A stretch of DNA of 64,000 nt, taken from assembly GCF_039654945.1 (NCBI RefSeq), contig NW_027361688.1, positions 12,896,001 through 12,960,000 on the forward strand. Reading direction: 5' to 3'. The stretch is from Dendrobates tinctorius (Eukaryota). The translations under genes were made by a program, and so were the position numbers. Of the stretch, positions 1 through 64,000 are shown piece after piece. Every line of letters begins with the position of its first letter. Positions within the stretch are counted from its first letter, which is position 1. The notes under the pieces are model-generated. The model was not told the origin of the DNA. It did no database searches and was given only the letters and a program-made list of their open reading frames with translations.

Positions 1-575
1 TAACACCTATATACAGTAGGTAACACAGGATCCACCATTCACTGTAGGTGATATCACAACTCACCTCTTCTTCCTGTACAATGACTGATAACACCTCTAT
101 ATACAGTAGATAACACAGGATCCACCATTCACAATAGGTGATGTCACAGCTCACCTCCTCCTGTACAATGTCTGATAACACCTCTATATACAGTAGATAA
201 CACAGGATCCACTATTCACAATAGGTGATATCACAGCTCACCTCCTCCTATACACTCACTGATAACCTCTATATACAGTAGATAACACAGAATACACCAT
301 ACACAATAGATATCACAGCTCACCTCCTCCTCTTGTACAGTAACTAATAACATTTCTATATACAGTAGATAACACAGGATCCATCATTCACAATAGATAG
401 ACAGTAGATAACAGGGGATCCACCATGCACAGTAGGTGATTTCATAGCTCACCTCGTCTTGTACAAAAACTGATAACGCCTCTATATAGAGTTGATAACA
501 CAGGATCCATCATTCACAATAGATATCACAGCTCACCTCCTCTTCCTGTACAATGTCTGATAACCTCACCTATAT
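1..575. repeat. ~88-bp satellite array (acaggatccaccattcacaataggtgatgtcacagctcacctcctcc...)
   Basis: Tandem degenerate units; the same family recurs at 31800-32340, 35750-36090, 46691-46800 and 54267-55690. Confidence 0.9.
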
Positions 576-1662
576 ATCAATAACCAGGGGTCAGGACCCT
601 TATTTTGTGTTACATATCAGTAACCAGGGGTCGGGACCCTTATTCTGTGTCACATATCAGTAACCAGGGGTCGGGACCCTTATTCTGTGTCACATATCAG
701 TAACCAGGGTCCGGGACCCTTATTCTGTGTCACATATCAGTAACCAGGGGTCGGGACCCTTATTCTGTGTCACATATCAGTAACCAGGGGTCGGGACCCT
801 TATTCTGTGTCACATATCAGTAACCAGGACCCTTATTCTGTGTCACATACCAGTAACCAAGGTCCGGGACCATTATTCTGTGTCACATATCTGTAACCAG
901 GGTCTGGGACCCTTATTCTGTGTCACATATCAGTAACCAGGGTCCGGGACCCTTATTCTGTGTCACATATCAGTATCCAGGGTCTGGGACCCTTATTGTG
1001 TCACATATCAGTAACCAGGGTCCGGTACCATTATTCTGTGTCACATATCTGTAACCAGGGTCTGGGACCCTTATTCTGTGTCACATTATCAGTAACCAGG
1101 GACCAGGACCATTATTCTGTGTCACATATAAGTTACCAGGGTCTGGGACCCTTATTGTGTCACATATCAGTAACCAGGGTCCGGTACCATTATTCTGTGT
1201 CACATATCTGTAACCAGGGTCTGGGACCCTTATTCTGTGTCACATTATCAGTAACCAGGGACCAGGACCATTATTCTGTGTCACATATCAGTTACCAGGG
1301 TCTGGGACCCTTATTGTGTCACATATCAGTAACCAGGGTCCGGTACCATTATTCTGTGTCACATATCTGTAACCAGGGACCAGGACCATTATTCTGTGTC
1401 ACATATCAGTTACCAGGGTCTGTGACCCTTATTCTGTGTCACATATCAGTAACCAGGGTCCGGGACCATTTTTCTGTGTCGCATATCAGTAACCAGGGTC
1501 CGGGACCATTATTCTGTGTCACATATCAGTAACCAGGGTCCGGGACCATTTTTCTGTGTCGCATATCAGTAACCAGGGTCCGGGACCATTTTTCTGTGTC
1601 GCATATCAGTAACCAGGGTCCGGGACCATTTTTCTGTGTCGCATATCAGTAACCAGGGTCTG
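576..1662. repeat. 40-41-bp minisatellite (cagtaaccagggtccgggacccttattctgtgtcacatat)
   Basis: About 26 near-identical tandem units; explains ORF 960..1532. Confidence 0.95.
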
Positions 1663-1677
1663 GCGTTTTCCCTTCAG

Positions 1678-1785
1678 TTCTGCTGCGCAGATTGGACAGA
1701 GGTTGGCCGCTATTGGGGACGAATTTAACAGAAGTTACGGGAAAGGATTCGAGAACAAGATGGCGCACGTTATCCGCCAGTCCAT
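1678..1785 (+). CDS. BIK: BCL2-interacting killer (BH3-only protein), BH3 exon; upstream exons lie outside the window
   Basis: ccttcAG acceptor, GTAGGT donor; encodes SAAQIGQRLAAIGDEFNRSY (BH3 LxxIGDE); lies tail-to-tail with MCAT as in the human BIK-MCAT-TSPO-TTLL12 block. Confidence 0.8.
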
Positions 1786-3789
1786 GTAGGTGACTCTCTC
1801 TCCTCTATTTGCTTTTATGATATACTGTTTGCTTTAGGAAAAGATTTTGTTTAATGATTCAGTTCAGAGTCCATTGTAAAAGGTCAATTGATGGATTACA
1901 CCGAATAACAGTCACCGGTAATTATATCACTTATATTTTATGAGCGCTCCCTGGAGCCCAAGTATCAAATGATTCATAATCGGCCCTTTTTTTTTTTTAT
2001 TGTCAACGACTTATATTATATGCTGCTATTTTATATTTAAAGGGGCAGTGCGATCCTTTCTCATCCCGCTCATGAGGTGCTGGCGAGGTTTGGCCTACCT
2101 TACTTCCTATTGGAACCCCCGAACCAGTGATGATTGGGGGGGTGTAATCCTCAATTAGATATATAAAATACTTTTTTCCTTTAAGGGTCTTCTGTATGTC
2201 AAAATCATGTGTAATCTCTGGGAGCAGGTGCTTTAAATTGCCTACAGTGACGCCACAGGGGAAATGAGGTATTACATGTTGGGGTCCTCCACAGTGAATG
2301 AGGCTCTCTGCAGTCACTCTGTGCTTTGGGTAATAGGTGAGAGTCTAAAAAGGGGGTCTTACTTTCATTAAAGGGGGTTTACCGTCTAATTAAAGGGGTT
2401 GTCCTGGATTAGAAAATGATTGCTTTGTTTTGGAAACCACCCCCTGATGATGGCTTGTGCCTGGTATTGCAACTTGATCCCATTTATGTGAAGAGAGCTC
2501 AGCTGTAGTACCACGAACAACCCATGGCCAGGGGCGGCGCCATTTCTAATTTTGGACAACCCCTCTAAGATCAGTTCAGATTTACGACAAACCGTGTAGG
2601 GGCTCGCCCTGCTGAATATATTGATTTTGATTCCTAGGAATTGTATATTTATAGTCAGAGGTTGAAAGATATGGCTGGTGGTAAAGCAAGGATCCATACC
2701 CTCAAATATCTGCATCCCCTCCACCCCTGTGAACAGTTACAGGGGTTACTGTCTCTTTAAAAATGCATCGTGCGCATAAAACAGGACGAGACGCACTCCG
2801 ATAACCCTGTTTATTCAGCGCCGTCTTTTTTCTATTTGCTCTCGTGGTCGGTAAAAGTTTCTGTGGCCAAATATTTGCTCTAGAAATACTGATTTACATA
2901 ACCCGCATTTCAACTCTGCGAAGCCATCGGGTACAGTAACTACACACGGAAGAGTCGGGGAGGATCGATCAAGCCAAAAAAAAAAAGGAAACAGCGCCAC
3001 TCACTGCCCAGAGGTTGAGTATGGTATTGCAGTATACCCACAACCAAGTTAAAAAAAAAAAAAAATTTCTTCCCAACTTGGGACCAGAAGTCAAACAAGA
3101 TTTGGGTTTATGTGACTGTTGCGTCATATTACATCGTAGGTAAAAATCTGACCCCTATCACACATTTCAAGCGTCAAGTAACCATTTGGCCCTAGGCTTA
3201 AAGGGGTTGCCAAGCGGCTTAAAAAATATTTTGCAAAGGGCTCAGGGTGCTTTAAAAAAATAAATATAAGAAGGAAGTGAATCTCAATGCTTCTCCTTCA
3301 CCACCTCTCCCGTCCTACAGGGTCCCTGCTGGTCTCAACTTCCTGGTCCAGTCTCTACACACAGGAAGTGGCTCCTCAACCAATCACTGGCTCAGCTGGG
3401 TAACCACTGTGGCCAGTGATTGGCTGCTGCTGTGTATCAAGGCAGGACCAGGAAATAGAGACGGGAAGGGGGCAGCAGCGCTCTCTTTTCTTTTAAGCTA
3501 CTGTGAATCTATTGCCATATATTGATTATTGCATTATCTTTTGTCTAGTTTTTCCTATTTAAGGGCTTTTTTTAAGTCTATTTTCTACTTGTTCATCTTT
3601 TTTTTTTTTTTTTTCTCTCCACCATCGCGGACGCTGTATTTGTTATCCAGCTATTTGTAGCCAATGAATTTGTCTCTTTTGCTTTAAATTTTTTTTTGGA
3701 AGAATTTGGCGCATAAACAGGAACAAATATAGCAAGAATTAAAAAAAAAAAACGGGAAGAAATAATCTGAATGTTTTATACCTTCACAG

Positions 3790-3901
3790 ACGCTATGTGG
3801 GTAATTGCCAAAATTTTGCTCTGAGCCTTTTGAGAAGTGTTAAAAATATCGCAAGCCGTGTGGATCATGGCGAGACCCGAACTCCTGGCAGGGGGGCGCT
3901 G
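3790..3901 (+). CDS. BIK: BIK internal coding exon
   Basis: cttcacAG / GTAAGA sites; phase-2 join with the previous exon gives open IRYVGNCQNFALSLLRSVKNIASRVDHGETRTPGRGAL. Confidence 0.7.
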
Positions 3902-4182
3902 GTAAGAATTTTTTTTTGAAGTTTTTATGAAAAATGTAATAAATGAAAAAATAAAAATAAAAAAAAAATAAAAATATATATATTAAAAATTGCAACATGT
4001 ATTATAGATATATAAAAAAATTGCAATTTTCCCAACTGGAATACCTGGTTGCGACTCAGGTGATTTTTCATTTTTAGGTCCCCGATTTTGCATCGATTAA
4101 CTTCTTAAAGGGACGGTACACTACTTATATCTCATCCCCTTTTAATAATCCTACTGTATTGTTTTTTCCTCCATCCGCACAG

Positions 4183-4284
4183 GTATCCACAACGGATCCC
4201 GTGACCATTAACCCCAACCTTCTGCTTGTAGCTGCGCTGGTTGCAGTTTTTGGAATCATCATCAAGCTGGGACTGGATGACTGA
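4183..4284 (+). CDS. BIK: BIK last coding exon with C-terminal membrane anchor
   Basis: Polypyrimidine tract + cacAG, phase 0; VSTTDPVTINPNLLLVAALVAVFGIIIKLGLDD*; AATAAA at 4612-4617. Confidence 0.75.
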   Translation, partial: VSTTDPVTINPNLLLVAALVAVFGIIIKLGLDD

Positions 4285-4672
4285 AATCCTTGGAGGAGGC
4301 CACGGCAGGACTCTGGCCGTCATGTGCCACCCTGGCGGTGCCATTTATACACTGGAATATTTTTTTTACCTTTATCTTATAGTGCTGGGTCACTGATGAA
4401 AAGAGAAAAAAAAAAATTATGATAAATTTTTAAATTTGGTGTTTTCTTTTAATTACTTATGGGGGTTTTTATATGTAAGCACTTAAGACGGTTTTCCTGC
4501 GAGATCTTCTCCGGACTGGACTGTTTTGTTTTTTGTACCCGTGAGTGAAGGAATGCGGGTCATCCTCTTCTCACCCCCAAAATCTGCCCTCAATCTGTGA
4601 ATCAAATGTTTAATAAAGTGATTTAATTCTGCAAATTCACAACTCGTGTGTCTGTTCCGGAGCGGTACGGAA

Positions 4673-5008
4673 CATATACTAAAGTCAGGCTGTGCGTGGG
4701 CATATACTAAAGTCAGGCTGTGCGTGGGCATATACTAAAGTCAGGCTGTGCGTGGGCATATACTAAAGTCAGGCTGTGCGTGGGCATATACTAAAGTCAG
4801 GCTGTGCGTGGGCATATACTAAAGTCAGGCTGTGCGTGGGCATATACTAAAGTCAGGCTGTGCGTGGGCATATACTAAAGTCAGGCTGTGCGTGGGCATA
4901 TACTAAAGTCAGGCTGTGCATGGGCATATACTAAAGTCAGGCTGTGCATGGGCATATACTAAAGTCAGGCTGTGCGTGGGCATATACTAAAGTCAGGCTG
5001 TGCGTGGG
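4673..5008. repeat. 28-bp minisatellite (catatactaaagtcaggctgtgcgtggg)x~12
   Basis: Near-perfect tandem units. Confidence 0.95.
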
Positions 5009-8000
5009 ACTGGAATGGCTGATAACAGAGAACAAGAGCAAATGCTGGGATAATAGTTGGTCTTCACATATTAATTTCTCACCCATCAATTAACACTAGG
5101 CAGATATTACCGTGCGTGCGTGTGCGTAGGCCAGGTACATCCGAGCCCAAATACTCCAATTTGTGGTCTCCCATCAGTGCCACTGAGAATGACTGGAGCT
5201 GTGGGGGTCCCAGTGATCGGACCCTGCAGAGATCAATAATTCCATCGCCTGTCGATAAGGGATGACTACTAACCCAAAACGAATGCCTAAGAAAACCTGT
5301 GTGTGAACATAGCCCGACTAGATTACCGCCAGCCGACTTTACTGTTTACTGCACACGGGGGTGGGGGGTTGGGGGGGGGGGGGAGTCTCATGTCTACCCC
5401 TAAGGACTCATTCAGACGTCCATTTTTATTTTTCCACGGTCCTAGGTTTATCAGTGACATTGTGCAATTTTGTCGCACGAAAAAGAAAAAAAAAAAAAGT
5501 TTCTCCACCTTCTCCTAACAGTCCCTGAAAAAAAGACAAAAGTAACATCAGAGTACTTTACGATTTGGATCAATACCTAACACACCTCCGCAGATTTTGC
5601 CCAGACAGCTCGAGGTCCGCAAACCCCCCCCCAAAAAAAAACGGATGTGTGAACAGCCTCAAAGACAATACCGAGGATTAGTTCTAGCCGTGAAAAACAG
5701 GGACAGAACTCGTCTGCCAATGAGCCTTAAGGCACATATCAGGGAAAAGGATTGGGCATGTTGGATTTCGATATGCCTACTCCTTGGCTGTCAAGCAAGA
5801 TAAGCTGATGCTGGAGATTTATGACAGCAGCAAACTCCTCTCTCCCCTCAGTAAAATGAAGCGAGCACTTGTATTGGAGTAGCTTTTGGCGGAATGCTCG
5901 TATCTAAGGTGTACAGTCACGTGAAAAGAGTTATCCGGTGCCACTAAATTCTGGATAGGCCGTGTGCATGATCGGCAGATCAGGGATGGACCCATGCACT
6001 TTTCAGTCCCAGAAACGCCCCCGCAAACTCAATCCCACACTGCAGGGAAGGGTGGCCGGAATCAAAACTATGGAGATCATCACGTAAAACTGTCTGCAAC
6101 GAAACCTGCTCCGTGTATAATGTGACCTGGACACTGGAACCCATCGAGACTTCCTCATTATCCGATAGCAGGAAGCGAAATCTCAGACTGTTTACAAAAT
6201 ACCCATCAACAGAAGAACGCACCGTGAACTGCGGGGGCGAGAAGGCGGACAGAATAGTAATAGCCGGGATTATAAATCCTGTGAAGATGAAGGAAAATTA
6301 CAGAATATATAAATATTGCACAAAGGTAGAGACCACGTACGCATCCGGCTTAACTCAGATCAAGCAGGTTTGGAGGGATCTCATCCAGCGCGCCATGGAT
6401 GCTGGACCACGGTCATCCACATTAATTTGCTAATCTCTAGCCTTTATACATTTTTTGTTTTACCCTTTTATTATGTCTCATATGCTCTCCCCTGACTCAC
6501 ACTGTCTTTAGTATCTGTGAGGGTTGTGTGCAGAGTCTCAGTTTACCCTGTGATGTATACAGCAGTCTCACTGAACCCTATGTGATGTATACAGGAGTCT
6601 TACTGAACCTTATGCGATGTATCCTCACACTGCAGAGTCTCAACGTAGTCTATGAAATGCATCTTCAGCCTGACTCCTGCTTGTAACTGACCGGAAGAAA
6701 CTTATCGCAAGCAGGAGGCATGGTAAATGGGCTAAAGCTGCATCTCATACCATATACACTGAGACTCTGCAGGGTTGAAGGTTAATAGCATGAGATACAC
6801 AGACTCTGCCGTTTGAGGAAGGAACTGAGCCATCAGAAAAAGGTGAGAGGTGTAAAAAAAGGAAAAATATGACAGGCAACAAACAAAGAAATGGCACATC
6901 ATCTAAAACCTTTACAAAAAGCATACACAAGAGCCTCAGAATCGACATGCTGATACAGTGCTGTTCTAAAAGATGATTCTGCAAATTGCATTTTTTTTTT
7001 TTTTCACAAAGCACAGTAAGTGCAGACATATTGGTAATAAACAAACTAAGCCCAAGAGTTTCTTTCTTGTACCCTTATGTCTTTTTTCATCTCTATCTGC
7101 CCCTTGTGCATACAGCTTCACATAAATGGGCATTCCTATTCTTACACTGCTGAAACTACATTTGTCAGCAGCACTTGCCTCTCCTCAGTGCTGCAGACCC
7201 CCTCCCCACTCACCTGTGTGCTCATTACTAGCCCCAGCTGTTTTTATCAGACCAATGCTTCTGTGTACTGTCTGCTACTGTACAGTCCGCTGCTTCGCCA
7301 ACTTTATCATCTGCTGTCTACATCAGTATAGATGCCTGTGTGTCATTACAGCATTGTTACCTGGTTTATATCTGAGTTCAACTCTCCTCCATTCCTCCAC
7401 AATGGCAGAGGATTAACTTCCACCATATGCATCAATCAGCAGTTGCACATCACTGATCTCTCAGCACCGGCCAGCACCCACGGATCTGCACTGCCTGATA
7501 ATTACAGGGATTGCAGAAGAATTGAGCTCTGATAGAAACCAGCTAACAATGATGTAAAAACACAAGCAGCTATACTGATGCGAAGATATAATCAGCCAGG
7601 AAGGATACCGTCTAAGTGTAATACCAAAGTGCTGATCGGCTTTTATAGACTGTTTCGCTGCACGTTGGTGGCTACTTAATGAGTTAACAGAGGATCCATC
7701 AGTGAGCATGCTCTGACATGTAGTTTGTAATGCAAATCTGTCTTTTTCTGAACTCTACTGCAATATAATCTAAGACTGTAGACCAGAATTTTTATGTGGT
7801 CCTAAAGCGGTTCCCGTAAATGGATGCAAATGAACATAGCTTTGTCCCAGGCACAATGCGAGTTACCCCTCTATGATATGGATAGCAGATAACTTTATTT
7901 TTAGGGGGGATAATCCTTTAATTACTGTAATGTAGTACTGACTCATGCCTGCAGGTGTCACTGCTGCAGCTTTTTTTTTTTTAAATAGCCCCTTAGTTCT

Positions 8001-9026
8001 CTTGCCCAGTCCGCAATTGGATAAATACCTCTTCTCACTGTCATTGCAGACACTGCGCGCAAGCATGACCACCGCTCCATATAAACTGCTCCAAAATGGA
8101 GATGGGGATCCTCCTTCTAGTGATCGATAGTGATCCCGGCCATCATACATTTATCTCCTATCCTGTGATATAAAAGCATTGGACAGTATTCATTCCTTTT
8201 TCACACACAGTTAATACAAAATTTTGACTTTAATACAGGATGAACCTCTACAAAGCTTCAGATGGAAGCAAAAAGTGGAGACCTAGAGGCGAGCAGTGGG
8301 AGAAAAGATAGAAAAAAATTGCATCATTAAAGGAGTTGTCAGGCTTACAAAAACCCATTTTTATATACTCTATTAGGGAAATTGGAGTTAATGAAAGGGA
8401 CGTCCTCTGTTCAGGATCCTCATCTCTTCTCACTCTGGAGAACCCATCCTATCCTGTACCACTCAGATATAATTATTAATGTGCAATACTTCTTTTCCCC
8501 AGCGGGGGCACTGTGGGCAAACTTACTACCAGATTTACTCTTAGATCGCAGCTGATTACAAAACGCCCTGCTTCATAGATCCCCAATAATGAGGTTATTG
8601 CCAAGGGACTCTTCTATCAACTAGGAATTTTACCAAACCCAAGAACCTTGTTAACAAGAACACTGGCCATTCTGCTCATGCATAGTGTAGTAGGCAGAAC
8701 ATTGGCGGGAGGAACACACAACCAAAGTCTTGTGAGCCGGACCACTGGCGATCAACCGATCGTTGTATTGGCTATCATATTAAATGGGTCACCACTTAAT
8801 GAGCTGGAATTTTAATAGGACCCAGACAAAGCTGAATTATGGGTGTCACTCAAGTTTTCTACATCTACGGGGGTACTGGTTCTCCTTGTGTGCAATGCAT
8901 CCTGAAGGGAAATGGATGCAATCAGGCTTTGGAGAATGGAGAAGCCCTTGACGTGGTCTTAGGTAGCAAATCACTACCTGGCGATTCAGCGGCCCCTTAA
9001 AAGTCCAGACGCATCATTTCTCCTCC

Positions 9027-9434
9027 TCAGTCACTTTCAAAAACATCAATACTTTTATAAGACCTCCAGGCCTTCAAGTTGCAGATCTTGAGCATAGTTC
9101 CCAGCTGAACTCCCGGTCCCATTTCAAAGGTGCGAGGAAAGTTGGTTCCTTGCTTCCTCTCGTAGATGGCGTGCATCGTCTGTTCCCATTTTACAGGGGA
9201 GACCAGCTGCTTGGACAGGAGGTCCTCCATGGCCATGGCATGTCGGTACCTCTTCCCGTCTACGTTACAGTACACGTTGACCAGCGGCTGCTTAAAGTTC
9301 AGGGTCTTCAGGACCTTCTGTAAAGGCTCCACAGCCGGCTCCATTAAAGAGGTGTGGAAGGCGCCGCTGACTGGTAACAACTTAGTCCGAGCGAAGGAGA
9401 ACTTTTTGGAATTTGTTTGGAGAAACTGAATGGC
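9027..9434 (-). CDS. MCAT: Mitochondrial malonyl-CoA:ACP transacylase, exon 4 (last)
   Basis: ttccAG acceptor; AIQFLQTNSKKFSFARTKLLPVSGAFHTSLMEPA... with the catalytic AFH motif; stop at 9027. Confidence 0.97.
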   Translation of the reverse strand, partial: AIQFLQTNSKKFSFARTKLLPVSGAFHTSLMEPAVEPLQKVLKTLNFKQPLVNVYCNVDGKRYRHAMAMEDLLSKQLVSPVKWEQTMHAIYERKQGTNFPRTFEMGPGVQLGTMLKICNLKAWRSYKSIDVFESD

Positions 9435-10000
9435 CTGGAAGACAAGTAGTAAAATTATTATTGTGAACTTATGCCATAGTTTTGCTTAGAGAATTCACAG
9501 AAGGGACTAAAGCTGCCATAGTTATTATTGTGATGGGTAGAGGAATGATGCTATGGTTAAAGTCTCTTCTTATAAAATCCACGTAAAAACCTCAAGTAGC
9601 CAAAAAGAGAGAATAGAAAGAGCCTCACGTGCACGTCAGCCACCTCTTCATTCCAGGCCGTGCAAGATGTGGCCCTATTGTCATATGTGAGAGACTATCA
9701 GACATGGTAGACATGCCACAAATTTCCAAAATAAAAGTAACCCTTTAATGTTCATAGAAGCCATGCAAAATCCTTCACATTTACCTATGTGGGTATGAAG
9801 AAGGATCCAGGTTTTACGATTTCAACCTCCCCATCTTTTAGCACCCCATTGTAGATAAGCCGTCAGGCGTTTAGATTACCACTTGTTTCCCTTCTGACAA
9901 CCAATATAAAGGTGACCCAATCGTCACTTTGGCTCCATAGATAAATTATGTCTATGAGCAAGTAGATAATTAAGTATTACCGCCATGTACAGAATCTCAC

Positions 10001-10218
10001 CTCTTTATGTCCGGCAATGACTTTGCCATTCGGGAACAGGAAGTTTGCCACCCTACAGACCGGGTCCGCTATGCCCAACGTCTTGCAGTGCTCTTCAGCC
10101 TCAGCACAGGCCAAGTGATACCTAGTTTTAGGCGTCCCAACCACAGAGAGCATCCCACTCGGTACAGCATCAGACGCCTCCTGCATGGCCTCCGCTCGGA
10201 CTTTCACGGCATAGAGAG
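10001..10218 (-). CDS. MCAT: MCAT exon 3
   Basis: AG/GT sites, 218 nt, LYAVKVRAEAMQEASDAVPSGMLSV...VIAGHKE; phases consistent. Confidence 0.97.
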
Positions 10219-10340
10219 CTGCAATAAACCATACTCCAGACGTAAAAACTATCAAGTCTTATAAGTAAACTTATTAAAAAGAAAAAAAAAATATATATTT
10301 TTTTTTTCCAGATTTTAAAAAGCTCCCAATTATTCAGAAA

Positions 10341-11089
10341 CTAGCTGAAGAGCCCGGTGCTGCCCGGGCATAGTAACTAACTGTGGTTAGTTATAGCAAA
10401 TTATAATTATCCTCCATCCCATAGGCCCGTGCCCATATACCCATCATACATATCCACGATCCCATAGGCCCGTGCCAATATACCCATCACACATATCCTC
10501 CATCCCATAGTCATATACCCATCATACAAATCCTCCATCCCATAGTCCAGTGCCCATATGCCCATCATACATATCCGCCCGCAATCCCGTGCCCATATAC
10601 CCATCACACATCCTTCATCTCATAGTCCCATGCCCATATACCAATCATACATATCCTCCATCCCATAGTCCAGTGTCCATATACCCATCCTCCATCCCAT
10701 AGTCGAGTGCCCATATACCCATCATACATATCCCCATCCCATAGTCCCGTGCCCATATACCCATCCTCCATCCCATAGTCAACCATTATGACATCATAAT
10801 GAGTGGCGGGGCTTGCAACCTATGATGACATCAGCGTCGCCATGGCAACCATTATGACATCATAATGAGGGACGGGGCTTGATACACACACGCTTTTTCC
10901 CCATTATGTAGATAGGGGCAAAATTGTTTGGTGAATTGGAACGCGCGGGGTTAAAATTTCGCCTCACAAAATAGATTAGGACGCTCTCGGGGTCCAGACG
11001 TGTGACTGTGCCAAATTTTGTGGCTGTAGCTGCGACGGTGCGGATGCCAATCCCGGACATACACACATACTTGAGCTTTATATATTAGA
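10341..11089 (-). mobile_element. Non-autonomous Helitron carrying an internal ~40-bp minisatellite (10410-10780)
   Basis: Minus strand starts TC(TAATATATAAAGC), ends with hairpin GCCCGG-N-CCGGGC then CTAG; inserted between A and T with no TSD. Confidence 0.75.
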
Positions 11090-11428
11090 TCGGGGTCCCA
11101 GTGGTCATTCTCAGTTATTGTCCCTAGAAATAAATTGGAGCGGAGGAAACAGCCGACGTTATGAGATATAAATCCGACATTTATCTCCTAGGGATAAGTA
11201 ACTACATTTTCAGGATCTTGGTCTCGTAGTCAGGTCAGTAACTTGTGGCGGACTTACAACCTGCCTCACCGACTATTCAGCCTGGCACGACGTCAGCCTA
11301 TGAAGCTGGGTACTCAAAGGAGAAGAGAGGGATACCGGTAGGAGGCGAGTCACAGATGCCACGGTATACTGACCTGGCCACTGAACCAAGGTCCTCAAAA
11401 TCGATTTGCTCCTTTTCCATCTTCTTAC

Positions 11429-11516
11429 CTTCTGCAAAATCCAGAGCACCAGCAAAAACAAGGGCGGCGAATTCCCCAACGCTGAAGCCGGCCGTCACCA
11501 CACAGTTCTCCACGGC
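11429..11516 (-). CDS. MCAT: MCAT exon 2
   Basis: 88 nt, AG/GT; AVENCVVTAGFSVGEFAALVFAGALDFAE contains the catalytic GxSxG serine. Confidence 0.97.
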
Positions 11517-11649
11517 CTGGAGGAAGAGAACGATAAATGATGAATGCACAGATGAGCAATGACCTAACGAGCCAACAATCTATATCACTGGCAGTGGTCT
11601 CCAATGGTTACGGAACTACTGATCCCAGCATGGGGAGGGGTGTACCTAC

Positions 11650-12075
11650 TTCGGGGTCCTCTTGGCTGAGTTTCTCCGCTGCGGCCAGGGAGGTGATGAA
11701 GACGGCCGGTTGGCAGTGCACGGTCTTGTTCAGCATCTCGGCCGGGCCCTTGAGGCATACGTCCAGCAGGTCATAACCCAGCACCTTGTGGGCAGCCAGG
11801 AACATGGCCCTGACATTGGGGTACTGCAGGAGTCCGCGGGCCATGCCCACCTGCTGGCTGCCCTGCCCTGGGAACAGGACCACCGTGCTGTCCAATGGTG
11901 ACCTGGCTGGCCGGTGCTCTTCTACGCCTTCCCTGTCCACCTCGGCCTCCGCCAGTAAACTGACAACGTCCTCTTTCTCACTATTAGACGCCCACCTCTG
12001 ACCCTGGGCAGCCTTGTGCCCACTATACAGCAGCCTCCTATAGAGAGACGACCTCAGAAGAGAGGAGCCCCCCAT
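11650..12075 (-). CDS. MCAT: MCAT exon 1 (mitochondrial targeting peptide + FPGQGSQ motif); spliced protein 379 aa
   Basis: ATG at 12075, VVLFPGQGSQ, TVHCQPAVF, GTAGGT donor. Confidence 0.95.
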
Positions 12076-12099
12076 GCCTGCTGGAGAACCCCCACCAAC

Positions 12100-12722
12100 T
12101 CCCTACAGAGCCCTCCTGACAGATAACACGTGACTACACAAGCTGCACCCCAACACGTGAGTCACTGTGACTTCTCAAGGACACTTCCGGGTGAGCCGTG
12201 CACCACTAAAGGCTTCCCCCTCCTCCGGGAACATTCATCACAGGCACAAACGTTCCGCCTCACTGTATTCCTACCATTGTAAAAATATTACAGTAAAAAT
12301 AGCAATTTATGTGACTGTAAATCACATTAAACAATCATTGAAAAGTGTTAAGGTTCATTTTTGTGTTTTTCTTTTTGCCCTTAGCTAAGATGGCCGATGA
12401 GGGCATCTCCCTTCCTCCCTCTAGACTCCGCCCCCTGGTCAGCTGATCCGTGCACTCCCCTAAAAAATATATGGGTCTGTCCCTGCACTGGTGTATATAG
12501 CAGAGGTGACAGGAACACAGAGGTGAGTGCAGCCAGCTTATCATTCCTGACTATTATTGATGCAGCACTGCACATGAGGATGTGCTTATCTGTTAAACAT
12601 GCATGGCTGGGACTTGTAGTTCCACAGCCCAAATACACAATAGATGTATATTAGTGCAACTGAATCCTTGTTCATTGCTACTGTGGAACTACAAGTCCCA
12701 GCAATGCATGTTTAACAGATAA
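12100..12722. promoter_or_regulatory. Candidate divergent MCAT/TSPO promoter region
   Basis: E-boxes CACGTG (12127, 12154); ETS site ACTTCCGG (12183); + strand TATA-like element and AG|GTGAGT donor at 12523; ZNF143-like ACTACAAGTCCCAGCAATGC at 12688 with an inverted copy ending ~12620. Confidence 0.45.
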
Positions 12723-12812
12723 TAATATACATTATAGGAGTTGCAGACTAAAATCGGGAATAGGCGGTTTACCAAACTTTCACCATAAAAAAAAAACTTT
12801 TTCCGTGTGTAT

Positions 12813-12980
12813 NNNNNNNNNNNNNNNNNNNNNNNNNNNNNNNNNNNNNNNNNNNNNNNNNNNNNNNNNNNNNNNNNNNNNNNNNNNNNNNNNNNNNNNN
12901 NNNNNNNNNNNNNNNNNNNNNNNNNNNNNNNNNNNNNNNNNNNNNNNNNNNNNNNNNNNNNNNNNNNNNNNNNNNNNNNN
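12813..12980. other. Assembly gap (N run)
   Basis: N characters. Confidence 1.
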
Positions 12981-15578
12981 ATTTTTTCTAGATTTTTGTA
13001 GTAAGATTACACTTTTAAGTTTTTTTTCTATAGTGTAATTTTGCATTCATTTTCTATTATTATTATTATAATTACCGTGCACATATTGCAATGAAAAATG
13101 CTCCACACCCGTAGTAAATGGTAAACCGCTCCCTCGGCTTACACAACGTATACTGGACGCTCCCATGATACCTGAGTGGAAGTTGTTATGGAGAAGAATA
13201 GTCATAATGATCTATGGCTGACAATGGGGAAATGGTATTTTCATGTCTGTTTTGGGGGAAGGGGAGGGGAGGTTTCGGCTGTAAAAGGTGTCATTTTACC
13301 TTTTTTTTTTTTTTTTTTTTTTTTTCTTTGCTTGGTATTTTTACATTTTTGAGGGTTTTTTGCACGATATTTTAAATTTTTTCGGGGGTGTTTGCTTGAT
13401 ATTTTTTAAAATTTTAGGCATTTTGTTTGGTACTTTAAAATGTTGGGGTTTTTGGTTTGATACTTTTACATTTTTAGTGTTTTTTTTTTTTTTTTGCTTG
13501 TTTTTACATTTCTTAGGAAGGTTTTTTTTTGGCTTGGTGTTTTTACTTTTTTTTTTAAATTTAATTTTGTTCCTTTAAAAAAAAAAAAAAGTGTTGTAGG
13601 TTGTATTTTACAATCCTTTCCCATTGAAATCAATAGGGAGATCTTGCACTCGCTGTCCTCGTTGCTCGTACGAGATAAATCCCGGGTGTGTTAGGAGACA
13701 TCTTCTACAATGGAGGAGCATTTATGGGATTTTAGTGAAGATGAAAGACCATTCTTCTTGTATATAAAAGGGCTGATGTGGGAAGACGCTCCTTGTCAGA
13801 AACCACACAACACTCGCATGTGGTGAAAATAGCCTTTAGGCACATTCAGGTGACTCAAGATCCACATCTCCCCCTTGGGATACTATGGTGCTCTAGGTTT
13901 GCTTGACTCATCGTCTGGATATTGCGGCCTAAAATCTGGCAGTGTGAATGAGGCCTAGTGCATCTCTAGGGGGAAAAAAAGTCCCTGCTGCCCATAGCAA
14001 CCAATCAGAATGTAGCTTAGTTTTTGTAAACTGCTCTGGGACCGTGACACAAGAACTCTGATTTGTTCCTCCCTTACCAGGAAGATGGAGGGTCCACTCT
14101 CCATAGAAATGAATAGGAGTATATGAGAGGAATGTGAGACGTTTCTGATTTTTCTCTTTTATACGGAATGATGGATTAGAGAGCGCATAAAACAGAACTG
14201 ACGCTGCTAGGTCAAGGAAGATTTTTTTTTTTTTTCTCCATTACGTCCCTCCGGACAGCACCATGGACACCTATAGTGGGACAGGATCACAGAGAAGTTA
14301 AAAGATCTCTCCCACAAAAACCAACCTTTATACTATGCAATAATGGTTGTCCTGCCAAGGACAGGAAACACACTGGAGGGTGGAGCCTCCAGTGTCTTTC
14401 CTGTCCTTAGCAGTGGAGGGCTGTCGACATCATGCTGCATCCCCTGGGCGCAAATCTGGTGACGCGCGAAAGTCGTAGTTACTAACCGGTTAACGGTATT
14501 TTTCGGAGTCCATGACAGCACCACCTGAGAGAGGGGATCCGCCCTTCAGGAACAGGAAATCCTACAGATACATAAGGGCAGCACCTCTCCCACGCATCAG
14601 TTAGTTTACAGAGCACAAGCGGACCACCAAGGTTAATAGCATAATTTATGTACAATACTTTACACAAATATTCATTACCAGTGTAAATATAAGAGGAACA
14701 AGTGCACACCCAAATTTAAACTAAAGGGAGGGAATATACAGGTGCTGTCATGGACTCCGAAAAATACCATTAACCGGTGAGTAACTACGACTTTATTCGG
14801 TCGTCCATGACAGCACCACCTGAGAGAATTACAGAGAGTAATAATTACTTTAGGGAGGGACTACAGCCTGCAGAACCCTGACACCAAAGGAGAGGTCTGA
14901 GGAAGCACCCAGGTCTAGTCTGCAGCTGTAATGGTTGTAAAAGGTGCTCGGAGAGGACCAAGTAGCTGCCTTACATATTTGGTCGATCGAGACTTCCGAT
15001 CTCTCTGCCCACGAGGTTACCATGGCCCTGGTGGAATGCGCCCTCAGCTTGCCAGGAGCCGGTTTGCCTTTTGAGGTGTATGCCAATGAAATGGCCTCCC
15101 TAATCCACCTCGCTAGCGAGCTTTTTGAAGCCCTAAGGCCCTTTCTAGTGCCCTGATAGGAGATAAACAAGGCATTATCTTTTTTTCCAGGGGTCGGTAA
15201 CTGCCAGGTACTCTAGGAGACATCTCCTAACGTCTAGAGTGTGTGGTCTCCTTTCCTTATCGTTCGTGGGATTAGGGAGGAAGTCCTTCCATCCTTTCTC
15301 CTGAGATCTATGGAAACTCGAGGCTACTTTAGGCAGGTATGCTGGATCGGGTGTAAGAATTACCCTGTCGTCCCTGAATTGTATGTACGGAGGAAGATTA
15401 GATAACGCCTGGATGTCACTTACTCTACGGGCTGATGTCAACGCTACCAGAAGAGCCACTTTAAGAGACAGGTTTTTTGTGGAGGCTGATGAGAGGCTCA
15501 GATGGGACCTCCGTCATGGCCGTGAGGACTAGGTTTAGATCCCATGGCATAAATTTATTTCTTACTACCGGTCTGGAC

Positions 15579-15619
15579 GCCCCCTGAGGAAGGAACTTTT
15601 CCGAAACGCGCGTTGGGGC
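15579..15619 (+). ncRNA. Minimal type I hammerhead ribozyme motif
   Basis: CUGANGA and GAAA cores, stem I gcccc/ggggc, stem II gga/tcc, palindromic stem III acgcgcgt. Confidence 0.65.
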
Positions 15620-15950
15620 ACGGCTGTGTACATTGTGCCACACTTCTTTACAGGTATGTGACTCTACCACCTATGTTTGGGCAATATCTTCATTTTTGTA
15701 TGGCTAGCCAGGGATTTTTCCCTTTACTTTTGATGGCCTCCTACATATTATCCTTGCCTTTTCATTTTTGGTGCTTATAATATATATGTATTGCTGTACC
15801 TATATACATACCATCTATACATTTGTGGCCCACTATACATTGCCATTTTTTGTGTCACTTTTTAGCTGTATTGTGCCTCATCTGTTGACAATAAAGATTG
15901 TGATTTTTATGTTTATATTGGACTTGTTACACTGTTTTTTTCGGTGTTGG
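15579..15950 (+). mobile_element. Penelope-like fragment beginning with a minimal hammerhead ribozyme
   Basis: gcccc-c-CTGAGGA-a-gga(acttt)tcc-GAAA-cgcgcg-TT-ggggc at 15579-15619; flanked by a 207-bp direct duplication of host DIRS sequence. Confidence 0.65.
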
Positions 15951-17828
15951 CCCTGAATTGTATGTACGGAGGAAGTTTAGATAACGCCTGGATGTCACTT
16001 ACTCTACGGACTGATGTCAACGCTACCAGAAGAGCCACTTTAAGAGACAGGTTTTTTGTGGAGGCTGATGAGAGGCTCAGATGGGACCTCCGTCATGGCC
16101 GTGAGGACTAGGTTTAGATCCCATGGCATAAATTTATTTCTTACTACCGGTCTGGACCTGCCTGTTGCCTTAATAAACCTATTGATCCAATAGTTACTGG
16201 CGATGTTGCAGTTAAAAAGGGCCCCTAAGGCTGACACCTGTACTTTTAAGGGTGCTGGTGGAAAGCCCCATGTCCAGACCTCTTTGTAAGAATTCTAGGA
16301 TCTGCGCTATTGGTGTGGACTGCCCAGCTACTACCCCTGAACCCTGAAGGAATCTTTTCCAGATCCTAACGTAGATTTTGGTTGTAATTGGTTTTCTGCT
16401 TTTGAGCAGGGTGTTAATTAGGGCTGGGGAGAAACCTTTCTCCTTTAGTAGTGCCCGTTCAAAATCCACGCTGTCAGATGTAGGCCAGCCAACTGAGGAT
16501 GGTAAACTGGGCCCTGGGATGTTTGGTAGGACCCAAGGGTCGGACACCGACATGGTCTAGAGGCATGAGAACCATGCCCTCCTGGGCCAAAACGGGGCGA
16601 TCACTATAATCCTCGCCTTGTCCTTCCTGACTTTCCTCGTCACCAGGGGTAGTAGAGACAGGGGAGGGAAGTCCCATTTGATCAGAATAGCATCCACTGC
16701 CAGTGGCTTCTCTCTGGGATTTAGAGAGCAAAACTGAGGCACTTTCCTGTTCTCTCTGGTGGCGAAGAAGTCCACTTCTGGCTGCCCCCATTTTTGTACG
16801 ATCAGGTCGAAGATGGAGGTTTTTAAGGACCATTCCCCTTGTCTCAGAAGGTTGCGGCTTAGGAAGTCCGCTGTGGTGTTTTCTCTTCCTTTAATGTGCA
16901 GAGCTGTTAAAGACAGAAGATGTTGCTCTGCCAATTGAAACAGCTGCTCTGCTACCTACATCAGGAGTCTGGAACGAGTCCCACCTTGGTGGTTGATGTA
17001 TGCCACGGTGACCTGATTGTCGGAGAATATTCGAACATGGTGACTCCCTCTAAATGAACCGCCACTCTGAGGAAACACTGATGAGACGCATGGATGGGTA
17101 TATGGTAGTAGGCATCTTTTAAATTCAACACCACCATAAAGCAGTTTTCAAACAGTAACTTTATTGTGGAATTTATCTTTTCCATTTTAAATGGCCGAAT
17201 GATCAGGTATCTATTGAGTGCCTTCAGGTTGATTATGGTCCTGTAAGAACTATCCGGTTTATGGACCAAAAATAGCGGGGAGTAGAAGCCTTCACCCTTC
17301 TCTGCCTCTGGTACCTTCATCAGTACTTTTTTATGGCATAGGTCATGGATTTCAGTCCCTAGGGCAGCCTGTTCTGACAGGGAAGACCTGAGCGGGGTGA
17401 CCTTAAAACTGTTGCGGGGGCACAGGAAATTTCTAGCCTTAGACCTGAGGCTACCAACCCCAGGATCCAGTTACTGTTTGAGATCCATGACCAGGCTTGG
17501 TAGAAGGCTGATAGTCTACCTCCCATCGGAGTCGCTAGTCATTGGGGAGGTTTCTTGGTCTCACGGGATGCTTCCTGGCGTCCCCCTCCAAACATAAACC
17601 CGGTACCTTTTTTCTTTTTATCTTCCCATCTGCCCCGGTCTCTGGATGATCTTCTACGGAAAAATCTCTTCCTAGCGAAGGGACGTCTATAGGAAGGGGT
17701 GGGCAGGGAAGGGAATTTCTTTTTATCGTCACCAGCTTTCTCCAGGAGTTCATCTAGGACTGGACCGAATATATATTCCCCCTCGCACGGGATGGAGCAA
17801 AGCCGGGATCTGGCCTGGATATCCCCAG

Positions 17829-18116
17829 GATTTAATGTGTTCCTTATAATCGTTGTACAAATTACTAAACCTAGAGTTAAGAGAGTGATTCACATTACTA
17901 GTTTGACCATTCAAGCAGAAGGCCTGATTTGCATCCTCTAATCAGGCATCAGTATTCAGAGGGCCTGATAGAAACGTTGCCATGCTAGAACCATGAATAA
18001 GTAAATTTTCAAAACAAATTAACCTCAGTAAGGTCAAACAACTTCACTTGTATAAACAAGGAACCCTTACAACAATTTATGGATATAGATATGCATAAAA
18101 ACTAAACCTTTAATGA
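17829..18116. mobile_element. ~290-bp insertion in DIRS gag, possibly a Penelope-like fragment
   Basis: Interrupts WLKCWPG|DIQARSRLCSIPCEGE; flanked by atatcccc.gg repeats; contains a stem followed by GAAACGTTG. Confidence 0.45.
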
Positions 18117-18906
18117 ATATCCCCGGGCCAGCATTTCAGCCATATAGCCCTTCGGGCTGCATTTGATAGACCTGCGGCTTTGGCCGCCATTCTTGCAGAA
18201 TCTGCCGAAGCGTCGGCTAAAAAGGCTTCCGCATTCTGGATGGGTAGGTAGGGTCTTCAAGATAGATTCTCTCGAGGCTCTGTCCTCTAATTGTGACTCC
18301 AGCTGGTCCAACCAGACCATCATAGATCTGGCTGTGCAGGTAGCCGCTACTGCCGGCCTCAGGGCGCCAGCTGACATTTCCCACGTCCTTTTAAGGTAGG
18401 AGTCTGCCTTTTTATCTAGTGGATCTTTTAAGGAAGCCATGTCGTCAAAGGGAATAGCGGATTTTTTGGGCGCTTTAGCCACTGCTGCGTCCAATTTCGG
18501 GGCTTTGTCCCATTTTTTCACCAAGGGGTCCTCAAGGGGATATCGTCGCTTAAAAGCCGGTGGTAGGGAGCCTTTGCTTTCTGGCTTCTTCCATTCCCTA
18601 TTGATCAGGTTCTGAACCTTGTCTTTTAACGGGAACGACTTACGTTTCCTGGGGTCTAAACCGCCGAACACTAGTGTCATAATGACCCGTCCTGTGTGAC
18701 GTGACCCGCAGGCCGGTAACTAAAACAACAAGACACGGGGAAAGGGGAAACAGTTATAACGGTGGGCCCTGCTATAGGGAAAGGGGACGTGGAGACCTCC
18801 TGCACTCCCTTGAGTCAGTGTCCCTAACGCTCCTAACGTTCCCTATGCCGGTTCCGCACTGGGCGCCGATCAGGAACCTGTTGCCCTAGCACACCCTACA
18901 CCTATC

Positions 18907-19821
18907 TGTTGTGAACTCATTTTCTGGTTTACCTCTGGCTTCTGGTGAGGGTGGTGGAGCTGGCTGTGTTGACAGAGGAGTCGTGAGTTCTCCATCCGGG
19001 CTCCCTCTAGTGGTGACAGTAGGTAATGAAGCTGATCTAAATGGCAGAGACCTGCCTCCTGAGGAGGAGGACTGTGAGTGGACATCAGGAGTCTCTGACT
19101 GGATTTAAGACAGCTGACTCCCTAATTTTGTTCTCTTTATTTTTCCTGCCCTGAGGTTCTGGTTCCCAGTTCTGTTCCTGCCTTCTCAAGCTAAGTGTGC
19201 TCTACTATTTTTTTTTTACATGAGATTTGGTCTGGTTTACTCAGTTTTTGTGGTCAGCCAGCCCATGCTGGGGCTGTGCTGAATTTCCATTCTTATGTCT
19301 CTGTTTATGCCAGTTTGCTTTTTGTCCCTGATCAGATTGGTCGCTTTTTGCTCTGTCTTCAGAATATACTAGAGTGCTGATATAGGGAATTTTAAGTCTA
19401 GCGACTTCAGGGTTTTTGTTATCAGAAAGTGTTGGACATTTTTTGGCAGGGTTTTGTGCGTGATTGCAGACAGCATCTTTCCTTTCCTGTCCTTTCTAGT
19501 TAGTGTGGGCACCATCGTTTGCTCAGCCTATTTTTCTATCTGTGTTTGTGTTTTCATCTTGTCTCACCGACAATACATGTTTGGGGGCTGTCTATTGCTT
19601 TGGGGTCTGCTCTGGGGCAGTTTAGATTTCCCCTTTTCTTGCTTTAGGCTTATTTAGTTCTCCGGCTGTGACGAGGCGTCTAGGATCATCGTAGGTACGC
19701 TCCACGGCTACTGCTAGTTGTGTGGATAGGATCAGGGGTCTGCAATCCGCTTAGTTACCAACCTCTCTGGTTTTCTGTGGCTTAGCTTGTTTTTGTTTTT
19801 CCTCCTCGGTGACTCATAACA
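18907..19821. mobile_element. Solo LTR inserted in the 3' LTR of the Gypsy element
   Basis: TGTTGTGAA...ATAACA termini, cctatc direct repeat on both sides, absent from the 5' LTR; related to 28406-29246. Confidence 0.88.
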
Positions 19822-21035
19822 CCTATCCTTTGCTAGGGAGCTGGGTGGCGCAGGCACTGGCCCCACCGCTGTACTAATACACACTAAGGAAAAACACAAA
19901 CAGGGAAACACCACTTAGCTTTACTCTGTTGCACTTGCTCCTGGCAACAGAATCCACCACCAGAATGCAGCTCTCCTCCTGAATCTCTGTCAGAGCTACA
20001 AGGAAATTCCCTATGACTCCTTCCACACCAGGGCTAAGACAGTGCTGCAAGGAACACTCTCCAGCTCCTTCCTCCACCAAGGATGGTTGAAATGAACACT
20101 ATCACCAACACTGATTGCAACACATGTGACTCTTTTATAGAAGAGCCAGCAATCACACCTGCATTATAATCATGTGCACTTAACTAAAGAAACAAGAGTG
20201 CAATGACGCTCACCACCACCACCGGGGACAAACTTAGAACAAACGACACCACAGTGCAATAATCCTAATGGCCACCGGGGGCAAAAACCAAACTTAAGCA
20301 CAGTTTAAGAAAAAAAAAGTTACCTGTGCTTTTTATCAGTCCTGATCCAGCATGGATCATGATAGTACCCTCCCCTTAATGAGGGGCCTCTGGACCCTCA
20401 AGACCGCTCCCCATCAGGGAACCACCTACAACGGGGACACCCAGACCCAGAGTTCACCCCAGCAACTACCTGCATGTCAGGTTGATGACAAACGAGCCCA
20501 CTGGTATTGGCATAGTATGTTCTGGAGGCAATACACATCTCCGAAGCACTGACCTGGGGAACGGGTTGTGTATGTGCATGCTTGGTATGGGCTGGTAACA
20601 CTCCACAACACCTTTCCACTGGATGTTTTTTGATGGCCACCCATACACGCTCGTTCACACACAGGTCCGGACCTGAACGTTTTATTGCCACTCATTCGTT
20701 TGTCACGATTTGGAGAATTCTTTCTGGGATTGACAACAGAGGCGTCCCCCCTCTGTCACCGCACTCACACCCCTGCACTTCACCAAGGGGTACACCACCC
20801 TCCAACCCCTTCCACCACGAGGTCTGCGCCTCCCAGGCCAATGGCGAAGGTTGAGACTTGCCGCTGCTCTCCTGCAGCACATCTGCTGCTCTCTCCGGAG
20901 AGAAAGGGGTCCGTTGAAGAGAGACAGCAGAGACAGCAGTTCCTAGGCAGCAGCCCTCACACGAGTGCCCCCAGCTGACCACTTCCCTCGCCCACCAATC
21001 TATTACCGGGTTGTGTCTTTTCAGCCAAGAGAGGC

Positions 21036-21510
21036 CTAAAACAATAGGTACTGGCATTCCCTCCATACGTTGCATGACAAGGACTCATGATATCCTATAC
21101 GCAGATGGATATTCTCTACGACTTGGGTCAAGCTCCCCTTGCTCAGTGGAACAGAGTTCATGGCTTGGACGCTTATAGGCTCGGCTAGCATCCTACACCT
21201 CAGACCATGAGTCTGGACAAAGCGAGCATCCACCAGACTGACTCCTGCTCCGCTGTCCACAAGCACCGGTATCACCTCCAGTACCCCGCCAGCCAAGACC
21301 TCTGCTGACATGGTACCTTGGGAGGGCAAAATGTAGGAAATGTATACTCCCTGGTCGCCTCCCTCCAAGCGACCAGGGGAATGCGGCTTCTCAGATGGCA
21401 CAGATAATTTGGCGCGCAATGGGCAAGCCTTCAGGACATGACCAGTCCGCCCACAGAACAAACATGCCGACACCACTCCCCGAACCGTAGGCAGCTCCGA
21501 ATACAAAGGC
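21036..21510 (-). pseudogene. Second zinc knuckle and aspartic protease of the LTR element (frameshifted)
   Basis: CLFCGRTGHVLKAC, LVDSGA; continues in another frame as PIVLGLSWLKRHNPVIDW. Confidence 0.8.
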
Positions 21511-22321
21511 AGGCTCTCATAGAATGGCCAGGCTTCCCACAGGAAAAGCATACCCCCCCCCCCCCCCGACGAGCCGCAGACACCCCCTCTTTTGTATCAA
21601 CAACACCGGGCTGTCTGGGTTCCTCCGTCCGCACTGGTGGGTCCCCCTCCCTAGCGAGGACATCAGGGGGCACTTTTTGTATATGTCTTTCCCTAAGGCG
21701 TCTATCCACCCGGATGGCAAGGGACATGGCGGCCTCCAGCGACCTGGGGGCGGCGTACTGCACCAGAGTATCCTGCAACGTTGGAGACAAACCCTGCACT
21801 AATTGACTCCTAAGTGCAGGATCATTCCACTTGGTGTTAGTGGCCCATCTCCTAAACTCTGAACAGTACTCCTCGGCAACCCGGGCTCCCTGTTTACACC
21901 TGCGGATTCGGGATTCCGCCAGAGCGACGCCATCAGGTTCCCCATACACAAGCGCCAAAGCCGCAGAAAACTCGTCCACGGACTCTAAAGATGGAGAATC
22001 GTCCGGTAGGGAGAAGGCCCAGGATTGGGGATCTCCTTTAAGAAGGGACATAATGATTCCCACCCGTTGCTCTTCACTGCCTGATGAACGAGGGCGCAGC
22101 CTAAAGTATAATTTACAGGCTTGTTGAAACACCAAGAATTGATCTCTCCCTCCAGAAAATCTGTCAGGGAGGGATATCTTGGGTTCTGGCTGAGCCTGTC
22201 TCTGAACCAAGCCCCCAAAGCCCACCAACTGCTGCAGTTGCTGCACCAACTCACCGCGCAGCCCCCTAATCTCATCAGTAAGGGTCTGCAGCATTTGGGA
22301 AAAGGTCTGAACTGGGTCCAT
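21431..22321 (-). CDS. Retrotransposon Gag (capsid + CCHC zinc knuckle)
   Basis: PEPKISLPDRFSG, QGARVAEEYCSEFRR, CFSCGKPGHSMRAC; 296-aa ORF between LTRs. Confidence 0.88.
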   Translation of the reverse strand: MDPVQTFSQMLQTLTDEIRGLRGELVQQLQQLVGFGGLVQRQAQPEPKISLPDRFSGGRDQFLVFQQACKLYFRLRPRSSGSEEQRVGIIMSLLKGDPQSWAFSLPDDSPSLESVDEFSAALALVYGEPDGVALAESRIRRCKQGARVAEEYCSEFRRWATNTKWNDPALRSQLVQGLSPTLQDTLVQYAAPRSLEAAMSLAIRVDRRLRERHIQKVPPDVLAREGDPPVRTEEPRQPGVVDTKEGVSAARRGGGGVCFSCGKPGHSMRACLCIRSCLRFGEWCRHVCSVGGLVMS

Positions 22322-25199
22322 GGCTCAGCAGAAGAAAAAAAGTTATGGGTCGGTGATAATGTCACAATGACCCGTCCTGTGTGGCGCGACCCGCAGGCCG
22401 GTAACTAAAACAACAAGACACAGGGAAAGGGGAAACAGTTACAACGGTGGGCCCTGCGATACGGAAAGGGGATGTGGAGACGTCCTGCACTCCCCTGAGT
22501 CAGTGTCCCTAACGTTCCCTATGCCGGTTCCGCACCAGGCGCCAATCAGGAACCTGTCGCCCTAGGACACCCTACACCTATCCCTTGCTAGGGAGCTGGG
22601 TGGCGCAGGCACTGGCCCCACCGCTGTACTAATACACACTAAGGAAAAACACAAACAGGGAAACAACACTGAGCTTTACTCTGTTGCACTTGCTCCTGGC
22701 AACAGAGTCCACCAACAGAATGCAGCTCTCCTCCTGAATCGCTGTCACCAAGCTCTGTCAGAGCTACAAGGAAATCCCCTATGACTCCTTCCACACCAGG
22801 GCTAAGACAGTGCTGCAAGGAACGCTCTCCAGCTCCTTCCTCCACCAAGGATGGTTGAAATGAACACTATCACCAACACTGATTGCAACACCTGTGACTC
22901 TTTTATAGAAGAGCCAGCAATCACACCTGCATTATAATCATGTGCACCTAACTAAAGAAACCAGAGTGCAATGATGCTCACCACCACTGGGGGCAAACTT
23001 AGAACAACGACACCACAGTGCAATAATCCTAATGGCCACCGGGGGCAAAAACCAAACTTAAGCACAGTTTAAGAAAAAACAAAAGGTTACCTGTGCTTTT
23101 TATCAGTCCTGATCCAGCATGGATCATGACAATTAGGTCCTGTGCTGACCGTTCTGGTTTTGCGTCTGTTACCCCCATGGTGGCCCTAACTGCCTTGACT
23201 AATTTATCCACTTGTTCTAGACCCAAGCAGAAACGACTGGCGTCCTCCTCTGAAGAGGACGCAGACGAGGAGGTCGAGGGCTCTGAGGAATCTTCCTTTC
23301 CTCTAGGGTCAGCTGAGGAGTCCGACCCTGAGAAACTTGCTCTCTTTCTTTTCTTAGATGATTAGATGATTCCCCCTGGGATACGGACTTTAGAGCTTTA
23401 ACTTCCATCCATCCTGATAATTTCCCTTAGACTCGTAGCGAAGTCAGGGGTTTCTGCCGCCACCTGTAGGAGTGGCGAAAGGGTAAGGAAGTATGTATGG
23501 TAATTTTTGGGACTACTCCCCCCCCCCCCCCCCTTTTTTTTTTTTTTAACCGTCTGCCGTATACATGACTGGCACAGTTTTTTAGGGTAGGCGTCCGGCA
23601 AGGGGCAATTGCAAAGGGCGCACTCCCTGTTTTTCGCTTTGTCAGCGCACTTCTTCCCCTATAGGAGGAAAAAACATAAGGGGAACACTGCGTCAGGGCA
23701 CATTCACGGAGATCTCTTACCCTGAGCAGAAGGCATAGGTACCGGATCACGGTGGGGGGTGAGCTGGATCCTTCGGCCTGGAGGAACTTCTGTGGCCGGA
23801 TTGTCCAGTTTGTTTTTTCTTTTGCTGGGAGCTTGTCTGGGACCTCTCTGAGGTACGCCGCTCCTGCTCTCAGTCCAGTTGTGTCACAGGAGCTTCTGGC
23901 TCATCCACTGCTGCACATGAGCTAAAGCAGCCCTGCTGCGATTCTGTGCCCTTTTTAGCCTCCCCCCGGAAATCCGGGTTAGCAGGTGTCATGGCCAGGG
24001 GCTAGGTTCCCCCCCTCCCCCTCCCGACATCCATGGACTCCACCCCCTGTGTCTCGCCCCCCCTGCCGCTATGCCGGCACCTGCGCCGCTGCGCTCGGCG
24101 ACGCACAGAGGAGGAAAGCCGGCCGGCATCTGACTTCCGGCCCGGCACCACCGTCCCCCGCCAGCTGCGTCACTTCCGGCCTCTGTGAACACGCGGGGGC
24201 ATGCAGGCCGCCAGCAACACGGCGCCGCCCGACCCGGCACGGCGCTCCCTGCCTGCCACCAAGTCACCGCAGCTGGCCCCAGACCATGACCCGGACTGCG
24301 GGGTAACCGCACCAGGAGGGCCAGGGATCGGGGTCCGGGGGGGGGATTTATACTTACCTGCCGGTGCTGGCCCTGGAGACGGGCATCCGCCGGATCCCGC
24401 TCCCACCTGCTTCACACACCATCGTGGAGCCCTGCCCGGGCCCACCGTGGCGCATCCAGGGAACCCCGCGCTGCCCGAGGTAGGAGACACCCCCCCCCCC
24501 CCCGCTACCTGAGTCGAACAGCCGGCCTGGGGATTCCTCGTCCATGATGGTACGATCTGTAGGGAATCCCGTCTTCCAGGAACAGGAAACCAACTGATGC
24601 GTGGGAGAGGTGCCGCCCTTTTGTATCTGTAGGATTTCCTGTTCCTGAAGGGCGGATCCCCTCTCTCAGGTGGTGCTGTCATGGATGACCGAATAGAAAA
24701 AAAACGGGATTGGTGGGTCTCTGCCTTCCCCCCTGTCAAGTGGTCTGTGGCCGACACCTCTCTGAGAGAGGTCCCACAGCCAACCTGTGCGTCATCTGCA
24801 GTGATACAGCATTCCTGATGTGACGCCACTTTCCTCCATGGTGGGCTCTCGGCAATACCAGCTGACACCTATTGAAGGGCTAGTCCTCTGGGCTGCTGCT
24901 AGCTTCGTGCTTTAGCCTTATGTTCTGAGGTTTATCAGATATGTAGCAAGGCCTCGGACCTCCAGGCTATAGTTAGTCTGCATCTCTGCGCTACGTCTCA
25001 TGATCGGATTTCAGTTAGTCACGTGTCATGGCGGCGCAGGGCCTCATGATTGGGCTTCAGAGTATGACTTCTACCAAAGCATGTTTGTCACGCCTTATTA
25101 ATTATCTCCTTCAGGTAGGGTAATGCGACAATTGAGATGAACTATTCAGAGTGGAGGTTTATCCTGAATCAGATGATTACTTTCTTGAGTGTAAGGTCA

Positions 25200-26620
25200 C
25201 AATAAACGTATGAAAAATCAGTCCGAGTCGCCCTGCCGAGAGTCGCACGAGTGTAATGCGAGTACAGTCCGATTTTTCACATGAGCTTTTACATGGAGCA
25301 ATTCTCTGTGTCATTGACACATCATATTCAAAGGGAATATTTGTCAAAACACACACCCCTATCTAATAAAAGGTGGCAATTCATCTGCCGCTTACAGTAA
25401 AATCACAGCATGACAGCTTAGAATAGAATATATACACATAGAATATATAGATGTCAGTGACACAGACACACGTATGTGTGTGTGTGTATATATACATATT
25501 ACATTGATAGAAGAAATGTCGACAATTCAGCAGCCGTGTGGTGTAAGGAGCCAACAGCATAGAATATATGGATTACGTACAGTAAATATACATAGAATAG
25601 ATATACATATGTCAGTGACAAATACAATTAGTACAGTGTGTGTGTAGCTTACTGTACATGTATTTAATTATTAAAAGAGTACTTTTCTTTCAAAAATGGC
25701 GTGGGCTCCCGCGTAATTTTCTTAACCAGCAGAGGGAAAGCCGACGGCTGGGGGCCGATGTTTATAGCCTGGGAAGGGGGTAATACCCATGGAGCTTCCC
25801 AGGCTATTAATATCAGCTCACAACTGTATACTTAGCCTTTACCTGCTAATAAAATGGGGGACCCTAAAAATGACGTAGGGTCCGCCTATAATTAATAACC
25901 AGCAAAGGCTATGCAGACAGCTGCGGGCTCATATTAATAGCCTAGGAAAGGGCCATGAATACTGGCCCCCTTCCAGGCTAAAAACATCAGCTCTCAGCCT
26001 CCCCTGAAAAGGCGCATCTATAAGTTGTGCCAATTCTGGCACTTTAGCCTTGCTCTTTCCACTTGTCCTGTAGCGGTGACAAGTAGGGTGATGGTTGGGG
26101 GGGGGGTTTGATGTCACCTTTGTATTGTCAGGTGACGTCAAGCCCCAAGGTTAGTAATGGAGAGGCGTCAATAAGACGCCCCCATTACTAACCTCCTAGT
26201 CATATCGTATAGAAACACACACACACACACACACACACTCAGGAAATAGTCCTTTAATTGAAAGAATGACAGACACCTTTAATAAATTTAATTAAGCCAT
26301 ACTTGCGACCTCCCCCATTCCATCGATGCCCTTATCATCTGCAAAAGAGTTAAAAATAAAAAAAACAACAATATTCCTCACCTTTCTGCAGAGCTGCTGC
26401 TTATCCATTTGTCCCATCACGGGTCTAGTTAGATGCAGGCTGCATCATTGCATAATGCGACCATACAACCTGCCATCCAGCAGGCTGGGAACTCCTATTC
26501 CTTGTCTGACGGCACCGTAAGCATGAGAAAGTTCTTCTGCTCACAGTACTGTCAGACAGGTCCTGGGAGGTCACAGACAATGAACTCACTTCACCTTTCT
26601 GACGTCAGCATGAGCACCGT
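25200..26620. mobile_element. Non-autonomous interspersed element (same family as 56095-57205)
   Basis: Shares motifs with 56640-56930 in opposite orientation (ttagtaatggagaggcgtc, ggcgcatcta, ccctgtagcggtg); no ORF; boundaries approximate. Confidence 0.55.
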
Positions 26621-28405
26621 GGGAAAATTGTTGTGCTTCATAGCACTTAGGTGCCTTTGTGCATCATATTACATCCTAGTGCCTGATGGAGCCTTTGTGC
26701 CTGATGGAGCCTCATTCTGTTTCTGCCCTTATAGTGACTCATGCTTTGTGCCTCGGGACGTCGGCAGTGTGGCCACACCTTGTATCGCCGGCCTACCACT
26801 TCACACTTTGTCTCTGGCCTCGACTCCGGTTCTAGAGTCCTCGTGTTTCTGGACCCAGATCCAGCTTTCTTTGCCTCATCCTTTACCACTGAGCTTAGCC
26901 AAATGAACAATTATGCTCTGATCGGCCGAGTATTTTAGTAATTCTTCTGTTTTGGATCAGGAGTTAATTCAACTCCTGCCCTGAAGTCAGGATTCTTTCA
27001 TAGTTATGTGTGAAGGGAGACATATGTCTATTGGGTTCATCCTATAACCGGACATTCTACTTTTCTGGGAGTAGGAAATCCCATGAGGTAGACTCTAATC
27101 ATGCTGGGGGGGAAAGAATCCTTCCCGACTCCACATACGGCAATCGGACTAGTTTTCTTGATCAACATCCTGTTCTAATCTGTGATATTCTATTTATCAG
27201 GGAAGTATCACAGCCTCTTTGTACTTTGTCTTGAATCAGCATCATGTGTCTGAGGATCCCATACTCACTAGTCTTACAGCAGTCAGGGCTCGTACAGTAA
27301 AGAATCAGGATGCGGGTCTCTTACAGTTGAGAACCCGCAGTCCCACGGCCTCACAGTAGATGACCTCCCTCTGTGATGGGAAGAAGCCTACTTTCCTCTA
27401 GCTACAGTATAGAGGAGGGTTCCTGTGACCATTGCAGTCCAGGTGTATGAAGATCACGGAGACCATCAGATGTTGTTCCCTCATTTATTTGCACATGGTG
27501 GTGGGATCGCCTTAGGCCTTCATTTTCTCCAGGCTGAGCCCAAGTTTGATAGCCTGATCAATTTCAAACTCCCTGTGTCGTTATTTATCGGCACCACCGG
27601 AGTGATGATCCACGCTTCTCTATCGGGGGGTTCTGATGATGGTCCCAGCGTTGGTAATGGCGGGATGTTACCGGCCAGCCTGCCTTTTTCTTAGTTTCCG
27701 TTTATATCCAGCCCCGTACTTCAGGCCTGGATATCTAAGGATTCATAATGGACGTCCGTGGGCTTCTGGATGAGTAATGTATAGGCACCCCAATACTCGG
27801 CCCATTGTCTATATACTAGGGCTTCTGTACCCACCCTGGGGCCTTTTCTTAGGTACTCCAGTGGTGCTGTCCAGAGGGACGTACTGGAAAAAGGGAATTG
27901 GACCTACCACCGTAATACAGTTTCCAGGAGTTCCTCACGACAGCACCATTATTTTCCCTCCCTTGTGTTCTTTTATTAGTCTTACACAAGATCGATCTTC
28001 CTGCAGATCATTCATCCATCAAGTCGCCATGGCTCGAGATCGAGGATCTCTTACGTATAAGTTTATAGGGTCTCGTATAGACTACTTGCATCCACCCTTC
28101 GGTGGTACTTTGAAAAACACTGGAAGGTGACGGTAGAAGAGGCCTTTAGGTCAAGGAGAGACTACCTCCAGTGGTGCTGTCCTGAGGGACTACCTGGAAA
28201 CCAAATTGCCGATAGGTTGTCCAGTAGCGGACAACCCCTTTAAGTGAGCGTAAGGCTTTCACTTCATATGTGAATAGACAAGTTTACCAATGGAGCCGAA
28301 ATCAGAAATAAAACCTCTTTCCAAATAGTCCTGATTAAAAAAAAAATCTTGTTTTGTGTTCACAGCTCCTCTGCAAATTTATGTCTCTAAGGTTGCAGGG
28401 GACAA

Positions 28406-29246
28406 TGTTGTGAACTCTCTTAATCTGACTTTTGAGGCAAGGCTCCCTCTGGTGGATACTGCTGGTAGTGGAGCTGGTCAACATGGTGTTAATCCAACAG
28501 CTGCAGAGGACGATTGTAGGAGCGGGGTGCTGACTGGGAGTACATAAGCGAGCAGGCTTCTCTCAGTGGCTGCCGGTGATACTCCTTTCTTTGCTTATTG
28601 AGGATTTCTGTCTCCTGCCTGATCCTGCATTTTCCAGCTAAGTGACATTTGCTAAACCCTTTGCATCTGTTTTTGCCTTGCTGTCAGGGGTCAGCTTGCT
28701 CCCCCTGGGGCTGCTGGCACCTGCCCTGTATTTTTGTATCCTGTGCTTGTTTGCTCAGTCCCCTGCTGTATTAGCCTGTTGCTAGCCGCCAGTTCACACC
28801 TGAGTGCTGATATAGTGGGGGCGAGGTTGTGCTAACCTCAGTATTTTTGTGCATCAGTCGTGTTGAAATTTTCAGGGTTTTTGCGTGATTGCAGACCGTG
28901 CCTTTTCTGTCCTGTCCTGTCTAGTCAGTGTGGACCCCATCATTTGCTCAGTCTATTTTTATGCCTGTGTTTGTGTTTCATCTTGTCTCACCGACAGTAT
29001 ATGTTTAGGGGCTAGCTATTCCTTTGGGGTCTGCTTTGGGGCAGTTTAGATTTTACCTTTCTGTCTTTAGGCTTAGTTAGTCCTCCGGCTGTGACGAGGC
29101 GTCTAGGGCAACGTAGGAACGCTCCACGGCTACTGCTAGTTGTGTGGACAGGATCAGGGGTCTGCAATCCGCTGAGCGACCAACCTCTCTGGTGTTCTGG
29201 TGGCATAGCCTATTACGCTCTCCTCCTCGGTGACCCATTCTTAACA
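28406..29246. mobile_element. Solo LTR ~230 bp upstream of the TSPO exon 2 acceptor
   Basis: TGTTGTGAA...TTAACA termini; colinear with 18907-19821. Confidence 0.85.
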
Positions 29247-29478
29247 GAACAAATTGAAAAGAGTACCAAACATCTTGGTTAAACTTTACGGGCAGGTGTT
29301 GTTTTTTTCTCTTTTTTTTTTTTCTCCAACTATAACTTCAGGATCAGTCTATACTGGGTTTGGTTGGACTTGGAAACGCATAGGTTTGCAGAGGAGCTGT
29401 GTACACATTTTTTAATGATAGCACTTGCAATGATTTAACTATATCTGGTTCAGTGTTTTCTTTTTCTTCGATAGTACA

Positions 29479-29657
29479 ATGCCTTCCTGGGCTCCTGCCA
29501 TCGGTCTCACCGTTTTGCCCCATGTGGGTGGACTACTTGGAGGACTCATTACCCGTAAAGAGGTCAAAACGTGGTATACGACGCTGGCGAAACCGTCATG
29601 GCGCCCTCCTAATTGGATGTTTGCACCAGTGTGGACAACCCTGTATACGTCTATGGG
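29479..29657 (+). CDS. TSPO: Translocator protein TSPO (canonical copy 1), first coding exon
   Basis: MPSWAPAIGLTVLPHVGG...WYTTLAKPSWRPPNWMFAPVWTTLYTSMG; acceptor at 29473-74, GTAAGT donor. Confidence 0.97.
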
Positions 29658-29683
29658 GTAAGTACGATCCCAAAAAAAAATAG

Positions 29684-29951
29684 AAAAATATTCAGGATTG
29701 AGAGTCCTCAGTAGTTGATACCTTTTAATGGCTAACTGAAAAGATGGTAATACATTGCAAGCTTTCGAGACTACTCAGGTCTCTTCATCAGGCTAGCCTG
29801 ATGAAGAGACCTGAGTAGTCTCGAAAGCTTGCAATGTATTACCATCTTTTCAGTTAGCCATTAAAAGGTATCAACTACTGAGGACTCTCAATCCTGAATA
29901 TTTTTCTATCTACTGGCTAACACGGTACAAAGATATACATCTTTCCTGTAT
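29684..29951. mobile_element. Penelope-like non-autonomous insertion forming a perfect 230-bp palindrome with a hammerhead core
   Basis: Arms 29680-29794 / 29795-29909; CTGATGA-a-gagac(ctgagta)gtctc-GAAAGCTT at 29798-29830; 13-bp TSD caaaaaaaaatag. Confidence 0.8.
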
Positions 29952-30538
29952 CAAAAAAAAATAGTAATTCAATGAGGTTTACACCTTGTTTCTGCATCTC
30001 TGTTCATCCCTCATACTTTACACTGCAGTTCTAGATAATGAAAATGTTAATGCGACATTAATGCAGTTACCTAAATGGTTCATTCATTGAATAATAGAAA
30101 GTTGTAGAATTTTCTAAAATACATTTTTCTTCTACTCTTCAATATGAGCTGTCAGTGAACAAAAACACTCTTATAACATCCAGAGACTAAAATCCCACCA
30201 TGATAACGTCCAAGGGACAAAGCTTTTTACTATGCGATTCACCCTATCTTCATAGGAAAGATCCTTTATCAAAAGTTGATCAGTGATCAACACTGATCTG
30301 TACAGAAACCTAGCAATAAGTGTTTAGTTTTCCTGCAGCGCCACCACAGGGGAAATAAGGAATTACACAGTGCCTGTTTAAATCAATGGTTAATATAGGA
30401 CTGGAAGGGTCCTCCAGATTCTAAAAAGCTCTTTGCAACCAGGAGATTAGGATTCTACACATAGGACCCCCTCTGTTACTCAGAATCCCCCCAAATATGA
30501 ATTGGATAAATACCGTATATATTTTCTTTTTTTTTTAG

Positions 30539-30677
30539 TTATGGTTCATACCTGATCTATAAAGAGTTGGGTGGATTCACTGAAGACGCTGTGGTTCCTT
30601 TAGGACTGTATGGGGGACAGCTGGCTCTTAACTGGGCCTGGACCCCAATTTTCTTTGGAGCCCATAAAATTGGTTGG
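30539..30677 (+). CDS. TSPO: TSPO copy 1, second coding exon
   Basis: 139 nt, AG/GT; [46 protein letters not shown]. Confidence 0.97.
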
Positions 30678-30846
30678 GTAAGTGGTACTATATAAGCAGT
30701 GAATCATTATCCCTATGGGGGGCACCAGTATGTATTTACCAGGGTTTTCCCAAAGGCAATTCTTTGCCGATTAAAATATAGAAAGGGGGCACAGCTGTGT
30801 TTTGGTGGAGTCCCCCTTTACTTTTTTTTTTTTTTTTTTTTAACAG

Positions 30847-31017
30847 GGGTTTTTTGAAATCGTCCTTCTCACTGGTACAGTCGTACTTACAACCGCATCT
30901 TGGTATCCGATCAGTAAGACAGCGACCTACCTCATGTTCCCTTACATTGCCTGGCTGTCGTTGGCCTCTACCCTGAACTACGTCATTTGGAGGGACAACA
31001 AGGACAAATCTGAATGA
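30847..31017 (+). CDS. TSPO: TSPO copy 1, last coding exon (protein 162 aa)
   Basis: GFFEIVLLTG...PYIAWLSLASTLNYVIWRDNKDKSE* with intact CRAC LNYxxWR; AATAAA at 31201. Confidence 0.97.
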   Translation, partial: GFFEIVLLTGTVVLTTASWYPISKTATYLMFPYIAWLSLASTLNYVIWRDNKDKSE

Positions 31018-31799
31018 GGAGGATTTAGGCGTCGGAGGTCGATCCGGACAAGATGGAGGATGAAGTTCTATATAGATGGTCACTTTTTAACATCGGACTT
31101 TTCTATTGCCTGCACACCAGCTGAACACTAATAATGTTACAGTGCCAGTGCCGATCCTATCCTTTTAGTGCCTTAATCATGTGCTCATTGCTAAATGCAA
31201 AATAAAGGACATTGAAAATAATGCATGCGTGGCTAAGCTGAACATTTTTCTGTTTCCTAGTATATTTATTTAGCAGTTGGACTTTGAGTTTTATAGATAC
31301 AGAGCTCCAAATGCCCCATAGACATGCAGTATTATGGCGTATGAAGGTAAAATTCTGCCTGTGGCCACCACTAGATGGAGCTCAATGCATACACAAGGCA
31401 GTTATCCAGCTGTATGCAGTGTGCTCCCTCTAGTGGTAGCTGCGGGCAACTGGAATTATATTCATGCCATGTGAATGTAGAGCCCTACGTTTGGTTCATA
31501 TGGTGGGAAAAGCTCTCAGTTCATATGGGTTGTATACGTTAGGTTACCATTGTGCTGGGGTTTTGTTTTTTGATAACTGGGTTGCATGTTTGATATATCC
31601 CTGAACGCCGATACAGTGGTATACATAAAAGGTATAGGTCAGAAAACATTCCAGTCTAATAAAGGATCAGTTGTAGTCTGCACAGAGATTTAAAAGAAAT
31701 GTGTCATGAGAAAATTACAGATTGGTTTTTATGGAAGGTGTAATTTTCAGACTGGATGCTAGGCCTTATCATAGACTGGCATTACCTGTTCTTACAATG

Positions 31800-32340
31800 G
31801 AAGGTAACACCTCTATATAAAATAGACAACATAGGATCCACAATTCCCAGTTGGTGATATCATAGCTCACCTCCTCCTACTCCTGTAGAATGACTGATGC
31901 CACCTTATATACTGGGCGCCACCATTTACTTTAACTGATGTCACAGCTCAACACCTCCTCCTGTATAATGACTGATAACACAGGATCCACCATTCACAAT
32001 AGGTGATGTCACAGCTCACCTCCTCCTCCTCTACAATAACTGATAACACCTCTATATACAGTAGATAATACAGGATCCACCATTCACAGTAGGTGATGTC
32101 ACAGCTCACCTCCTCCTCCTCCTGTAGAATGACTGATACCATCCTATATCCTGGGCTCCACCATTTACTTTAAGTGATGTCACACCTCACCTCCTCCTCC
32201 TGTATAATGACTGATAATGCCTCTATATACAGTAGATAACACAGGATCCACCATTCACAATAGGTGATGTCACAGCTCACCTCCTCCTCCTGTATAATGA
32301 CTGATAACACCTCTATATACAGGAGGTAAAACAGGATCTG
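31800..32340. repeat. ~88-bp satellite array
   Basis: Same family as 1-575. Confidence 0.85.
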
Positions 32341-32639
32341 TGTAAAAGAGCGATTCTAGAATCACTGCTTCGGGCTGTGGATTCCTCATGCCGTCCTTCC
32401 CCTCCCATAGCGGACGTTGCACAACACTGAGTGGATGGCACCGGGAGCTTAGATCAGAGGACATCACTCTGCTGCTTTTATAGGGAAGCTCTGTCTCAGC
32501 ACAAGTAAGTGCAGGGGCGTTTACTTCTTGCATTTGTGGGGTTTTGCAGAGCTGCTGATTATTTTTAGCCATTGAGCCTATTAGATTGCACACAGCTCCG
32601 TACAATCCTCTGGAATTCGGTGGTAAAAGATCCCTATAG

Positions 32640-34950
32640 GGAAGACCAGGGCAAAGTGCGGCCCGCCGGCCACATCCGGCCCTCTGGCTGTTCCAGTCCG
32701 CTCACTGCTTGTTGTCTCCGCTCGCTGTCTCTGCAGTCACTCTCCATCCACGCTGACTGCATTGGTGGAGGAGGAGCCTCCGGCCACTTCCTCCACCAAT
32801 CAGCATGTGAAACGGCTGACACTATATCATGGGCATGGGGAGGCTATATGGGTCTTATCATGGGCATGGGCAGGCTATATGGGTCTTATCATGGGCATGG
32901 CGAGGCTATATGGGTCTTATCATGGGCATGGGGGGGCTGTATGGGTCTTATCATGGGCATAGGGAGGCTATATGGGTCTTATCATGGGCATGAGGAGGCT
33001 ATATGGGTCTTATCATGGGCATGGCGAGGCTATATGGGTCTTATCATGGGCATGGCGAGGCTATATGGGTCTTATCATGGGCATGGGGAGGCTATATGGG
33101 TCTTATCATGGGCATGGGGAGGCTATATGGGTCTTATCATGGGCATGGGGAGGCTATATGGGTCTTATCATGGGCATGGGGAGGCTGTATGGGTCTTATC
33201 ATGGGCATGGGGAGGCTATATGGGTCTTATCATGGGCATGGGGAGGCTATATGGGTCTTATCATGGGCATGGGGAGGCTATATGGGTCTTATCCTAGGCA
33301 TGGGGAGGCTATATGGGTCTTATCATGGTCATGGGGAGGCTATATGGGTCTTATCATGGACATGGGGAGGCTATATGGGTCTTATCATGGGCATGAGGAG
33401 GCTATATGGGTCTTATCATGGTCATGGGGAGGCTATATGGGTCTTATCATGGGCATGGCGAGGCTATATGGGTCTTATCCTGGGCATGGGGAGGCTATAT
33501 GGGTCTTATCATGGACATGGCGAGGCAATATGGGTCTTATCCTAGGCATGGGGAGGCTATATGGGTCTTTTCATGGGCATGGGGAGGCTATATGGGTCTT
33601 ATCATGGGCATGGGGAGGCTATATGGGTCTTATCATGGTCATGGGGAGGCTATATGGGTCTTATCATGGACATGGGGAGGCTATATGGGTCTTATCATGG
33701 GCATGAGGAGGCTATATGGGTCTTATCATGGACATGGGGGGGCTGTATGGGTCTTATCATGGACATGGGGGGGGCTGTATGGGTCTTATCATGGACATGG
33801 GGAGGCTATATGGGTCTTATGGACATGGGGATGCTATATGGGTCTTATCATGGGCATGGGGAGGCTATATGGTCTTATGGGCATGGGGAGGCTATATGGG
33901 TCTTATCATGGACATGGGGAGGCTATATGGGTCTTGTCATGGTCATGGCGAGACTATATGGGTCTTATCATGGGCATGGGGAGGCTATATGGGTCTTATC
34001 ATGGGCATGGGGAGGCTATATGGTTCTTATCATGGGCATGGCGAGGCTATATGGGTCTTATGGGCATGGGGAGGCTATATGGGTCTTATCATGGACATGG
34101 GGAGGCTATATGGGTCTTATCATGGACATGGGGAGGCTATATGGGTCTTATCATGGTCATGGCGAGACTATATGGGTCTTATCATTGGCATGGGGAGGCT
34201 ATATGGTTCTTATCATGGGCATGGCGAGGCTATATGGGTCTTATGGGCATGGGGAGGCTATATGGGTCTTATCATGGACATGGGGAGGCTATATGGGTCT
34301 TATCATGGACATGGGGAGGCTATATGGGTCTTATCATGGTCATGGCGAGACTATATGGGTCTTATGGGCATGGGGAGGCTATATGGGTCTTATCATGGAC
34401 ATGGGGAGACTATATGGGTCTTATGGGCATGGGGAGGCTATATGGGTCTTATCATGGACATGGGGAGGCTATATGGGTCTTATCATGGACATGGGGAGGC
34501 TATATGGGTCTTATCATGGTCATGGCGAGACTATATGGGTCTTATGGGCATGGGGAGGCTATATGGGTCTTATCATGGGCATGGGGAGGCTATATGGGTC
34601 TTATCATGGACATGGGGAGGCTATATGGGTCTTATCCTAGGCATGGGGAGGCTTTGTGGGTCTCCAATGCAGAACACGGGGAGGCTATGGGGATCTTGAC
34701 ATGGGGAGGCTGTGTGGGCCTCAGATGATATATTAAAGGGTCTGTATTCGGGTTCAAATGGAATATAGGGGGATGTTAGCATACTTAATTCTGCTCAATA
34801 TTAAGTGATATAATTATTAATATCATAATTTATAATATGTTGATATGAATATTGCATAGAATTAATTTCAGCCTATTGGTTCAGCCCTCCACAACAGTCA
34901 TTGTCTCTCGTGTGGCCCCCCCCGAGAAAATGAATTGCCCACCCCAGCTA
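32640..34950. mobile_element. hAT-like MITE containing a ~1.9-kb 31-bp minisatellite (32820-34700)
   Basis: 5' gggcaaagtgcggcccgccggccacatccggccctc, 3' tggcccc...aattgcccacccc; unit ggctatatgggtcttatcatgggcatgggga explains the ORFs at 32572-34728. Confidence 0.7.
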
Positions 34951-35469
34951 TAGGGGTCTCCCTGCAGCCATCCGGGACACTGCTGCGCTGTGGAAAGCCA
35001 TTGACCCACTGCCCCACAGCTGACATTGAAAGCCAAAATCAGAGGCAATAGTGATGGATGGAGATCACAATGGGGGACGTAGTTAGTGGGGGCCACAATG
35101 GGCGACATTAGTACTTTATGGGGCCACAAAGGGGGATATCACATCAATGTATTTTATTTTGGGGAAATATAATGACTAAAACCTCCATATAGTTGCAGGA
35201 ACCATCTGTACGCAGAGAGTATAGCGCGGACCAAACATGGCCACAGGGAGGCTAGAAAACAAAAACGGATCTGTCCCTTTCCCTTTGACCTCTCAGCTCT
35301 GGTTCTGCGCCATCTGGTTGCAGCAAAATGTGAAACCCCGTGATGTACAGCGCTAACCTCATAATGAAGGCTATCGAGGAATTGCTATTTATGCCATTTC
35401 CTGTGCAAGATCAGCTTATTCTTTGCTATAATTTTTGCTTTGATATTTTATTCAGGATTCTTACCAACC

Positions 35470-35651
35470 ATGGCGCCCCCCTGGCTTTCCGCTCTTGGGT
35501 TTACCGTTCTTCCATCAGCAGGGAGCGCCATTTCACGGATTGGAATCGAAGAGCAAATGAAAACCTGGTACCCAACACTGCGGAGACCAAGCTGGTGCCC
35601 CCCAAGCTGGGTGTTTCCACCGGTCTGGGTGACTTTGCATACATCAATGGG
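35470..35651 (+). CDS. TSPO-like paralog (copy 2), first coding exon
   Basis: ttcAG acceptor at 35454, Kozak ACCATGG, 182 nt, MAPPWLSALGFTVLPSAG...WYPTLRRPSWCPPSWVFPPVWVTLHTSMG, GTGAGT donor. Confidence 0.93.
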
Positions 35652-35749
35652 GTGAGTATGTTTAGAAACGGGTGTGAGATCTAGAGGTGTATGAAGAAAG
35701 ACATAAAGGGATCCTCCAGGGAAAAGTGGTACACTGTATAGAAACGTGT

Positions 35750-36090
35750 TATCTGTCATTGTACAGGAGGGGGAGGAGGTGAGCTGTGACATCACCTAAT
35801 GTGAATGGTGGATCCTGTGTTATCTACTGTATATAGAGATGTTATCAGTCATTGTACAGGAGGGGGAGGAGGTGAGCTGTGACATCACCTAATGTGAATG
35901 GTGGATCCTGTGTTATCTACTATATATAGAGCTGTTATCAGTCATTGAACAGGAGGAGGAGGTGAGCTGTGACATCACCTATTGTGAATGATGGATTCTA
36001 TGTCATCTACTGTATATAGAGCTGTTATCAGTCATTGTACAGGAGGAGGTGAGCTGTGACATCACCTATTGTGAATGGTGGATCCTATGT
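35750..36090. repeat. ~88-bp satellite, continued at 46691-46800 after the DIRS insertion
   Basis: Unit gatcctatgt|tatctactgt is split by the DIRS element. Confidence 0.9.
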
Positions 36091-38078
36091 TTTTACCCTT
36101 CGCCACGACAGCACCCACTGGAGGTATAGGATCCGCCCCACTTGGAACAAGAAACCCTACAGGAAGATAAAAAGGGGCGGTCCGGCTTTCCTCCTCAGTT
36201 TTGGTTTTCAGTTCCCAGGGAACCTCAGGATGATCCTTCAGGAAGACGTACCTGGGCCATAGGCACGCCGCCTGCGCAGTGTCCATGAGAATGGCAGGGG
36301 CTGCGGTCTGGAAGCAGCATCGGGGGAGACTCTGTTAGACAGCTCCCCCCTCGTCTGATGGCTAAAGGTGATGTCCGGGAAGGGCCACCCGGTCTCACCT
36401 AGGGGCGCGCCAGGCGGCACCAAGCATGCAGGAGCCACCGCTGTGGGAAGCGGTAAGTGCGCCAGTGGCGCGAAGGAAAAAAAAAAGAGAGGCAGCGGTG
36501 GCGGCAGCGTCGGGAGAAGCGCGGGCCGCATACAAAAGCGGCGGCGCGGTAGCCGGCCGGCGCAGATGCTCCTAGGCCCCAGAAGTAATGAGTCAACTTC
36601 CGGGGCATGATGGCTGAGGAGTGCAACGGCGCATGCGCGGTAAACCCGGGGAGGAGGAGCGACTTTCGGGAGAAGAAAAAAAAAAAAAGATCTATTTAAA
36701 CCAGCGCCGCAGCTTAGCAGCAGGATGCCATGTCATCCCCAGCGGAAGTACACGCTCCAGCAGGAGACTCTGCGGGGGGCAGCTCCTCCAGGGACCGCGC
36801 TACCAGGACAGACACCGCCCGCAGGAGCGAGGCGGGAGAGTCAAGACCTAGGACAGGATCTCAGCCATCTGATCCGGTAATAAAAAGCTTCACTGGGTGA
36901 GTGTGCAATATATATACTCTGCCTATTAAGCTGACCTCTACCTCCCCCCTTCTCCTTCGCCATGTCTCCCCTCTTCCAGGCGAAGAAAAAATCCAAACAA
37001 AAAGAATGCGCTTTATGCGCTGAGCCTCTCCCTGACTCCTACCCCAAAAAGCTCTGTAAGCAATGCACCAGAGAGCCTAGACAAGGGTCGGCAGTGTCTT
37101 CAAAGGACATTCGGGCCATAATTAGGGAGGAAATACAAGCTATCACCCGTGCCTGTACTCCCTCAGAAGCTAGGAGCAAAAAACAGGTGACCATCAGCTC
37201 AGAGTCAGAGGAAGAACAGGGGATAATCTCTGATTCTTCACTCGCATCGTCGTCCTCATCATCATCAGACATGGAGGGACGATCTTGTTTTCCCCTGGAT
37301 AGTGTGGATAACCTAGTCAAATCCATGAGGAACACTATGGGGTGTGAGGAGACAAGGGGCCCCCAAACCGCACAAGAAATAATGTTTGCGGGGTTGGCGG
37401 AAAAGAAAAGGAGAGCGTTTCCAGTAATACCGACAGTAAAGCCCTAATAAAGAGAGAGTGGGAAAAACACGATCAAAGAAGTTTTCTCCCATCGGCCTCC
37501 AAGAGGAAGTATCCATTTAGCGATGACGAGCTGTTAAAATGGACCAAAGTTCCAAAGGTTGATGCCGTTGCAGCCTCTACCTCGAAGCAGTCTACTATTC
37601 CGGTAGAGGACGCAGGCTTATTGGCGGACCCGCTAGACCGTAAAGCGGAGTCATCATTAAAAAGGTCTTGGGAGTCTACCACAGGGATTTTTAAGCCAGC
37701 AGTAGCCAGCACATGCACCGCCAGGTCTATGCTCATATGGTTGGACCAATTAGATCAACAAATCGAGCAGAAGGTGTCTAGGGGAAAACTACGGGCCGCT
37801 ATTCCATTAATTAAAGGGGCGGCAGCCTTCATGGCCGATGCATCGGCAGACACCCTACGGCTGGCAACGAGACCGGATGGTCTTGTACACAACGCCAGGC
37901 GGGCGCTATGGATGAAGAGCTGGAAGGGGGACGCGCAATCAAAATCTAAGATTTGCGCAACCCCGTGCGAGGGGGAGTTTCTCTTTGGGAAAGCCCTAGA
38001 TGACATACTTGCCAAAGCGAAAGAAAGGAAGAAGGCCTTCCCTGATCCTTCTATCCCTTTCTACAGGAGAACCTTTAA

Positions 38079-41000
38079 CCCCTTCACTACCAAGGGTGGT
38101 TTGCACATTAACTACCGGGCCAATTTTTACAATTCTGACCACTGTACCTTTATGAGGTCATAACTCTGGAACGCTTTCATGGATCCCGGTGATTCTGACA
38201 TTGTTTTCTCGTGACATATTGTACTTCATGTTAGTGGTAAAATTGCATTCAAATAACTTGCATTTATTTGTGAAAAAAACGGAAATTTGGCGAAAATTTT
38301 GAAAATTTCGCAATTTTCCAACTTTGAATTTTTATGCCCTTAAATCACAGCGATACGGCACACAAAAAACTTAATACATAACATTTCCCACATGTTTACT
38401 TTACATCAGCACAATTTTGGAACCAAAATTTTTTTTTGTTAGGAAGTTATAAGGGTTAAAAATTGACCAGCGATTTCTCATTTTTGCAACACCATTTTAT
38501 TTTTAGGGACCACTTCACATTTGAAGCCACTTTGAGGGGTCTATATGATAGAAAATACCCAAAAGTGACACCATTCTAAAAACTGCACCCCTTAAGGTGC
38601 TTAAAACCACATTCAAGAAGTTTATTAACCCTTTAGGTGCGTCACAGGAATTTTTTGAATATTAAAAAAAAAAATGAACATTTAACTTTTTTTCACAAAA
38701 AAAATACTTCAGGTTCAATTCTCTTTATTTTACCAAGGGTAACAGGAGAAATTGGACTGCAAAAGTTATTGTGCAATTTGTCCTGAGTACGCTGATACCT
38801 GATATGTGGGGGGGAACCACTGTTTCGGCGCATGGCAGAGCTCAGAATGGAAGGAGCGCTGTTTGACTTTTTCAATGCAAAATTGGCTGGAATTCAGATC
38901 GGACGCCATGTCACGTTTGGCGAGCCCCTGATGTACCTAAACAGTGGAAACCCCCCCAAGTGACCCCATTTTGGAAACTAGACCCCCCAAGGAACTTATC
39001 TAGATATGTGGTGAGAACTTTGAACCCACAAGGGCTTCACAGAAGTTTATAACGTACAGCAGTACAATTAAAAAATCATATTTTTTCCACAAAAATGATC
39101 TTTTCACCCTCAATTTTTATTTTTCCAAGGGTAACAGGACCCTAAAAGTTATTGTGCAATTTGTCCTGAGTACGCTGATACCCCATATGTGGGTGTAAAT
39201 GACTATTTGGGCGCATAGCAGAGCTCGGAAGGGAAGCAGCGCCATTTGACGTTTTTGGCTAGAATTGAGATCGGACACCATGTCGCGTTAGGAAAGCCCC
39301 TGATGTACCAAAACAGTAGAAACCCCCCACAAATGACACCATTTTGGAAACTAGACCCCCCAAGGAACTTATCTAGATGTGTGGTGAGCACTTTGAACCC
39401 CCCAGTGCTTCACTGAAGTTTATAACGTCCGGGCGTGAAAATAAAAAAATCGTATTTTTTCCACAAACATGATCTTTTAGTCCCCATTTTTTTATTTTCC
39501 CAAGGGTAACAGGAGAAATTGGACCCCAAAAGTTGTTGTCCAATTTGTCCTGAGTATGCTGATACCTCATATGTGGGAGAAAACTACTGTATGGGCACAC
39601 GTCGGGGCTCGGAAGGGAAGTAGTGACGTTTTGGAATGCAGACTTTGATGGAATGGTCTGCGGGTGTCATGTTGCGTTTGGAGAGCCCCTGATGTACCTA
39701 AACAGTGGAAACCCCCCACAAGTGACCCCATTTTGGAAACTAGACCCCCTACTGAACTTATCTAGATGTGTGGTGAGCACTTTGAACCCCCCAGTGCTTC
39801 ACAGAAGTTTATAACGCCTGGGCGTGAAAATAAAAAAAACATTTTTTTCCGCAAAATTATATTTTTGCCCCCAATTTTTTATTTTCCTAAGGGTAACAGG
39901 AGAAATTGGACCCCAAAAGTTGTTTTGTAATTTGTCCTGAGTAGGCTGATACCCTACATGTGGGGGTAAAACACTGTTTGGGCACATGGCAGAGCTTGGA
40001 AGGGAAGGAGCACCATTTGACTTTTTCAACGCAGAATTGGCTGGAATTGAGATCAGACGCCATGTTGCCTTTGGAGAGCACCTGATGTGCCCAAACAGTG
40101 GAAACCCCCAATTATAACTCCAACCCTAACCTCAACACACCCCTAACCNNNNNNNNNNNNNNNNNNNNNNNNNNNNNNNNNNNNNNNNNNNNNNNNNNNN
40201 NNNNNNNNNNNNNNNNNNNNNNNNNNNNNNNNNNNNNNNNNNNNNNNNNNNNNNNNNNNNNNNNNNNNNNNNNNNNNNNNNNNNNNNNNNNNNNNNNNNN
40301 NNNNNNNNNNNNNNNNNNNNNNAAATACATTTTCTTTTAGTTTTATTATTTTTCCCTAACTAAGGGGGTGATAACGGGGGGGTTTGATTTACGATTTATG
40401 GCGGTTTTTATGTTTGGCGGCTGTCGCACGCTAAAAGACGCTTTTTATTGTAAAAATAGTTTTTGCATCACCACATATTGTGAGCTATAATTTTTCCGTA
40501 TTTTGACCCACCGAGTCATGTGAGGTCTTATTTTTTGCGGGACGAGTTGACGTTTTTATTGGTACCATTTTCGGGCACGTGACATTTTTTGATTGCTTTT
40601 TATTCCGATTTTTGGGACGCAGAATGAACAAAAACCAGCGTTTCATGAATTTCTTTTGGGGGGTGCGTTTACACCGTTCCGCCTGCAGTAAAATTGATAA
40701 CGCGTTTTTATTCTTCGGGTCAGTACGGTTACAGCGATACCTCATTTAGGTCGTTTTTTTATGTTTTGTCGGTTTTTTGCAATGAAAACAATTTTATATA
40801 AAAAATAATTATTTTTGTATCGCTTTATTCTGCGAGCTATAACTTTTTTATTTTTTTGCGGATGATGCTGTATGGTGGCTCGTTTTTTGCGGGACAAGAT
40901 GACTTTTTCAGCGGTACCATGGATATTTATATGCGTCTTTTTGATCGCGCGTTATTGCACTTTTTGTTCGGTGGTATGATAATAAATCATTATTTTTTGC

Positions 41001-41764
41001 TTCGTTTTTTATTTTTATTTTTTAAGGGGTTCACTAAAGGGGTTAACTAATGGGACAGTTTTATAGGGCAGGTCATTACGGACGCGGCGATACCAAATAT
41101 GTGTACTTTTATTGTTTTTGTTTTTTTTATTTTGAAAAAATGGATTTATTGGGGAATATTTTTTTTTTTTTTAATTTATTTAGTGATTTTTTTTTTAATT
41201 ATTTTTAACACTTTTTTTTTTTTTTTTTACTTTATTACCTTGTCCCAGGTGGGACATCACTGTCCTGTGACAGATCGCTGATCTGTCACATCACAGATCA
41301 CTGTGACAGATCAGCGATCTGTCACAGGCACTGCTGCAGACTTCCTCATGCCTGCGCTTTGCAGGCAGTGAGGAAGTCAGCTCCCTGCAGGCCCCCGTCG
41401 CCATCTTGGATCCGGGGGCCTGTAGGGAAAGAGCCCCCCGCAGCAGCGCTGCACATTGCGCTGCCGTGGGGGGCTCAGGGAAGCACGGAGGGAGCCCCCT
41501 CCCTGCCGATGCTTCCCTTTAACCCCCGGTACACCGCTATCGCGTTTGATCGCGGTGTGCAAGGGGTTAACGTGTCGGGGGCGGTCCGTGACCGCCCCTG
41601 ACACATTGTGCCGGGTGTCAGCTATGATAATTAGCTGACACTCGGCCGCGATCAGTGGCGCTCACCACGTGGGCGCCGCTGATCGCGATGACGTAATATT
41701 CCGTCCATGGTAATTAGGTCCATGGTCACATGGACGGAATATTACGTCAATTGTAGGTAAGGGG
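38079..41764. mobile_element. piggyBac-type non-autonomous DNA transposon with internal tandem ~360-420-bp repeats (spans a gap)
   Basis: TTAA|CCCCTT ... AAGGGG|TTAA; removing it restores gag ...FYRRTF-KRRPFERRR...KENKY*. Confidence 0.85.
40149..40322. other. Assembly gap (N run)
   Basis: N characters. Confidence 1.
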
Positions 41765-42051
41765 TTAAAAGGCGACCGTTTGAAAGAAGGAGACAAGCGG
41801 AGAGATCAAATAGATGGCCCACGAAGGAGGAAAAGCAAAAGGGTAGCATGTTTAGAGGTTCAACATTCCGAAAGGAAAATAAATACTAAAAAATGAGTCC
41901 TCCCGGTAAGGGGTAGATTAAAATTTTTTTCTTCAAAATGGGAACAAATAACTTCGAGTCCATGGATCCTAAATTTAATTAAAGAGGGAATAAAAATAGA
42001 ATTTCTTCAAATCCCTTATAATTTCTTTATCATAACCCGCCTTAACTCTAT

Positions 42052-43620
42052 AGTAGAATCATAGAATCGTAGAGTTGGAAGGGACCTCCTGGGCCATCTG
42101 GTCCAACCCCCTGCTCAAAGCAGGATTCGCTAAATCATCCCAGTCAGATGTCTGTCCAGCCTCTGTTTGAAGACTTCCATTGAAGGAGAACTCACCACTT
42201 CTCGTGGCAGCCTGTTCCACTCATTGATCACTCTAACTGTCAAAAAGTTTTTTCTAATATCTAATCTGTGTCTCCTCCCATTCAGTTTCATCCCATTGCT
42301 TCTAGTCTTTCCTTGTGCAAATGAGAATAAAGTTGATCCTTCTACAATGTGACAGCCCTTTAGATATTTGTAGACAGCTATTAAGTCTCCTCTCAGTCTT
42401 CTCTTTTGCAAACTAAACATTCCCAAATCCTGCAACCTTTCCTCATAAGACAGGGTTTGCAGACCGGTCACCATTCTGGTCGCTCTTTTCTGAACTTGCT
42501 CCAGTTTGTTGATGTCTTTTTTAAAATGTGGTGCCCAAAACTGGACACAATATTCCAGATGAGGTCTGACCAAAGAGGAGTAGAGGGAAATAATGACTTC
42601 ACGTGATCTAGACTGTATGCTTCTGTTAATACATCCTAGAATTGCATTTGCCTTTTTTGCTGCTGCATCACACTGTTGACTCATATTCAGTCTGTGATCT
42701 ATTAGTATACCCAAGTCTTTTTCACATGTGCTGTCACATAGCCCTATTCCTCCCATTCTATATATGCTTTTTCCATTTTTATTGCCCAGATGTAGTACTT
42801 TGCATTTCTCCCTGTTAAAAACCATTCTGTTAGTTGCTGCCCACTTCTCCAGTTTATTTAAATCTTTTTGAATCCTCTCTCTCTCTTCTCTAGTATTAGC
42901 TATCCCTCCTAGCTTTGTGTCATCAGCAAATTTAATCAGTTTACCCTCAATTCCTTCATCTAAATCGTTGATAAAGATGTTGAACAATACAGGGCCCAGG
43001 ACAGAGCCCTGTGGTACCCCACTTGAGACATTCTTCCAACTGGATGTGCAGCCATTTACAACCACTCTTTGGGTCCGATCACTAAGCCAGTTATGAATCC
43101 ACCTAACAGTTGCCTTGTCCATTCCATACTTAATCATTTTTTCAATAAGGATTGTATGAGAGACTTTGTCAAATGCTTTGCTGAAGTCAAGATATACTAT
43201 ATCTACAGCATTTCCTTGATCCACCCAATCAGTGATACCGTCATAGAAGGAAATTAAGTTAGTCTGACATGACTTATTAGTTACAAACCCATGCTGACTC
43301 TGTTTAATCACTTCATTCTTATCCAGGTATTGACATACATGTTGTTTAATAATTTGTTCAAAGATCTTTCCTGGTATAGAAGTCAGACTCACCGGCCTAT
43401 AGTTACCTGGGTCCACCTTCTTCCCCTTTTTGAAGATAGGAACAACATTTGCTCTTCTCCAGTCTTCTGGCACTTCTCCTGTTCTCCAAGAATTTTCAAA
43501 GATTATAGAGAGGGGTTCAAAAATTTCTTCTGCTATCTCCTTCAGTACTCTGGGGTGTAATTCATCTGGACCTGGAGACTTGAATTCATTTAGGCTAGCT
43601 TAGTGTTTCCTCACTATCTA
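42052..43620 (-). mobile_element. 5'-truncated CR1 LINE with an open RT-domain ORF (42130-43473)
   Basis: PGNYRPVSLTS, LDFSKAFD, GVPQGSVLGP, KFADD motifs; (attctatg)-type 3' tail at ~42052-42073; interrupts the DIRS RT. Confidence 0.95.
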
Positions 43621-44765
43621 AACTAAAGGCCCTCGAAGTACAAATTCAGAGCCTACTATCCAAGGGGGTTTTAGCAGAAGTCCCAGAGGGACAAGAGGGT
43701 AGAGGCTTCTACTCTCCTTTATTTTTAATTTCCAAACCAGACGGTACGTTTAGGACAATTATAAATTTAAGGAAACTTAATACGTTTATAAAAAATAAGT
43801 TTAAAATGGAATCAATCAGATCCACCATAAAACTTCTCTTTCCAATCTGTGTAATGGCGGGGATTGACTTGAAGGATGCTTACTATCATGTTCCTATTCA
43901 TGATAGATACCAAAGGTACCTAAGGGTCGCGGTGGTTTTCGAAGGCAAGATCCGTCATTTTCAGTATACGGCCATGCCTTTCGGCTTCACCAAAGTGATG
44001 GCAGAGGTGATGGCCTATCTTCGTCAGAAAGACACTCTAATCGTGCCTTATCTGGATGACTTCTTAATTATCGGGAACTCGGTCACCCAGTGTACCAGAC
44101 GTGTGGCTGACGCTGTCTCATCTTTGCAGGATCTAGGCTGGATCATCAACTTCCAGAAGTCCAGACTCGTTCCGCGTTCCCTTCAGATGTTCTTAGGATT
44201 CCAGTTAGACTCCACAACCCAGAGATGCCTACTCCCTCAGGTAAAAATTACACTCACAAAAGAGAAGGTGGAGGTAGCCATAAATAGACCACGTATGTCT
44301 CTGAGAGGGGCAATGTCGCTATTGAGGTCGCTCTCTTCCTGTGCCCCGGCAGTCCAGTGGGCCCATTATCACGTCCGCACACTGCAGCATCAGATCCTCC
44401 GAGAGGACAAGCGACATAGTGGTCACCTCGAGAGCAAGATAACCTTGTCACAGGAGGTCTTGGCTTCTCTAGAATGGTGGCTAGATGATAACCATCTGTC
44501 CACAGGAGTCCCATGGGTCATAGTACCATCTTGTATCCTAACCACCATTGCTAGCCCCCACGGCTTGGGAGCCCATATGGGGAATAGCTTTTGTCAAGGA
44601 AGGTGGAATGGAGATGAACTAGGCTACTCATCTAATCTAAAAGAACTGACGGCGGTATATAATGCTCTACACCATTTTCTTCCACAGCTCCAACGGAAGC
44701 ATGTCAGGATCTTATCGGACAACACCACTACAGTGGCCTACATAAACAGACAGGGAGGTACTTGA
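43620..44765 (+). pseudogene. DIRS reverse transcriptase / RNase H
   Basis: GFYSPLFL, IDLKDAYYHVPI, YLDDFLI, SDNTTTVAYINRQGGT; frameshift and premature stop. Confidence 0.9.
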
Positions 44766-45203
44766 TCAGAGACTCTGATGTCTTCTGCGGCAAGAATCTT
44801 AAACTTAGCCGAAAGTTATTTGTTGTCCCTCTCGGCCCTCCATATCAGGGGAGAGAACAACCAGGAGGCAGACTTCTTAAGCCGACACACACTTCGACAA
44901 GGGGAGTGGTGCCTCAATCGCCGAATCTTCAAGGACATAGTAGCTCTATGGGGGCAACCTCAGATGGACCTCTTTGCCACGAAAAAGAACAGACAGATAA
45001 AAGCGTTTGCCTCCCTGTCCCCATCAGATCATCCAGACATATTGGACGCCCTCCAGGCCTCATGGAAGTTCAACCTGGCATATGCCTTCCCTCCGATAAT
45101 TCTCCCACCACAGGTCATTCGGAAGATCAGAGAGGACAAGGCGAGAGTAATTTTGATAGCACCATTCTGGCTCAAGAGACCTTGATTCTCATGGCTACGA
45201 ATT

Positions 45204-46339
45204 ATGTCGGTTACAGATCCGTGGGTTCTCCCTTCGATTCCCAACCTACTCTCCCAAGGCCCTTTTCTCCACCACCCAGGTGGACAGCTTACACTTGACG
45301 GCGTGGAATTTGAAAGGCAGCTACTAAGATCGAGGGGGTTTTCTGAAACACTAATTGCTACGCTCCTACAGAGCAGGAAGCAATCCACTACCCAAATTTA
45401 TACAAAGATATGGAAAAAATTCCTGCAGTTTCATACAGCGCCTCATACCACAGAAGTTCCGATAGTTCCTATCTTGGAATTTCTACAGAAAGGGAAGGAC
45501 TTGGGCCTGGCAGTAAACACGCTGAAAGTCCAAGTGTCTGCATTAGGCGCACTGTACGGCCATAATGTAGCAGGAAATAAGTGGATATCACGATTCATTA
45601 CAGCTTGCGAACGGATAACTCCGGTTCACATACCTGCAATCCCGGCATGGGACTTAAATCTGGTCTTAGACGCTCTTATGGAAGAACCCTTCGAGCCGAT
45701 AGACACGATATCCCTGAAATACTTGTCACTCAAAACGGCCCTCTTAGTGGCACTGACGTCGGCTAGGAGAGTGAGTGATATCCAAGCCTTAGCCATAGAC
45801 CCACCCTTTTTTCAGATATACCAGGATAGGTTAATATTAAAACCAGACCCCTCATACCTGCCTAAGGTATCAACAAGGTTCCATAGATCTCAAGAGATAC
45901 TTCTCCCGACCTTCTTTGGAGACCCCTTCACTCCGGAGGAGTGGAAATTCCACACTTTGGACGTTAGAAGAACTGTCCTAAAATATATTGAGAGGTCCAG
46001 GAGCTGGAGGCAGTGTAGGGCTCTGTTCATATCTTTTCAGGGCTGTAAAAAAGGGTACGGAGTCACGAAGAGCACCTTTCCCGATGGATCAGGGATGCCA
46101 TTCGCTTAGCCTACTCCGCGAAAAATGAAGAGCCTCCGGAGAACATCAGAGCACATTCCTCCAGAGCAGCGGCAACCTCCTGGGCCGAGAGGGGAGACGT
46201 TCCGATTGAAGCCATATGTAAGGCAGCAATTTGGTCAACCCCTTCTACCTTCTATAATCACTATAGACTTGACCTTTCATCAACTTCTGACCTAAGTTTT
46301 GGCAGGACTGTCCTTGGCATGGTGGTCCCACCCAGGTGA
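45204..46339 (+). pseudogene. DIRS tyrosine recombinase (one frameshift near 46080)
   Basis: LVALTSARRVSDIQAL, HTLDVRR, RAHSSRA, FYNHYRLD. Confidence 0.9.
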
Positions 46340-47065
46340 TAGTCTCTGGAATCTCTCCAGTGGGTGCTGTCGTGGCGAAGGGTAAAAAGCCGGATTACTT
46401 ACCGGTAATGCTCTTTTAATGAGTCCACGACAGCACCCGCTCACTACCCTCCCTGCTAAGATATCAATTAGAAAGTGTATCTGCTAAGGATGAATATGTA
46501 AAAATTAGTAAAACAAAGACATTGCCTAACCTTTGGCGGTCCTCCTGGTACTCTGAAATACAAAAGTAAGGCGGACCGCCCCTTTTTATCTTCCTGTAGG
46601 GTTTCCTGTTCTAAGTGGGGCGGATCCGATACCTCCAGTGGGTGCTGTCATGGACTCATTAAAAGAGCATTACCGGTAAGTAATCCGGCTTATCTACTGT
46701 ATATAGAGCTGTTATCAGTCATTGTATAGGATGGGGAGGAGGTGAGCTGTGACATCACCTATTGTGAATGGTGGATCCTGTGTTATCTCCTGTATATATT
46801 GTAAATCTGCATGATATGATAATGAGACTACTGAAAAGTCTTTTGTACAGAACAGGAAGTGTGAGTCTAGTGTGAGGACTAGTGAGAAGATCGCAATGTT
46901 TCGAAATGTTTTTTCTTTATGTATAGTCAAATGACAAAAAATATAACAAATGAAAAAAAAAATCAGACGGGATGATTTATGCTCAGATTGTTCCTTTAAG
47001 AACGAAGACTCGACTTATTTATTTTGAACACTCTTCTTATTTTGATTCTTTTACCTTTTTTTCAG

Positions 47066-47204
47066 ATACGGATCTTATTTGATTTGGAAAGAGTTGGGAG
47101 GATTTACTAAAGACGCAGTGGTGCCTCTTGGGGTATATGGCACGTACCTGGCTCTGAACTGGTCGTGGATTCGAGTTTTTTTGGGCGCCCACAAAATGAA
47201 ACTG
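47066..47204 (+). CDS. TSPO-like copy 2, second coding exon
   Basis: 139 nt, AG/GT; YGSYLIWKELGGFTKDAVVPLGVYGTYLALNWSWIRVFLGAHKMKL. Confidence 0.93.
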
Positions 47205-47219
47205 GTAATTTAGAATTAA

Positions 47220-48425
47220 CCCCTTAAACCCCCCCTTAGCTTTTTTCGGAATTGCATTTCCGTTTTTTTTGCTCTCCTCCTTCCCAGAGCCATATTTTTA
47301 ATTTTACCGTCACTGTGGCCATGTGAGGGTTTATTTTTTGCGGGACGAGTTGTACTTTTGAACGACGCCATTAGTTTTACCATGTCGTGTACTAGAAAAC
47401 AGGGGAAAAAAATTCCAAGTGCGGTGAAATTAAAAAAAAAAAAGTGCAATCCCACAATTGTTTTTTGTTTGGCTTTTTTGCTGGGTTTACTAAATGCTAA
47501 AACTGACCTGCCATTATGATTCTCCCGGTCATTACGAGTTCATAGACACCAAACATGTCTAGGTCCTTTTTTTTTATCTAAGTGGTGAAAAAAAATTCCA
47601 AACTTTGCTAAAAAAAAGAAAAAAATGGCGCAATTTTCTGAGACCTGTTGCGTCTCCATTTTTCGTGATCTCTGGTTGGTTGAGGGCTTATTTTTTGCGC
47701 ACCGAGCTGACGAATTTAGTGATACCATTTTGGTGTAGATACGATCTTTTGATCGCCCATTATTGCATTTTAATGCAGTGTTGCAGTGACCAAAAAAACA
47801 ATTCTGACGTTTTGATTTTTTTTCCCGCTACGCCGTTTAGCGATGAGGTTAATCCTTTTTTTTATTGACTGGCGATTCTGAACGCGGCGATACCAAATAT
47901 GTCTATGTTTGATTTTATTTTTATTGTTTTATTTTGAATGACTCAAAAGATTTTTAAACTTTTTTTTTTTTTTTTTTTACTTTTGCCATGCTTCAATAGT
48001 CTCCATAGGAGAATAGAAGCTGGCACAACTCGATCGGCTCAGCTACATAGAGGCAATAAGCAGACCACTGCGTGACCCTCACAGCAAGCCGACACTGACA
48101 ACCATAGAGGTCTCCAGGAGACCTCGGGTTGTCATGCCGACAAACCGATGTCCCGCGATCACGTGACGCAGGTCATTGGTGTGCGTACTTCCCGCACAAT
48201 TGCCGGAAGCGCCATTTAAATGCCGCTGTGAGCGTTTGACAGCGGCATTTAACTAGTTAATAGCCGCGGGTGGATCGCAATTCCACCCGCGGCTATTGCG
48301 GGCACATGTCAGCTGTTCAAAACAGCTGACATGTCCCGGGAAAGATGTGGGCTTACCGCCGGAGCCCACATCAAAGGGAGGGATACCGACATCGGCGTAC
48401 TATTACGCCCGATGACGGTAAGGGG
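47220..48425. mobile_element. piggyBac-type TTAA MITE
   Basis: TTAA|CCCCTT ... AAGGGG|TTAA; an empty site is visible at the paralogous position in copy 3 (~57659). Confidence 0.85.
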
Positions 48426-48444
48426 TTAAATTCTGAAATTTAGA

Positions 48445-49080
48445 GTACAGAGCATCGCAGCTATGATAGAAAGGAGTCGGGACACCCAGGTCATGACAGC
48501 TATCATAGAAAGGAGTCAGAACGCGCAGAGCATCGCAACTATGATAGAAAGGAGTCTTGACACGCAGAGCATCGCAGCTATGATAGAAAGGAGTCAGGAC
48601 ACGCAGAGCATCACAGCTATGATAGAAAAGAGTCAGGACACGCAGAGCATCGCAGCTATGATAGAAAGGAGTCTTGACACGCAGAGCATCACAGCTATGA
48701 TAAAAAGGATTCAGGACACGCAGAGCATCACAGCTATGATAGAAAAGAGTCAGGACACGCAGAGCATCGCAGCTATGATAGAAAGGAGTCTTGACACGCA
48801 GAGCATCACAGCTATGATAAAAAGGATTCAGGACACGCAGAGCATCACAGCTATGATAGAAAAGAGTCAGGACACGCAGAGCATCGCAGCTATGATAGAA
48901 AGGAGTCAGGACACGCAGAGCATTGCAGCTATGATAGAAAGGAGTCAGGACATGCAGAGCATTGCAGCTATGATAGAAAGGAGTCTTGACACGCAGAGCA
49001 TCGCGGCTATGATAAAAAGGAGTCAGGACACGCAGGGCATCGCAGCTATGAAAGGAGTCAGAACATTCAGGGCATCACAA
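48445..49080. repeat. 39-bp minisatellite (gagcatcgcagctatgatagaaaggagtcaggacacgca)
   Basis: Tandem units; explains ORF 48463..49221. Confidence 0.95.
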
Positions 49081-49267
49081 CATGCTGTGCATCTACAGTC
49101 TGTTGATAGTGCATTGTTGAGCTTTCGGAAACATTTATTGTTTGAACTACTTATGCGGCTTTTGTTCAGTATGCTATGGACAAATCTTAAATACTGGCAA
49201 TGTCACGGTCACTTTCAATAGTGTGTCAATAGTGATGTGCTTATATATTGTATAATTTTTATTACAG

Positions 49268-49444
49268 GCGTTTTTCCAAAGTGTTCTGATGACCGGATCC
49301 GCAGCCGCTACGGTTGTCGTCTGGTTCCCCATTAATAGAACAGCCGCCTGCCTGATGTCCCCCACTGTTGCTTGGTTGTCACTGGCCACTGCCTGGAGCT
49401 ATTGGTTTTGGAGGAACAACCTAGACAAGGAAAAACAGAAGTGA
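49268..49444 (+). CDS. TSPO-like copy 2, last coding exon (protein 165 aa)
   Basis: tacAG acceptor; AFFQSVLMTGSAAATVVVWFPINRTAACLMSPTVAWLSLATAWSYWFWRNNLDKEKQK*; AATAAA at 49717. Confidence 0.93.
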   Translation, partial: AFFQSVLMTGSAAATVVVWFPINRTAACLMSPTVAWLSLATAWSYWFWRNNLDKEKQK

Positions 49445-50579
49445 TGTTTAGAATTCCACCATAAATTTTCCGACGAGAGAATCTTACACCCTTTTGCACT
49501 GTATTAAAGGGGTTGTCCAGGGGTCGCCTATAGAAGTCCAGCCCTACGGCTAAAGTGTGATGTTCCAGGCCTGTATATTGTGGAGCAGCAACAAGATGAT
49601 TGTTCGGGGTCGGATCTGGAAAACTGCTTCAATGAATTACAATCTGATCTTGTACTGAAAGCATACATGTTTGTTTTAATTTAATTTTGCTCTAATTTTG
49701 TTGTATTAATAGTATTAATAAAGACAATTAAAATTCATTGCTCTCAGATTATATAGAAAGTCTTTTTTCCTTTCAAAGCTCAACCATTTGTGTTGCAAAC
49801 CTCAAATACTTCCTAATTTACCAGCAGGAAGTTGTTAGCATTTTCTGCCATATTACAGGTACAGTGGAGCTGCGGCCCCGTCTCTCCAAGCTGGCCATGC
49901 ACTTACATACCGATCTGCAGATCTGGCTTCTTTTATTAGTATGTAATAATTGTCGGTTAGTCATACACATGAGGGGGCATGCCGGGCTGTCAGCATTGTG
50001 AGTGACAGGCCATCCTATAGTATGCACATAAGCGCTGGCCTGTCAATCTTGCAGTCCAATTGGGCCGGGTATGCTGGACATCCTCCAGCTGACGTCTTTT
50101 CAGGATGAATGCCTGCCTATTTAGCTGGCTGGCTATGCTGGGACTATTGCCAGTCGTAGTTTTCAGCTCAGTAGTGTGTTTGCTCTGTGCTCTAAATTCT
50201 GATATTCTGATCTTTGTTGTCGGACCTTAGATTTGCCTCTTGACTACTTGTTTGTATTACTTATCCCTTTTGCCTTGACACACTCTGACCTTGGAATTCT
50301 GACCCCGGACTGTGATCTGACTATGCCTATGTCTCTTTCCCCGTTTATGACATACCCTCCTGACTCTTGACTTTTGAACTCCTTGTCTTCCTCGACTCAC
50401 GACTTGTCCGTGAGAACTGACTCCGCGTCACAATCACATTTCTTGCTGCTGGCAATCGTGGTTTTGTTAGGCCAGCGAGATACAAATCTTGGGTAACACA
50501 CTAGTATACCCGCACACCAAGCTTTCCAGCACCAAACAGGTACACTTCTAACACTCTTGCATACACAAGGTAACACAAC

Positions 50580-50830
50580 CAGACTATACTTTCCCTCTTC
50601 GAGGTTGTGGGTACATTTATAGCACAGGCTATACTTTCCCTCTTCGAGGTTGTGGGTACATTTAAAGCACAGACTATACTTTCCCTCTTCGAGCTTGTGG
50701 GTACTGCACAGGCTATACTTTCCCTCTTCAAGGCTGTGGGTACTGCACAGGCTATACTTTCCCTCTTCAAGGCTGTGGGTACTTTTGAAGCACAGGCTAT
50801 ACTTTCCCTCTTCGAGCTTGTGGGTATGTT
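50580..50830. repeat. 33/42-bp minisatellite (gcacaggctatactttccctcttcgagcttgtgggtac)
   Basis: Tandem units; explains the ORFs at 50397-50870. Confidence 0.85.
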
Positions 50831-53800
50831 GAGAGCAGCAAAGAACAAACATTCAATTTTTCAATTTTAGAATTAATAAAGAAAAGATATAGTGCTTTCA
50901 GAAATCAAAAAGGTGAAATAAGAAAGAAATATACACACATGGCCCAACAGTACTAGACTAAAAAGGAGAAATCCAAAAGCTGATTTAGATCAGTGATACA
51001 TTTTCTGCGGCAAGGACAATGTCGAAATTAGGACAGATCTACAATTCTCGTTATTTCTTCTGGGTGTGACACTGAGTGTCTATGGATGAGATCTTTTAAA
51101 GGGTCCCATCCAGACCCCTCATCCTGGTCAGGTGAAAGGAGGATGGCTAATGCGGCACACACAGTCAAGTTCAGTGCGCATGTGCAAACACACTGGTAAG
51201 CATTCGCTCTAGGAGTGAGCGCTGGCTATCACAAACTAGGGCCGTCCTCGAGATGTTAGTTGAGGGGGTGTAACTGTGCATCCTGCTCATGGTCACGTCA
51301 TGGGTGCACCGTAGCTCCTCCGTTACCTATGGATTAAAAGTTCTTTTCACAATCACTGGTCCAGTATTATGCATAGTGCTTGTATAATTTTTATAAGGGA
51401 AAAGTCCCCTATATCATGGTATGGTTAGTCTGAAAGGCATTTTGTGAGTGACAGACTTCCTTTAAGATTGTTCAGCAGTTTCATGCAGCGCCTTCCAAAT
51501 AACCCTAACGTTATGTATTCTGTATGACAATTTTAGCCACCGCTATTGTATTAAAGGGAATCCGTCATCAGGTTTTTGCCACCTAATCTGAGAGCAGTAT
51601 AATGTAGGGACAGAGATGCTGATTCCACATATGTGTCACTTACTGGGCTGCTTGCTGTTGTTTTGATGAAATCACTGTCTTATCAGCAGGAGATTATCAG
51701 TAGCGGACCAGTAAATCGGCTGTAGGTAGTCCAGCCACGCCCCCATCACTGATAGGCAGCTTTCTGTGTACATGGGTAGAACACTGCCAATCAGTGGTGT
51801 GGGCGGGGTTATGCAGAGCTCAGCATTTAGAGAACTGTTAAATCTGCTGCAGAGAAAACTGTGATTTTATCAAAATGACAACACCGCAGCTCAGTAAGTG
51901 ATACATCGCTGGAATCAGGCTCTCTACCCTTACATTATGCTGCAAAACATGCCTTACTTTTGTACTTCACTATATATATTTATGGTAACTTGTTCACAAA
52001 ATTGTGCGATCTAAGACTTAGGTGTATAGTAGTTGTTTTTATTTATTGTATTTTTTTTAGATGCCTAGACACCAATGGAACTTTTGGTTTTGGACATATA
52101 AAAATGATTCTGCCCTAATAGTGCCAGTCTATTATCTACAATATGGCTTGGGGCGCTTATATTATAGAGATTAAGGTAATTTGATCAAGTTGTTCTGCAA
52201 TCTGGTGACCTCTATCACAAACTTTGCAAGGGCAGACTGCACGCCGAACCTCCGCACGCTGCCCACAAACGTTGCCTGCTAGTGTATACGGGTGAATATG
52301 CTTTTCTTATAATTATCTTGATTATGTGGCTAAAATGGACCTGCTGGATAACTAGTGCTGAACCCCTGAGGAAGCCACCTTCCTGGCGATACGCGTAGGG
52401 ATATCGCATGCCCCCTAATCCTCCTTGGCTTTTATTGCAGTGTTCTTTTCGCTCATATTTATGATTATTTCTATATTTATAGCTATATTTGATTTGGTTT
52501 ATTATCTGGGACCTTTATATTTTGCATAGATTTTCTTAGCGCTTGTTGTATTTTTTATGCCAGTGGGTTTTCTATCTTATATGATGAGTTAGGGGGTATT
52601 TTTTTTGACCCCCCCCCCAATACTTATGTCGTTTTGAAAGTTGAAATACTTAGTTTTAGGCAGTTATGCTCTTTTTAAATGTTTTTGTTGTTGTTGTTTT
52701 TTTTTTTTTGCCAAATGGATTATTTGTACTGATAGTTTGAGTTAATCAGCAAGTTTTTATTATGTAATCTGACAGCATCATGATGTAGGGGCAGAGACCC
52801 TGATTCCGGCAATGTGTCCCTTTACTGGGCTGCTTGCTGTAGTTTTGATAACATCCATGATTTCACTGCTGTGGATGTAGCAGTCTTCAGAATACTGAGC
52901 CCAGTATAACCCCGCCCACACCACCGATTGGCCGCTTCCTGTGTACACTGTGAACAAGCTGCCAATCAGTGGGGGGGGCGTGGTTGGACTAGGTGGTACA
53001 AAATACCTAGTCCTGCAGTGATAATCTGCTGATAAAACACTGATTGTATTGAAACTAACTTGACTAAGTGACACATCCCTGGAATCAGGTGGAATCAGGC
53101 TCTCTGCCCCTACGCTATGCTGCTGTTAAATAGCCAAAACCCACAGACAGATTCCCTTTTTTCTGCCATTAATGCAGGAAAAGCACCGACTATTATCTCA
53201 CGTACATGGTTCTTATCGAGTTCAAGTTCAGCAAAAACAAGTTTAATGTTGGACTTTAGTCTCCCTCTATTCGTTCCCTAACATCTGATCCTGGCCTCCC
53301 CGCTATACAGTCTGCAGAGGCGTATCGGCGAGGTAATAACGAGCACCTCGCCCACGGGTCCCGCGGATAGGGGCCACATAGAGAGACATTATTACTGGAT
53401 GGGGAACATTGTTAGTAGATGGGGGGCCACAATATTAAAGATATACTGATTGAAGTTTAGGTTGTGAGCCCCGATGGGGACAGAGATGATGAAGTCTGTA
53501 AAGTGCTGCGGAATATGATGGCGCTATATAAGCAAGAAAAAAAATAAGAGAAGGACATTATGACTGTATGGGGGGCACAAAGAGGAATTTTACAATTGTA
53601 CGGGGGCCACAAAAGGGAACCTAAATTAATAATGTATGGGGGCCACAAGGGAGGACACTTATACAGGGAGAAAGGCACAAATAGGGACATCACCACTGCA
53701 ATATATGTCATTTTTGGGCAGAATATAACTAATAATTCCGCCATATAGTGCAGAAGCTGTGTACCGCACACCGTACAGCGCGACGCGGATGATTGGACGC

Positions 53801-54016
53801 ACCCTGGTTATGCAACTGCTTAGCGAGAAGTTATATAAGACGAGTTCTACTGCGCCACCTGGTGGCCACAAAATGTAAAACACAGGGATGGACATTTCAT
53901 AATCAAGTCAATGAAGGAATTGCCATCTATGCCATTTCCTATACACACTCCTGTTCACAAGTCTTTAGTTCATGAATTCATGTTTTTATTTTTGATGTTC
54001 AGGATTGTTGTCAACC

Positions 54017-54198
54017 ATGATGCCCCCCTGGCTTCCAGCTGTTGGGTTCACCATCCTCCCATCAGTAGGGAGCGCCATTGGACAGATTGGAACAGGCGAG
54101 CAAATGAACACCTGGTTTGTGACACTGCGGAAACCAAGATGGGCCCCTCCAAACTGGGTGTTCCCACCGGTATGGGCAACATTAAATACGTCAGTGGG
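54017..54198 (+). CDS. TSPO-like paralog (copy 3), first coding exon
   Basis: Acceptor at 54001-02, ACCATG, 182 nt, MMPPWLPAVGFTILPSVG...WFVTLRKPRWAPPNWVFPPVWATLNTSVG, GTGAGT donor. Confidence 0.93.
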
Positions 54199-54266
54199 GT
54201 GAGTGCGTTGTGAAACTGGAGTGGGATCCACAAATATACGAACAAAGACTTAAAGGGACACTGTGT

Positions 54267-55690
54267 GATTGTACAGGAGGAGGAGGAGGTGAGCTGTGAC
54301 ATCACCTACTGTGAATGGTGGATCCTATGTTATCTACTGTATATAGAGGGGTTATCAGTCATTGTATAGGAGGAGGAGGTGAGCTGTGATATCACCTGTT
54401 GTGAATAGTGGATCCTATGTTATCTACTGTATATAGAGGTGTTATCAGTCATTGTATAGGAGGAGGAGGAGGAGGTGAGCTGTGACATCACCTATTGTGA
54501 ATGGTGGATCCTGTGTTGTCTACTGTATATAGAGGTGTTATCAGTCATTGTACAGGAGGAGGAGGAGGAGGTGAGCTGTGACATCACCTATTGTGAATGG
54601 TGAATCCTGTGTTATCTACTGTATATAGAGGTGTTATCAGTCATTGTACAGGAGGAGGAGGTGAGCTGTGACATCACCTATTGTGAATGGTGAATCCTGT
54701 GTTATCTACTGTATATAGAGGTGTTATCAGTCATTGTATAGGAGGAGGAGGAGGTGAGCTGTGATATCACCTGTTGTGAATAGTGGATCCTGTGTTATCT
54801 ACTGTATATAGAGGGGTTATTAGTCATTGAACAGGAGGAGGAGGTGAGCTGTGACATCACCTATTGTGAATGGTGGATCCTGTGTTGGCTACTGTATATA
54901 GAGGTGTTATCAGTCATTGTACAGGAGGAGGAGGAGGTGAGCTGTGACATCACCTATTGTGAATGGTGAATCCTGTGTTATCTACTGTATATAGAGGTGT
55001 TATCAGTCATTGTATAGGAGGAGGAGGAGGAGGTGAGCTGTGACATCACCTATTGTGAATGGTGGATCCTGTGTTATCTACTGTATATAGAGGGGTTATC
55101 AGTCATTGTACAGGAGGAGGTGAGCTGTGACATCACCTATTGTGATTTGGTGGATCCTATGTTATCTACTGTATATAGAGGTGTTATCAGTCATTGTATA
55201 GGAGGAGGTGAGCTGTGACATCACCTACTGTGAATGGTGGATCCTGTGTTATCTACTGCATATAGAGGTGTTATCAGTCATTGTATAGGAGGAGGAGGTG
55301 AGCTGTGACATCACCTATTGTGAATGGTGAATCCTGTGTTATATACTGTATACTGAGGTATTATCAGTCATTGTACAGGAGGAGGAGGTGAGCTGTGACA
55401 TCACCTATTGTGAATGTTGGATCCTATGTTATCTACTGTATATAGAGGTGTTATCAGTCATTGCACAGGAGGGGGAGGAGGTGAGCTGTGACATCACCTA
55501 TTGTGAATGGTGGATCCTGTGTTATCTACTGTATATAGAGGTGTTATCAGTCATTGTACAGGAGGGGGAGGAGGTGAGCTGTGACATCACCTATTGTGAA
55601 TGGTGGATCCTGTGCTATCTACTGTATATAGAGGTGTTATCAGTCATTGTACAGGAGGGGGAGGAGGTGAGCTGTGACATCACCTATTGT
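54267..55690. repeat. ~88-bp satellite array
   Basis: About 16 units, in the same position relative to the exon as in copy 2. Confidence 0.95.
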
Positions 55691-56094
55691 GCTTTATATA
55701 CTCTATATATAGTTGTAGTCAAAAGTTTTGAGACTGACACAAATTTAGGTTTTTACACTTTGCTGCTTCAGTGTTTTTAGATCTTTAGTCGGATGTTTCT
55801 ACAGTTACTGGGGTACAATTATAAACATTTCAGGCTTTTTTTAAACTTTTATTCACAAATACATTAACGTTTATGGAAAAACTCAATAGTTACATCGTCA
55901 ACCATTTTTTTTTCAGAGTTCGGCTCTTTGCCCCGGCAGCTGGGTATCGGCTTCTGGGGCAAATCCTGACTGATGACCGCCCGTTCTTGTCTCATCAGTG
56001 CTTGGAGGTTTTAACAATTTGTGTTACTTTGTCGTTTTTTGAGAATCAACCACAAGTTCTCTATGGGATTGAGATCTGGGCAGCCTTCTGGTCG

Positions 56095-57205
56095 TTTTAA
56101 TGAAAGACTACACTACACACAGTGTTTAAAGCTTTATTATACTCCTAATCCCATATCGAAGCCATCGTTCTCCTGTAAAAAATTATAAAACAATAAACCA
56201 ACAATATACATACGTGTCCGGCGATCAGTCACGTCCCACGGCGTAATCCATCTCAGGGGTTAATCAGTTTACAGCCGGAGCGCTGCTGATGCGACCGCTC
56301 CAACTGTAAACTACAGGGGAATGAAGGTGAAGCAGCGCGCACAGGCTCAGTGACGTCACCGCTAGTTACAGAGCATGCACCGGCTGCTTCTATTCATTCC
56401 CCAGTAGTTTACAGTCGGAGCGGTTGCATTAGCAGCGCTGCGGCTGTAAACTGATTAACCCCCGACATGGATTTACACCGTGGGACGTGACTGAGCGCCG
56501 GACAGGTATGGATATTGTTGGTTTATTATTTTATAATTTTTTACAGGAGAACGATGGCTTCGATATGGAATTAGGAGTATAATAAAGCTTTAAATACTGT
56601 GTGTAGTGTAGTCTTTCATTAAAATACTTCGTTCTTATTGTGTGTATGTATTCATTTAACCCGTGAATAATTCTAGACTTAGTAATGGAGAGGTGTCTTA
56701 TTGACACCTCTCCATTACTAATCTGGGCTTATACAATAGAAAGGTGACATTAACCCCTTATTAACCCCACTTGCCACCGCTACAGGGCAAGTGGGAAGAA
56801 CCCTATAAAGCCCCCCAGAATAGGCGCATCTAATAGATGCACCTTTTCTGGGAAGCTGTGGGCTGCTGTTTTTAGGCTGTGGGGAGCCAAGATCAATGAG
56901 AATAGCAGCCCCCAGTTGTGATTTTTGCTGGGTTGGTTCACAAACAGAAGGGGACCCCACGTTGGGTTTTCATTCATTCTTTCTCTCCTGCTCGCTGTTG
57001 CCGGCAGAGCAGGAGAGAAGAATGACAGCCGCGTTCAGCACCAGCCGCCGGGGAACAGCGCTTAATGTAGCGCTTCTTCCCCAGCGGCCGTCCGTGTGGT
57101 CCTGATGCGGCACACGGTTGCCACACGGATGTACCACGTATCCACATGGACAGCTCCGGTACCGTTTTTTCCGGTACCGGAATTATCTGGACTTGTGAGA
57201 CTGCC
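56095..57205. mobile_element. Non-autonomous element with a ~230-bp inverted duplication (56095-56325 / 56393-56624)
   Basis: Arms are reverse complements; related to 25200-26620. Confidence 0.6.
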
Positions 57206-57506
57206 CTTACAACCTCCAGGCTGCTCTAATAATTCAGTCACTATGACAGAGTGATATCAGCTGCCTTGTCCTTGTTAACCCTTTCTTCTGTGCTAATGAG
57301 AAAATCACTGAAATGGTGTCAGCAGGTCATTTTGTGGCGAGGAACGTTAATAAATAGAAAAAAGTGGAAAACCCTTTTAAGGCCTACAAAACAAATCAGA
57401 CAATATAAATTTTCTGCCCGTATTATTTTTTTTAAGACCGAAGGCTTTTTATAAATTTTTCTCTTTTAATATTCTACTTGTATTGATTAATTTTTATCTT
57501 TTTCAG

Positions 57507-57645
57507 ATACAGCTCTTATTTGATTTGGAAAGAGTTGGGAGGATTTACTAAAGACGCCGTAGTGCCTCTTGGGGTATATTCCACGTACCTAGCGTTGACC
57601 TGGTCATGGAGTCAAGTTTTTTTTGGTGCCCATAAAATTAAGCTG
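57507..57645 (+). CDS. TSPO-like copy 3, second coding exon
   Basis: 139 nt, AG/GT; YSSYLIWKELGGFTKDAVVPLGVYSTYLALTWSWSQVFFGAHKIKL. Confidence 0.93.
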
Positions 57646-57749
57646 GTAATTCTCTAAATTAATGTCTGAAATTCAGAGCACAGTTGGCGTCCAGTCACTA
57701 GGACAGACCCTTTCAGTAAGAACAGGAATTACACGACTCAACGATCACA

Positions 57750-59240
57750 TGGTGCTATGATATACAGGAATCCGGACACGCAGAGCATCACAGCTATGAT
57801 AGAAAGGAGTCAGGGCGCACACAGCATCACAGCTATGATAGTAAGGAGTCATTACACGCAGAGCATTGCAGGTGTAATAGAAAGGAGCCAGCACATGCAA
57901 AGCATCGCAGCTATGATAGAAAGGAGTCAGGACACGCAGAGCATCACAGCTATGATAGAAAGGAGTCAGGGCGCACACAGCATCGCAGCTATGATAGAAA
58001 GGAGTCAGGACACAGAGCATCACAGCTATGATAGAAAGGAGTCAGAACACACAGTGCACCACAGCTATGATAGAAAGGATTCAGGATACCCAGGGAATCA
58101 CAGCGATGAGAGAAAAGAGTCAGGACACCTAGGACATCACAGTTATGGGAGAAAGGAGTCAGGACACGCTGAGCATCGCAGCTATGATAGAAAGCAGTCA
58201 GGTTCTACTTGCTGGAGCGTATTCATGTTTTTTGGTAATTATATCATACATATGTCTGTGTCATGCAGGATCAGGTTTATGTACCACTTGTTATAAGCAC
58301 GGGACCTTGGATGATGTGTTCTTGTCATTGCAGTTTTTAATAGTGTTTTATTATGCATGTGTCTTTTTGTGGTCTGTTATTTGAATAAAATTATTGTTAT
58401 ATATTTTTCTCATATCAAGGTGTGTGCTATTCTTATACATTGGTCTTTCCCCTTGTTTTTGTTCATGCTATTTGCACAATGCATTACACAGCACCCTATT
58501 AGCTAATATTACCTTATTGGTAGTGCACATATTACATTTACTGTTTAGAAAGGAGTCAGGACACGCTGAGCATCACAGCTATGATAGAAAAAAGTCAGGA
58601 CACGCTGAGCATCACAGCTATGATAGAAAAGAGTCAGGACACGCAGAGCATTGCAGCTATGATAGAAAGGAGTCAGGACACGCTGAGCATCACAGCTATG
58701 ATAGAAAGGAGTCAGGACACGCAGAGCATCACAGCTATCAGAAAGGAGTCAGGACACGCAGAGCATTGCAGCTATGATAGAAAGGAGTCAGGACACGCTG
58801 AGCATCACAGCTATGATAGAAAGGAGTCAGGACACACAGAGCATTGCAGCTATGATAGAAAGGAGTCAGGACACGCTGAGCATCACAGCTATGATAGAAA
58901 GGAGTCAGGACACGCTGAGCATCGCAGCTATGATAGAAAGGAGTCAGGACACGCTGAGCATCGCAGCTATGATAGAAAGGAGTCAGGACACGCTGAGCAT
59001 CACAGCTATGATAGAAAGGAGTCAGGACACGCTGAGCATCGCAGCTATGATAGAAAGGAGTCAGGACACGCAGAGCATTGCAGCTATGATAGAAAGGAGT
59101 CAGGACACGCTGAGCATTGCAGCTATGATAGAAAGGAGTCAGGACACGCTGAGCATCACAGCTACGATAGAAAGGAGTCAGGACACGCTGAGCATCACAG
59201 CTATCATAGAAAAGAGTCAGGACACGCAGAGCATTGCAGC
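57750..59240. repeat. 39-bp minisatellite in two blocks (57750-58200, 58545-59240)
   Basis: Same unit as 48445-49080. Confidence 0.93.
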
Positions 59241-59423
59241 ATGCTGTGTATCTACAGACTGTTCTTAATGCATTGTGAAGCTTTAGGTGAAATTTATAGT
59301 TTGTCCCACATATGAGTACAAGTCCCAAACACTTTCAAATTGCTGGTTGTAATGTCAGGATTTCCTCAATAGTTTGTGTATGCCATTTTGCGCATCTATA
59401 ATTTTACTGGTTTTTTTCTACAG

Positions 59424-59594
59424 GCATTTTTCCAATCTGTTCTTACGACCGGAATCGCAGCTGCTACAGTTGTCATCTGGTGCCCCATTAACAGAACGGC
59501 CGCCTACCTGATGGCCCCCACTGTTCCTTGGATGATAATAGAAACTGTCTGGAGCTATCGGTATTGGAAGGACAACCTAGACAAGACAAAATAG
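59424..59594 (+). CDS. TSPO-like copy 3, last coding exon (protein 163 aa)
   Basis: ctacAG acceptor; AFFQSVLTTGIAAATVVIWCPINRTAAYLMAPTVPWMIIETVWSYRYWKDNLDKTK*; AATAAA at 59803 and 59887. Confidence 0.93.
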   Translation, partial: AFFQSVLTTGIAAATVVIWCPINRTAAYLMAPTVPWMIIETVWSYRYWKDNLDKTK

Positions 59595-60650
59595 AAGTGA
59601 GGATCAGCGTTCCGCCACAACTTTACTGATAAATGAATCTTGTTGAGTTGCAATGCTCCAGCACAGCTGTTAAGAGTGTACGGAGCTGTAACGTTCCAGG
59701 TCTGTACAATGTGTAGCAAACAGCTGATTACCAGAAGGAACCACCGAACAATCAGCCTCCCACCGATCTGATATTGGTGACCTAACTTAAGGATTGGCCA
59801 TTAATAAAGAAGTCCTGATAACCCCTTTAATGCCTTGAACCCAAATCATGTACCGAAAGCATACACTTTATATCTCCTTTTGCATTAATAAAGAATCGCA
59901 AAGAATAAAACTTCAGTCTTGTTATCGGGGACGTGAGCAGCGCTGGACATCCTCTTCAATGTCTCACGTCTATGGCAAGCATAGAAGCCGGCCATCTTTC
60001 TCTACCCTTAACACCTGTCTATATTACAGCCGGAGGCCGTGAAACGCGTTTCAGAACACTGATAGATGGCCGGCTCCTCTGATGTGAGCCAACCGCCTCG
60101 TAGATACCCTAGCGTAAACCTCAAATCAGGAGCCTTGGCGGTCAGCCTGGATATAAGCAGAAGTAAGCCCCCGTCTCGCTTCTGGCTTAATCGCAGCGAA
60201 AACAAATGGGTCAGGTGACTACAATCAAACTGTCCATCCCTTTTCTAGTCGATAGGCGAGTCTTTGGGCGCTCACACCTTACAGTGTCGGAGAAAAGCCC
60301 GATACAAGTGGGTTCAGGTCACTTATAATGTCATGTTTATGAGGGCCTTTAAAATCAGCGCAGAGGCTGCTGTAAGCACAGGGAGCAATAAGTCTATTTA
60401 GGCTCTCACACCTTATGATGTAGGAGAATAGCCCGATATAAGTAGGTTCAGTTACTTATAATATGTTTATGAAGACCTTTAAAATCGGCGCAGAGGCTAC
60501 TGTAAGCACAGGGAGCAAGACGTCTATTTAGGCCCTCACACCATACGATGTCGGAGAAGGGACAAGTGGATTCAGCCACTTATAATATGTTTACAATGGC
60601 CTTTAAAATCAGCGCAGAGGCTGCTGTAAGCACAGGGAGCCATAAGTCCC

Positions 60651-60880
60651 ATGGGCTCAGTGGATAGCACTGCAGTCTTGCAGCGCTGGAGTCCTGGGTT
60701 CAAATCCCACCAAGGACAACATCTGCAAGGAGTTTGTATGTTCTCCCCGTGTTTGCGTGGGTTTCCTCCCACATTCCAAAGACATACTTCTAGGGAATTT
60801 AGATTGTGAGCCCCATCGGGGACAGCGATGATAATGTGTGCAATCTGTAAAGCGCTGCAGAATAAAGATTATTATTATAA
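60651..60880 (+). mobile_element. tRNA-derived V-SINE
   Basis: A box ggctcagtgg, B box ggttcaaatcc, V-domain-like gtttgtatgttctccccgtgtttgcgtgggtttcctcc, (att)n tail; sits at the end of a ~125-bp tandem repeat (60270-60650). Confidence 0.85.
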
Positions 60881-61734
60881 GTCTATTCCATAGACATTTC
60901 TGCGAAAACTAGGTGACCATCTGCCCGCCATTACAGCACTATAAGTGAGAGGACTGCCTACCTGGATTTCTAAATGGCAAGCCTACCCATCTGTCTCTAT
61001 CGAAGCCAAAGCAGAAATCACAGCTACTCGGTATATCCTACACAGAAATACCCTGACGAATGAGGAAGACTCGACGATACGTAGTGTAAGGGTATGTGCA
61101 CACGTATGCAGAAAATTCCTGACAGAAAACCGGACTCCTTCCCAGAAAACGTGCGTTTTTTATGCATTTTTTTCCGGAGCGTCTCCAGTCTCATAGAAAA
61201 TAGTTAGAAATGCGGATTTTTCCGCGAAATTAATGAGCATGCTGCGTTTTCAATATGCACAAAAAGTGCAGAATTCATTAAAATGAATGGGATGCTTCTT
61301 GTAAGCGTTTTTGCCCTAAGAAACAACAAACCACCAATGAGTGAAATAGACGTGACCTTTATTTTTCTGGAACATAAAAAAAGTAACAAGCATGTGTAAA
61401 TCTGAGAAGTGGAGTGCGGTAGATTGCTTACACCACGAGTATTCTGCGTTCTGAACCCATGGACATGCCACCGAGAACTCTCCGGGTTAATACAACTGCC
61501 CGGTGCTAAATAACAGCTGAAAAATATGCAACGTATCAAAGGGTAGCGAGAAAACAGTAGAAATGTCAGCAAAGACCTCATCTCACATAGATATTTTATT
61601 TTAGCAACGTCTCCTCGTTTTCGGTAAAGCCTAAAGTGATGGCAGATGAAAAAAAAAAATGAACCTTAACATGAGATTAGAAAAAAATGCCAATTTCTTG
61701 CAGAAAAACAATGCCACTCTTGTCTAATGTTGTG

Positions 61735-62077
61735 TTAAAAGGGTATTTCAATCTCCGAGATCCTATCCCAATATTTAGTAGCTGTAACAATAGCAAATAC
61801 CTCCAAATAGAAATGTAGCATAGTTCTCCTGATTAGCTATGTCACTTACCTCATGTGCAGGGCATTGCAGTAGCTTAGGGATCCATGGTTATAGTGAGTT
61901 TGTTGTTAACGGTCATAACCATGGATACGTGAGCTACTGCAATGCCCTGCACATGGGATAAGCGACATAGCTAATCAGGAGAACTATACCGCATTTCTAA
62001 TTGGAAGTATTTACTAATATTATTATGATACCTACTACATACTGGGATAGGATCTTGGAGATGAGAATACCTCTAAG
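61735..62077. mobile_element. Palindromic TTAA-AGG (T2/Kolobok-type) MITE
   Basis: ttaaaagggtattt...aatacctctaa with long internal inverted arms. Confidence 0.7.
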
Positions 62078-62307
62078 TATTGCAGCATGCAAGAGAATGG
62101 AGCTCACCCGCAATACCAGACCCGGCCCATAGGCAGGAGTGGCGCCGTTCCAAGAAATAAAGCAGAACATTTATCTGATCCTGGACAACCCCTTCAAAAG
62201 CAGCAATATCAGATTCTTCTGAGCCATGTAGTGGTCTACATCGCTGTGCCTTCTAGATGGCTGTTGTTGGTTGTATCAAGTCCAGGAAGATTAATTTCCC
62301 AGCAGAA

Positions 62308-62459
62308 TTAAAGGATGGCGGTCATGTGGCAATTGTCAGTTTCATCCAAGAACAGAGTGCTGAAGACGTCATTGAAAAAAGTCGGATGGTACTTGCAAGC
62401 CCTGGCGCAATCGGGGTTAAAGTTGACTTCTAGAATTTGGGGACGCATGATCCGTTTAC
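62308..62459 (-). CDS. TTLL12: Tubulin tyrosine ligase-like 12, last coding exon
   Basis: Polypyrimidine + AG; (G)KRIMRPQILEVNFNPDCARACKYHPTFFNDVFSTLFLDETDNCHMTAIL*, matching the TTLL12 C-terminus; syntenic with TSPO. Confidence 0.93.
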
Positions 62460-62921
62460 CTGGAAGGAGAGAGGAAAAAAAAAAAAAAAAAAGAAGGGGG
62501 TTTGAGATCAATCTGAGCTCAAATTGAGAAGAACAGTAGTCGTCTTTTCAGTTCATCCATTATATTTCAGTTTTTATAGCTATTTTCTGCTTGGCGTACA
62601 CAGCTCTCAGGTAGAACTGTGTGTCTCCATGGTTGCAGACTACAAACAAATCCAGCGTAGTCAGGTGCTTCTAATTGATCTCCATTATTTTTCTTCCCCC
62701 CCAGCCCTTTGGTTAGCATATGGGCTTGATAAATTGGACATTTACAGACATGACCATTTTTTTTTATTTTTTTTTATATATTATTTCTTTAAAAAATCAC
62801 CCTTTTCCTAATTCAAACATTATCCATATAGATTTTTATTATTTAAATTATAAAAACTTTAGATTTATTAATATATTTTTCCATTTTATATATATCTAAG
62901 TATTTTCCTAGTGTCTCACAT

Positions 62922-62927
<6 letters not shown>

Positions 62928-62996
<69 letters not shown>
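62928..62996. repeat. (TA)n microsatellite
   Basis: Perfect dinucleotide run. Confidence 0.98.
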
Positions 62997-62999
<3 letters not shown>

Positions 63000-63254
63000 T
63001 AAATGATAATTATAATATTTTTCTAATCATTATTTATTTTTATTTTTTTAAACAACTTTTGTTAGACTTAAAACCAAAAAAATGGTACAAAAGTTGTTAA
63101 AGACTTAATTTTCTAGCTTTAGAACAGCACCAAATTTATTGGGGAGGAGTTTATCTTAAGAATTTGGCGCATTTTACTCCACCAGACAACTAGTATAAAG
63201 ATATTAATAACTTACCCCATCATTGTTCCTTCCCCCGCTTCGCCATACATCAAA

Positions 63255-64000
63255 TCTGGGCAAACTGCGCCCCGCGGGCCACATCCGGCCCTCTGGATGT
63301 TCCAGTCTGGCCAGCAGACCGTGACATCTGAAAACGCTGGCCCATGGGCTGCACCCTGCGGCCGCCCTCCGTGCATGCATCCGGGTTTCAACGCCATCTA
63401 CATCCTCAGGATTCAAATGGCGGTGAAACCCGGCAGTGAATATAGTGGTGGAAGAGGAAAGTTATGTGAGGGGTTCATACTGTATATAGGGGAGTTGTGT
63501 GGGGTTCATACTGTATATAGTGGAGCTGCGTGGGGTTCATACTGTATATAGGGGAGCTATTTGGGGTTCATACTGTATATAAGGAGGTTTGGTGTGGGCT
63601 TATACTATATAAAGGGGAGCTGTGTGCAGGATCATACTGTATATAGGGGAGCTGTGTGCAGGATCATACTGTATATAGGGGAGCTGTGTGGGGTTCATAC
63701 TGTATATAGGGGAGCTGTGTGGGGTTCATACTGTATATAGTGGAGCTGTGTGGGGTTCATACTGTATATAGTGGAGCTGCGTGGGGTTCATACTGTATAT
63801 AGGGGAGCTATTTGGGGTTCATACTGTATATAAGGAGGTTTGGTGTGGGCTTATACTATATAAAGGGGAGCTGTGTGCAGGATCATACTGTATATAGGGG
63901 AGCTGTGTGCAGGATCATACTGTATATAGGGGAGCTGTGTGGGGTTCATACTGTATATAGGGGAGCTGTGTGGGGTTCATACTGTATATAGGGGAGCTGT
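63255..64000. mobile_element. hAT-like MITE end followed by a 32-bp minisatellite (63465-64000, runs off the window)
   Basis: gggcaaactgcgccccgcgggccacatccggccctctgg matches 32649-32687; unit catactgtatataggggagctgtgtggggtt. Confidence 0.7.

What the first reader, a model, noticed from the sequence alone, without database searches (positions are those of the whole stretch)
29479..59594. Tandem array of three intact TSPO genes: one canonical plus two strongly diverged paralogs
Seen: three complete 3-coding-exon genes on the + strand (179/139/171, 182/139/177 and 182/139/171 nt). All have GT-AG sites, matching phases, no stops and their own AATAAA. By hand count, copy 1 vs 2 is ~56% identical (91/162 aa) and copy 2 vs 3 ~74% (120/163). 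Known: human has a single TSPO between MCAT and TTLL12, and the paralog TSPO2 lies at a different locus, so these are local duplicates. TSPO is an outer-mitochondrial 5-TM protein binding cholesterol, porphyrins and small aromatic ligands. Inference: two paralogs have stayed open despite >10 kb of intronic TE insertion, which suggests a lineage-specific neofunctionalised small-molecule-binding family (pigment/porphyrin, steroid or xenobiotic/alkaloid handling are candidates).
Basis: partly seen in the sequence, partly recalled or inferred. Interest (0 to 1): 0.88.

Follow-up and report, generated by a model that had tools for sequence, protein, structure and literature searches.

The report
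Frog TSPO plus two TSPO-like genes
A poison frog carries its normal TSPO gene followed by two intact, fast-evolving "TSPO-like" copies; the extra gene type is old and shared with other frogs, it was duplicated again in poison frogs, and what it does is unknown.

Summary
Three intact three-coding-exon TSPO genes lie in tandem on the + strand between MCAT and TTLL12. Exon sizes, splice sites and hand-counted identities (91/162, 120/163) all reproduce. The assembly gap sits inside intron 1 of copy 2, next to a ~385-bp tandem array, and touches no coding sequence. Continuity across it was not tested.

The window is Dendrobates tinctorius. Copies 2 and 3 are already NCBI models named "translocator protein-like". 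They are not species-specific. With genes from Nanorana, Engystomops, Anomaloglossus, Phyllobates and Ranitomeya they form a clade (100/100) outside TSPO2. In Nanorana the gene sits in the same TSPO–TSPOL–TTLL12 order, so the first duplication predates the ranoid–hyloid split. All four dendrobatoid genera carry two TSPO-like genes.

Outside dendrobatoids TSPOL is as constrained as TSPO (ω≈0.05–0.06). On the copy 2 and 3 branches ω is 0.5–0.8 and ω=1 is not rejected. Cavity positions are altered (W107L, A50P, G23Q/R, A147E, L150W).

Copy 3 is transcribed and spliced exactly as predicted in four runs. Copy 2 expression was not tested.

An alkaloid- or pigment-handling role remains speculation. 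I class this as a new member of a known family, of moderate interest.

The parts
29479..31017 (+). c1: canonical TSPO (TSPO1 orthologue). Coding exons 29479-29657, 30539-30677 and 30847-31017; 162 aa.
   Evidence: Gene model. Pfam 181.8 bits. 99% identical to Ranitomeya imitator TSPO and inside the anuran TSPO1 clade. ω 0.04-0.05 against Engystomops TSPO.
35470..49444 (+). c2: TSPO-like gene, A147/W150 type. Coding exons 35470-35651, 47066-47204 and 49268-49444; 165 aa. Identical to NCBI XP_073423807 'translocator protein-like isoform X1'.
   Evidence: 18 residues are unique among TSPOL proteins. Branch ω 0.55-0.61. Expression was not tested here.
46650..46675 (+). Alternative first coding exon of c2 (MDSLKEHY..). 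It is used by NCBI isoform X2 (113 aa), which lacks the residues encoded by coding exon 1.
   Evidence: The peptide of P0006 was located in the window. A GT donor follows it.
40149..40322 (.). Assembly gap (N) inside c2 intron 1, directly after a ~385-bp tandem array at 38673-40110.
   Evidence: Not filled and not looked up.
42130..46109 (.). Retroelement ORFs inside c2 intron 1: RVT_1 on the - strand at 42130-43473, and RVT_1 plus RNase H on the + strand at 43806-44765.
   Evidence: Pfam.
52262..52291 (+). 3' end of the non-coding 5' exon of c3. It is spliced to the acceptor just before 54003.
   Evidence: Loose 5' letters of RNA contigs in four runs match the window exactly at 52262-52290, followed by G|GTGAAT.
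54003..59910 (+). c3: TSPO-like gene, E147/W150 type. Coding exons 54017-54198, 57507-57645 and 59424-59594; 163 aa. Identical to NCBI XP_073423813. The mRNA ends at about 59905-59910, after AATAAA at 59887.
   Evidence: Spliced contigs join 54197/8 to 57506/7 and 57644/5 to 59423/4, GT..AG, in 4 runs from 2 studies. AlphaFold2 model pLDDT 91.7 with a TSPO fold.
35733..36091 (+). ~90-nt satellite at the start of c2 intron 1. The same family occurs at the start of c3 intron 1 (54268-55691) and downstream of c1 (31974-32338).
48448..49051 (+). 39-nt minisatellite in c2 intron 2. The same family occurs in c3 intron 2 (57754-58202 and 58546-59234).
   Evidence: The segment 58607-59641 aligns to 48450-49485 at 82.5% over 1052 nt.
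9027..12075 (-). MCAT exons (upstream flanking gene).
   Evidence: ORFs. Acyl_transf_1 domain.
62308..62511 (-). Last coding exon of TTLL12 (downstream flanking gene).
   Evidence: Called gene with SET_TTL and TTL domains 2.7 kb after c3. ORF.

Best explanation
The window is the MCAT-TTLL12 interval of Dendrobates tinctorius. It holds the canonical TSPO gene (c1) and two members (c2, c3) of a frog-specific third vertebrate TSPO lineage, called TSPOL here.

Origin and history:
- TSPOL arose by tandem duplication of TSPO at this locus before the ranoid-hyloid split.
- In Nanorana and Engystomops it stayed single-copy and as strongly constrained as TSPO itself.
- In Dendrobatoidea it is present in two copies. 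In D. tinctorius the duplication carried the introns with it.
- From then on the copies changed protein sequence much faster, mostly in the first and last coding exons.

The proteins:
- c2 and c3 keep the five-helix TSPO fold, the invariant Trp/Pro/Gly core and a CRAC-like cholesterol motif.
- They carry replacements at positions that line the drug/porphyrin cavity of mammalian TSPO: W107L, A50P and P97Q in all TSPOL; G23Q/R, L150W and A147E in dendrobatoid copies.

Inferred, not shown: they are membrane proteins, probably of the outer mitochondrial membrane. They probably still bind sterol but have altered cavity-ligand specificity. In this they would parallel amniote TSPO2, which is reported to keep the cholesterol-binding site and not to share PK11195 binding (PMC6470738).

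The two D. tinctorius copies are under relaxed, exon-dependent constraint and are not dead. c3 is shown to be transcribed and correctly spliced. c2 is intact but its expression is unverified.
For: - Identity and structure: three intact genes, PF03073; c3 model pLDDT 91.7, five TM helices; the only PDB matches with E-value below 0.001 are TSPO chains, TM-score 0.81-0.88 to RsTSPO and BcTSPO.
- Species and annotation: c3 equals XP_073423813 and c2 equals XP_073423807 of D. tinctorius.
- Clade: TSPOL is monophyletic at 100/100 with a stem of 0.42. Its internal order follows the species tree (Nanorana, Engystomops, Anomaloglossus, Dendrobatidae). It is excluded from the TSPO2 clade, which has 100/97 support.
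- Synteny: Nanorana has TSPO, TSPOL, then TTLL12 on the - strand. Engystomops has TSPO 3.2 kb from TSPOL. Ranitomeya variabilis has three TspO genes in tandem.
- Constraint: Nanorana TSPOL against Engystomops TSPOL gives ω≈0.04. In the 6-taxon codon model, canonical ω is 0.05 and TSPOL background ω is 0.063 (equal, p=0.57). c2 is 0.55 and c3 is 0.84. Setting c2 and c3 equal to the background is rejected at p=2e-11.
- Residual constraint on c2 and c3: pN 0.147 is below pS 0.271 (p=0.003). Exon 2 gives p=0.0014. All 21 family-invariant columns are kept. The chance of an ORF surviving under neutrality is 0.036 for c2 and 0.018 for c3.
- Segmental duplication: c2 and c3 share colinear intron homology and the same two intronic repeat families.
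- Expression: contigs of 4 runs from 2 studies carry both c3 junctions and a 5' UTR exon, with no mismatches in the exons.
- Cavity residues: the list is taken from PMC6470738 and mapped onto the frog proteins. Positions conserved elsewhere but changed in TSPOL are listed.
Against: - ω=1 cannot be rejected on the c2 or c3 branch, singly or jointly, by my codon model (p=0.28-0.70 singly, joint p=0.29).
- In the last exon pN equals pS.
- Unique substitutions in c2 and c3 do not significantly avoid conserved positions.
- No read evidence was obtained for c2, whose exon 1 is separated from exons 2-3 by an assembly gap.
- The position of TSPOL relative to TSPO1 is unresolved. The AU test gives p=0.43 for a sister relation to anuran TSPO1, p=0.057 for nesting within neobatrachian TSPO1 and p=0.063 for grouping with TSPO2. 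The date of origin therefore rests on Nanorana synteny.
- TSPOL was not found among the annotated proteins of Rana, Bufo, Hyla, Pseudophryne or Pyxicephalus. That means either repeated loss or missed annotation, and I could not search those genomes.
- Localisation and ligand binding are pure inference.
Confidence: 0.8

Rival explanations
1. c2, c3 or both are redundant duplicates drifting towards pseudogenisation. The fast protein change would then be plain loss of constraint with no new function.
For: - Branch ω is 0.55-0.84 and not different from 1.
- Exon 3 has pN equal to pS.
- Unique changes hit conserved and variable sites alike.
- c2 has an 11.4-kb intron full of retroelements and a gap.
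- Phyllobates carries two nearly identical copies, which suggests turnover or gene conversion in the array.
Against: - Both ORFs, start codons, stops and all splice sites are intact. The neutral survival probability is 0.036 and 0.018 before indels are even counted.
- Exon 2 is still constrained (ω 0.22, p=0.0014).
- All invariant family residues are kept.
- c3 mRNA is spliced and polyadenylated in four runs.
- Two TSPOL copies are retained in four dendrobatoid genera.
Confidence: 0.15
2. The dendrobatoid TSPOL copies were adaptively remodelled into binders or carriers of lipophilic small molecules specific to poison frogs (dietary alkaloids, pigments or porphyrins). Cavity changes such as A147E would supply a new binding chemistry.
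For: - The rate shift is specific to the dendrobatid lineage (background equality rejected at p=2e-11). There is also an apparent excess of non-synonymous change on the stem leading to c2 and c3 (stem equal to background rejected at p=0.003, though the estimate is unstable).
- Changes fall at cavity positions 23, 147 and 150.
- One E147 copy and one A147 copy coexist in Anomaloglossus, Ranitomeya variabilis and D. tinctorius.
Against: - ω does not exceed 1 on either the c2 or the c3 branch.
- TSPOL and its W107L, A50P and P97Q changes predate poison frogs.
- The E147 and A147 pair is also present in Anomaloglossus, an aromobatid that I recall as not sequestering alkaloids (my own knowledge, not checked).
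- There are no tissue data and no binding data.
- No paper in the searched library links TSPO to sequestration.
Confidence: 0.07
3. c2 and c3 are the frog orthologues of TSPO2, relocated next to TSPO.
For: - They share W107L and loss of other PK11195 contacts with TSPO2 (PMC6470738).
- The AU test does not formally reject a TSPOL plus TSPO2 clade (p=0.063).
Against: - The TSPO2 clade (Latimeria, Pogona, Sphaerodactylus, an Ambystoma 'TSPO-like') has 100/97 support without TSPOL.
- Forcing the union costs 19.7 lnL units.
- TSPOL sits in tandem with TSPO between MCAT and TTLL12 in three frog families.
Confidence: 0.03

Closest known systems
TSPO / TSPO1 (18-kDa translocator protein, PF03073; mouse structure 2MGY)
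   Same: - c1 is the orthologue.
- c2 and c3 share the three-coding-exon structure, plus a non-coding 5' exon shown for c3.
- They share the five-TM fold and the invariant W53, W95 and W143.
- They keep a CRAC-like L/V-x-Y-x-R/K motif at the end of TM5.
- They are 43-50% identical to rodent TSPO with no gaps over residues 3-160.
   Different: - c2 and c3 are only 54-56% identical to c1, whereas c1 is 88% identical to Rana TSPO.
- They lose residues that are conserved at 90% or more in other vertebrate TSPOs: P97, L84, Y140, Q88, Y57 and in part Y34.
- They change PK11195-contact positions 23, 50, 107, 147 and 150.
TSPO2 (amniote erythroid paralogue)
   Same: It is also a second vertebrate TSPO paralogue. 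W107 and other PK11195 contacts are not conserved in it, while the cholesterol-binding site is conserved (PMC6470738). It is the best functional analogy.
   Different: It is a separate clade. TSPOL is a tandem copy at the TSPO locus and was found only in neobatrachian frogs.
NCBI 'translocator protein-like' models of other frogs (Nanorana parkeri XP_018408963, Engystomops XP_072006677, Phyllobates XP_073506124/6, Ranitomeya XP_077122691/3, Anomaloglossus XP_075198274/6)
   Same: They belong to the same TSPOL clade, have the same exon sizes where DNA was available, and have the same locus where it could be seen.
   Different: - The D. tinctorius pair is the most diverged within a species (74%, against 90% or more in the other three genera).
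- The E147 copy is the third gene in the D. tinctorius array but the second in Ranitomeya variabilis.

Membership tests
TspO/MBR family (PF03073) | Full-length match to the family HMM above the curated threshold | tested here: met
   c1 scores 181.8 bits, c2 139.4 and c3 132.7, against a cut-off of 24. All cover profile positions 1-2 to 144-145 of 145.
TspO/MBR family (PF03073) | Five-transmembrane-helix TSPO fold | tested here: met
   The c3 AlphaFold2 model has pLDDT 91.7 and pTM 0.85. It has helices at 5-24, 46-70, 76-101, 105-126 and 131-157. The only PDB matches with E-value below 0.001 are TSPO chains, with TM-score 0.81-0.88 to 4UC1, 8E7X and 4RYI and 0.64 to 2MGY. c2 was not modelled.
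TspO/MBR family (PF03073) | Conserved core residues (W33, W53, W93, W95, W143, P40, P44, G61, etc.) | tested here: met
   All 21 columns that are invariant in a 40-sequence alignment, from invertebrates to mammals, include c2 and c3. W53, W95 and W143 are kept in all TSPOL proteins.
TspO/MBR family (PF03073) | CRAC cholesterol motif L/V-X(1-5)-Y-X(1-5)-R/K at the C-terminal end of TM5 | tested here: met
   Read directly from the sequences. c1 has L-N-Y-VIW-R, c2 has L-ATAWS-Y-WFW-R and c3 has V-WS-Y-RYW-K. Only the pattern was tested. Binding was not.
TspO/MBR family (PF03073) | Outer-mitochondrial-membrane location and binding of cholesterol, porphyrin or PK11195 | not testable with these tools
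   This needs localisation and binding assays.
TSPO1 orthologue (c1 only) | Falls inside the anuran TSPO1 clade and lies between MCAT and TTLL12 | tested here: met
   c1 is 99% identical to Ranitomeya imitator TSPO and sits in the anuran clade with 98/84 support.
TSPO1 orthologue (c2, c3) | Falls inside the anuran TSPO1 clade | tested here: not met
   c2 and c3 form a separate 100/100 clade on a 0.42 stem. A sister relation to anuran TSPO1 is allowed (AU p=0.43). Nesting within neobatrachian TSPO1 is borderline (p=0.057).
TSPO2 | Groups with TSPO2 of Latimeria and reptiles in a tree | tested here: not met
   The TSPO2 clade has 100/97 support and excludes TSPOL. The forced union is 19.7 lnL units worse, with AU p=0.063, so it is not formally rejected.
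TSPO2 | Lies at its own locus away from TSPO | tested here: not met
   c2 and c3 lie in tandem with TSPO. The same holds in Nanorana and Ranitomeya.
Expressed functional gene (as opposed to a pseudogene) | Correctly spliced transcript | tested here: met
   Met for c3 only. Both junctions and a 5' UTR exon appear in contigs of 4 runs from 2 studies.
Expressed functional gene (as opposed to a pseudogene) | dN/dS significantly below 1 on its own branch | tested here: inconclusive
   The codon model gives c2 0.55-0.61 and c3 0.73-0.84, and ω=1 is not rejected. The NG86 count test between c2 and c3 gives p=0.003 overall, p=0.0014 for exon 2 and p=1 for exon 3.

The most novel reading that the evidence does not exclude
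In dendrobatoid frogs the duplicated TSPOL genes may have been selected for a new ligand chemistry. One copy per species keeps Ala147 and the other carries a buried Glu147 (with Trp150) in the TSPO cavity. The Glu could act as a counter-charge for protonated lipophilic amines. That would make these proteins intracellular binders or buffers for dietary alkaloids, or for another cationic lipophile, and so a membrane-protein counterpart of the plasma alkaloid-binding serpin.
Probability: 0.07. Interest if true: 0.8.

Novelty: new member of a known kind. Interest (0 to 1): 0.4.

Why it matters
Vertebrate TSPO biology is normally framed as TSPO1 plus TSPO2. These data point to a third lineage, frog-specific and tandemly arranged. 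It has been conserved for a very long time, with ω≈0.05 between a ranoid and a hyloid. No paper in the searchable library describes it.

It offers natural variants at the residues that matter for TSPO pharmacology. Position 147 is the site of the human A147T polymorphism that affects PET ligand binding, here changed to Glu. W107, L150 and the W-x-P-x-F segment are also changed.

In poison frogs the lineage was duplicated and released from constraint. That makes it a reasonable but unproven candidate in searches for small-molecule-handling genes. It is also a clean case for studying what happens to a highly constrained membrane protein after duplication.

This is not a new kind of system, and the genes are already in NCBI's annotation.

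Tried and rejected
- **TSPO2 orthology.** Rejected on the tree and on synteny. The AU test was only borderline.
- **Species-specific duplication.** Rejected by homologues in six other frog species and by the Nanorana locus.
- **Retrocopy origin.** Rejected because all copies keep the introns, and c2 and c3 share intron sequence.
- **Hidden extra TSPO exons.** None were found in the window, including c2 intron 1.
- **Transcript contigs through the protein index.** Looking up c2 and c3 with the look-up of encoding contigs returned only the NCBI genome record. This says nothing about expression, because one search shows Logan contigs that carry the full c3 coding sequence yet are absent from that index.
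- **DNA of other dendrobatoid loci.** DNA of the Phyllobates, Ranitomeya and Anomaloglossus loci could not be fetched ('file too large'). Codon analyses therefore use only D. tinctorius, Engystomops and Nanorana.
- **First 6-taxon codon-model run.** It timed out and was rerun with a faster implementation.
- **Dendrobatid-stem ω.** The estimate hit the upper bound. I treat it only as 'excess non-synonymous change', not as a number.
- **Avoidance of conserved positions.** The test of whether substitutions unique to c2 or c3 avoid conserved positions was not significant.
- **Literature.** Searches for TSPO in poison frogs or amphibian TSPO paralogues found nothing relevant.

Full report
**1. The observation**

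The window has two N runs. One, at 40149-40322, falls inside the finding.

| Copy | Coding exons | Sizes (nt) | Protein |
|---|---|---|---|
| c1 | 29479-29657, 30539-30677, 30847-31017 | 179/139/171 | 162 aa |
| c2 | 35470-35651, 47066-47204, 49268-49444 | 182/139/177 | 165 aa |
| c3 | 54017-54198, 57507-57645, 59424-59594 | 182/139/171 | 163 aa |

- All introns are GT..AG, the phases agree and there are no internal stops.
- A poly(A) signal follows each stop.
- The hand-counted identities are exact: 91/162 for c1/c2 and 120/163 for c2/c3.
- All three match Pfam TspO_MBR end to end at 133-182 bits.
- c2 aligns without gaps to mouse TSPO (2MGY) over residues 3-160.

The gap lies in c2 intron 1, far from any exon, directly after a ~385-bp tandem array at 38673-40110. 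It cannot disturb the frame. MCAT lies upstream on the - strand. The last TTLL12 exon lies 2.7 kb downstream of c3 on the - strand.

**2. Where the window comes from and whether the genes are already annotated**

c3 is identical to Dendrobates tinctorius XP_073423813. c2 is identical to XP_073423807. Both are named 'translocator protein-like'. A second annotated c2 isoform (113 aa) starts from an alternative exon at 46650 inside intron 1. The gene models are therefore not new. No paper in the searchable library mentions TSPO paralogues in poison frogs or amphibians.

**3. Relatives**

The closest proteins to c2 and c3 are 'translocator protein-like' models from these species:
- Phyllobates terribilis (two genes differing by one residue)
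- Ranitomeya variabilis (two genes) and R. imitator
- Anomaloglossus baeobatrachus (two genes, each also present on an unplaced contig)
- Engystomops pustulosus
- Nanorana parkeri, a ranoid

The maximum-likelihood tree of 50 vertebrate TSPO proteins shows the following:
- These proteins form one clade with 100/100 support on a long stem (0.42).
- The branching inside the clade follows the species tree: Nanorana, Engystomops, Anomaloglossus, then Dendrobatidae.
- c1 sits inside the anuran TSPO1 clade, 99% identical to R. imitator TSPO.
- The TSPO2 clade (100/97) excludes c2 and c3.

The deep position of the clade is unresolved (AU tests):

| Constraint | p-AU | lnL cost |
|---|---|---|
| One clade with anuran TSPO1 | 0.43 | 0.4 |
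| Nested within neobatrachian TSPO1 | 0.057 | 9.9 |
| One clade with TSPO2 | 0.063 | 19.7 |

Synteny settles the origin better than the tree does:
- In Nanorana the order is TSPO (+), TSPOL (+), TTLL12 (-), as in this window.
- In Engystomops TSPO lies 3.2 kb from TSPOL. In that assembly it is in the opposite orientation and carries frameshifts, probably assembly errors, because an intact copy of its exons 1-2 sits on a small contig.
- In R. variabilis three TspO genes stand in tandem.

TSPOL is therefore an old tandem duplicate of TSPO, at least as old as the ranoid-hyloid split. No TSPOL appeared among the annotated proteins of Rana, Bufo, Hyla, Pseudophryne, Pyxicephalus or Mantella, whose TSPO1 proteins are in the database. 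That means either repeated loss or missed annotation, and I could not search those genomes.

**4. The second duplication**

- c2 and c3 share colinear non-coding sequence. It comprises about 165 nt upstream of the ATG, the start of intron 1 with a ~90-nt satellite, the flanks of exon 2, and about 1 kb of intron 2 with a 39-nt minisatellite running into the 3' UTR. Identity is 77-84%. The whole gene with its introns was therefore duplicated.
- In the tree c3 groups with the Ranitomeya genes (100/99). c2 sits in an unresolved trichotomy with Phyllobates and that group.
- Within-species pairs are 90% or more identical in Anomaloglossus, Phyllobates and Ranitomeya, but only 74% identical in D. tinctorius.
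- Anomaloglossus, R. variabilis and D. tinctorius each have one copy with Glu147 and one with Ala147. However, the Glu copy is second in the Ranitomeya array and third in this one.
- One old duplication with later gene conversion and repeated parallel change are both open.

**5. Selection**

Pairwise values:

| Pair | dN/dS |
|---|---|
| c1 vs Engystomops TSPO | 0.04 |
| Nanorana TSPOL vs Engystomops TSPOL | ≈0.04 (dS saturated) |
| c2 vs Engystomops TSPOL | 0.17 |
| c3 vs Engystomops TSPOL | 0.21 |
| c2 vs c3 | 0.49 (NG86) to 0.65 (ML) |

I wrote a GY94-type branch model and ran it on six sequences. A five-sequence version agreed.

| Branch class | ω |
|---|---|
| Canonical TSPO | 0.05 |
| TSPOL background | 0.063 |
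| c2 | 0.55 |
| c3 | 0.84 |

- The TSPOL background does not differ from canonical TSPO (p=0.57).
- Setting c2 and c3 equal to the TSPOL background is rejected (p=2e-11).
- ω=1 is not rejected for c2, for c3 or for both together (p=0.28, 0.70, 0.29).
- The branch leading to c2 and c3 shows an excess of non-synonymous change (equality with the background rejected at p=0.003). Its ω estimate ran to the bound and should not be quoted as a number.

Three lines of evidence argue against pure neutrality:
- A count-based test gives pN 0.147 below pS 0.271 (p=0.003). This comes from exon 2 (p=0.0014) and partly exon 1 (p=0.054). In exon 3 pN equals pS.
- All 21 family-invariant residues are kept.
- Simulated neutral substitution at the estimated branch lengths leaves the ORF intact in only 3.6% of runs for c2 and 1.8% for c3, before indels and splice sites are counted.

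Substitutions unique to c2 (18) or c3 (11) do not significantly avoid conserved positions. My reading is strongly relaxed, exon-dependent constraint. Positive selection at some sites is possible but not shown.

**6. Expression**

I searched for runs using the last exon and 3' UTR of c3. I then laid four runs from two studies of the same organism on 53950-59920.
- Every run has contigs that join 54197/8 to 57506/7 and 57644/5 to 59423/4 (GT..AG), with no mismatches in the exons.
- Two contigs (819 and 888 nt) span all three coding exons.
- They run to about 59905-59910, just after the AATAAA at 59887.
- They begin with letters that match 52262-52290, which is a non-coding 5' exon spliced to the acceptor 14 nt before the ATG.
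- c3 is thus a four-exon gene.
- The run labels are coded, so tissue is unknown.
- Twelve runs of a second organism hold about 19% of the sampled words. This is consistent with an expressed orthologue in a relative, but I did not examine it.

**7. What the proteins look like**

- The AlphaFold2 model of c3 (pLDDT 91.7) has five long helices. Among solved structures it matches only TSPO.
- A CRAC-like motif is present in all three proteins (read).
- I took the PK11195 contacts from PMC6470738: A23, V26, L49, A50, I52, W107, A110, L114, A147 and L150, plus R46, W53, W95, D111 and W143.
- All TSPOL proteins have W107L and A50P.
- Dendrobatoid copies add G23Q/R and L150W, and half of them add A147E.
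- W53, W95 and W143 are unchanged.
- Of 61 positions that are at least 90% conserved in other vertebrate TSPO1 and TSPO2, TSPOL keeps 54 and changes P97, L84, Y140, Q88, Y57, Y34 and G22.
- According to that paper, TSPO2 also lacks W107 and other PK11195 contacts while its cholesterol-binding site is conserved. TSPO2 is therefore the closest functional analogy, though not the closest relative.

**8. Verdict**

These are local duplicates with remodelled cavities, and at least c3 is a live gene. The paralogue type, however, is ancient and widespread in neobatrachian frogs. The extra duplication is dendrobatoid-wide, not peculiar to this species. The fast divergence fits relaxed constraint at least as well as neofunctionalisation. 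A link to alkaloids, pigments or steroids has no direct support. This is a new, automatically annotated but undescribed member lineage of a well-known family, and I rate it as moderately interesting.

Noticed in passing
window 32825-34663: A large 31-nt tandem array of about 60 copies (91% matches) lies between c1 and c2. It gives long spurious ORFs in three frames.
   Followed up: no
window 31974-32338, 35733-36091, 46690-46798, 54268-55691: One ~90-nt satellite family occurs downstream of c1, at the start of intron 1 of both c2 and c3, and next to the alternative c2 exon. RNA-run contigs cover the c3 copy at very high word depth (up to about 1600). The family is therefore abundant or transcribed elsewhere in the genome.
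   Followed up: partly
window 38673-40110: A ~385-bp tandem array of at least 4 units ends at the assembly gap. The sequence after the gap is not part of the array, so the gap probably marks a collapsed or unresolved repeat.
   Followed up: partly
window 37621-38163 (+) and 18102-18680 (-): Two transposon-associated ORFs match Pfam LAP2alpha (E-values 2e-10 and 3e-4). One is in c2 intron 1 and the other lies between MCAT and c1. Near the second are ORFs resembling those of the c2-intron retroelement, and a Ty3-type gag at 21431-22321. A LAP2alpha-like domain in a frog retroelement is unusual.
   Followed up: no
window 23700-24900: A GC-rich island (up to 72% GC against a 45% window mean) lies about 5 kb upstream of the c1 start codon. 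It may be the CpG-island promoter and non-coding first exon of canonical TSPO.
   Followed up: no
window 46650-46675: The annotated alternative first exon of c2 would give a 113-aa protein lacking the residues encoded by coding exon 1 (TM1 and most of TM2). Whether that transcript is real or functional is unknown.
   Followed up: partly
L001 4628-6763 (Engystomops pustulosus GCA_019512145.1): In this assembly the canonical TSPO next to TSPOL lies on the opposite strand. Its exons 1-2 carry frameshifts, while an intact copy of those exons sits on a 4.4-kb unplaced contig (L002). This is probably an assembly artefact and not a pseudogene.
   Followed up: partly
Proteins P0001 and P0149 (Phyllobates terribilis): The two TSPO-like genes of Phyllobates differ by a single residue (A/S at position 147). 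That points to very recent duplication, gene conversion or a haplotype duplication in the assembly.
   Followed up: no
Proteins P0074 (Xenopus tropicalis) and P0098 (Rhinophrynus dorsalis): Further 'translocator protein-like' models exist in pipoid frogs. They fall inside the anuran TSPO1 clade and not in TSPOL, so they are independent, younger TSPO duplicates.
   Followed up: partly
Runs X5-X16 (organism B): Twelve RNA runs from six studies of a second organism hold about 19% of the sampled words of the c3 last exon and 3' UTR. This would fit an expressed c3 orthologue in a related frog.
   Followed up: no

What the first reader, a model, noticed from the sequence alone, without database searches (positions are those of the whole stretch)
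35470..59594. Both paralogs share a rewritten ligand/cholesterol pocket
Copies 2 and 3 are colinear with human TSPO numbering. Relative to copy 1 and human they share changes at normally conserved sites: Y57H/N, Q88Y, P97R/Q, W107L, acidic 111 to Q, Y140T, L150W and N151S. W53, W95, W143 and Y152 are kept. From my recollection of the mouse TSPO structure, W107, A147 and L150 line the PK11195 cavity, and L150-Y152-R156 form the CRAC cholesterol motif. The reciprocal W107L/L150W swap looks like repacking of the cavity rather than decay (inference).
Basis: partly seen in the sequence, partly recalled or inferred. Interest (0 to 1): 0.72.

Follow-up and report, generated by a model that had tools for sequence, protein, structure and literature searches.

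The report
Diverged TSPO paralogs of poison frogs
Next to the ordinary TSPO gene, this poison-frog (Dendrobates tinctorius) window carries two intact extra TSPO copies, one shown here to be transcribed, in which several almost never-changing residues of the ligand cavity and dimer face have been replaced step by step over tens of millions of years, so they are probably working proteins with a changed binding specificity, not decaying duplicates.

Summary
Copy 2 (35470-49444) and copy 3 (54017-59594) are intact three-exon TSPO genes. The N gap lies inside intron 1 of copy 2, and the spliced protein equals RefSeq XP_073423807.1.

- **Not decay:** dN/dS is below 1. 35-38 of 45 family-conserved sites are kept. 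AlphaFold gives confident TSPO folds. Copy 3 is spliced exactly as modelled in four public runs.
- **Conserved sites:** Y57, Q88, P97, Y140 and L150 are 97-98% conserved in 64 other TSPOs, and copy 3 also has A147E. W107 is not a conserved site, because Leu is as common as Trp.
- **The 'swap':** L107 is present in all six clade members, including the túngara frog. W150 occurs only in Dendrobates and Ranitomeya. The two changes were therefore not one concerted swap.
- **Beyond the pocket:** Q88, P97 and G87T lie on the TM3 dimer face, not in the pocket. A formal CRAC motif survives in both copies.

The clade is older than chemical defence and is already auto-annotated as 'translocator protein-like'. 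No ligand is known, and I found no paper on it. It is a new variant of a known kind and of moderate interest. The scan also noted this array as s1-389102.

The parts
29479..31017 (+). Copy 1, the canonical TSPO (TSPO1 orthologue), 162 aa. Exons are 29479-29657, 30539-30677 and 30847-31017.
   Evidence: It is 88% identical to Rana TSPO and sits inside the anuran TSPO1 clade. None of the 45 family-conserved sites is changed.
35470..35651 (+). Copy 2 exon 1 (residues 1-61, TM1 to TM2). Carries Y57H at 35638-35640.
   Evidence: The donor is GTGAGT.
40149..40322 (.). Assembly gap inside intron 1 of copy 2. It is not in coding sequence.
   Evidence: The spliced protein equals XP_073423807.1.
42133..46106 (.). 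Retrotransposon remnants (reverse transcriptase and RNase H ORFs) that inflate intron 1 of copy 2.
   Evidence: RVT_1 at 1e-35 and 2e-13, plus RT_RNaseH.
46650..46675 (+). Alternative first exon of copy 2 isoform X2 (MDSLKEHYR), which would give a 113-aa protein lacking TM1 and most of TM2.
   Evidence: XP_073423808.1.
47066..47204 (+). Copy 2 exon 2 (TM2 end to TM3). Carries G87T, Q88Y, P97R, F100L, K106 and L107.
49268..49444 (+). Copy 2 exon 3 (TM4 to TM5). Carries Q111, T140, A147, W150, S151, Y152 and R156.
54017..54198 (+). Copy 3 exon 1. The RefSeq start is 54017 and a second ATG is at 54020. Carries Y34F, Y57N and M60V.
   Evidence: The spliced joint 54197>57506 is seen in runs X1, X6 and X17.
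57507..57645 (+). Copy 3 exon 2. Carries G87T, Q88Y, N92T, P97Q, K106 and L107.
   Evidence: The spliced joint 57644>59423 is seen in all four runs.
59424..59594 (+). Copy 3 exon 3. Carries Q111, T140, A142P, E147, V149, W150, S151, Y152 and K156.
   Evidence: The protein is identical to XP_073423813.1.
11611..12102 (-). Exon of an acyl-transferase-domain gene (MCAT-like), placed head-to-head with copy 1. It marks the ancestral TSPO locus.
   Evidence: Acyl_transf_1, 37.5 bits. That MCAT neighbours TSPO in human is from my own recollection.

Best explanation
Copies 2 and 3 belong to a frog-specific 'TSPO-like' subfamily. It most likely arose by tandem duplication of TSPO1 before dendrobatoid and leptodactylid frogs split, and it duplicated again as a DNA segment within dendrobatid poison frogs.

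The proteins keep the five-helix TspO/MBR fold, the tryptophan core (W33, W42, W53, W93, W95, W143, W155) and a formal CRAC motif.

They replaced otherwise near-invariant residues in steps:
- First L84V, P97Q and Y140T, together with G19S, K106, L107 and S151.
- Then Q88Y/H, G87T and E111Q.
- Then Y57N/H.
- Last L150W, and in the copy-3 lineage also A147E, N92T and M60V.

These sites lie in the central cavity (Y57, Y140, A147, L150, N92, F100) and on the TM3 GxxxG dimer face (L84, G87, Q88, P97).

Inferred mechanism: like mammalian TSPO2, these are membrane sterol- or tetrapyrrole-type binding proteins. Their cavity specificity and oligomerisation have shifted away from TSPO1. The classical PK11195-type drug site is probably weakened, most of all in copy 3, which has Glu at 147.

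Shown here: the gene structures, the conservation pattern, the order of changes, purifying selection, and transcription and splicing of copy 3.

Inferred only: the ligand change, the membrane location and the physiological role.
For: - **Intact genes:** canonical splice sites and open reading frames.
- **Family and fold:** Pfam TspO_MBR at 139 and 133 bits. AlphaFold mean pLDDT 88.3 and 92.3 with five helices. Foldseek best hits are mouse, Rhodobacter and Bacillus TSPO structures, TM up to 0.82.
- **Clade:** Engystomops, Anomaloglossus, Phyllobates, Ranitomeya, copy 2 and copy 3 group with 100/100 support.
- **Linkage:** the paralogues sit beside TSPO1 in Dendrobates (the window), Ranitomeya (three TspO genes) and Engystomops.
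- **Diagnostic sites:** 9 favour the TSPO1 state and 3 the TSPO2 state.
- **Segmental duplication:** flanks and introns of copies 2 and 3 align at 77-90%.
- **Selection:**
  - TSPO1, Dendrobates against Ranitomeya: dN/dS 0.048.
  - Copy 3 against its Ranitomeya orthologue: 0.27 (p = 1e-4 for omega < 1).
  - Copy 2 against copy 3: 0.49 (p = 0.005).
- **Conserved sites:** of 45 sites at least 90% conserved, 7 are changed in copy 2 and 10 in copy 3, against about 50% of variable sites (p = 6e-5 and 1e-3). The count rises from 3 (Engystomops) to 6, then 7 and 10.
- **New constraints:** V84, T140, Q97, K106, L107 and S19 are kept across the clade.
- **Cavity enrichment:** changed conserved sites are enriched in the crystal-based cavity list, 8/17 against 3/28, p = 0.011 (list from PMC6165245).
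- **RNA:** contigs join copy 3's exons exactly at the predicted GT..AG borders. One run shows no mismatch. Three runs labelled as other organisms show mismatches, about 7% in X6 and X17.
- **Literature:**
  - PK11195 contacts (PMC6470738).
  - G87V makes mouse TSPO monomeric, and Y152 and R156 are needed for cholesterol binding (PMC5379104).
Against: - No ligand, location or tissue data exist. The runs are coded, so tissue is unknown.
- The dN/dS of 0.27-0.53 is 5-10 times that of TSPO1 and could be plain relaxation.
- The cavity enrichment depends on which published model is used. With the NMR-model list it is absent (2/10 against 9/35).
- No coordinates of my own models were available, so side-chain orientation was not measured here.
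- AlphaFold confidence is insensitive to point changes.
- The protein tree cannot place the clade. The AU test accepts it with anuran TSPO1 (p = 0.30) and with the TSPO2-type clade (p = 0.65, likelihood slightly higher).
- The RNA junction of copy 2's exon 1 to exon 2 across the gap-bearing intron was not tested.
- Copy 2 also has a predicted truncated isoform.
Confidence: 0.6

Rival explanations
1. Relaxed constraint only. The duplicates are redundant, slowly degenerating copies of TSPO1 that are still open and transcribed, and the replaced 'invariant' residues are tolerated losses without any new specificity.
For: - dN/dS is 5-10 times higher than for TSPO1. Copy 2 against Phyllobates is 0.53, only marginally below 1 (p = 0.046).
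- Sites 57, 88 and 97 were hit more than once.
- Copy 2 has a truncated predicted isoform X2.
- Differences from copy 1 are not enriched in the experimental cavity list.
Against: - The ORF is intact in at least six genes of five species across a split with dS of about 0.8-0.9.
- 35-38 of 45 conserved sites are kept.
- Clade-specific residues (V84, Q97, K106, L107, T140, S19) are themselves conserved.
- Copy 3 is spliced correctly in four runs at appreciable contig depth.
- Each lineage retains a CRAC-compatible apolar residue by a different route, L146 or V149.
Confidence: 0.22
2. Poison-frog adaptation. The dendrobatid-specific changes (Y57N/H, L150W, A147E) and the extra duplication reshape the cavity to bind or buffer sequestered dietary alkaloids.
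For: - The latest changes and the copy 2/copy 3 duplication are confined to dendrobatids.
- The number of conserved sites changed rises from 3 in Engystomops to 7-10 in Dendrobates.
- TSPO cavities do bind lipophilic heterocycles such as PK11195 (PMC6470738).
Against: - The subfamily, with L107, Q97, T140 and S151, already exists in the non-toxic Engystomops and in Anomaloglossus.
- Phyllobates terribilis, a highly toxic species, keeps L150 and A147.
- No tissue information is available.
- No paper links TSPO with poison frogs.
Confidence: 0.08
3. The clade is the anuran orthologue of the ancient TSPO2-type paralogue (Latimeria and reptile TSPO2, salamander and caecilian 'TSPO-like'), relocated next to TSPO1. 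It would then not be a TSPO1 duplicate.
For: - K106-L107 is shared with sarcopterygian TSPO2-type proteins.
- The tree constrained to join the two clades has a log-likelihood 4 units higher than the free search (AU p = 0.65).
- No frog TSPO2-type protein appeared among the best 120 hits to Latimeria TSPO2, whereas salamanders and a caecilian did.
Against: - Adjacent to TSPO1 in three frog genera (window). TSPO1 and TSPO2-type genes lie on different large contigs in Pogona, Sphaerodactylus, Latimeria and Rhincodon (contig lengths).
- 9 of 12 diagnostic sites show the TSPO1 state.
- Engystomops TSPO-like is 61% identical to anuran TSPO1 but 52% to TSPO2-type.
- The long stem branch (0.38) invites long-branch attraction.
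Confidence: 0.1

Closest known systems
TSPO / TSPO1 (18-kDa translocator protein, peripheral benzodiazepine receptor; mouse structure 2MGY)
   Same: - Same Pfam family and same three coding exons.
- Gapless alignment over residues 3-160, 44-45% identity.
- Five TM helices, the Trp core, Y152 with R/K156, and a formal CRAC motif.
- Genomic neighbour of the true TSPO1.
   Different: Near-invariant Y57, Q88, P97, Y140 and L150 are replaced, plus A147, N92 and M60 in copy 3 and F100 in copy 2. The GxxxG motif is G83xxxT87. The charged cavity-mouth residues R27, R43 and E111 are neutralised. Protein evolution is 5-10 times faster.
TSPO2 (erythroid paralogue of mammals and birds, and the wider TSPO2-type clade found here in reptiles, salamanders, caecilians, coelacanth and ray-finned fishes)
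   Same: A second TSPO with altered drug-site residues. PMC6470738 reports that TSPO2 lacks A23, V26, W95 and W107 and does not bind PK11195 but keeps the cholesterol site. It shares K106-L107. It is a precedent for a TSPO duplicate that changes ligand specificity.
   Different: - Not in the TSPO2-type clade in the free tree.
- Tandem to TSPO1 rather than unlinked.
- Keeps W95, W42, W47 and V52 as in TSPO1.
- Its hallmark changes (T140, Q97, Y88, W150) are not TSPO2 features.
Bacterial TspO (Rhodobacter sphaeroides 4UC1/8E7X, Bacillus cereus 4RYI)
   Same: Best structural matches to the model (TM 0.79-0.82). Same fold and same central porphyrin/heme cavity.
   Different: Only 19-28% identity. 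The bacterial proteins keep the equivalents of Y57, Y140, A147 and L150 that the frog paralogues have lost.
Other frog 'translocator protein-like' genes (Xenopus tropicalis P0088, Rhinophrynus P0099)
   Same: Lineage-specific extra TSPO copies in anurans.
   Different: These nest inside anuran TSPO1 and keep W107, Y57, Q88, Y140 and L150; Rhinophrynus also keeps P97 and N151. They are independent, conservative duplicates.

Membership tests
TspO/MBR family (PF03073) | Significant match to the family profile over its full length | tested here: met
   139.4 bits (copy 2) and 132.7 bits (copy 3) against a cutoff of 24, covering profile positions 1-144 of 145.
TspO/MBR family (PF03073) | Five-transmembrane-helix bundle | tested here: met
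   AlphaFold models have pLDDT 88.3 and 92.3 and five long helices. Foldseek E = 4e-7 to mouse and bacterial TSPO structures. This is prediction only.
TspO/MBR family (PF03073) | Conserved tryptophan-rich core (W33, W42, W53, W93, W95, W143, W155) | tested here: met
   All are present in both copies.
Vertebrate TSPO1 (functional definition) | CRAC cholesterol motif (L/V)-X1-5-Y-X1-5-(R/K) at the end of TM5 | tested here: met
   copy 2 has L146-x5-Y152-x3-R156 and copy 3 has V149-x2-Y152-x3-K156. The canonical L150 itself is lost. Binding was not tested.
Vertebrate TSPO1 (functional definition) | Canonical PK11195/drug-site residues (W107, A147, L150 and others) and high-affinity PK11195 binding | tested here: not met
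   Residues are L107 and W150 in both copies and E147 in copy 3. The contact list is from PMC6470738. Actual binding cannot be tested with these tools.
Vertebrate TSPO1 (functional definition) | G83xxxG87 dimerisation motif in TM3 | tested here: not met
   The motif reads G83-V-Y-G/S-T87 in both copies. G87V renders mouse TSPO monomeric (PMC5379104).
Vertebrate TSPO1 (orthology) | Placement inside the tetrapod TSPO1 clade | tested here: inconclusive
   The free tree leaves the clade unplaced. The AU test does not reject a clade with anuran TSPO1 (p = 0.30). Tandem position and 9:3 diagnostic sites favour a TSPO1 origin.
TSPO2 | Membership of the TSPO2-type clade and an unlinked TSPO2 locus | tested here: inconclusive
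   Not in the 100/100 TSPO2-type clade in the free tree, but the constrained tree is not rejected (p = 0.65). The locus criterion is not met, because the genes are tandem to TSPO1.
TSPO2 | Erythroid expression and cholesterol-redistribution function | not testable with these tools
   The sequencing runs are coded and carry no tissue information.

The most novel reading that the evidence does not exclude
Anurans lost the ancient TSPO2-type gene. Hyloid frogs then rebuilt a second, specialised TSPO from a tandem TSPO1 duplicate that converged on TSPO2-like K106-L107. In dendrobatid poison frogs this duplicate went on to replace the family's most invariant cavity residues (Y57, Y140, A147, L150), creating a TSPO with a new small-molecule specificity. 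That specificity could be relevant to handling lipophilic alkaloids or tetrapyrroles.
Probability: 0.15. Interest if true: 0.7.

Novelty: new variant of a known kind. Interest (0 to 1): 0.45.

Why it matters
TSPO is a major drug and PET-imaging target whose physiological ligand and function are still disputed. Natural paralogues have replaced residues that are 97-98% conserved from molluscs to mammals (Y57, Q88, P97, Y140, L150, and A147, the rs6971 site, which is 94% conserved), and they have stayed under selection. They are therefore a ready-made mutational series of 3, 6, 7 and 10 changes across living species. That series can be used to ask what these residues do for ligand, porphyrin and cholesterol binding and for dimerisation. 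If the dendrobatid-specific steps relate to alkaloid handling, that would add a new protein class to poison-frog toxin physiology, but nothing here shows it.

Tried and rejected
1. **Own cavity mapping.** Structure prediction returns no coordinates, so lipid-facing against cavity-facing could not be measured. I relied on published residue lists (PMC6470738, PMC6165245).
2. **Cavity enrichment of all differences from copy 1.** Not significant (p = 0.22 and 0.63). The NMR-model cavity list also shows no enrichment of changed conserved sites.
3. **Placing the clade by phylogeny.** The free tree is unresolved, and AU tests reject neither a TSPO1 nor a TSPO2 affinity.
4. **Dating the copy 2/copy 3 duplication.**
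   - The protein tree puts it after the Phyllobates split (96/88).
   - Synonymous distances suggest copy 2 is the orthologue of the Phyllobates gene. Copy 2-Phyllobates is 0.20 and copy 2-copy 3 is 0.34. The exon 1 third-position distances are 0.08 and 0.29.
   - The DNA tree is a polytomy.
   - So I cannot say whether W150 arose once, twice, or spread by gene conversion.
5. **An 'A147E carriers form one clade' constraint.** Not rejected (p = 0.30).
6. **Literature.** Searches for TSPO with poison frog or Dendrobat found nothing relevant. PMC4341906 is not held.
8. **Frog-wide distribution (Bufo, Hyla, Eleutherodactylus).** The word-based protein search showed none, but it is not exhaustive. 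The large representative search was not run, because its 50% clustering would merge these proteins with TSPO1.


Full report
**What is in the window.**
- A tblastn scan with copy 1's own protein, followed by inspection of splice sites, gives three + strand TSPO genes. Each has three coding exons, canonical GT..AG introns at identical positions and phases, and an intact ORF.
  - Copy 1: 29479-31017, 162 aa.
  - Copy 2: 35470-49444, 165 aa.
  - Copy 3: 54017/54020-59594, 163/162 aa.
- All three match Pfam TspO_MBR over its whole length, at 182, 139 and 133 bits.
- Copy 3 is identical to RefSeq XP_073423813.1, and copy 2 to XP_073423807.1. Both are named 'translocator protein-like' in Dendrobates tinctorius, so the window is from that poison frog.
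- An acyl-transferase (MCAT-like) exon lies head-to-head upstream of copy 1. By my recollection this is the arrangement of the human TSPO locus, so copy 1 sits at the ancestral position.

**The assembly gap.**
- The N run at 40149-40322 lies inside the 11.4-kb intron 1 of copy 2. It is 4.5 kb after exon 1 and 6.7 kb before exon 2, next to reverse-transcriptase ORFs.
- Copy 3's equivalent intron is 3.3 kb. The same roughly 90-bp repeat family sits just after exon 1 and just before exon 2 of copy 2, and also in copy 3's intron. This fits one intron enlarged by insertions.
- The three exons give a complete protein colinear with mouse TSPO, so no coding exon can be hidden in the gap.
- The exon 1-exon 2 junction of copy 2 was not checked against RNA here.
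- A predicted isoform X2 starts at an alternative exon (46650-46675) and would lack TM1 and most of TM2.

**Check of the observation.**
- Every listed substitution is present at the codons given in the observation check: Y57H/N, Q88Y, P97R/Q, W107L, E111Q, Y140T, L150W and N151S. W53, W95, W143 and Y152 are kept.
  - G87T in the GxxxG motif and L84V, in both copies.
  - F100L in copy 2.
  - Y34F, M60V, N92T, A142P, A147E and R156K in copy 3.
  - Neutralisation of the charged cavity-mouth residues R27 and R43 in both copies.

**How unusual the sites are.** I compared them with 64 other TSPO-family proteins, from molluscs, a spider and insects to mammals and including the TSPO2 type.

| Site | State in the 64 other TSPOs |
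|---|---|
| Y57 | 98% |
| Q88 | 97% |
| P97 | 97% |
| Y140 | 98% |
| A147 | 94% |
| L150 | 98% |
| 111 | acidic in 80% |
| N151 | Asn in 66%, Thr in 28% |
| W107 | Trp in 45%, Leu in 47% |

- W107 is therefore not a conserved site. Leu 107 together with Leu 150 is the normal state of TSPO2-type proteins and of most shark TSPOs.
- Of 45 sites at least 90% conserved, the number changed is 0 in copy 1, 3 in Engystomops, 6 in Phyllobates and in Anomaloglossus, 7 in copy 2 and 10 in copy 3.

**Where the sites lie.**
- My models come without coordinates, so I used published lists.
- PK11195 NOE contacts in mouse TSPO are A23, V26, L49, A50, I52, W107, A110, L114, A147 and L150. R46, W53, W95, D111 and W143 lie nearby (PMC6470738).
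- PMC6165245 lists the same experimental cavity plus N151. Its model based on the Rhodobacter crystal structure adds Y57, N92, F99, F100 and Y140.
- The same paper lists Q88 in the TM3 dimer interface and describes the P97 side chain as pointing to that interface.
- PMC5379104 shows that G83xxxG87 mediates dimerisation, that G87V gives monomers, and that Y152 and R156 are needed for cholesterol binding.
- Changed conserved sites are enriched in the crystal-based cavity list (8/17 against 3/28, p = 0.011). They are not enriched in the NMR-model list (2/10 against 9/35).
- All differences from copy 1 are not enriched in the experimental cavity list.
- So 'rewritten pocket' is fair for residues 57, 140, 147 and 150 and model-dependent for 107 and 111. 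The dimer face is rewritten as well.
- A formal CRAC motif survives. Copy 2 uses L146, and copy 3 uses a new V149.

**Order of events.**
- The closest proteins are 'translocator protein-like' from Phyllobates terribilis, Ranitomeya variabilis and R. imitator, Anomaloglossus baeobatrachus and the túngara frog Engystomops pustulosus. With copies 2 and 3 they form a clade with 100/100 support and a long stem.
- Distribution of the changes:
  - V84, Q97, T/A140, S19, K106 and L107: all members. S151 in all but Anomaloglossus, which has C151.
  - Y/H88, T87 and Q/H111: dendrobatoids only.
  - N/H57: dendrobatids only.
  - W150: only copy 2, copy 3 and Ranitomeya.
- W107L and L150W are therefore separated by a long interval and are not a concerted swap.
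- L150W is a single TTG>TGG step.
- Sites 57, 88 and 97 were each hit at least twice.
- Whether W150 arose once is open.
  - The protein tree places the copy 2/copy 3 duplication after the Phyllobates split.
  - Synonymous distances suggest copy 2 is the orthologue of the Phyllobates gene, which has L150. Copy 2-Phyllobates is 0.20, copy 3-Ranitomeya 0.205 and copy 2-copy 3 0.34.
  - The DNA tree is unresolved.

**Origin.**
- The clade is outside the well-supported TSPO2-type clade in the free tree.
- AU tests reject neither a union with anuran TSPO1 (p = 0.30) nor one with the TSPO2 type (p = 0.65).
- Several observations favour a TSPO1 tandem duplicate that converged on K106-L107:
  - Adjacency to TSPO1 in Dendrobates, Ranitomeya (three tandem TspO genes) and Engystomops.
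  - Nine TSPO1-state against three TSPO2-state diagnostic sites.
  - Higher identity to anuran TSPO1.
- Copies 2 and 3 themselves arose by a DNA-level segmental duplication that included flanks and introns.

**Working genes or decay?**
- Across the same species pair, TSPO1 has dN/dS 0.048. Copy 3 against its Ranitomeya orthologue has 0.27, which is below 1 at p = 1e-4, with 20 against 3 amino-acid-changing differences (p = 4e-4).
- Copy 2 against copy 3 gives 0.49 (p = 0.005). Copy 2 against Phyllobates gives 0.53 (p = 0.046).
- Conserved sites are changed far less often than variable ones (p = 6e-5 and 1e-3).
- AlphaFold gives confident five-helix models, with pLDDT 88.3 and 92.3. These match the mouse and bacterial TSPO structures.
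- Contigs of four public runs join copy 3's exons exactly at 54197>57506 and 57644>59423, with GT..AG ends. One run shows no mismatch. Three runs labelled as other organisms show mismatches, about 7% in X6 and X17. Spliced contigs show transcription. Tissue and expression level cannot be read from them.
- Together this argues for functional but faster-evolving genes. Copy 2 is the less constrained of the two.

**Mechanism and comparison.**
- The best reading is a frog-specific TSPO subfamily analogous to TSPO2. It keeps the fold, the Trp core and a CRAC-type site, while the central cavity and the TM3 oligomerisation face have been altered.
- The published PK11195 contact residues at 107, 147 and 150 are changed, which suggests weakened classical drug binding. 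This is inference.
- The link to dietary or skin alkaloids is weak. The subfamily predates chemical defence, and the highly toxic Phyllobates keeps L150 and A147.
- No paper on these genes was found.
- The genes are already auto-annotated, so the novelty lies in the residue pattern and its stepwise history.

Noticed in passing
L002:4628-6763 (minus strand), Engystomops pustulosus: The TSPO1-like gene 3 kb from the Engystomops TSPO-like gene shows apparent frameshifts in exons 1 and 2 and is not among the called genes. This is either an assembly indel artefact or a disabled canonical TSPO in that species.
   Followed up: no
window:32500-34750: A roughly 93-bp minisatellite between copy 1 and copy 2 is open in several + strand frames for up to 443 codons (repeating GGYMGLIMGMGRLYGSYHGHGEAIWVLSWAW). 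It is probably non-coding tandem repeat.
   Followed up: no
window:48447-49079 and 57754-59240: The same 39-bp minisatellite family fills intron 2 of both copy 2 and copy 3. A roughly 90-bp repeat fills the start of intron 1 of both (35733-36091, 46690-46798, 54265-55691). Contigs of the four runs pile up at very high depth on 54.3-55.8 kb, so this repeat family is abundant in them.
   Followed up: partly
window:37348-38160 (+) and 18105-18719 (-): ORFs with a LAP2alpha-like domain (PF11560, E = 7e-15 for the first) lie beside reverse-transcriptase and gag ORFs (16964-17470, 21434-22324). They are probably part of a retrotransposon family present both upstream of copy 1 and in intron 1 of copy 2.
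   Followed up: partly
window:9030-12102 (-), gap 12813-12980: Exons of an MCAT-like acyl-transferase gene lie head-to-head with TSPO copy 1. A second assembly gap lies just upstream of its first coding exon.
   Followed up: partly
Proteins P0088 (Xenopus tropicalis) and P0099 (Rhinophrynus dorsalis): Pipoid frogs (Xenopus, Rhinophrynus) have their own 'TSPO-like' genes that nest inside anuran TSPO1 and keep W107, Y57, Q88, Y140 and L150. No frog TSPO2-type protein appeared among the best hits to coelacanth TSPO2, although salamanders and a caecilian did. Anurans may have lost the TSPO2-type gene.
   Followed up: partly
L001:2983-25052, Ranitomeya variabilis: Ranitomeya also has three tandem TspO genes, but the copy-3-like gene is second in the array. 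The third gene runs off the fetched locus, so gene order or copy content differs from Dendrobates.
   Followed up: no

Follow-up and report, generated by a model that had tools for sequence, protein, structure and literature searches.

The window analysed here, a stretch of 64,000 nucleotides from the poison frog Dendrobates tinctorius, contains three TSPO genes in tandem. The third of these (copy 3) is an intact, transcribed extra copy of TSPO, a protein that binds drugs and cholesterol; its glutamate at residue 147 is real, fixed and transcribed. On balance, and with moderate confidence, we regard copy 3 as a working gene of a paralogue that was relaxed in dendrobatoids, and the changes in transmembrane helix 5 that separate copy 2 from copy 3 as a stepwise sum over both lineages, with no single event or error behind them.

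Copy 3 and the TSPO locus

The array of three intact genes announced in the preliminary description was borne out by GT-AG gene models that match RefSeq proteins identically. The features of the locus are as follows:

11608..12072, minus strand: open frame with an acyl-transferase domain (Pfam PF00698, 37.6 bits), the neighbouring gene MCAT
29479..31017, plus strand: copy 1, canonical TSPO (exons 29479-29657, 30539-30677 and 30847-31017)
35470..49444, plus strand: copy 2, TSPO-like paralogue (exons 35470-35651, 47066-47204 and 49268-49444)
54017..54198, plus strand: first coding exon of copy 3, from Met1 to two bases into the codon of Gly61, with a GT donor
57507..57645, plus strand: middle coding exon of copy 3, 139 nt, with AG/GT borders
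59424..59594, plus strand: last coding exon of copy 3, codons 108-163 and the TAG stop; the transcript contig starts give the acceptor exactly
59595..59910, plus strand: 3' UTR of copy 3; transcript contigs end at 59897-59910
61318..62689, no strand given: stretch colinear with the R. imitator region that reaches from the Glu147 copy of that species to within the 3' end of TTLL12 (blastn, 86% identity)

The protein of copy 3 is identical to the D. tinctorius RefSeq entry 'translocator protein-like' XP_073423813.1, whose exact peptide maps onto the first coding exon. Transcript contigs were compared with positions 59241-60400 only, the junction of exons 1 and 2 being that of the RefSeq model alone. 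All four contigs starting at 59423/59424 carry the last 30 bases of the middle exon as their loose end; copy 3 mRNA is spliced correctly in four runs, and spliced contigs come from three studies and from a sister species. From 59423 to 59897 there were zero differences between the assembly and the contigs of the three studies, which come from the same organism, and codon 147 showed no variant among the contigs of the four runs. Expression of copy 3, which the preliminary description had left to be checked together with the bases themselves, was thus confirmed by spliced mRNA contigs in three studies, as was every base of codons 142-157. Since these contigs are identical to the assembly, an assembly or read error is ruled out as the source of the cluster of differences described below. 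The introns of copy 3 contain long tandem repeats.

The MCAT neighbour marks the canonical TSPO locus, and R. imitator has the same order MCAT-TSPO-TSPO-like-TTLL12. The order TSPO-TSPO-like-TTLL12 also occurs in Engystomops and Nanorana, and in Anomaloglossus the TSPO-like gene likewise lies between TSPO and TTLL12. Copy 3 is a frog TSPO-like paralogue sited between these two genes. It falls in a separate TSPO-like clade (support 100/100), within a dendrobatoid clade (99/98) and together with Ranitomeya genes (100/99). The orthologue of mammalian TSPO1 in the window is therefore copy 1 and not copy 3: copy 1 shows no more than 1 and 3 replaced residues in 162 relative to the TSPO proteins of Ranitomeya (omega 0.02-0.05), its exon peptides being 96-100% identical. 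Orthologues or co-paralogues of copy 3 at the same locus are the 'translocator protein-like' entries XP_069619465.1 (R. imitator) and XP_077122693.1 (R. variabilis) and those of Anomaloglossus, Phyllobates, Engystomops and Nanorana; the frog entries of this name in RefSeq are automatic annotations only. Copy 2, identical to RefSeq isoform X1, carries A147 and W150. The view of copies 2 and 3 as a young pair was not upheld, as they are old paralogues: dS between them is 0.34, and in its non-coding flanks copy 2 groups with Phyllobates genes. When representative sequences were searched with exon 3 of copy 3, the best identity was no more than 53%, and in the literature searched we found no description of the paralogue family, of its acceleration in dendrobatoids or of variation at residue 147.

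A second TSPO gene, TSPO2, has been described for birds and mammals (PMC3790746). Like TSPO2, the frog gene accompanies TSPO1 as a second TSPO gene of diverged function, and Leu107 and the 'KLA' motif at 105-108 (KIKLA/KLKLA) are common to the frog TSPO-like clade and to fish-type and reptile 'TSPO2' sequences. The frog gene differs in lying in tandem at the TSPO1 locus. A quick tree placed the frog TSPO-like clade nearest to fish-type/TSPO2 sequences (SH-aLRT 83), but AU tests did not reject its union with tetrapod TSPO1 (p 0.57), nor that with frog TSPO (p 0.40).

Helix 5 and the predicted pocket

Copy 3 was aligned by codon to copies 1 and 2 and to 12 further frog genes. The stretch of interest is:

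59526..59573, plus strand: copy 3 codons 142-157, which encode two thirds of transmembrane helix 5, from its N-terminal side (translation and codon alignment)
59541..59543, plus strand: codon 147 of copy 3, gaa (Glu), at the position of A147 in mouse and human TSPO

Residues 142-157 are PWMIIETVWSYRYWKD in copy 3 and AWLSLATAWSYWFWRN in copy 2. The counts given in the preliminary description were reproduced: ten of the 16 residues differ while the six shared codons are identical, with no silent change, and in the middle exon nine synonymous differences stand beside seven replaced codons. By shuffling, some 16-residue window with ten replacements is found at P = 0.076, or 0.22 when window width is scanned too; the contrast of replacement and silent changes gave P = 0.01-0.03, uncorrected. 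Clustering of the changes beyond chance is thus marginal.

In human TSPO, residue 147 decides the binding of PET tracers and drugs. Copy 3 aligns with mouse TSPO (2MGY) and its A147T variant (2N02) from residues 3-159 to 3-159 without a gap (E 4e-44 and 43% identity with mouse TSPO), so that its E147 sits on A147/T147, the ligand-contact site that is polymorphic in humans (rs6971), as had been proposed. Copy 3 and mammalian TSPO (TSPO1, the 18-kDa translocator protein) share family, fold, length, numbering, a structure of three coding exons, the tryptophan core and a CRAC-type motif. Copy 3 differs in having Glu for Ala/Thr at 147, Trp for the invariant Leu at 150, Leu for Trp at 107, Gln at 23 and 111, and MII in place of LAF at 144-146. 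Among 51 other animal TSPOs, site 147 is Ala in 48, Ser in two and Val in one, never charged, and site 150 is Leu in all 51. The ancestral state of codon 147 is GCA, from which Glu is one step away; Glu147 is kept in the orthologues of Ranitomeya imitator, R. variabilis and, according to RNA contigs, a closer relative.

A five-helix TspO/MBR bundle is predicted for copy 3. The protein scores 132.7 bits in Pfam PF03073 (TspO_MBR; curated cut-off 24), covering profile positions 1-144 of 145, and its exons also match individually in a genome scan. The AF2 model (pLDDT 91.7, pTM 0.86) has helices at 5-31, 46-70, 76-101, 105-126 and 140-157, the last with pLDDT 93-98, and the best 15 Foldseek matches in the PDB were all TSPO (TM up to 0.86). 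The model superposes at TM 0.80-0.82 on Rhodobacter sphaeroides TSPO A139T (4UC1/4UC2), a bacterial mimic of the human polymorphism substituted at the equivalent helix-5 alanine; this protein differs in being a laboratory Ala-to-Thr mutant with 22-23% identity to copy 3. No acidic residue at the equivalent of 147 was found in the descriptions of the solved structures returned by PDB sequence and fold searches. The tryptophan/proline core (W33, P40, P44, W53, W93, W95, W143 and others) is kept, copy 3 retaining all 14 invariant columns of a 63-sequence alignment. The consensus of the cholesterol motif CRAC is L/V-X(1-5)-Y-X(1-5)-R/K, and by sequence a putative motif of this type lies at the C-terminal end of helix 5 (V149-W-S-Y152-R153, also K156).

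Ligand-contact residues of TSPO are A23, V26, L49, A50, I52, W107, A110, L114, A147 and L150, and sites 147 and 150 contact the bound drug in mouse TSPO (PMC6470738). The canonical PK11195-site residues Ala147 and Leu150 are absent from copy 3, which has Glu147 and Trp150. By homology only, residue 147 of copy 3 may be oriented as in these structures, and canonical binding of classical TSPO ligands has probably been lost in copy 3.

Rates, order and recurrence of the changes

Codon models were fitted with our own GY94-type likelihood code; branch lengths were re-optimised on a fixed topology in the site-class and branch-site fits, and held fixed in the per-site tests. Omega was 0.049 for canonical TSPO, 0.094 for TSPO-like genes of other frogs and 0.53 for dendrobatoid TSPO-like genes (2dlnL 48.5, p 3e-12), the group of copy 3 thus evolving about ten times faster than canonical TSPO (0.5 versus 0.05). 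Under M1a, 58% of sites in the dendrobatoid genes have omega 0.16 and 42% have omega 1. Such rates would also suit a copy 3 that is transcribed but functionless, its membrane-buried glutamate marking loss of function. This reading gains from the alteration of four of the 35 nearly invariant columns (M60V, N92T, L144M and L150W), and from Y57N in addition. Against it, the 58% of sites at omega 0.16 are under constraint, and all nine dendrobatoid TSPO-like genes from five species have open frames and GT-AG splice sites. Furthermore, copy 3 compared with its Ranitomeya orthologues gives omega 0.26-0.43 (dS 0.14-0.2) and has therefore remained constrained after the split. Considering also its correct splicing and confidently predicted fold, we judge such decay to be improbable.

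The preliminary description had seen a single burst of change in copy 3. Comparison with the orthologues instead distributes the ten differences along the copy-3 lineage, on three or more successive branches, and assigns four changes to copy 2. Four changes fall on the stem of the copy-3 clade, A142P, A147E and L150W precede the split of Dendrobates and Ranitomeya, and three further changes postdate it. Six of the nine changes on the copy-3 lineage are like-for-like replacements (L144M, T145V then I, L146I, A149V, F154Y and R156K), which would face lipid, and three (A142P, A147E and L150W) are radical. A single complex origin of the cluster, by assembly error, gene-conversion patch or templated event turning TTGTCACTGGCC into ATGATAATAGAA, might be suspected from the seven of 12 consecutive bases that differ between copies 2 and 3, and from the occurrence of ATGATAGAAA in a nearby intron minisatellite. 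The Ranitomeya orthologues carry the intermediate states TTG GTA ATA GAA, from which it follows that the bases of the cluster changed one at a time, and no second match to the 16-mer within three mismatches exists in the window. A templated or converted patch is ruled out on these two grounds, and with the transcript identity reported above we give an origin by artefact or single mutation hardly any credence.

A147E has a second origin in Anomaloglossus. A single origin of Glu147 across frogs was rejected (AU p 2.7e-6 with the helix-5 columns removed) and is also contradicted by intron identity within Anomaloglossus, whose two copies are 88-97% identical in introns and 3' UTR. The 150 bases upstream of exon 3 do not align between these copies, and large-tract gene conversion within Anomaloglossus retains some probability. 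In Phyllobates, A147S is the sole amino-acid difference between the two copies, and L150W has three origins. Sites 147 and 150 have each changed three times independently in dendrobatoid TSPO-like genes. Because they are near-invariant in the 51 other animal TSPOs, they are not ordinary free sites, and of the 56 sites whose conservation elsewhere is 90% or higher, just three, 92, 147 and 150, have changed three times or more.

Such repeated change is easier to reconcile with directed retuning of the pocket than with drift alone. The corresponding alternative to relaxation is that every duplication was followed by selection on one copy for a new ligand specificity, by way of 147 and 150 (also of 140 and 142, where the helix starts), with Glu147 as a polar or charged ligand contact. 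Site 147, named beforehand, differs in both independent pairs (P = 6e-4 to 3.5e-3), and differences in these pairs concentrate in residues 142-157 (Fisher P 0.036; 0.0004 for 140-151, chosen post hoc). Hydrophobic flank changes precede E147 and offset its effect, the Kyte-Doolittle sum over residues 142-151 going from 13.7 to 21.7 and then to 8.3/6.7, as compared with 8.3 in the canonical copy. However, positive selection was not significant in any of the site, branch-site or per-site models: M2a did not improve on M1a (p 0.85, nine genes), branch-site tests on three sets gave p = 0.11, 0.45 and 0.085, the last for the two A147E branches, and the per-site test at 147 gave omega 2.1 with p 0.54. 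Models on nine genes have little power. Three replacements at one codon come close to the 1.9 or so expected for a free codon (tree length 2.59), change is not enriched across the pocket residues taken together (P 0.31), and several of the supporting tests were framed post hoc. The omega of 2.96 for residues 142-157 was rejected as a signal of selection, as it rests on about eight silent sites and dN equals the neutral flank distance: dN of residues 142-157 is 0.387, and K in the alignable, neutral intron flanks is 0.38-0.46. The dN of the stretch is thus about neutral and not above. The preliminary description had staked its reading on conservation of E147 and on dN/dS above 1 across TM5; the former stood, while no omega was significantly greater than 1. 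We therefore see adaptive retuning as a possible but rather unlikely explanation.

Constraint and possible ligand binding in dendrobatoids

According to the explanation that we favour, by relaxation and stepwise substitution, the TSPO-like paralogue, a frog-specific family, would in dendrobatoids have escaped most of the constraint acting on canonical TSPO and duplicated repeatedly, some 40% of its sites being now effectively unconstrained. The helix 5 differences, ten in all, would then have accumulated by substitution over a long period on the lineages of copy 2 and of copy 3. Glu147 and Trp150, in combination with Q23 and Q111, may make the central cavity smaller and more polar, in a protein that retains the predicted fold, the tryptophan core and the CRAC-type motif (V149..Y152..R153/K156). 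From the shift in constraint we infer a function that was changed and not lost.

The host being a poison frog, copy 3 could be imagined to bind protonated lipophilic alkaloids with Glu147 as a counter-ion, serving toxin sequestration or self-protection. Copy 3 is transcribed, its acidic residue occupies a ligand-contact position at which none of the 51 other TSPOs has a charge, and of the frogs sampled only dendrobatoids show the acceleration and the repeated duplication. However, both A147E and the acceleration are also present in Anomaloglossus, which is an aromobatid, and this family is generally without chemical defence; this does not speak for a simple link to alkaloid sequestration. Phyllobates terribilis, the most toxic species sampled, has Ala or Ser at 147. 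In addition, E111, acidic in other frogs, is lost (to Q or H) in the dendrobatoid TSPO-like genes, so that the net charge of the cavity may be unchanged, and no link between TSPO and poison frogs was found in the literature searched. Alkaloid handling by copy 3 is accordingly a very doubtful proposition. The wider picture, a repeatedly duplicated ligand-binding TSPO-like family in dendrobatoids with its cavity retuned at 147 (Ala/Glu/Ser) and 150 (Leu/Trp), and Glu147 forms binding dietary alkaloids, is speculative to the same degree, and any alkaloid link of TSPO-like genes is a long shot.

If mere relaxation is true, the changes amount to ordinary drift of paralogues. Frog paralogues that differ at residue 147 (Ala, Glu, Ser) and at the otherwise invariant Leu150, one pair of them at residue 147 alone, form a natural comparison series for the ligand cavity. 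TSPO-like genes are conserved elsewhere in frogs (omega about 0.09), but fast-evolving and duplicated in dendrobatoids (0.53) with no gene broken, and fast evolution and duplication without breakage point to a changed function in this group.

Gene models and bases of copy 3

The genome (6.36 Gb, 830 contigs) was scanned in six frames with the TspO/MBR profile, which gave nine exon matches, all in the window and all on the + strand, and no convincing match elsewhere in the 830 contigs. The matches make up three genes of three coding exons each, with every frame open and all introns GT-AG. These genes and an MCAT-type exon are located as follows.

Copy 1, canonical TSPO: 29479-31017, + strand, 162 aa
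Copy 2, TSPO-like: 35470-49444, + strand, 165 aa
Copy 3, TSPO-like: 54017-59594, + strand, 163 aa
MCAT-type exon: 11608-12072

Copy 3 is identical to P0090, the RefSeq 'translocator protein-like' of Dendrobates tinctorius (XP_073423813.1), and copy 2 to P0162 (isoform X1); both proteins map exactly onto the respective exons. A second RefSeq isoform of copy 2 (X2, P0150, 113 aa) has an alternative first exon and would be without helices 1 and 2. Downstream of copy 3, the DNA is colinear with a Ranitomeya imitator stretch that runs into TTLL12.

Long tandem arrays are present in both introns of copy 3. A 39-bp minisatellite occupies a large part of the second intron in copies 2 and 3 (48447-49079, 57754-58202 and 58546-59234), its units matching one another at 80-93%. 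A 90-bp satellite forms 15.5 units in intron 1 of copy 3 (54268-55691); single units occur at 46690-46798, within the first intron of copy 2, and at 31793-32000 (reverse), downstream of copy 1. Retroelement frames with reverse transcriptase and RNase H are located in intron 1 of copy 2 (42130-46109); a further frame, of gag/zinc-knuckle type, lies between MCAT and copy 1 (21431-22318). Runs of N occur at 12813-12980 (168 bases) and, in intron 1 of copy 2, at 40149-40322 (174 bases).

Positions 59526-59573 translate into PWMIIETVWSYRYWKD, residues 142-157 of copy 3, where copy 2 reads AWLSLATAWSYWFWRN and copy 1 AWLSLASTLNYVIWRD. The counts of the preliminary description were reproduced: ten of the 16 residues differ between copies 3 and 2, all six shared codons are identical, and the middle exon has 9 silent versus 7 replaced codons. 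Copy 3 aligns gap-free (3-159 to 3-159) with mouse TSPO (2MGY) and its A147T variant (2N02), and therefore Glu147 (gaa, 59541-59543) falls exactly on A147/T147, the polymorphic site named in that description. In the CRAC region copy 2 has W153 and N157, and in helix 3 it has R97.

We compared 59241-60400 with the transcript contig sets of four public runs. Three runs, from one organism and three studies, each contain a contig that matches the window without a difference over 59423-59897/59910. All contigs start exactly at the acceptor of the last exon of copy 3, and the upstream extension of 30 bases is the end of the middle exon of copy 3, not of copy 2. The contigs are spliced mRNAs, ending about 300 bases past the stop; copy 3 is thus expressed, and the assembly error considered earlier as a possible source of the stretch is contradicted by exact matches from three studies. 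The fourth run, from a related organism, has this junction too and differs at 15 of 382 bases, including three silent changes and two replacements (I125V, Y135C) in the coding part of exon 3. None of the differences lies between 59507 and 59607, and the helix-5 stretch with Glu147 is therefore identical in this organism.

Relatives and order of the helix-5 changes

Relatives were retrieved with an alignment that combined a fish TSPO with the second and third exons of copies 2 and 3. One TSPO-like gene each was found in R. imitator, Engystomops pustulosus and Nanorana parkeri, and two each in R. variabilis, Phyllobates terribilis and Anomaloglossus baeobatrachus. The loci occupy one conserved place across these frogs: the full order in R. 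imitator is MCAT, TSPO, TSPO-like, TTLL12, that in Engystomops and Nanorana is TSPO, TSPO-like, TTLL12, and in Anomaloglossus the downstream TSPO-like copy adjoins TTLL12. The single R. imitator gene (locus L012), adjoining TTLL12, has Glu147, and R. variabilis (L010/L011) has one Glu147 and one Ala147 copy. The D. tinctorius array runs from the Ala copy to the Glu copy; the order is opposite in R. variabilis and Anomaloglossus.

Trees were built from all coding sequences extracted from the loci, once with the helix-5 codons and once without them. The TSPO-like genes make up a clade of their own (100/100), separate from canonical TSPO, and the dendrobatoid genes a clade inside it (99/98). The latter divides into four well-supported groups, whose branching order the tree does not settle. 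Copy 3 groups with all three genes of Ranitomeya (100/99), the two Anomaloglossus genes group together (100/100), as do the two of Phyllobates, and copy 2 stands by itself. Orthology of copy 3 with the Ranitomeya genes agrees with the silent distances (dS 0.14-0.21 between them, 0.15-0.17 for canonical TSPO of the same species). Most non-coding flanks of copy 3 and the Ranitomeya genes are 81-92% identical, that directly upstream of the R. imitator start codon 72%. The flanks of copy 2 are 79-91% identical to those of Phyllobates in four of six cases, but merely 45-81% identical to those of copy 3; in the Anomaloglossus pair, four of six reach 88-97%. From tree, silent distances and flanks, it follows that copies 2 and 3 are old paralogues, whose divergence predates at least the split of Phyllobates from Dendrobates and Ranitomeya. 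Further duplications took place in Anomaloglossus, in Phyllobates and inside the copy-3 clade. The differences in copy number and order among species look like birth-and-death turnover of the array.

As for its deeper origin, the frog TSPO-like clade may be either a frog tandem duplicate or an old lineage. In a quick protein tree it was nearest to fish-type and reptile 'TSPO2' sequences (SH-aLRT 83). Topologies joining it to tetrapod TSPO1 (p 0.57) or only to frog TSPO (p 0.40) were not rejected by AU tests. Leu107 and the 'KLA' motif at 105-108 (KIKLA/KLKLA) are common to the clade, fish TSPO and reptile 'TSPO2', as well as to coelacanth and salamander 'TSPO-like' sequences.

According to the codon alignment, the ancestral dendrobatoid helix 5 was AWLTLATALSYRFWRD, with GCA at codon 147. 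Changes were assigned to branches as follows.

Helix-5 changes by branch
Copy-3 clade stem: T145V, L146I, A149V, R156K (also in the R. variabilis Ala147 copy)
Branch leading to the Glu copies: A142P, A147E (a single step, GCA to GAA), L150W
After divergence from Ranitomeya: L144M, V145I, F154Y (common to the related organism of the fourth run)
Copy 2 branch: T145S, L150W, R153W, D157N, and silent GCA to GCC at 147

The ten differences have thus accumulated on at least four branches, that of copy 2 included, and are not the single burst in copy 3 as which they had been described. The two-base difference at codon 147 (GCC/GAA) consists of one silent change and one replacement. That the Ala copy of R. 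variabilis branches outside the Glu copies was not rejected (AU p 0.24), although this placement is not secure.

Rates of change

Replacements cluster in the stretch only marginally beyond chance. When 43 replaced residues were shuffled over 163 positions, some 16-residue window held at least 10 of them in 7.6% of shuffles, and in 22% when window width was scanned too. The contrast of replaced and silent codons gave uncorrected Fisher values of 0.01-0.03, and the omega of the stretch (2.96) comes from 8.3 silent sites with one change. As a better neutral yardstick, those intron and upstream flanks that can be aligned between copies 2 and 3 gave K = 0.38-0.46, which matches the whole-gene dS (0.34) and equals the dN of the stretch (0.387). 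Helix 5 has therefore changed at about the neutral rate, not above it.

Codon models were fitted by GY94-type likelihood (own code, F3x4, fixed topology). Omega was 0.049 in canonical TSPO, 0.094 in Nanorana/Engystomops TSPO-like genes and 0.53 in dendrobatoid ones, the dendrobatoid shift having 2dlnL = 48.5 and p = 3e-12. The site, branch-site and per-site tests used the nine dendrobatoid genes and had low power. M1a assigned omega 0.16 to 58% of sites and omega 1 to the other 42%, and M2a brought no gain (omega2 1.2, 2dlnL 0.33, p 0.85); sites 145, 147, 150 and 142 belong to the fast class. Branch-site p values were 0.11 for the clade stem, 0.45 for the path to copy 3 and 0.085 for the two A147E branches, and no helix-5 site had an omega significantly above 1 (site 147: omega 2.1, p 0.54). 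Against its orthologues copy 3 has omega 0.26-0.43, and so it has remained constrained since the split. Glu147 is hence conserved, while dN/dS above 1 across TM5 was not shown with these nine sequences, and none of the three kinds of test supports a burst driven by selection. That the change was selected seems to us possible, but less likely than not.

Recurrent change at 147 and 150 and the likely working of copy 3

Ten residues of mouse TSPO touch PK11195 in the structure of the complex (A23, V26, L49, A50, I52, W107, A110, L114, A147 and L150), V26 being opposite A147 (PMC6470738). Among the 51 other animal TSPOs in the alignment, residue 147 is Ala in 48, Ser in two and Val in one, and residue 150 is always Leu. 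The dendrobatoid TSPO-like genes show three changes at each site. Residue 147 became Glu twice, in the copy-3 lineage and in an Anomaloglossus copy, and Ser once, in a Phyllobates copy. Residue 150 became Trp in copy 2, in the Glu copies of the copy-3 clade and in that Anomaloglossus copy which lacks Glu147. One shared origin of Glu147 was rejected with helix-5 columns omitted (AU p 2.7e-6). In Anomaloglossus (L009, L013), one copy carries Glu147 and the other Trp150.

The two Phyllobates terribilis proteins differ solely by A147S (GCA to TCA), their genes also by three silent differences; these genes (L015:10001-11952 and L014:10001-17295) lie about 60 kb apart and have very unlike intron sizes. 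The Anomaloglossus pair differs at 16 residues, including 140, 142, 147, 150 and 151, and the R. variabilis pair at 17, including 140, 142, 147 and 150; the helix-5 positions common to these two independent pairs are 140, 142, 147 and 150 (overlap P 0.067). For a pre-named site to differ in both the Phyllobates and the Anomaloglossus pair, which are independent, P is 6e-4 under uniform rates and 3.5e-3 if only the 42% free sites are variable. Within the three intraspecific pairs, differences concentrate in the stretch (Fisher combined P 0.036). Since R. variabilis shares Glu147, Pro142 and Trp150 with copy 3 by descent, Anomaloglossus and Phyllobates were also combined alone, by hand, giving about 0.03. 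Some of these recurrence tests were framed after the data had been seen. Among 56 sites conserved elsewhere at 90% or more, only 92, 147 and 150 changed at least three times. Against this, a free codon on the dendrobatoid tree would be expected to undergo about three replacements, and the pocket residues taken together show no enrichment for change (P 0.31).

Copy 3 scores 132.7 bits against the family profile and keeps all invariant residues. Its fold is confidently predicted to have five helices (pLDDT 91.7), and the best 15 structural matches of the model are all TSPO. Helix 5 is predicted at 140-157, which places Pro142 in the first turn and Glu147 in the middle; by homology, Glu147 and Trp150 would line the central cavity. 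In dendrobatoid genes, contact position 23 is further occupied by Q or R, and the acidic residue at 111 is replaced by Q or H. The remaining helix-5 changes of copy 3 are like-for-like, and a CRAC-type motif is kept (V149, Y152, R153/K156). Hydrophobic changes flanking 147 preceded the glutamate and offset it, the Kyte-Doolittle sum of residues 142-151 passing from 13.7 to 21.7 and then to 8.3 and 6.7 (canonical copy 8.3).

That Glu147 might serve as counter-ion of protonated alkaloids is possible but unsupported; A147E arose also in Anomaloglossus, and Phyllobates terribilis has Ala or Ser at 147, both of which weaken the idea. Given the kept profile and fold together with the cavity changes, we read copy 3 as a functional TSPO-like membrane protein with a narrower, more polar cavity, which probably no longer binds classical TSPO ligands canonically.

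In the literature searched, the vertebrate family consists of TSPO1 and TSPO2 (PMC3790746), and no paper tied TSPO to poison frogs or described this frog TSPO-like paralogue. What is new is that the ligand-contact sites 147 and 150 have changed repeatedly, in independent duplicates belonging to an undescribed, fast-evolving TSPO-like family of dendrobatoid frogs.
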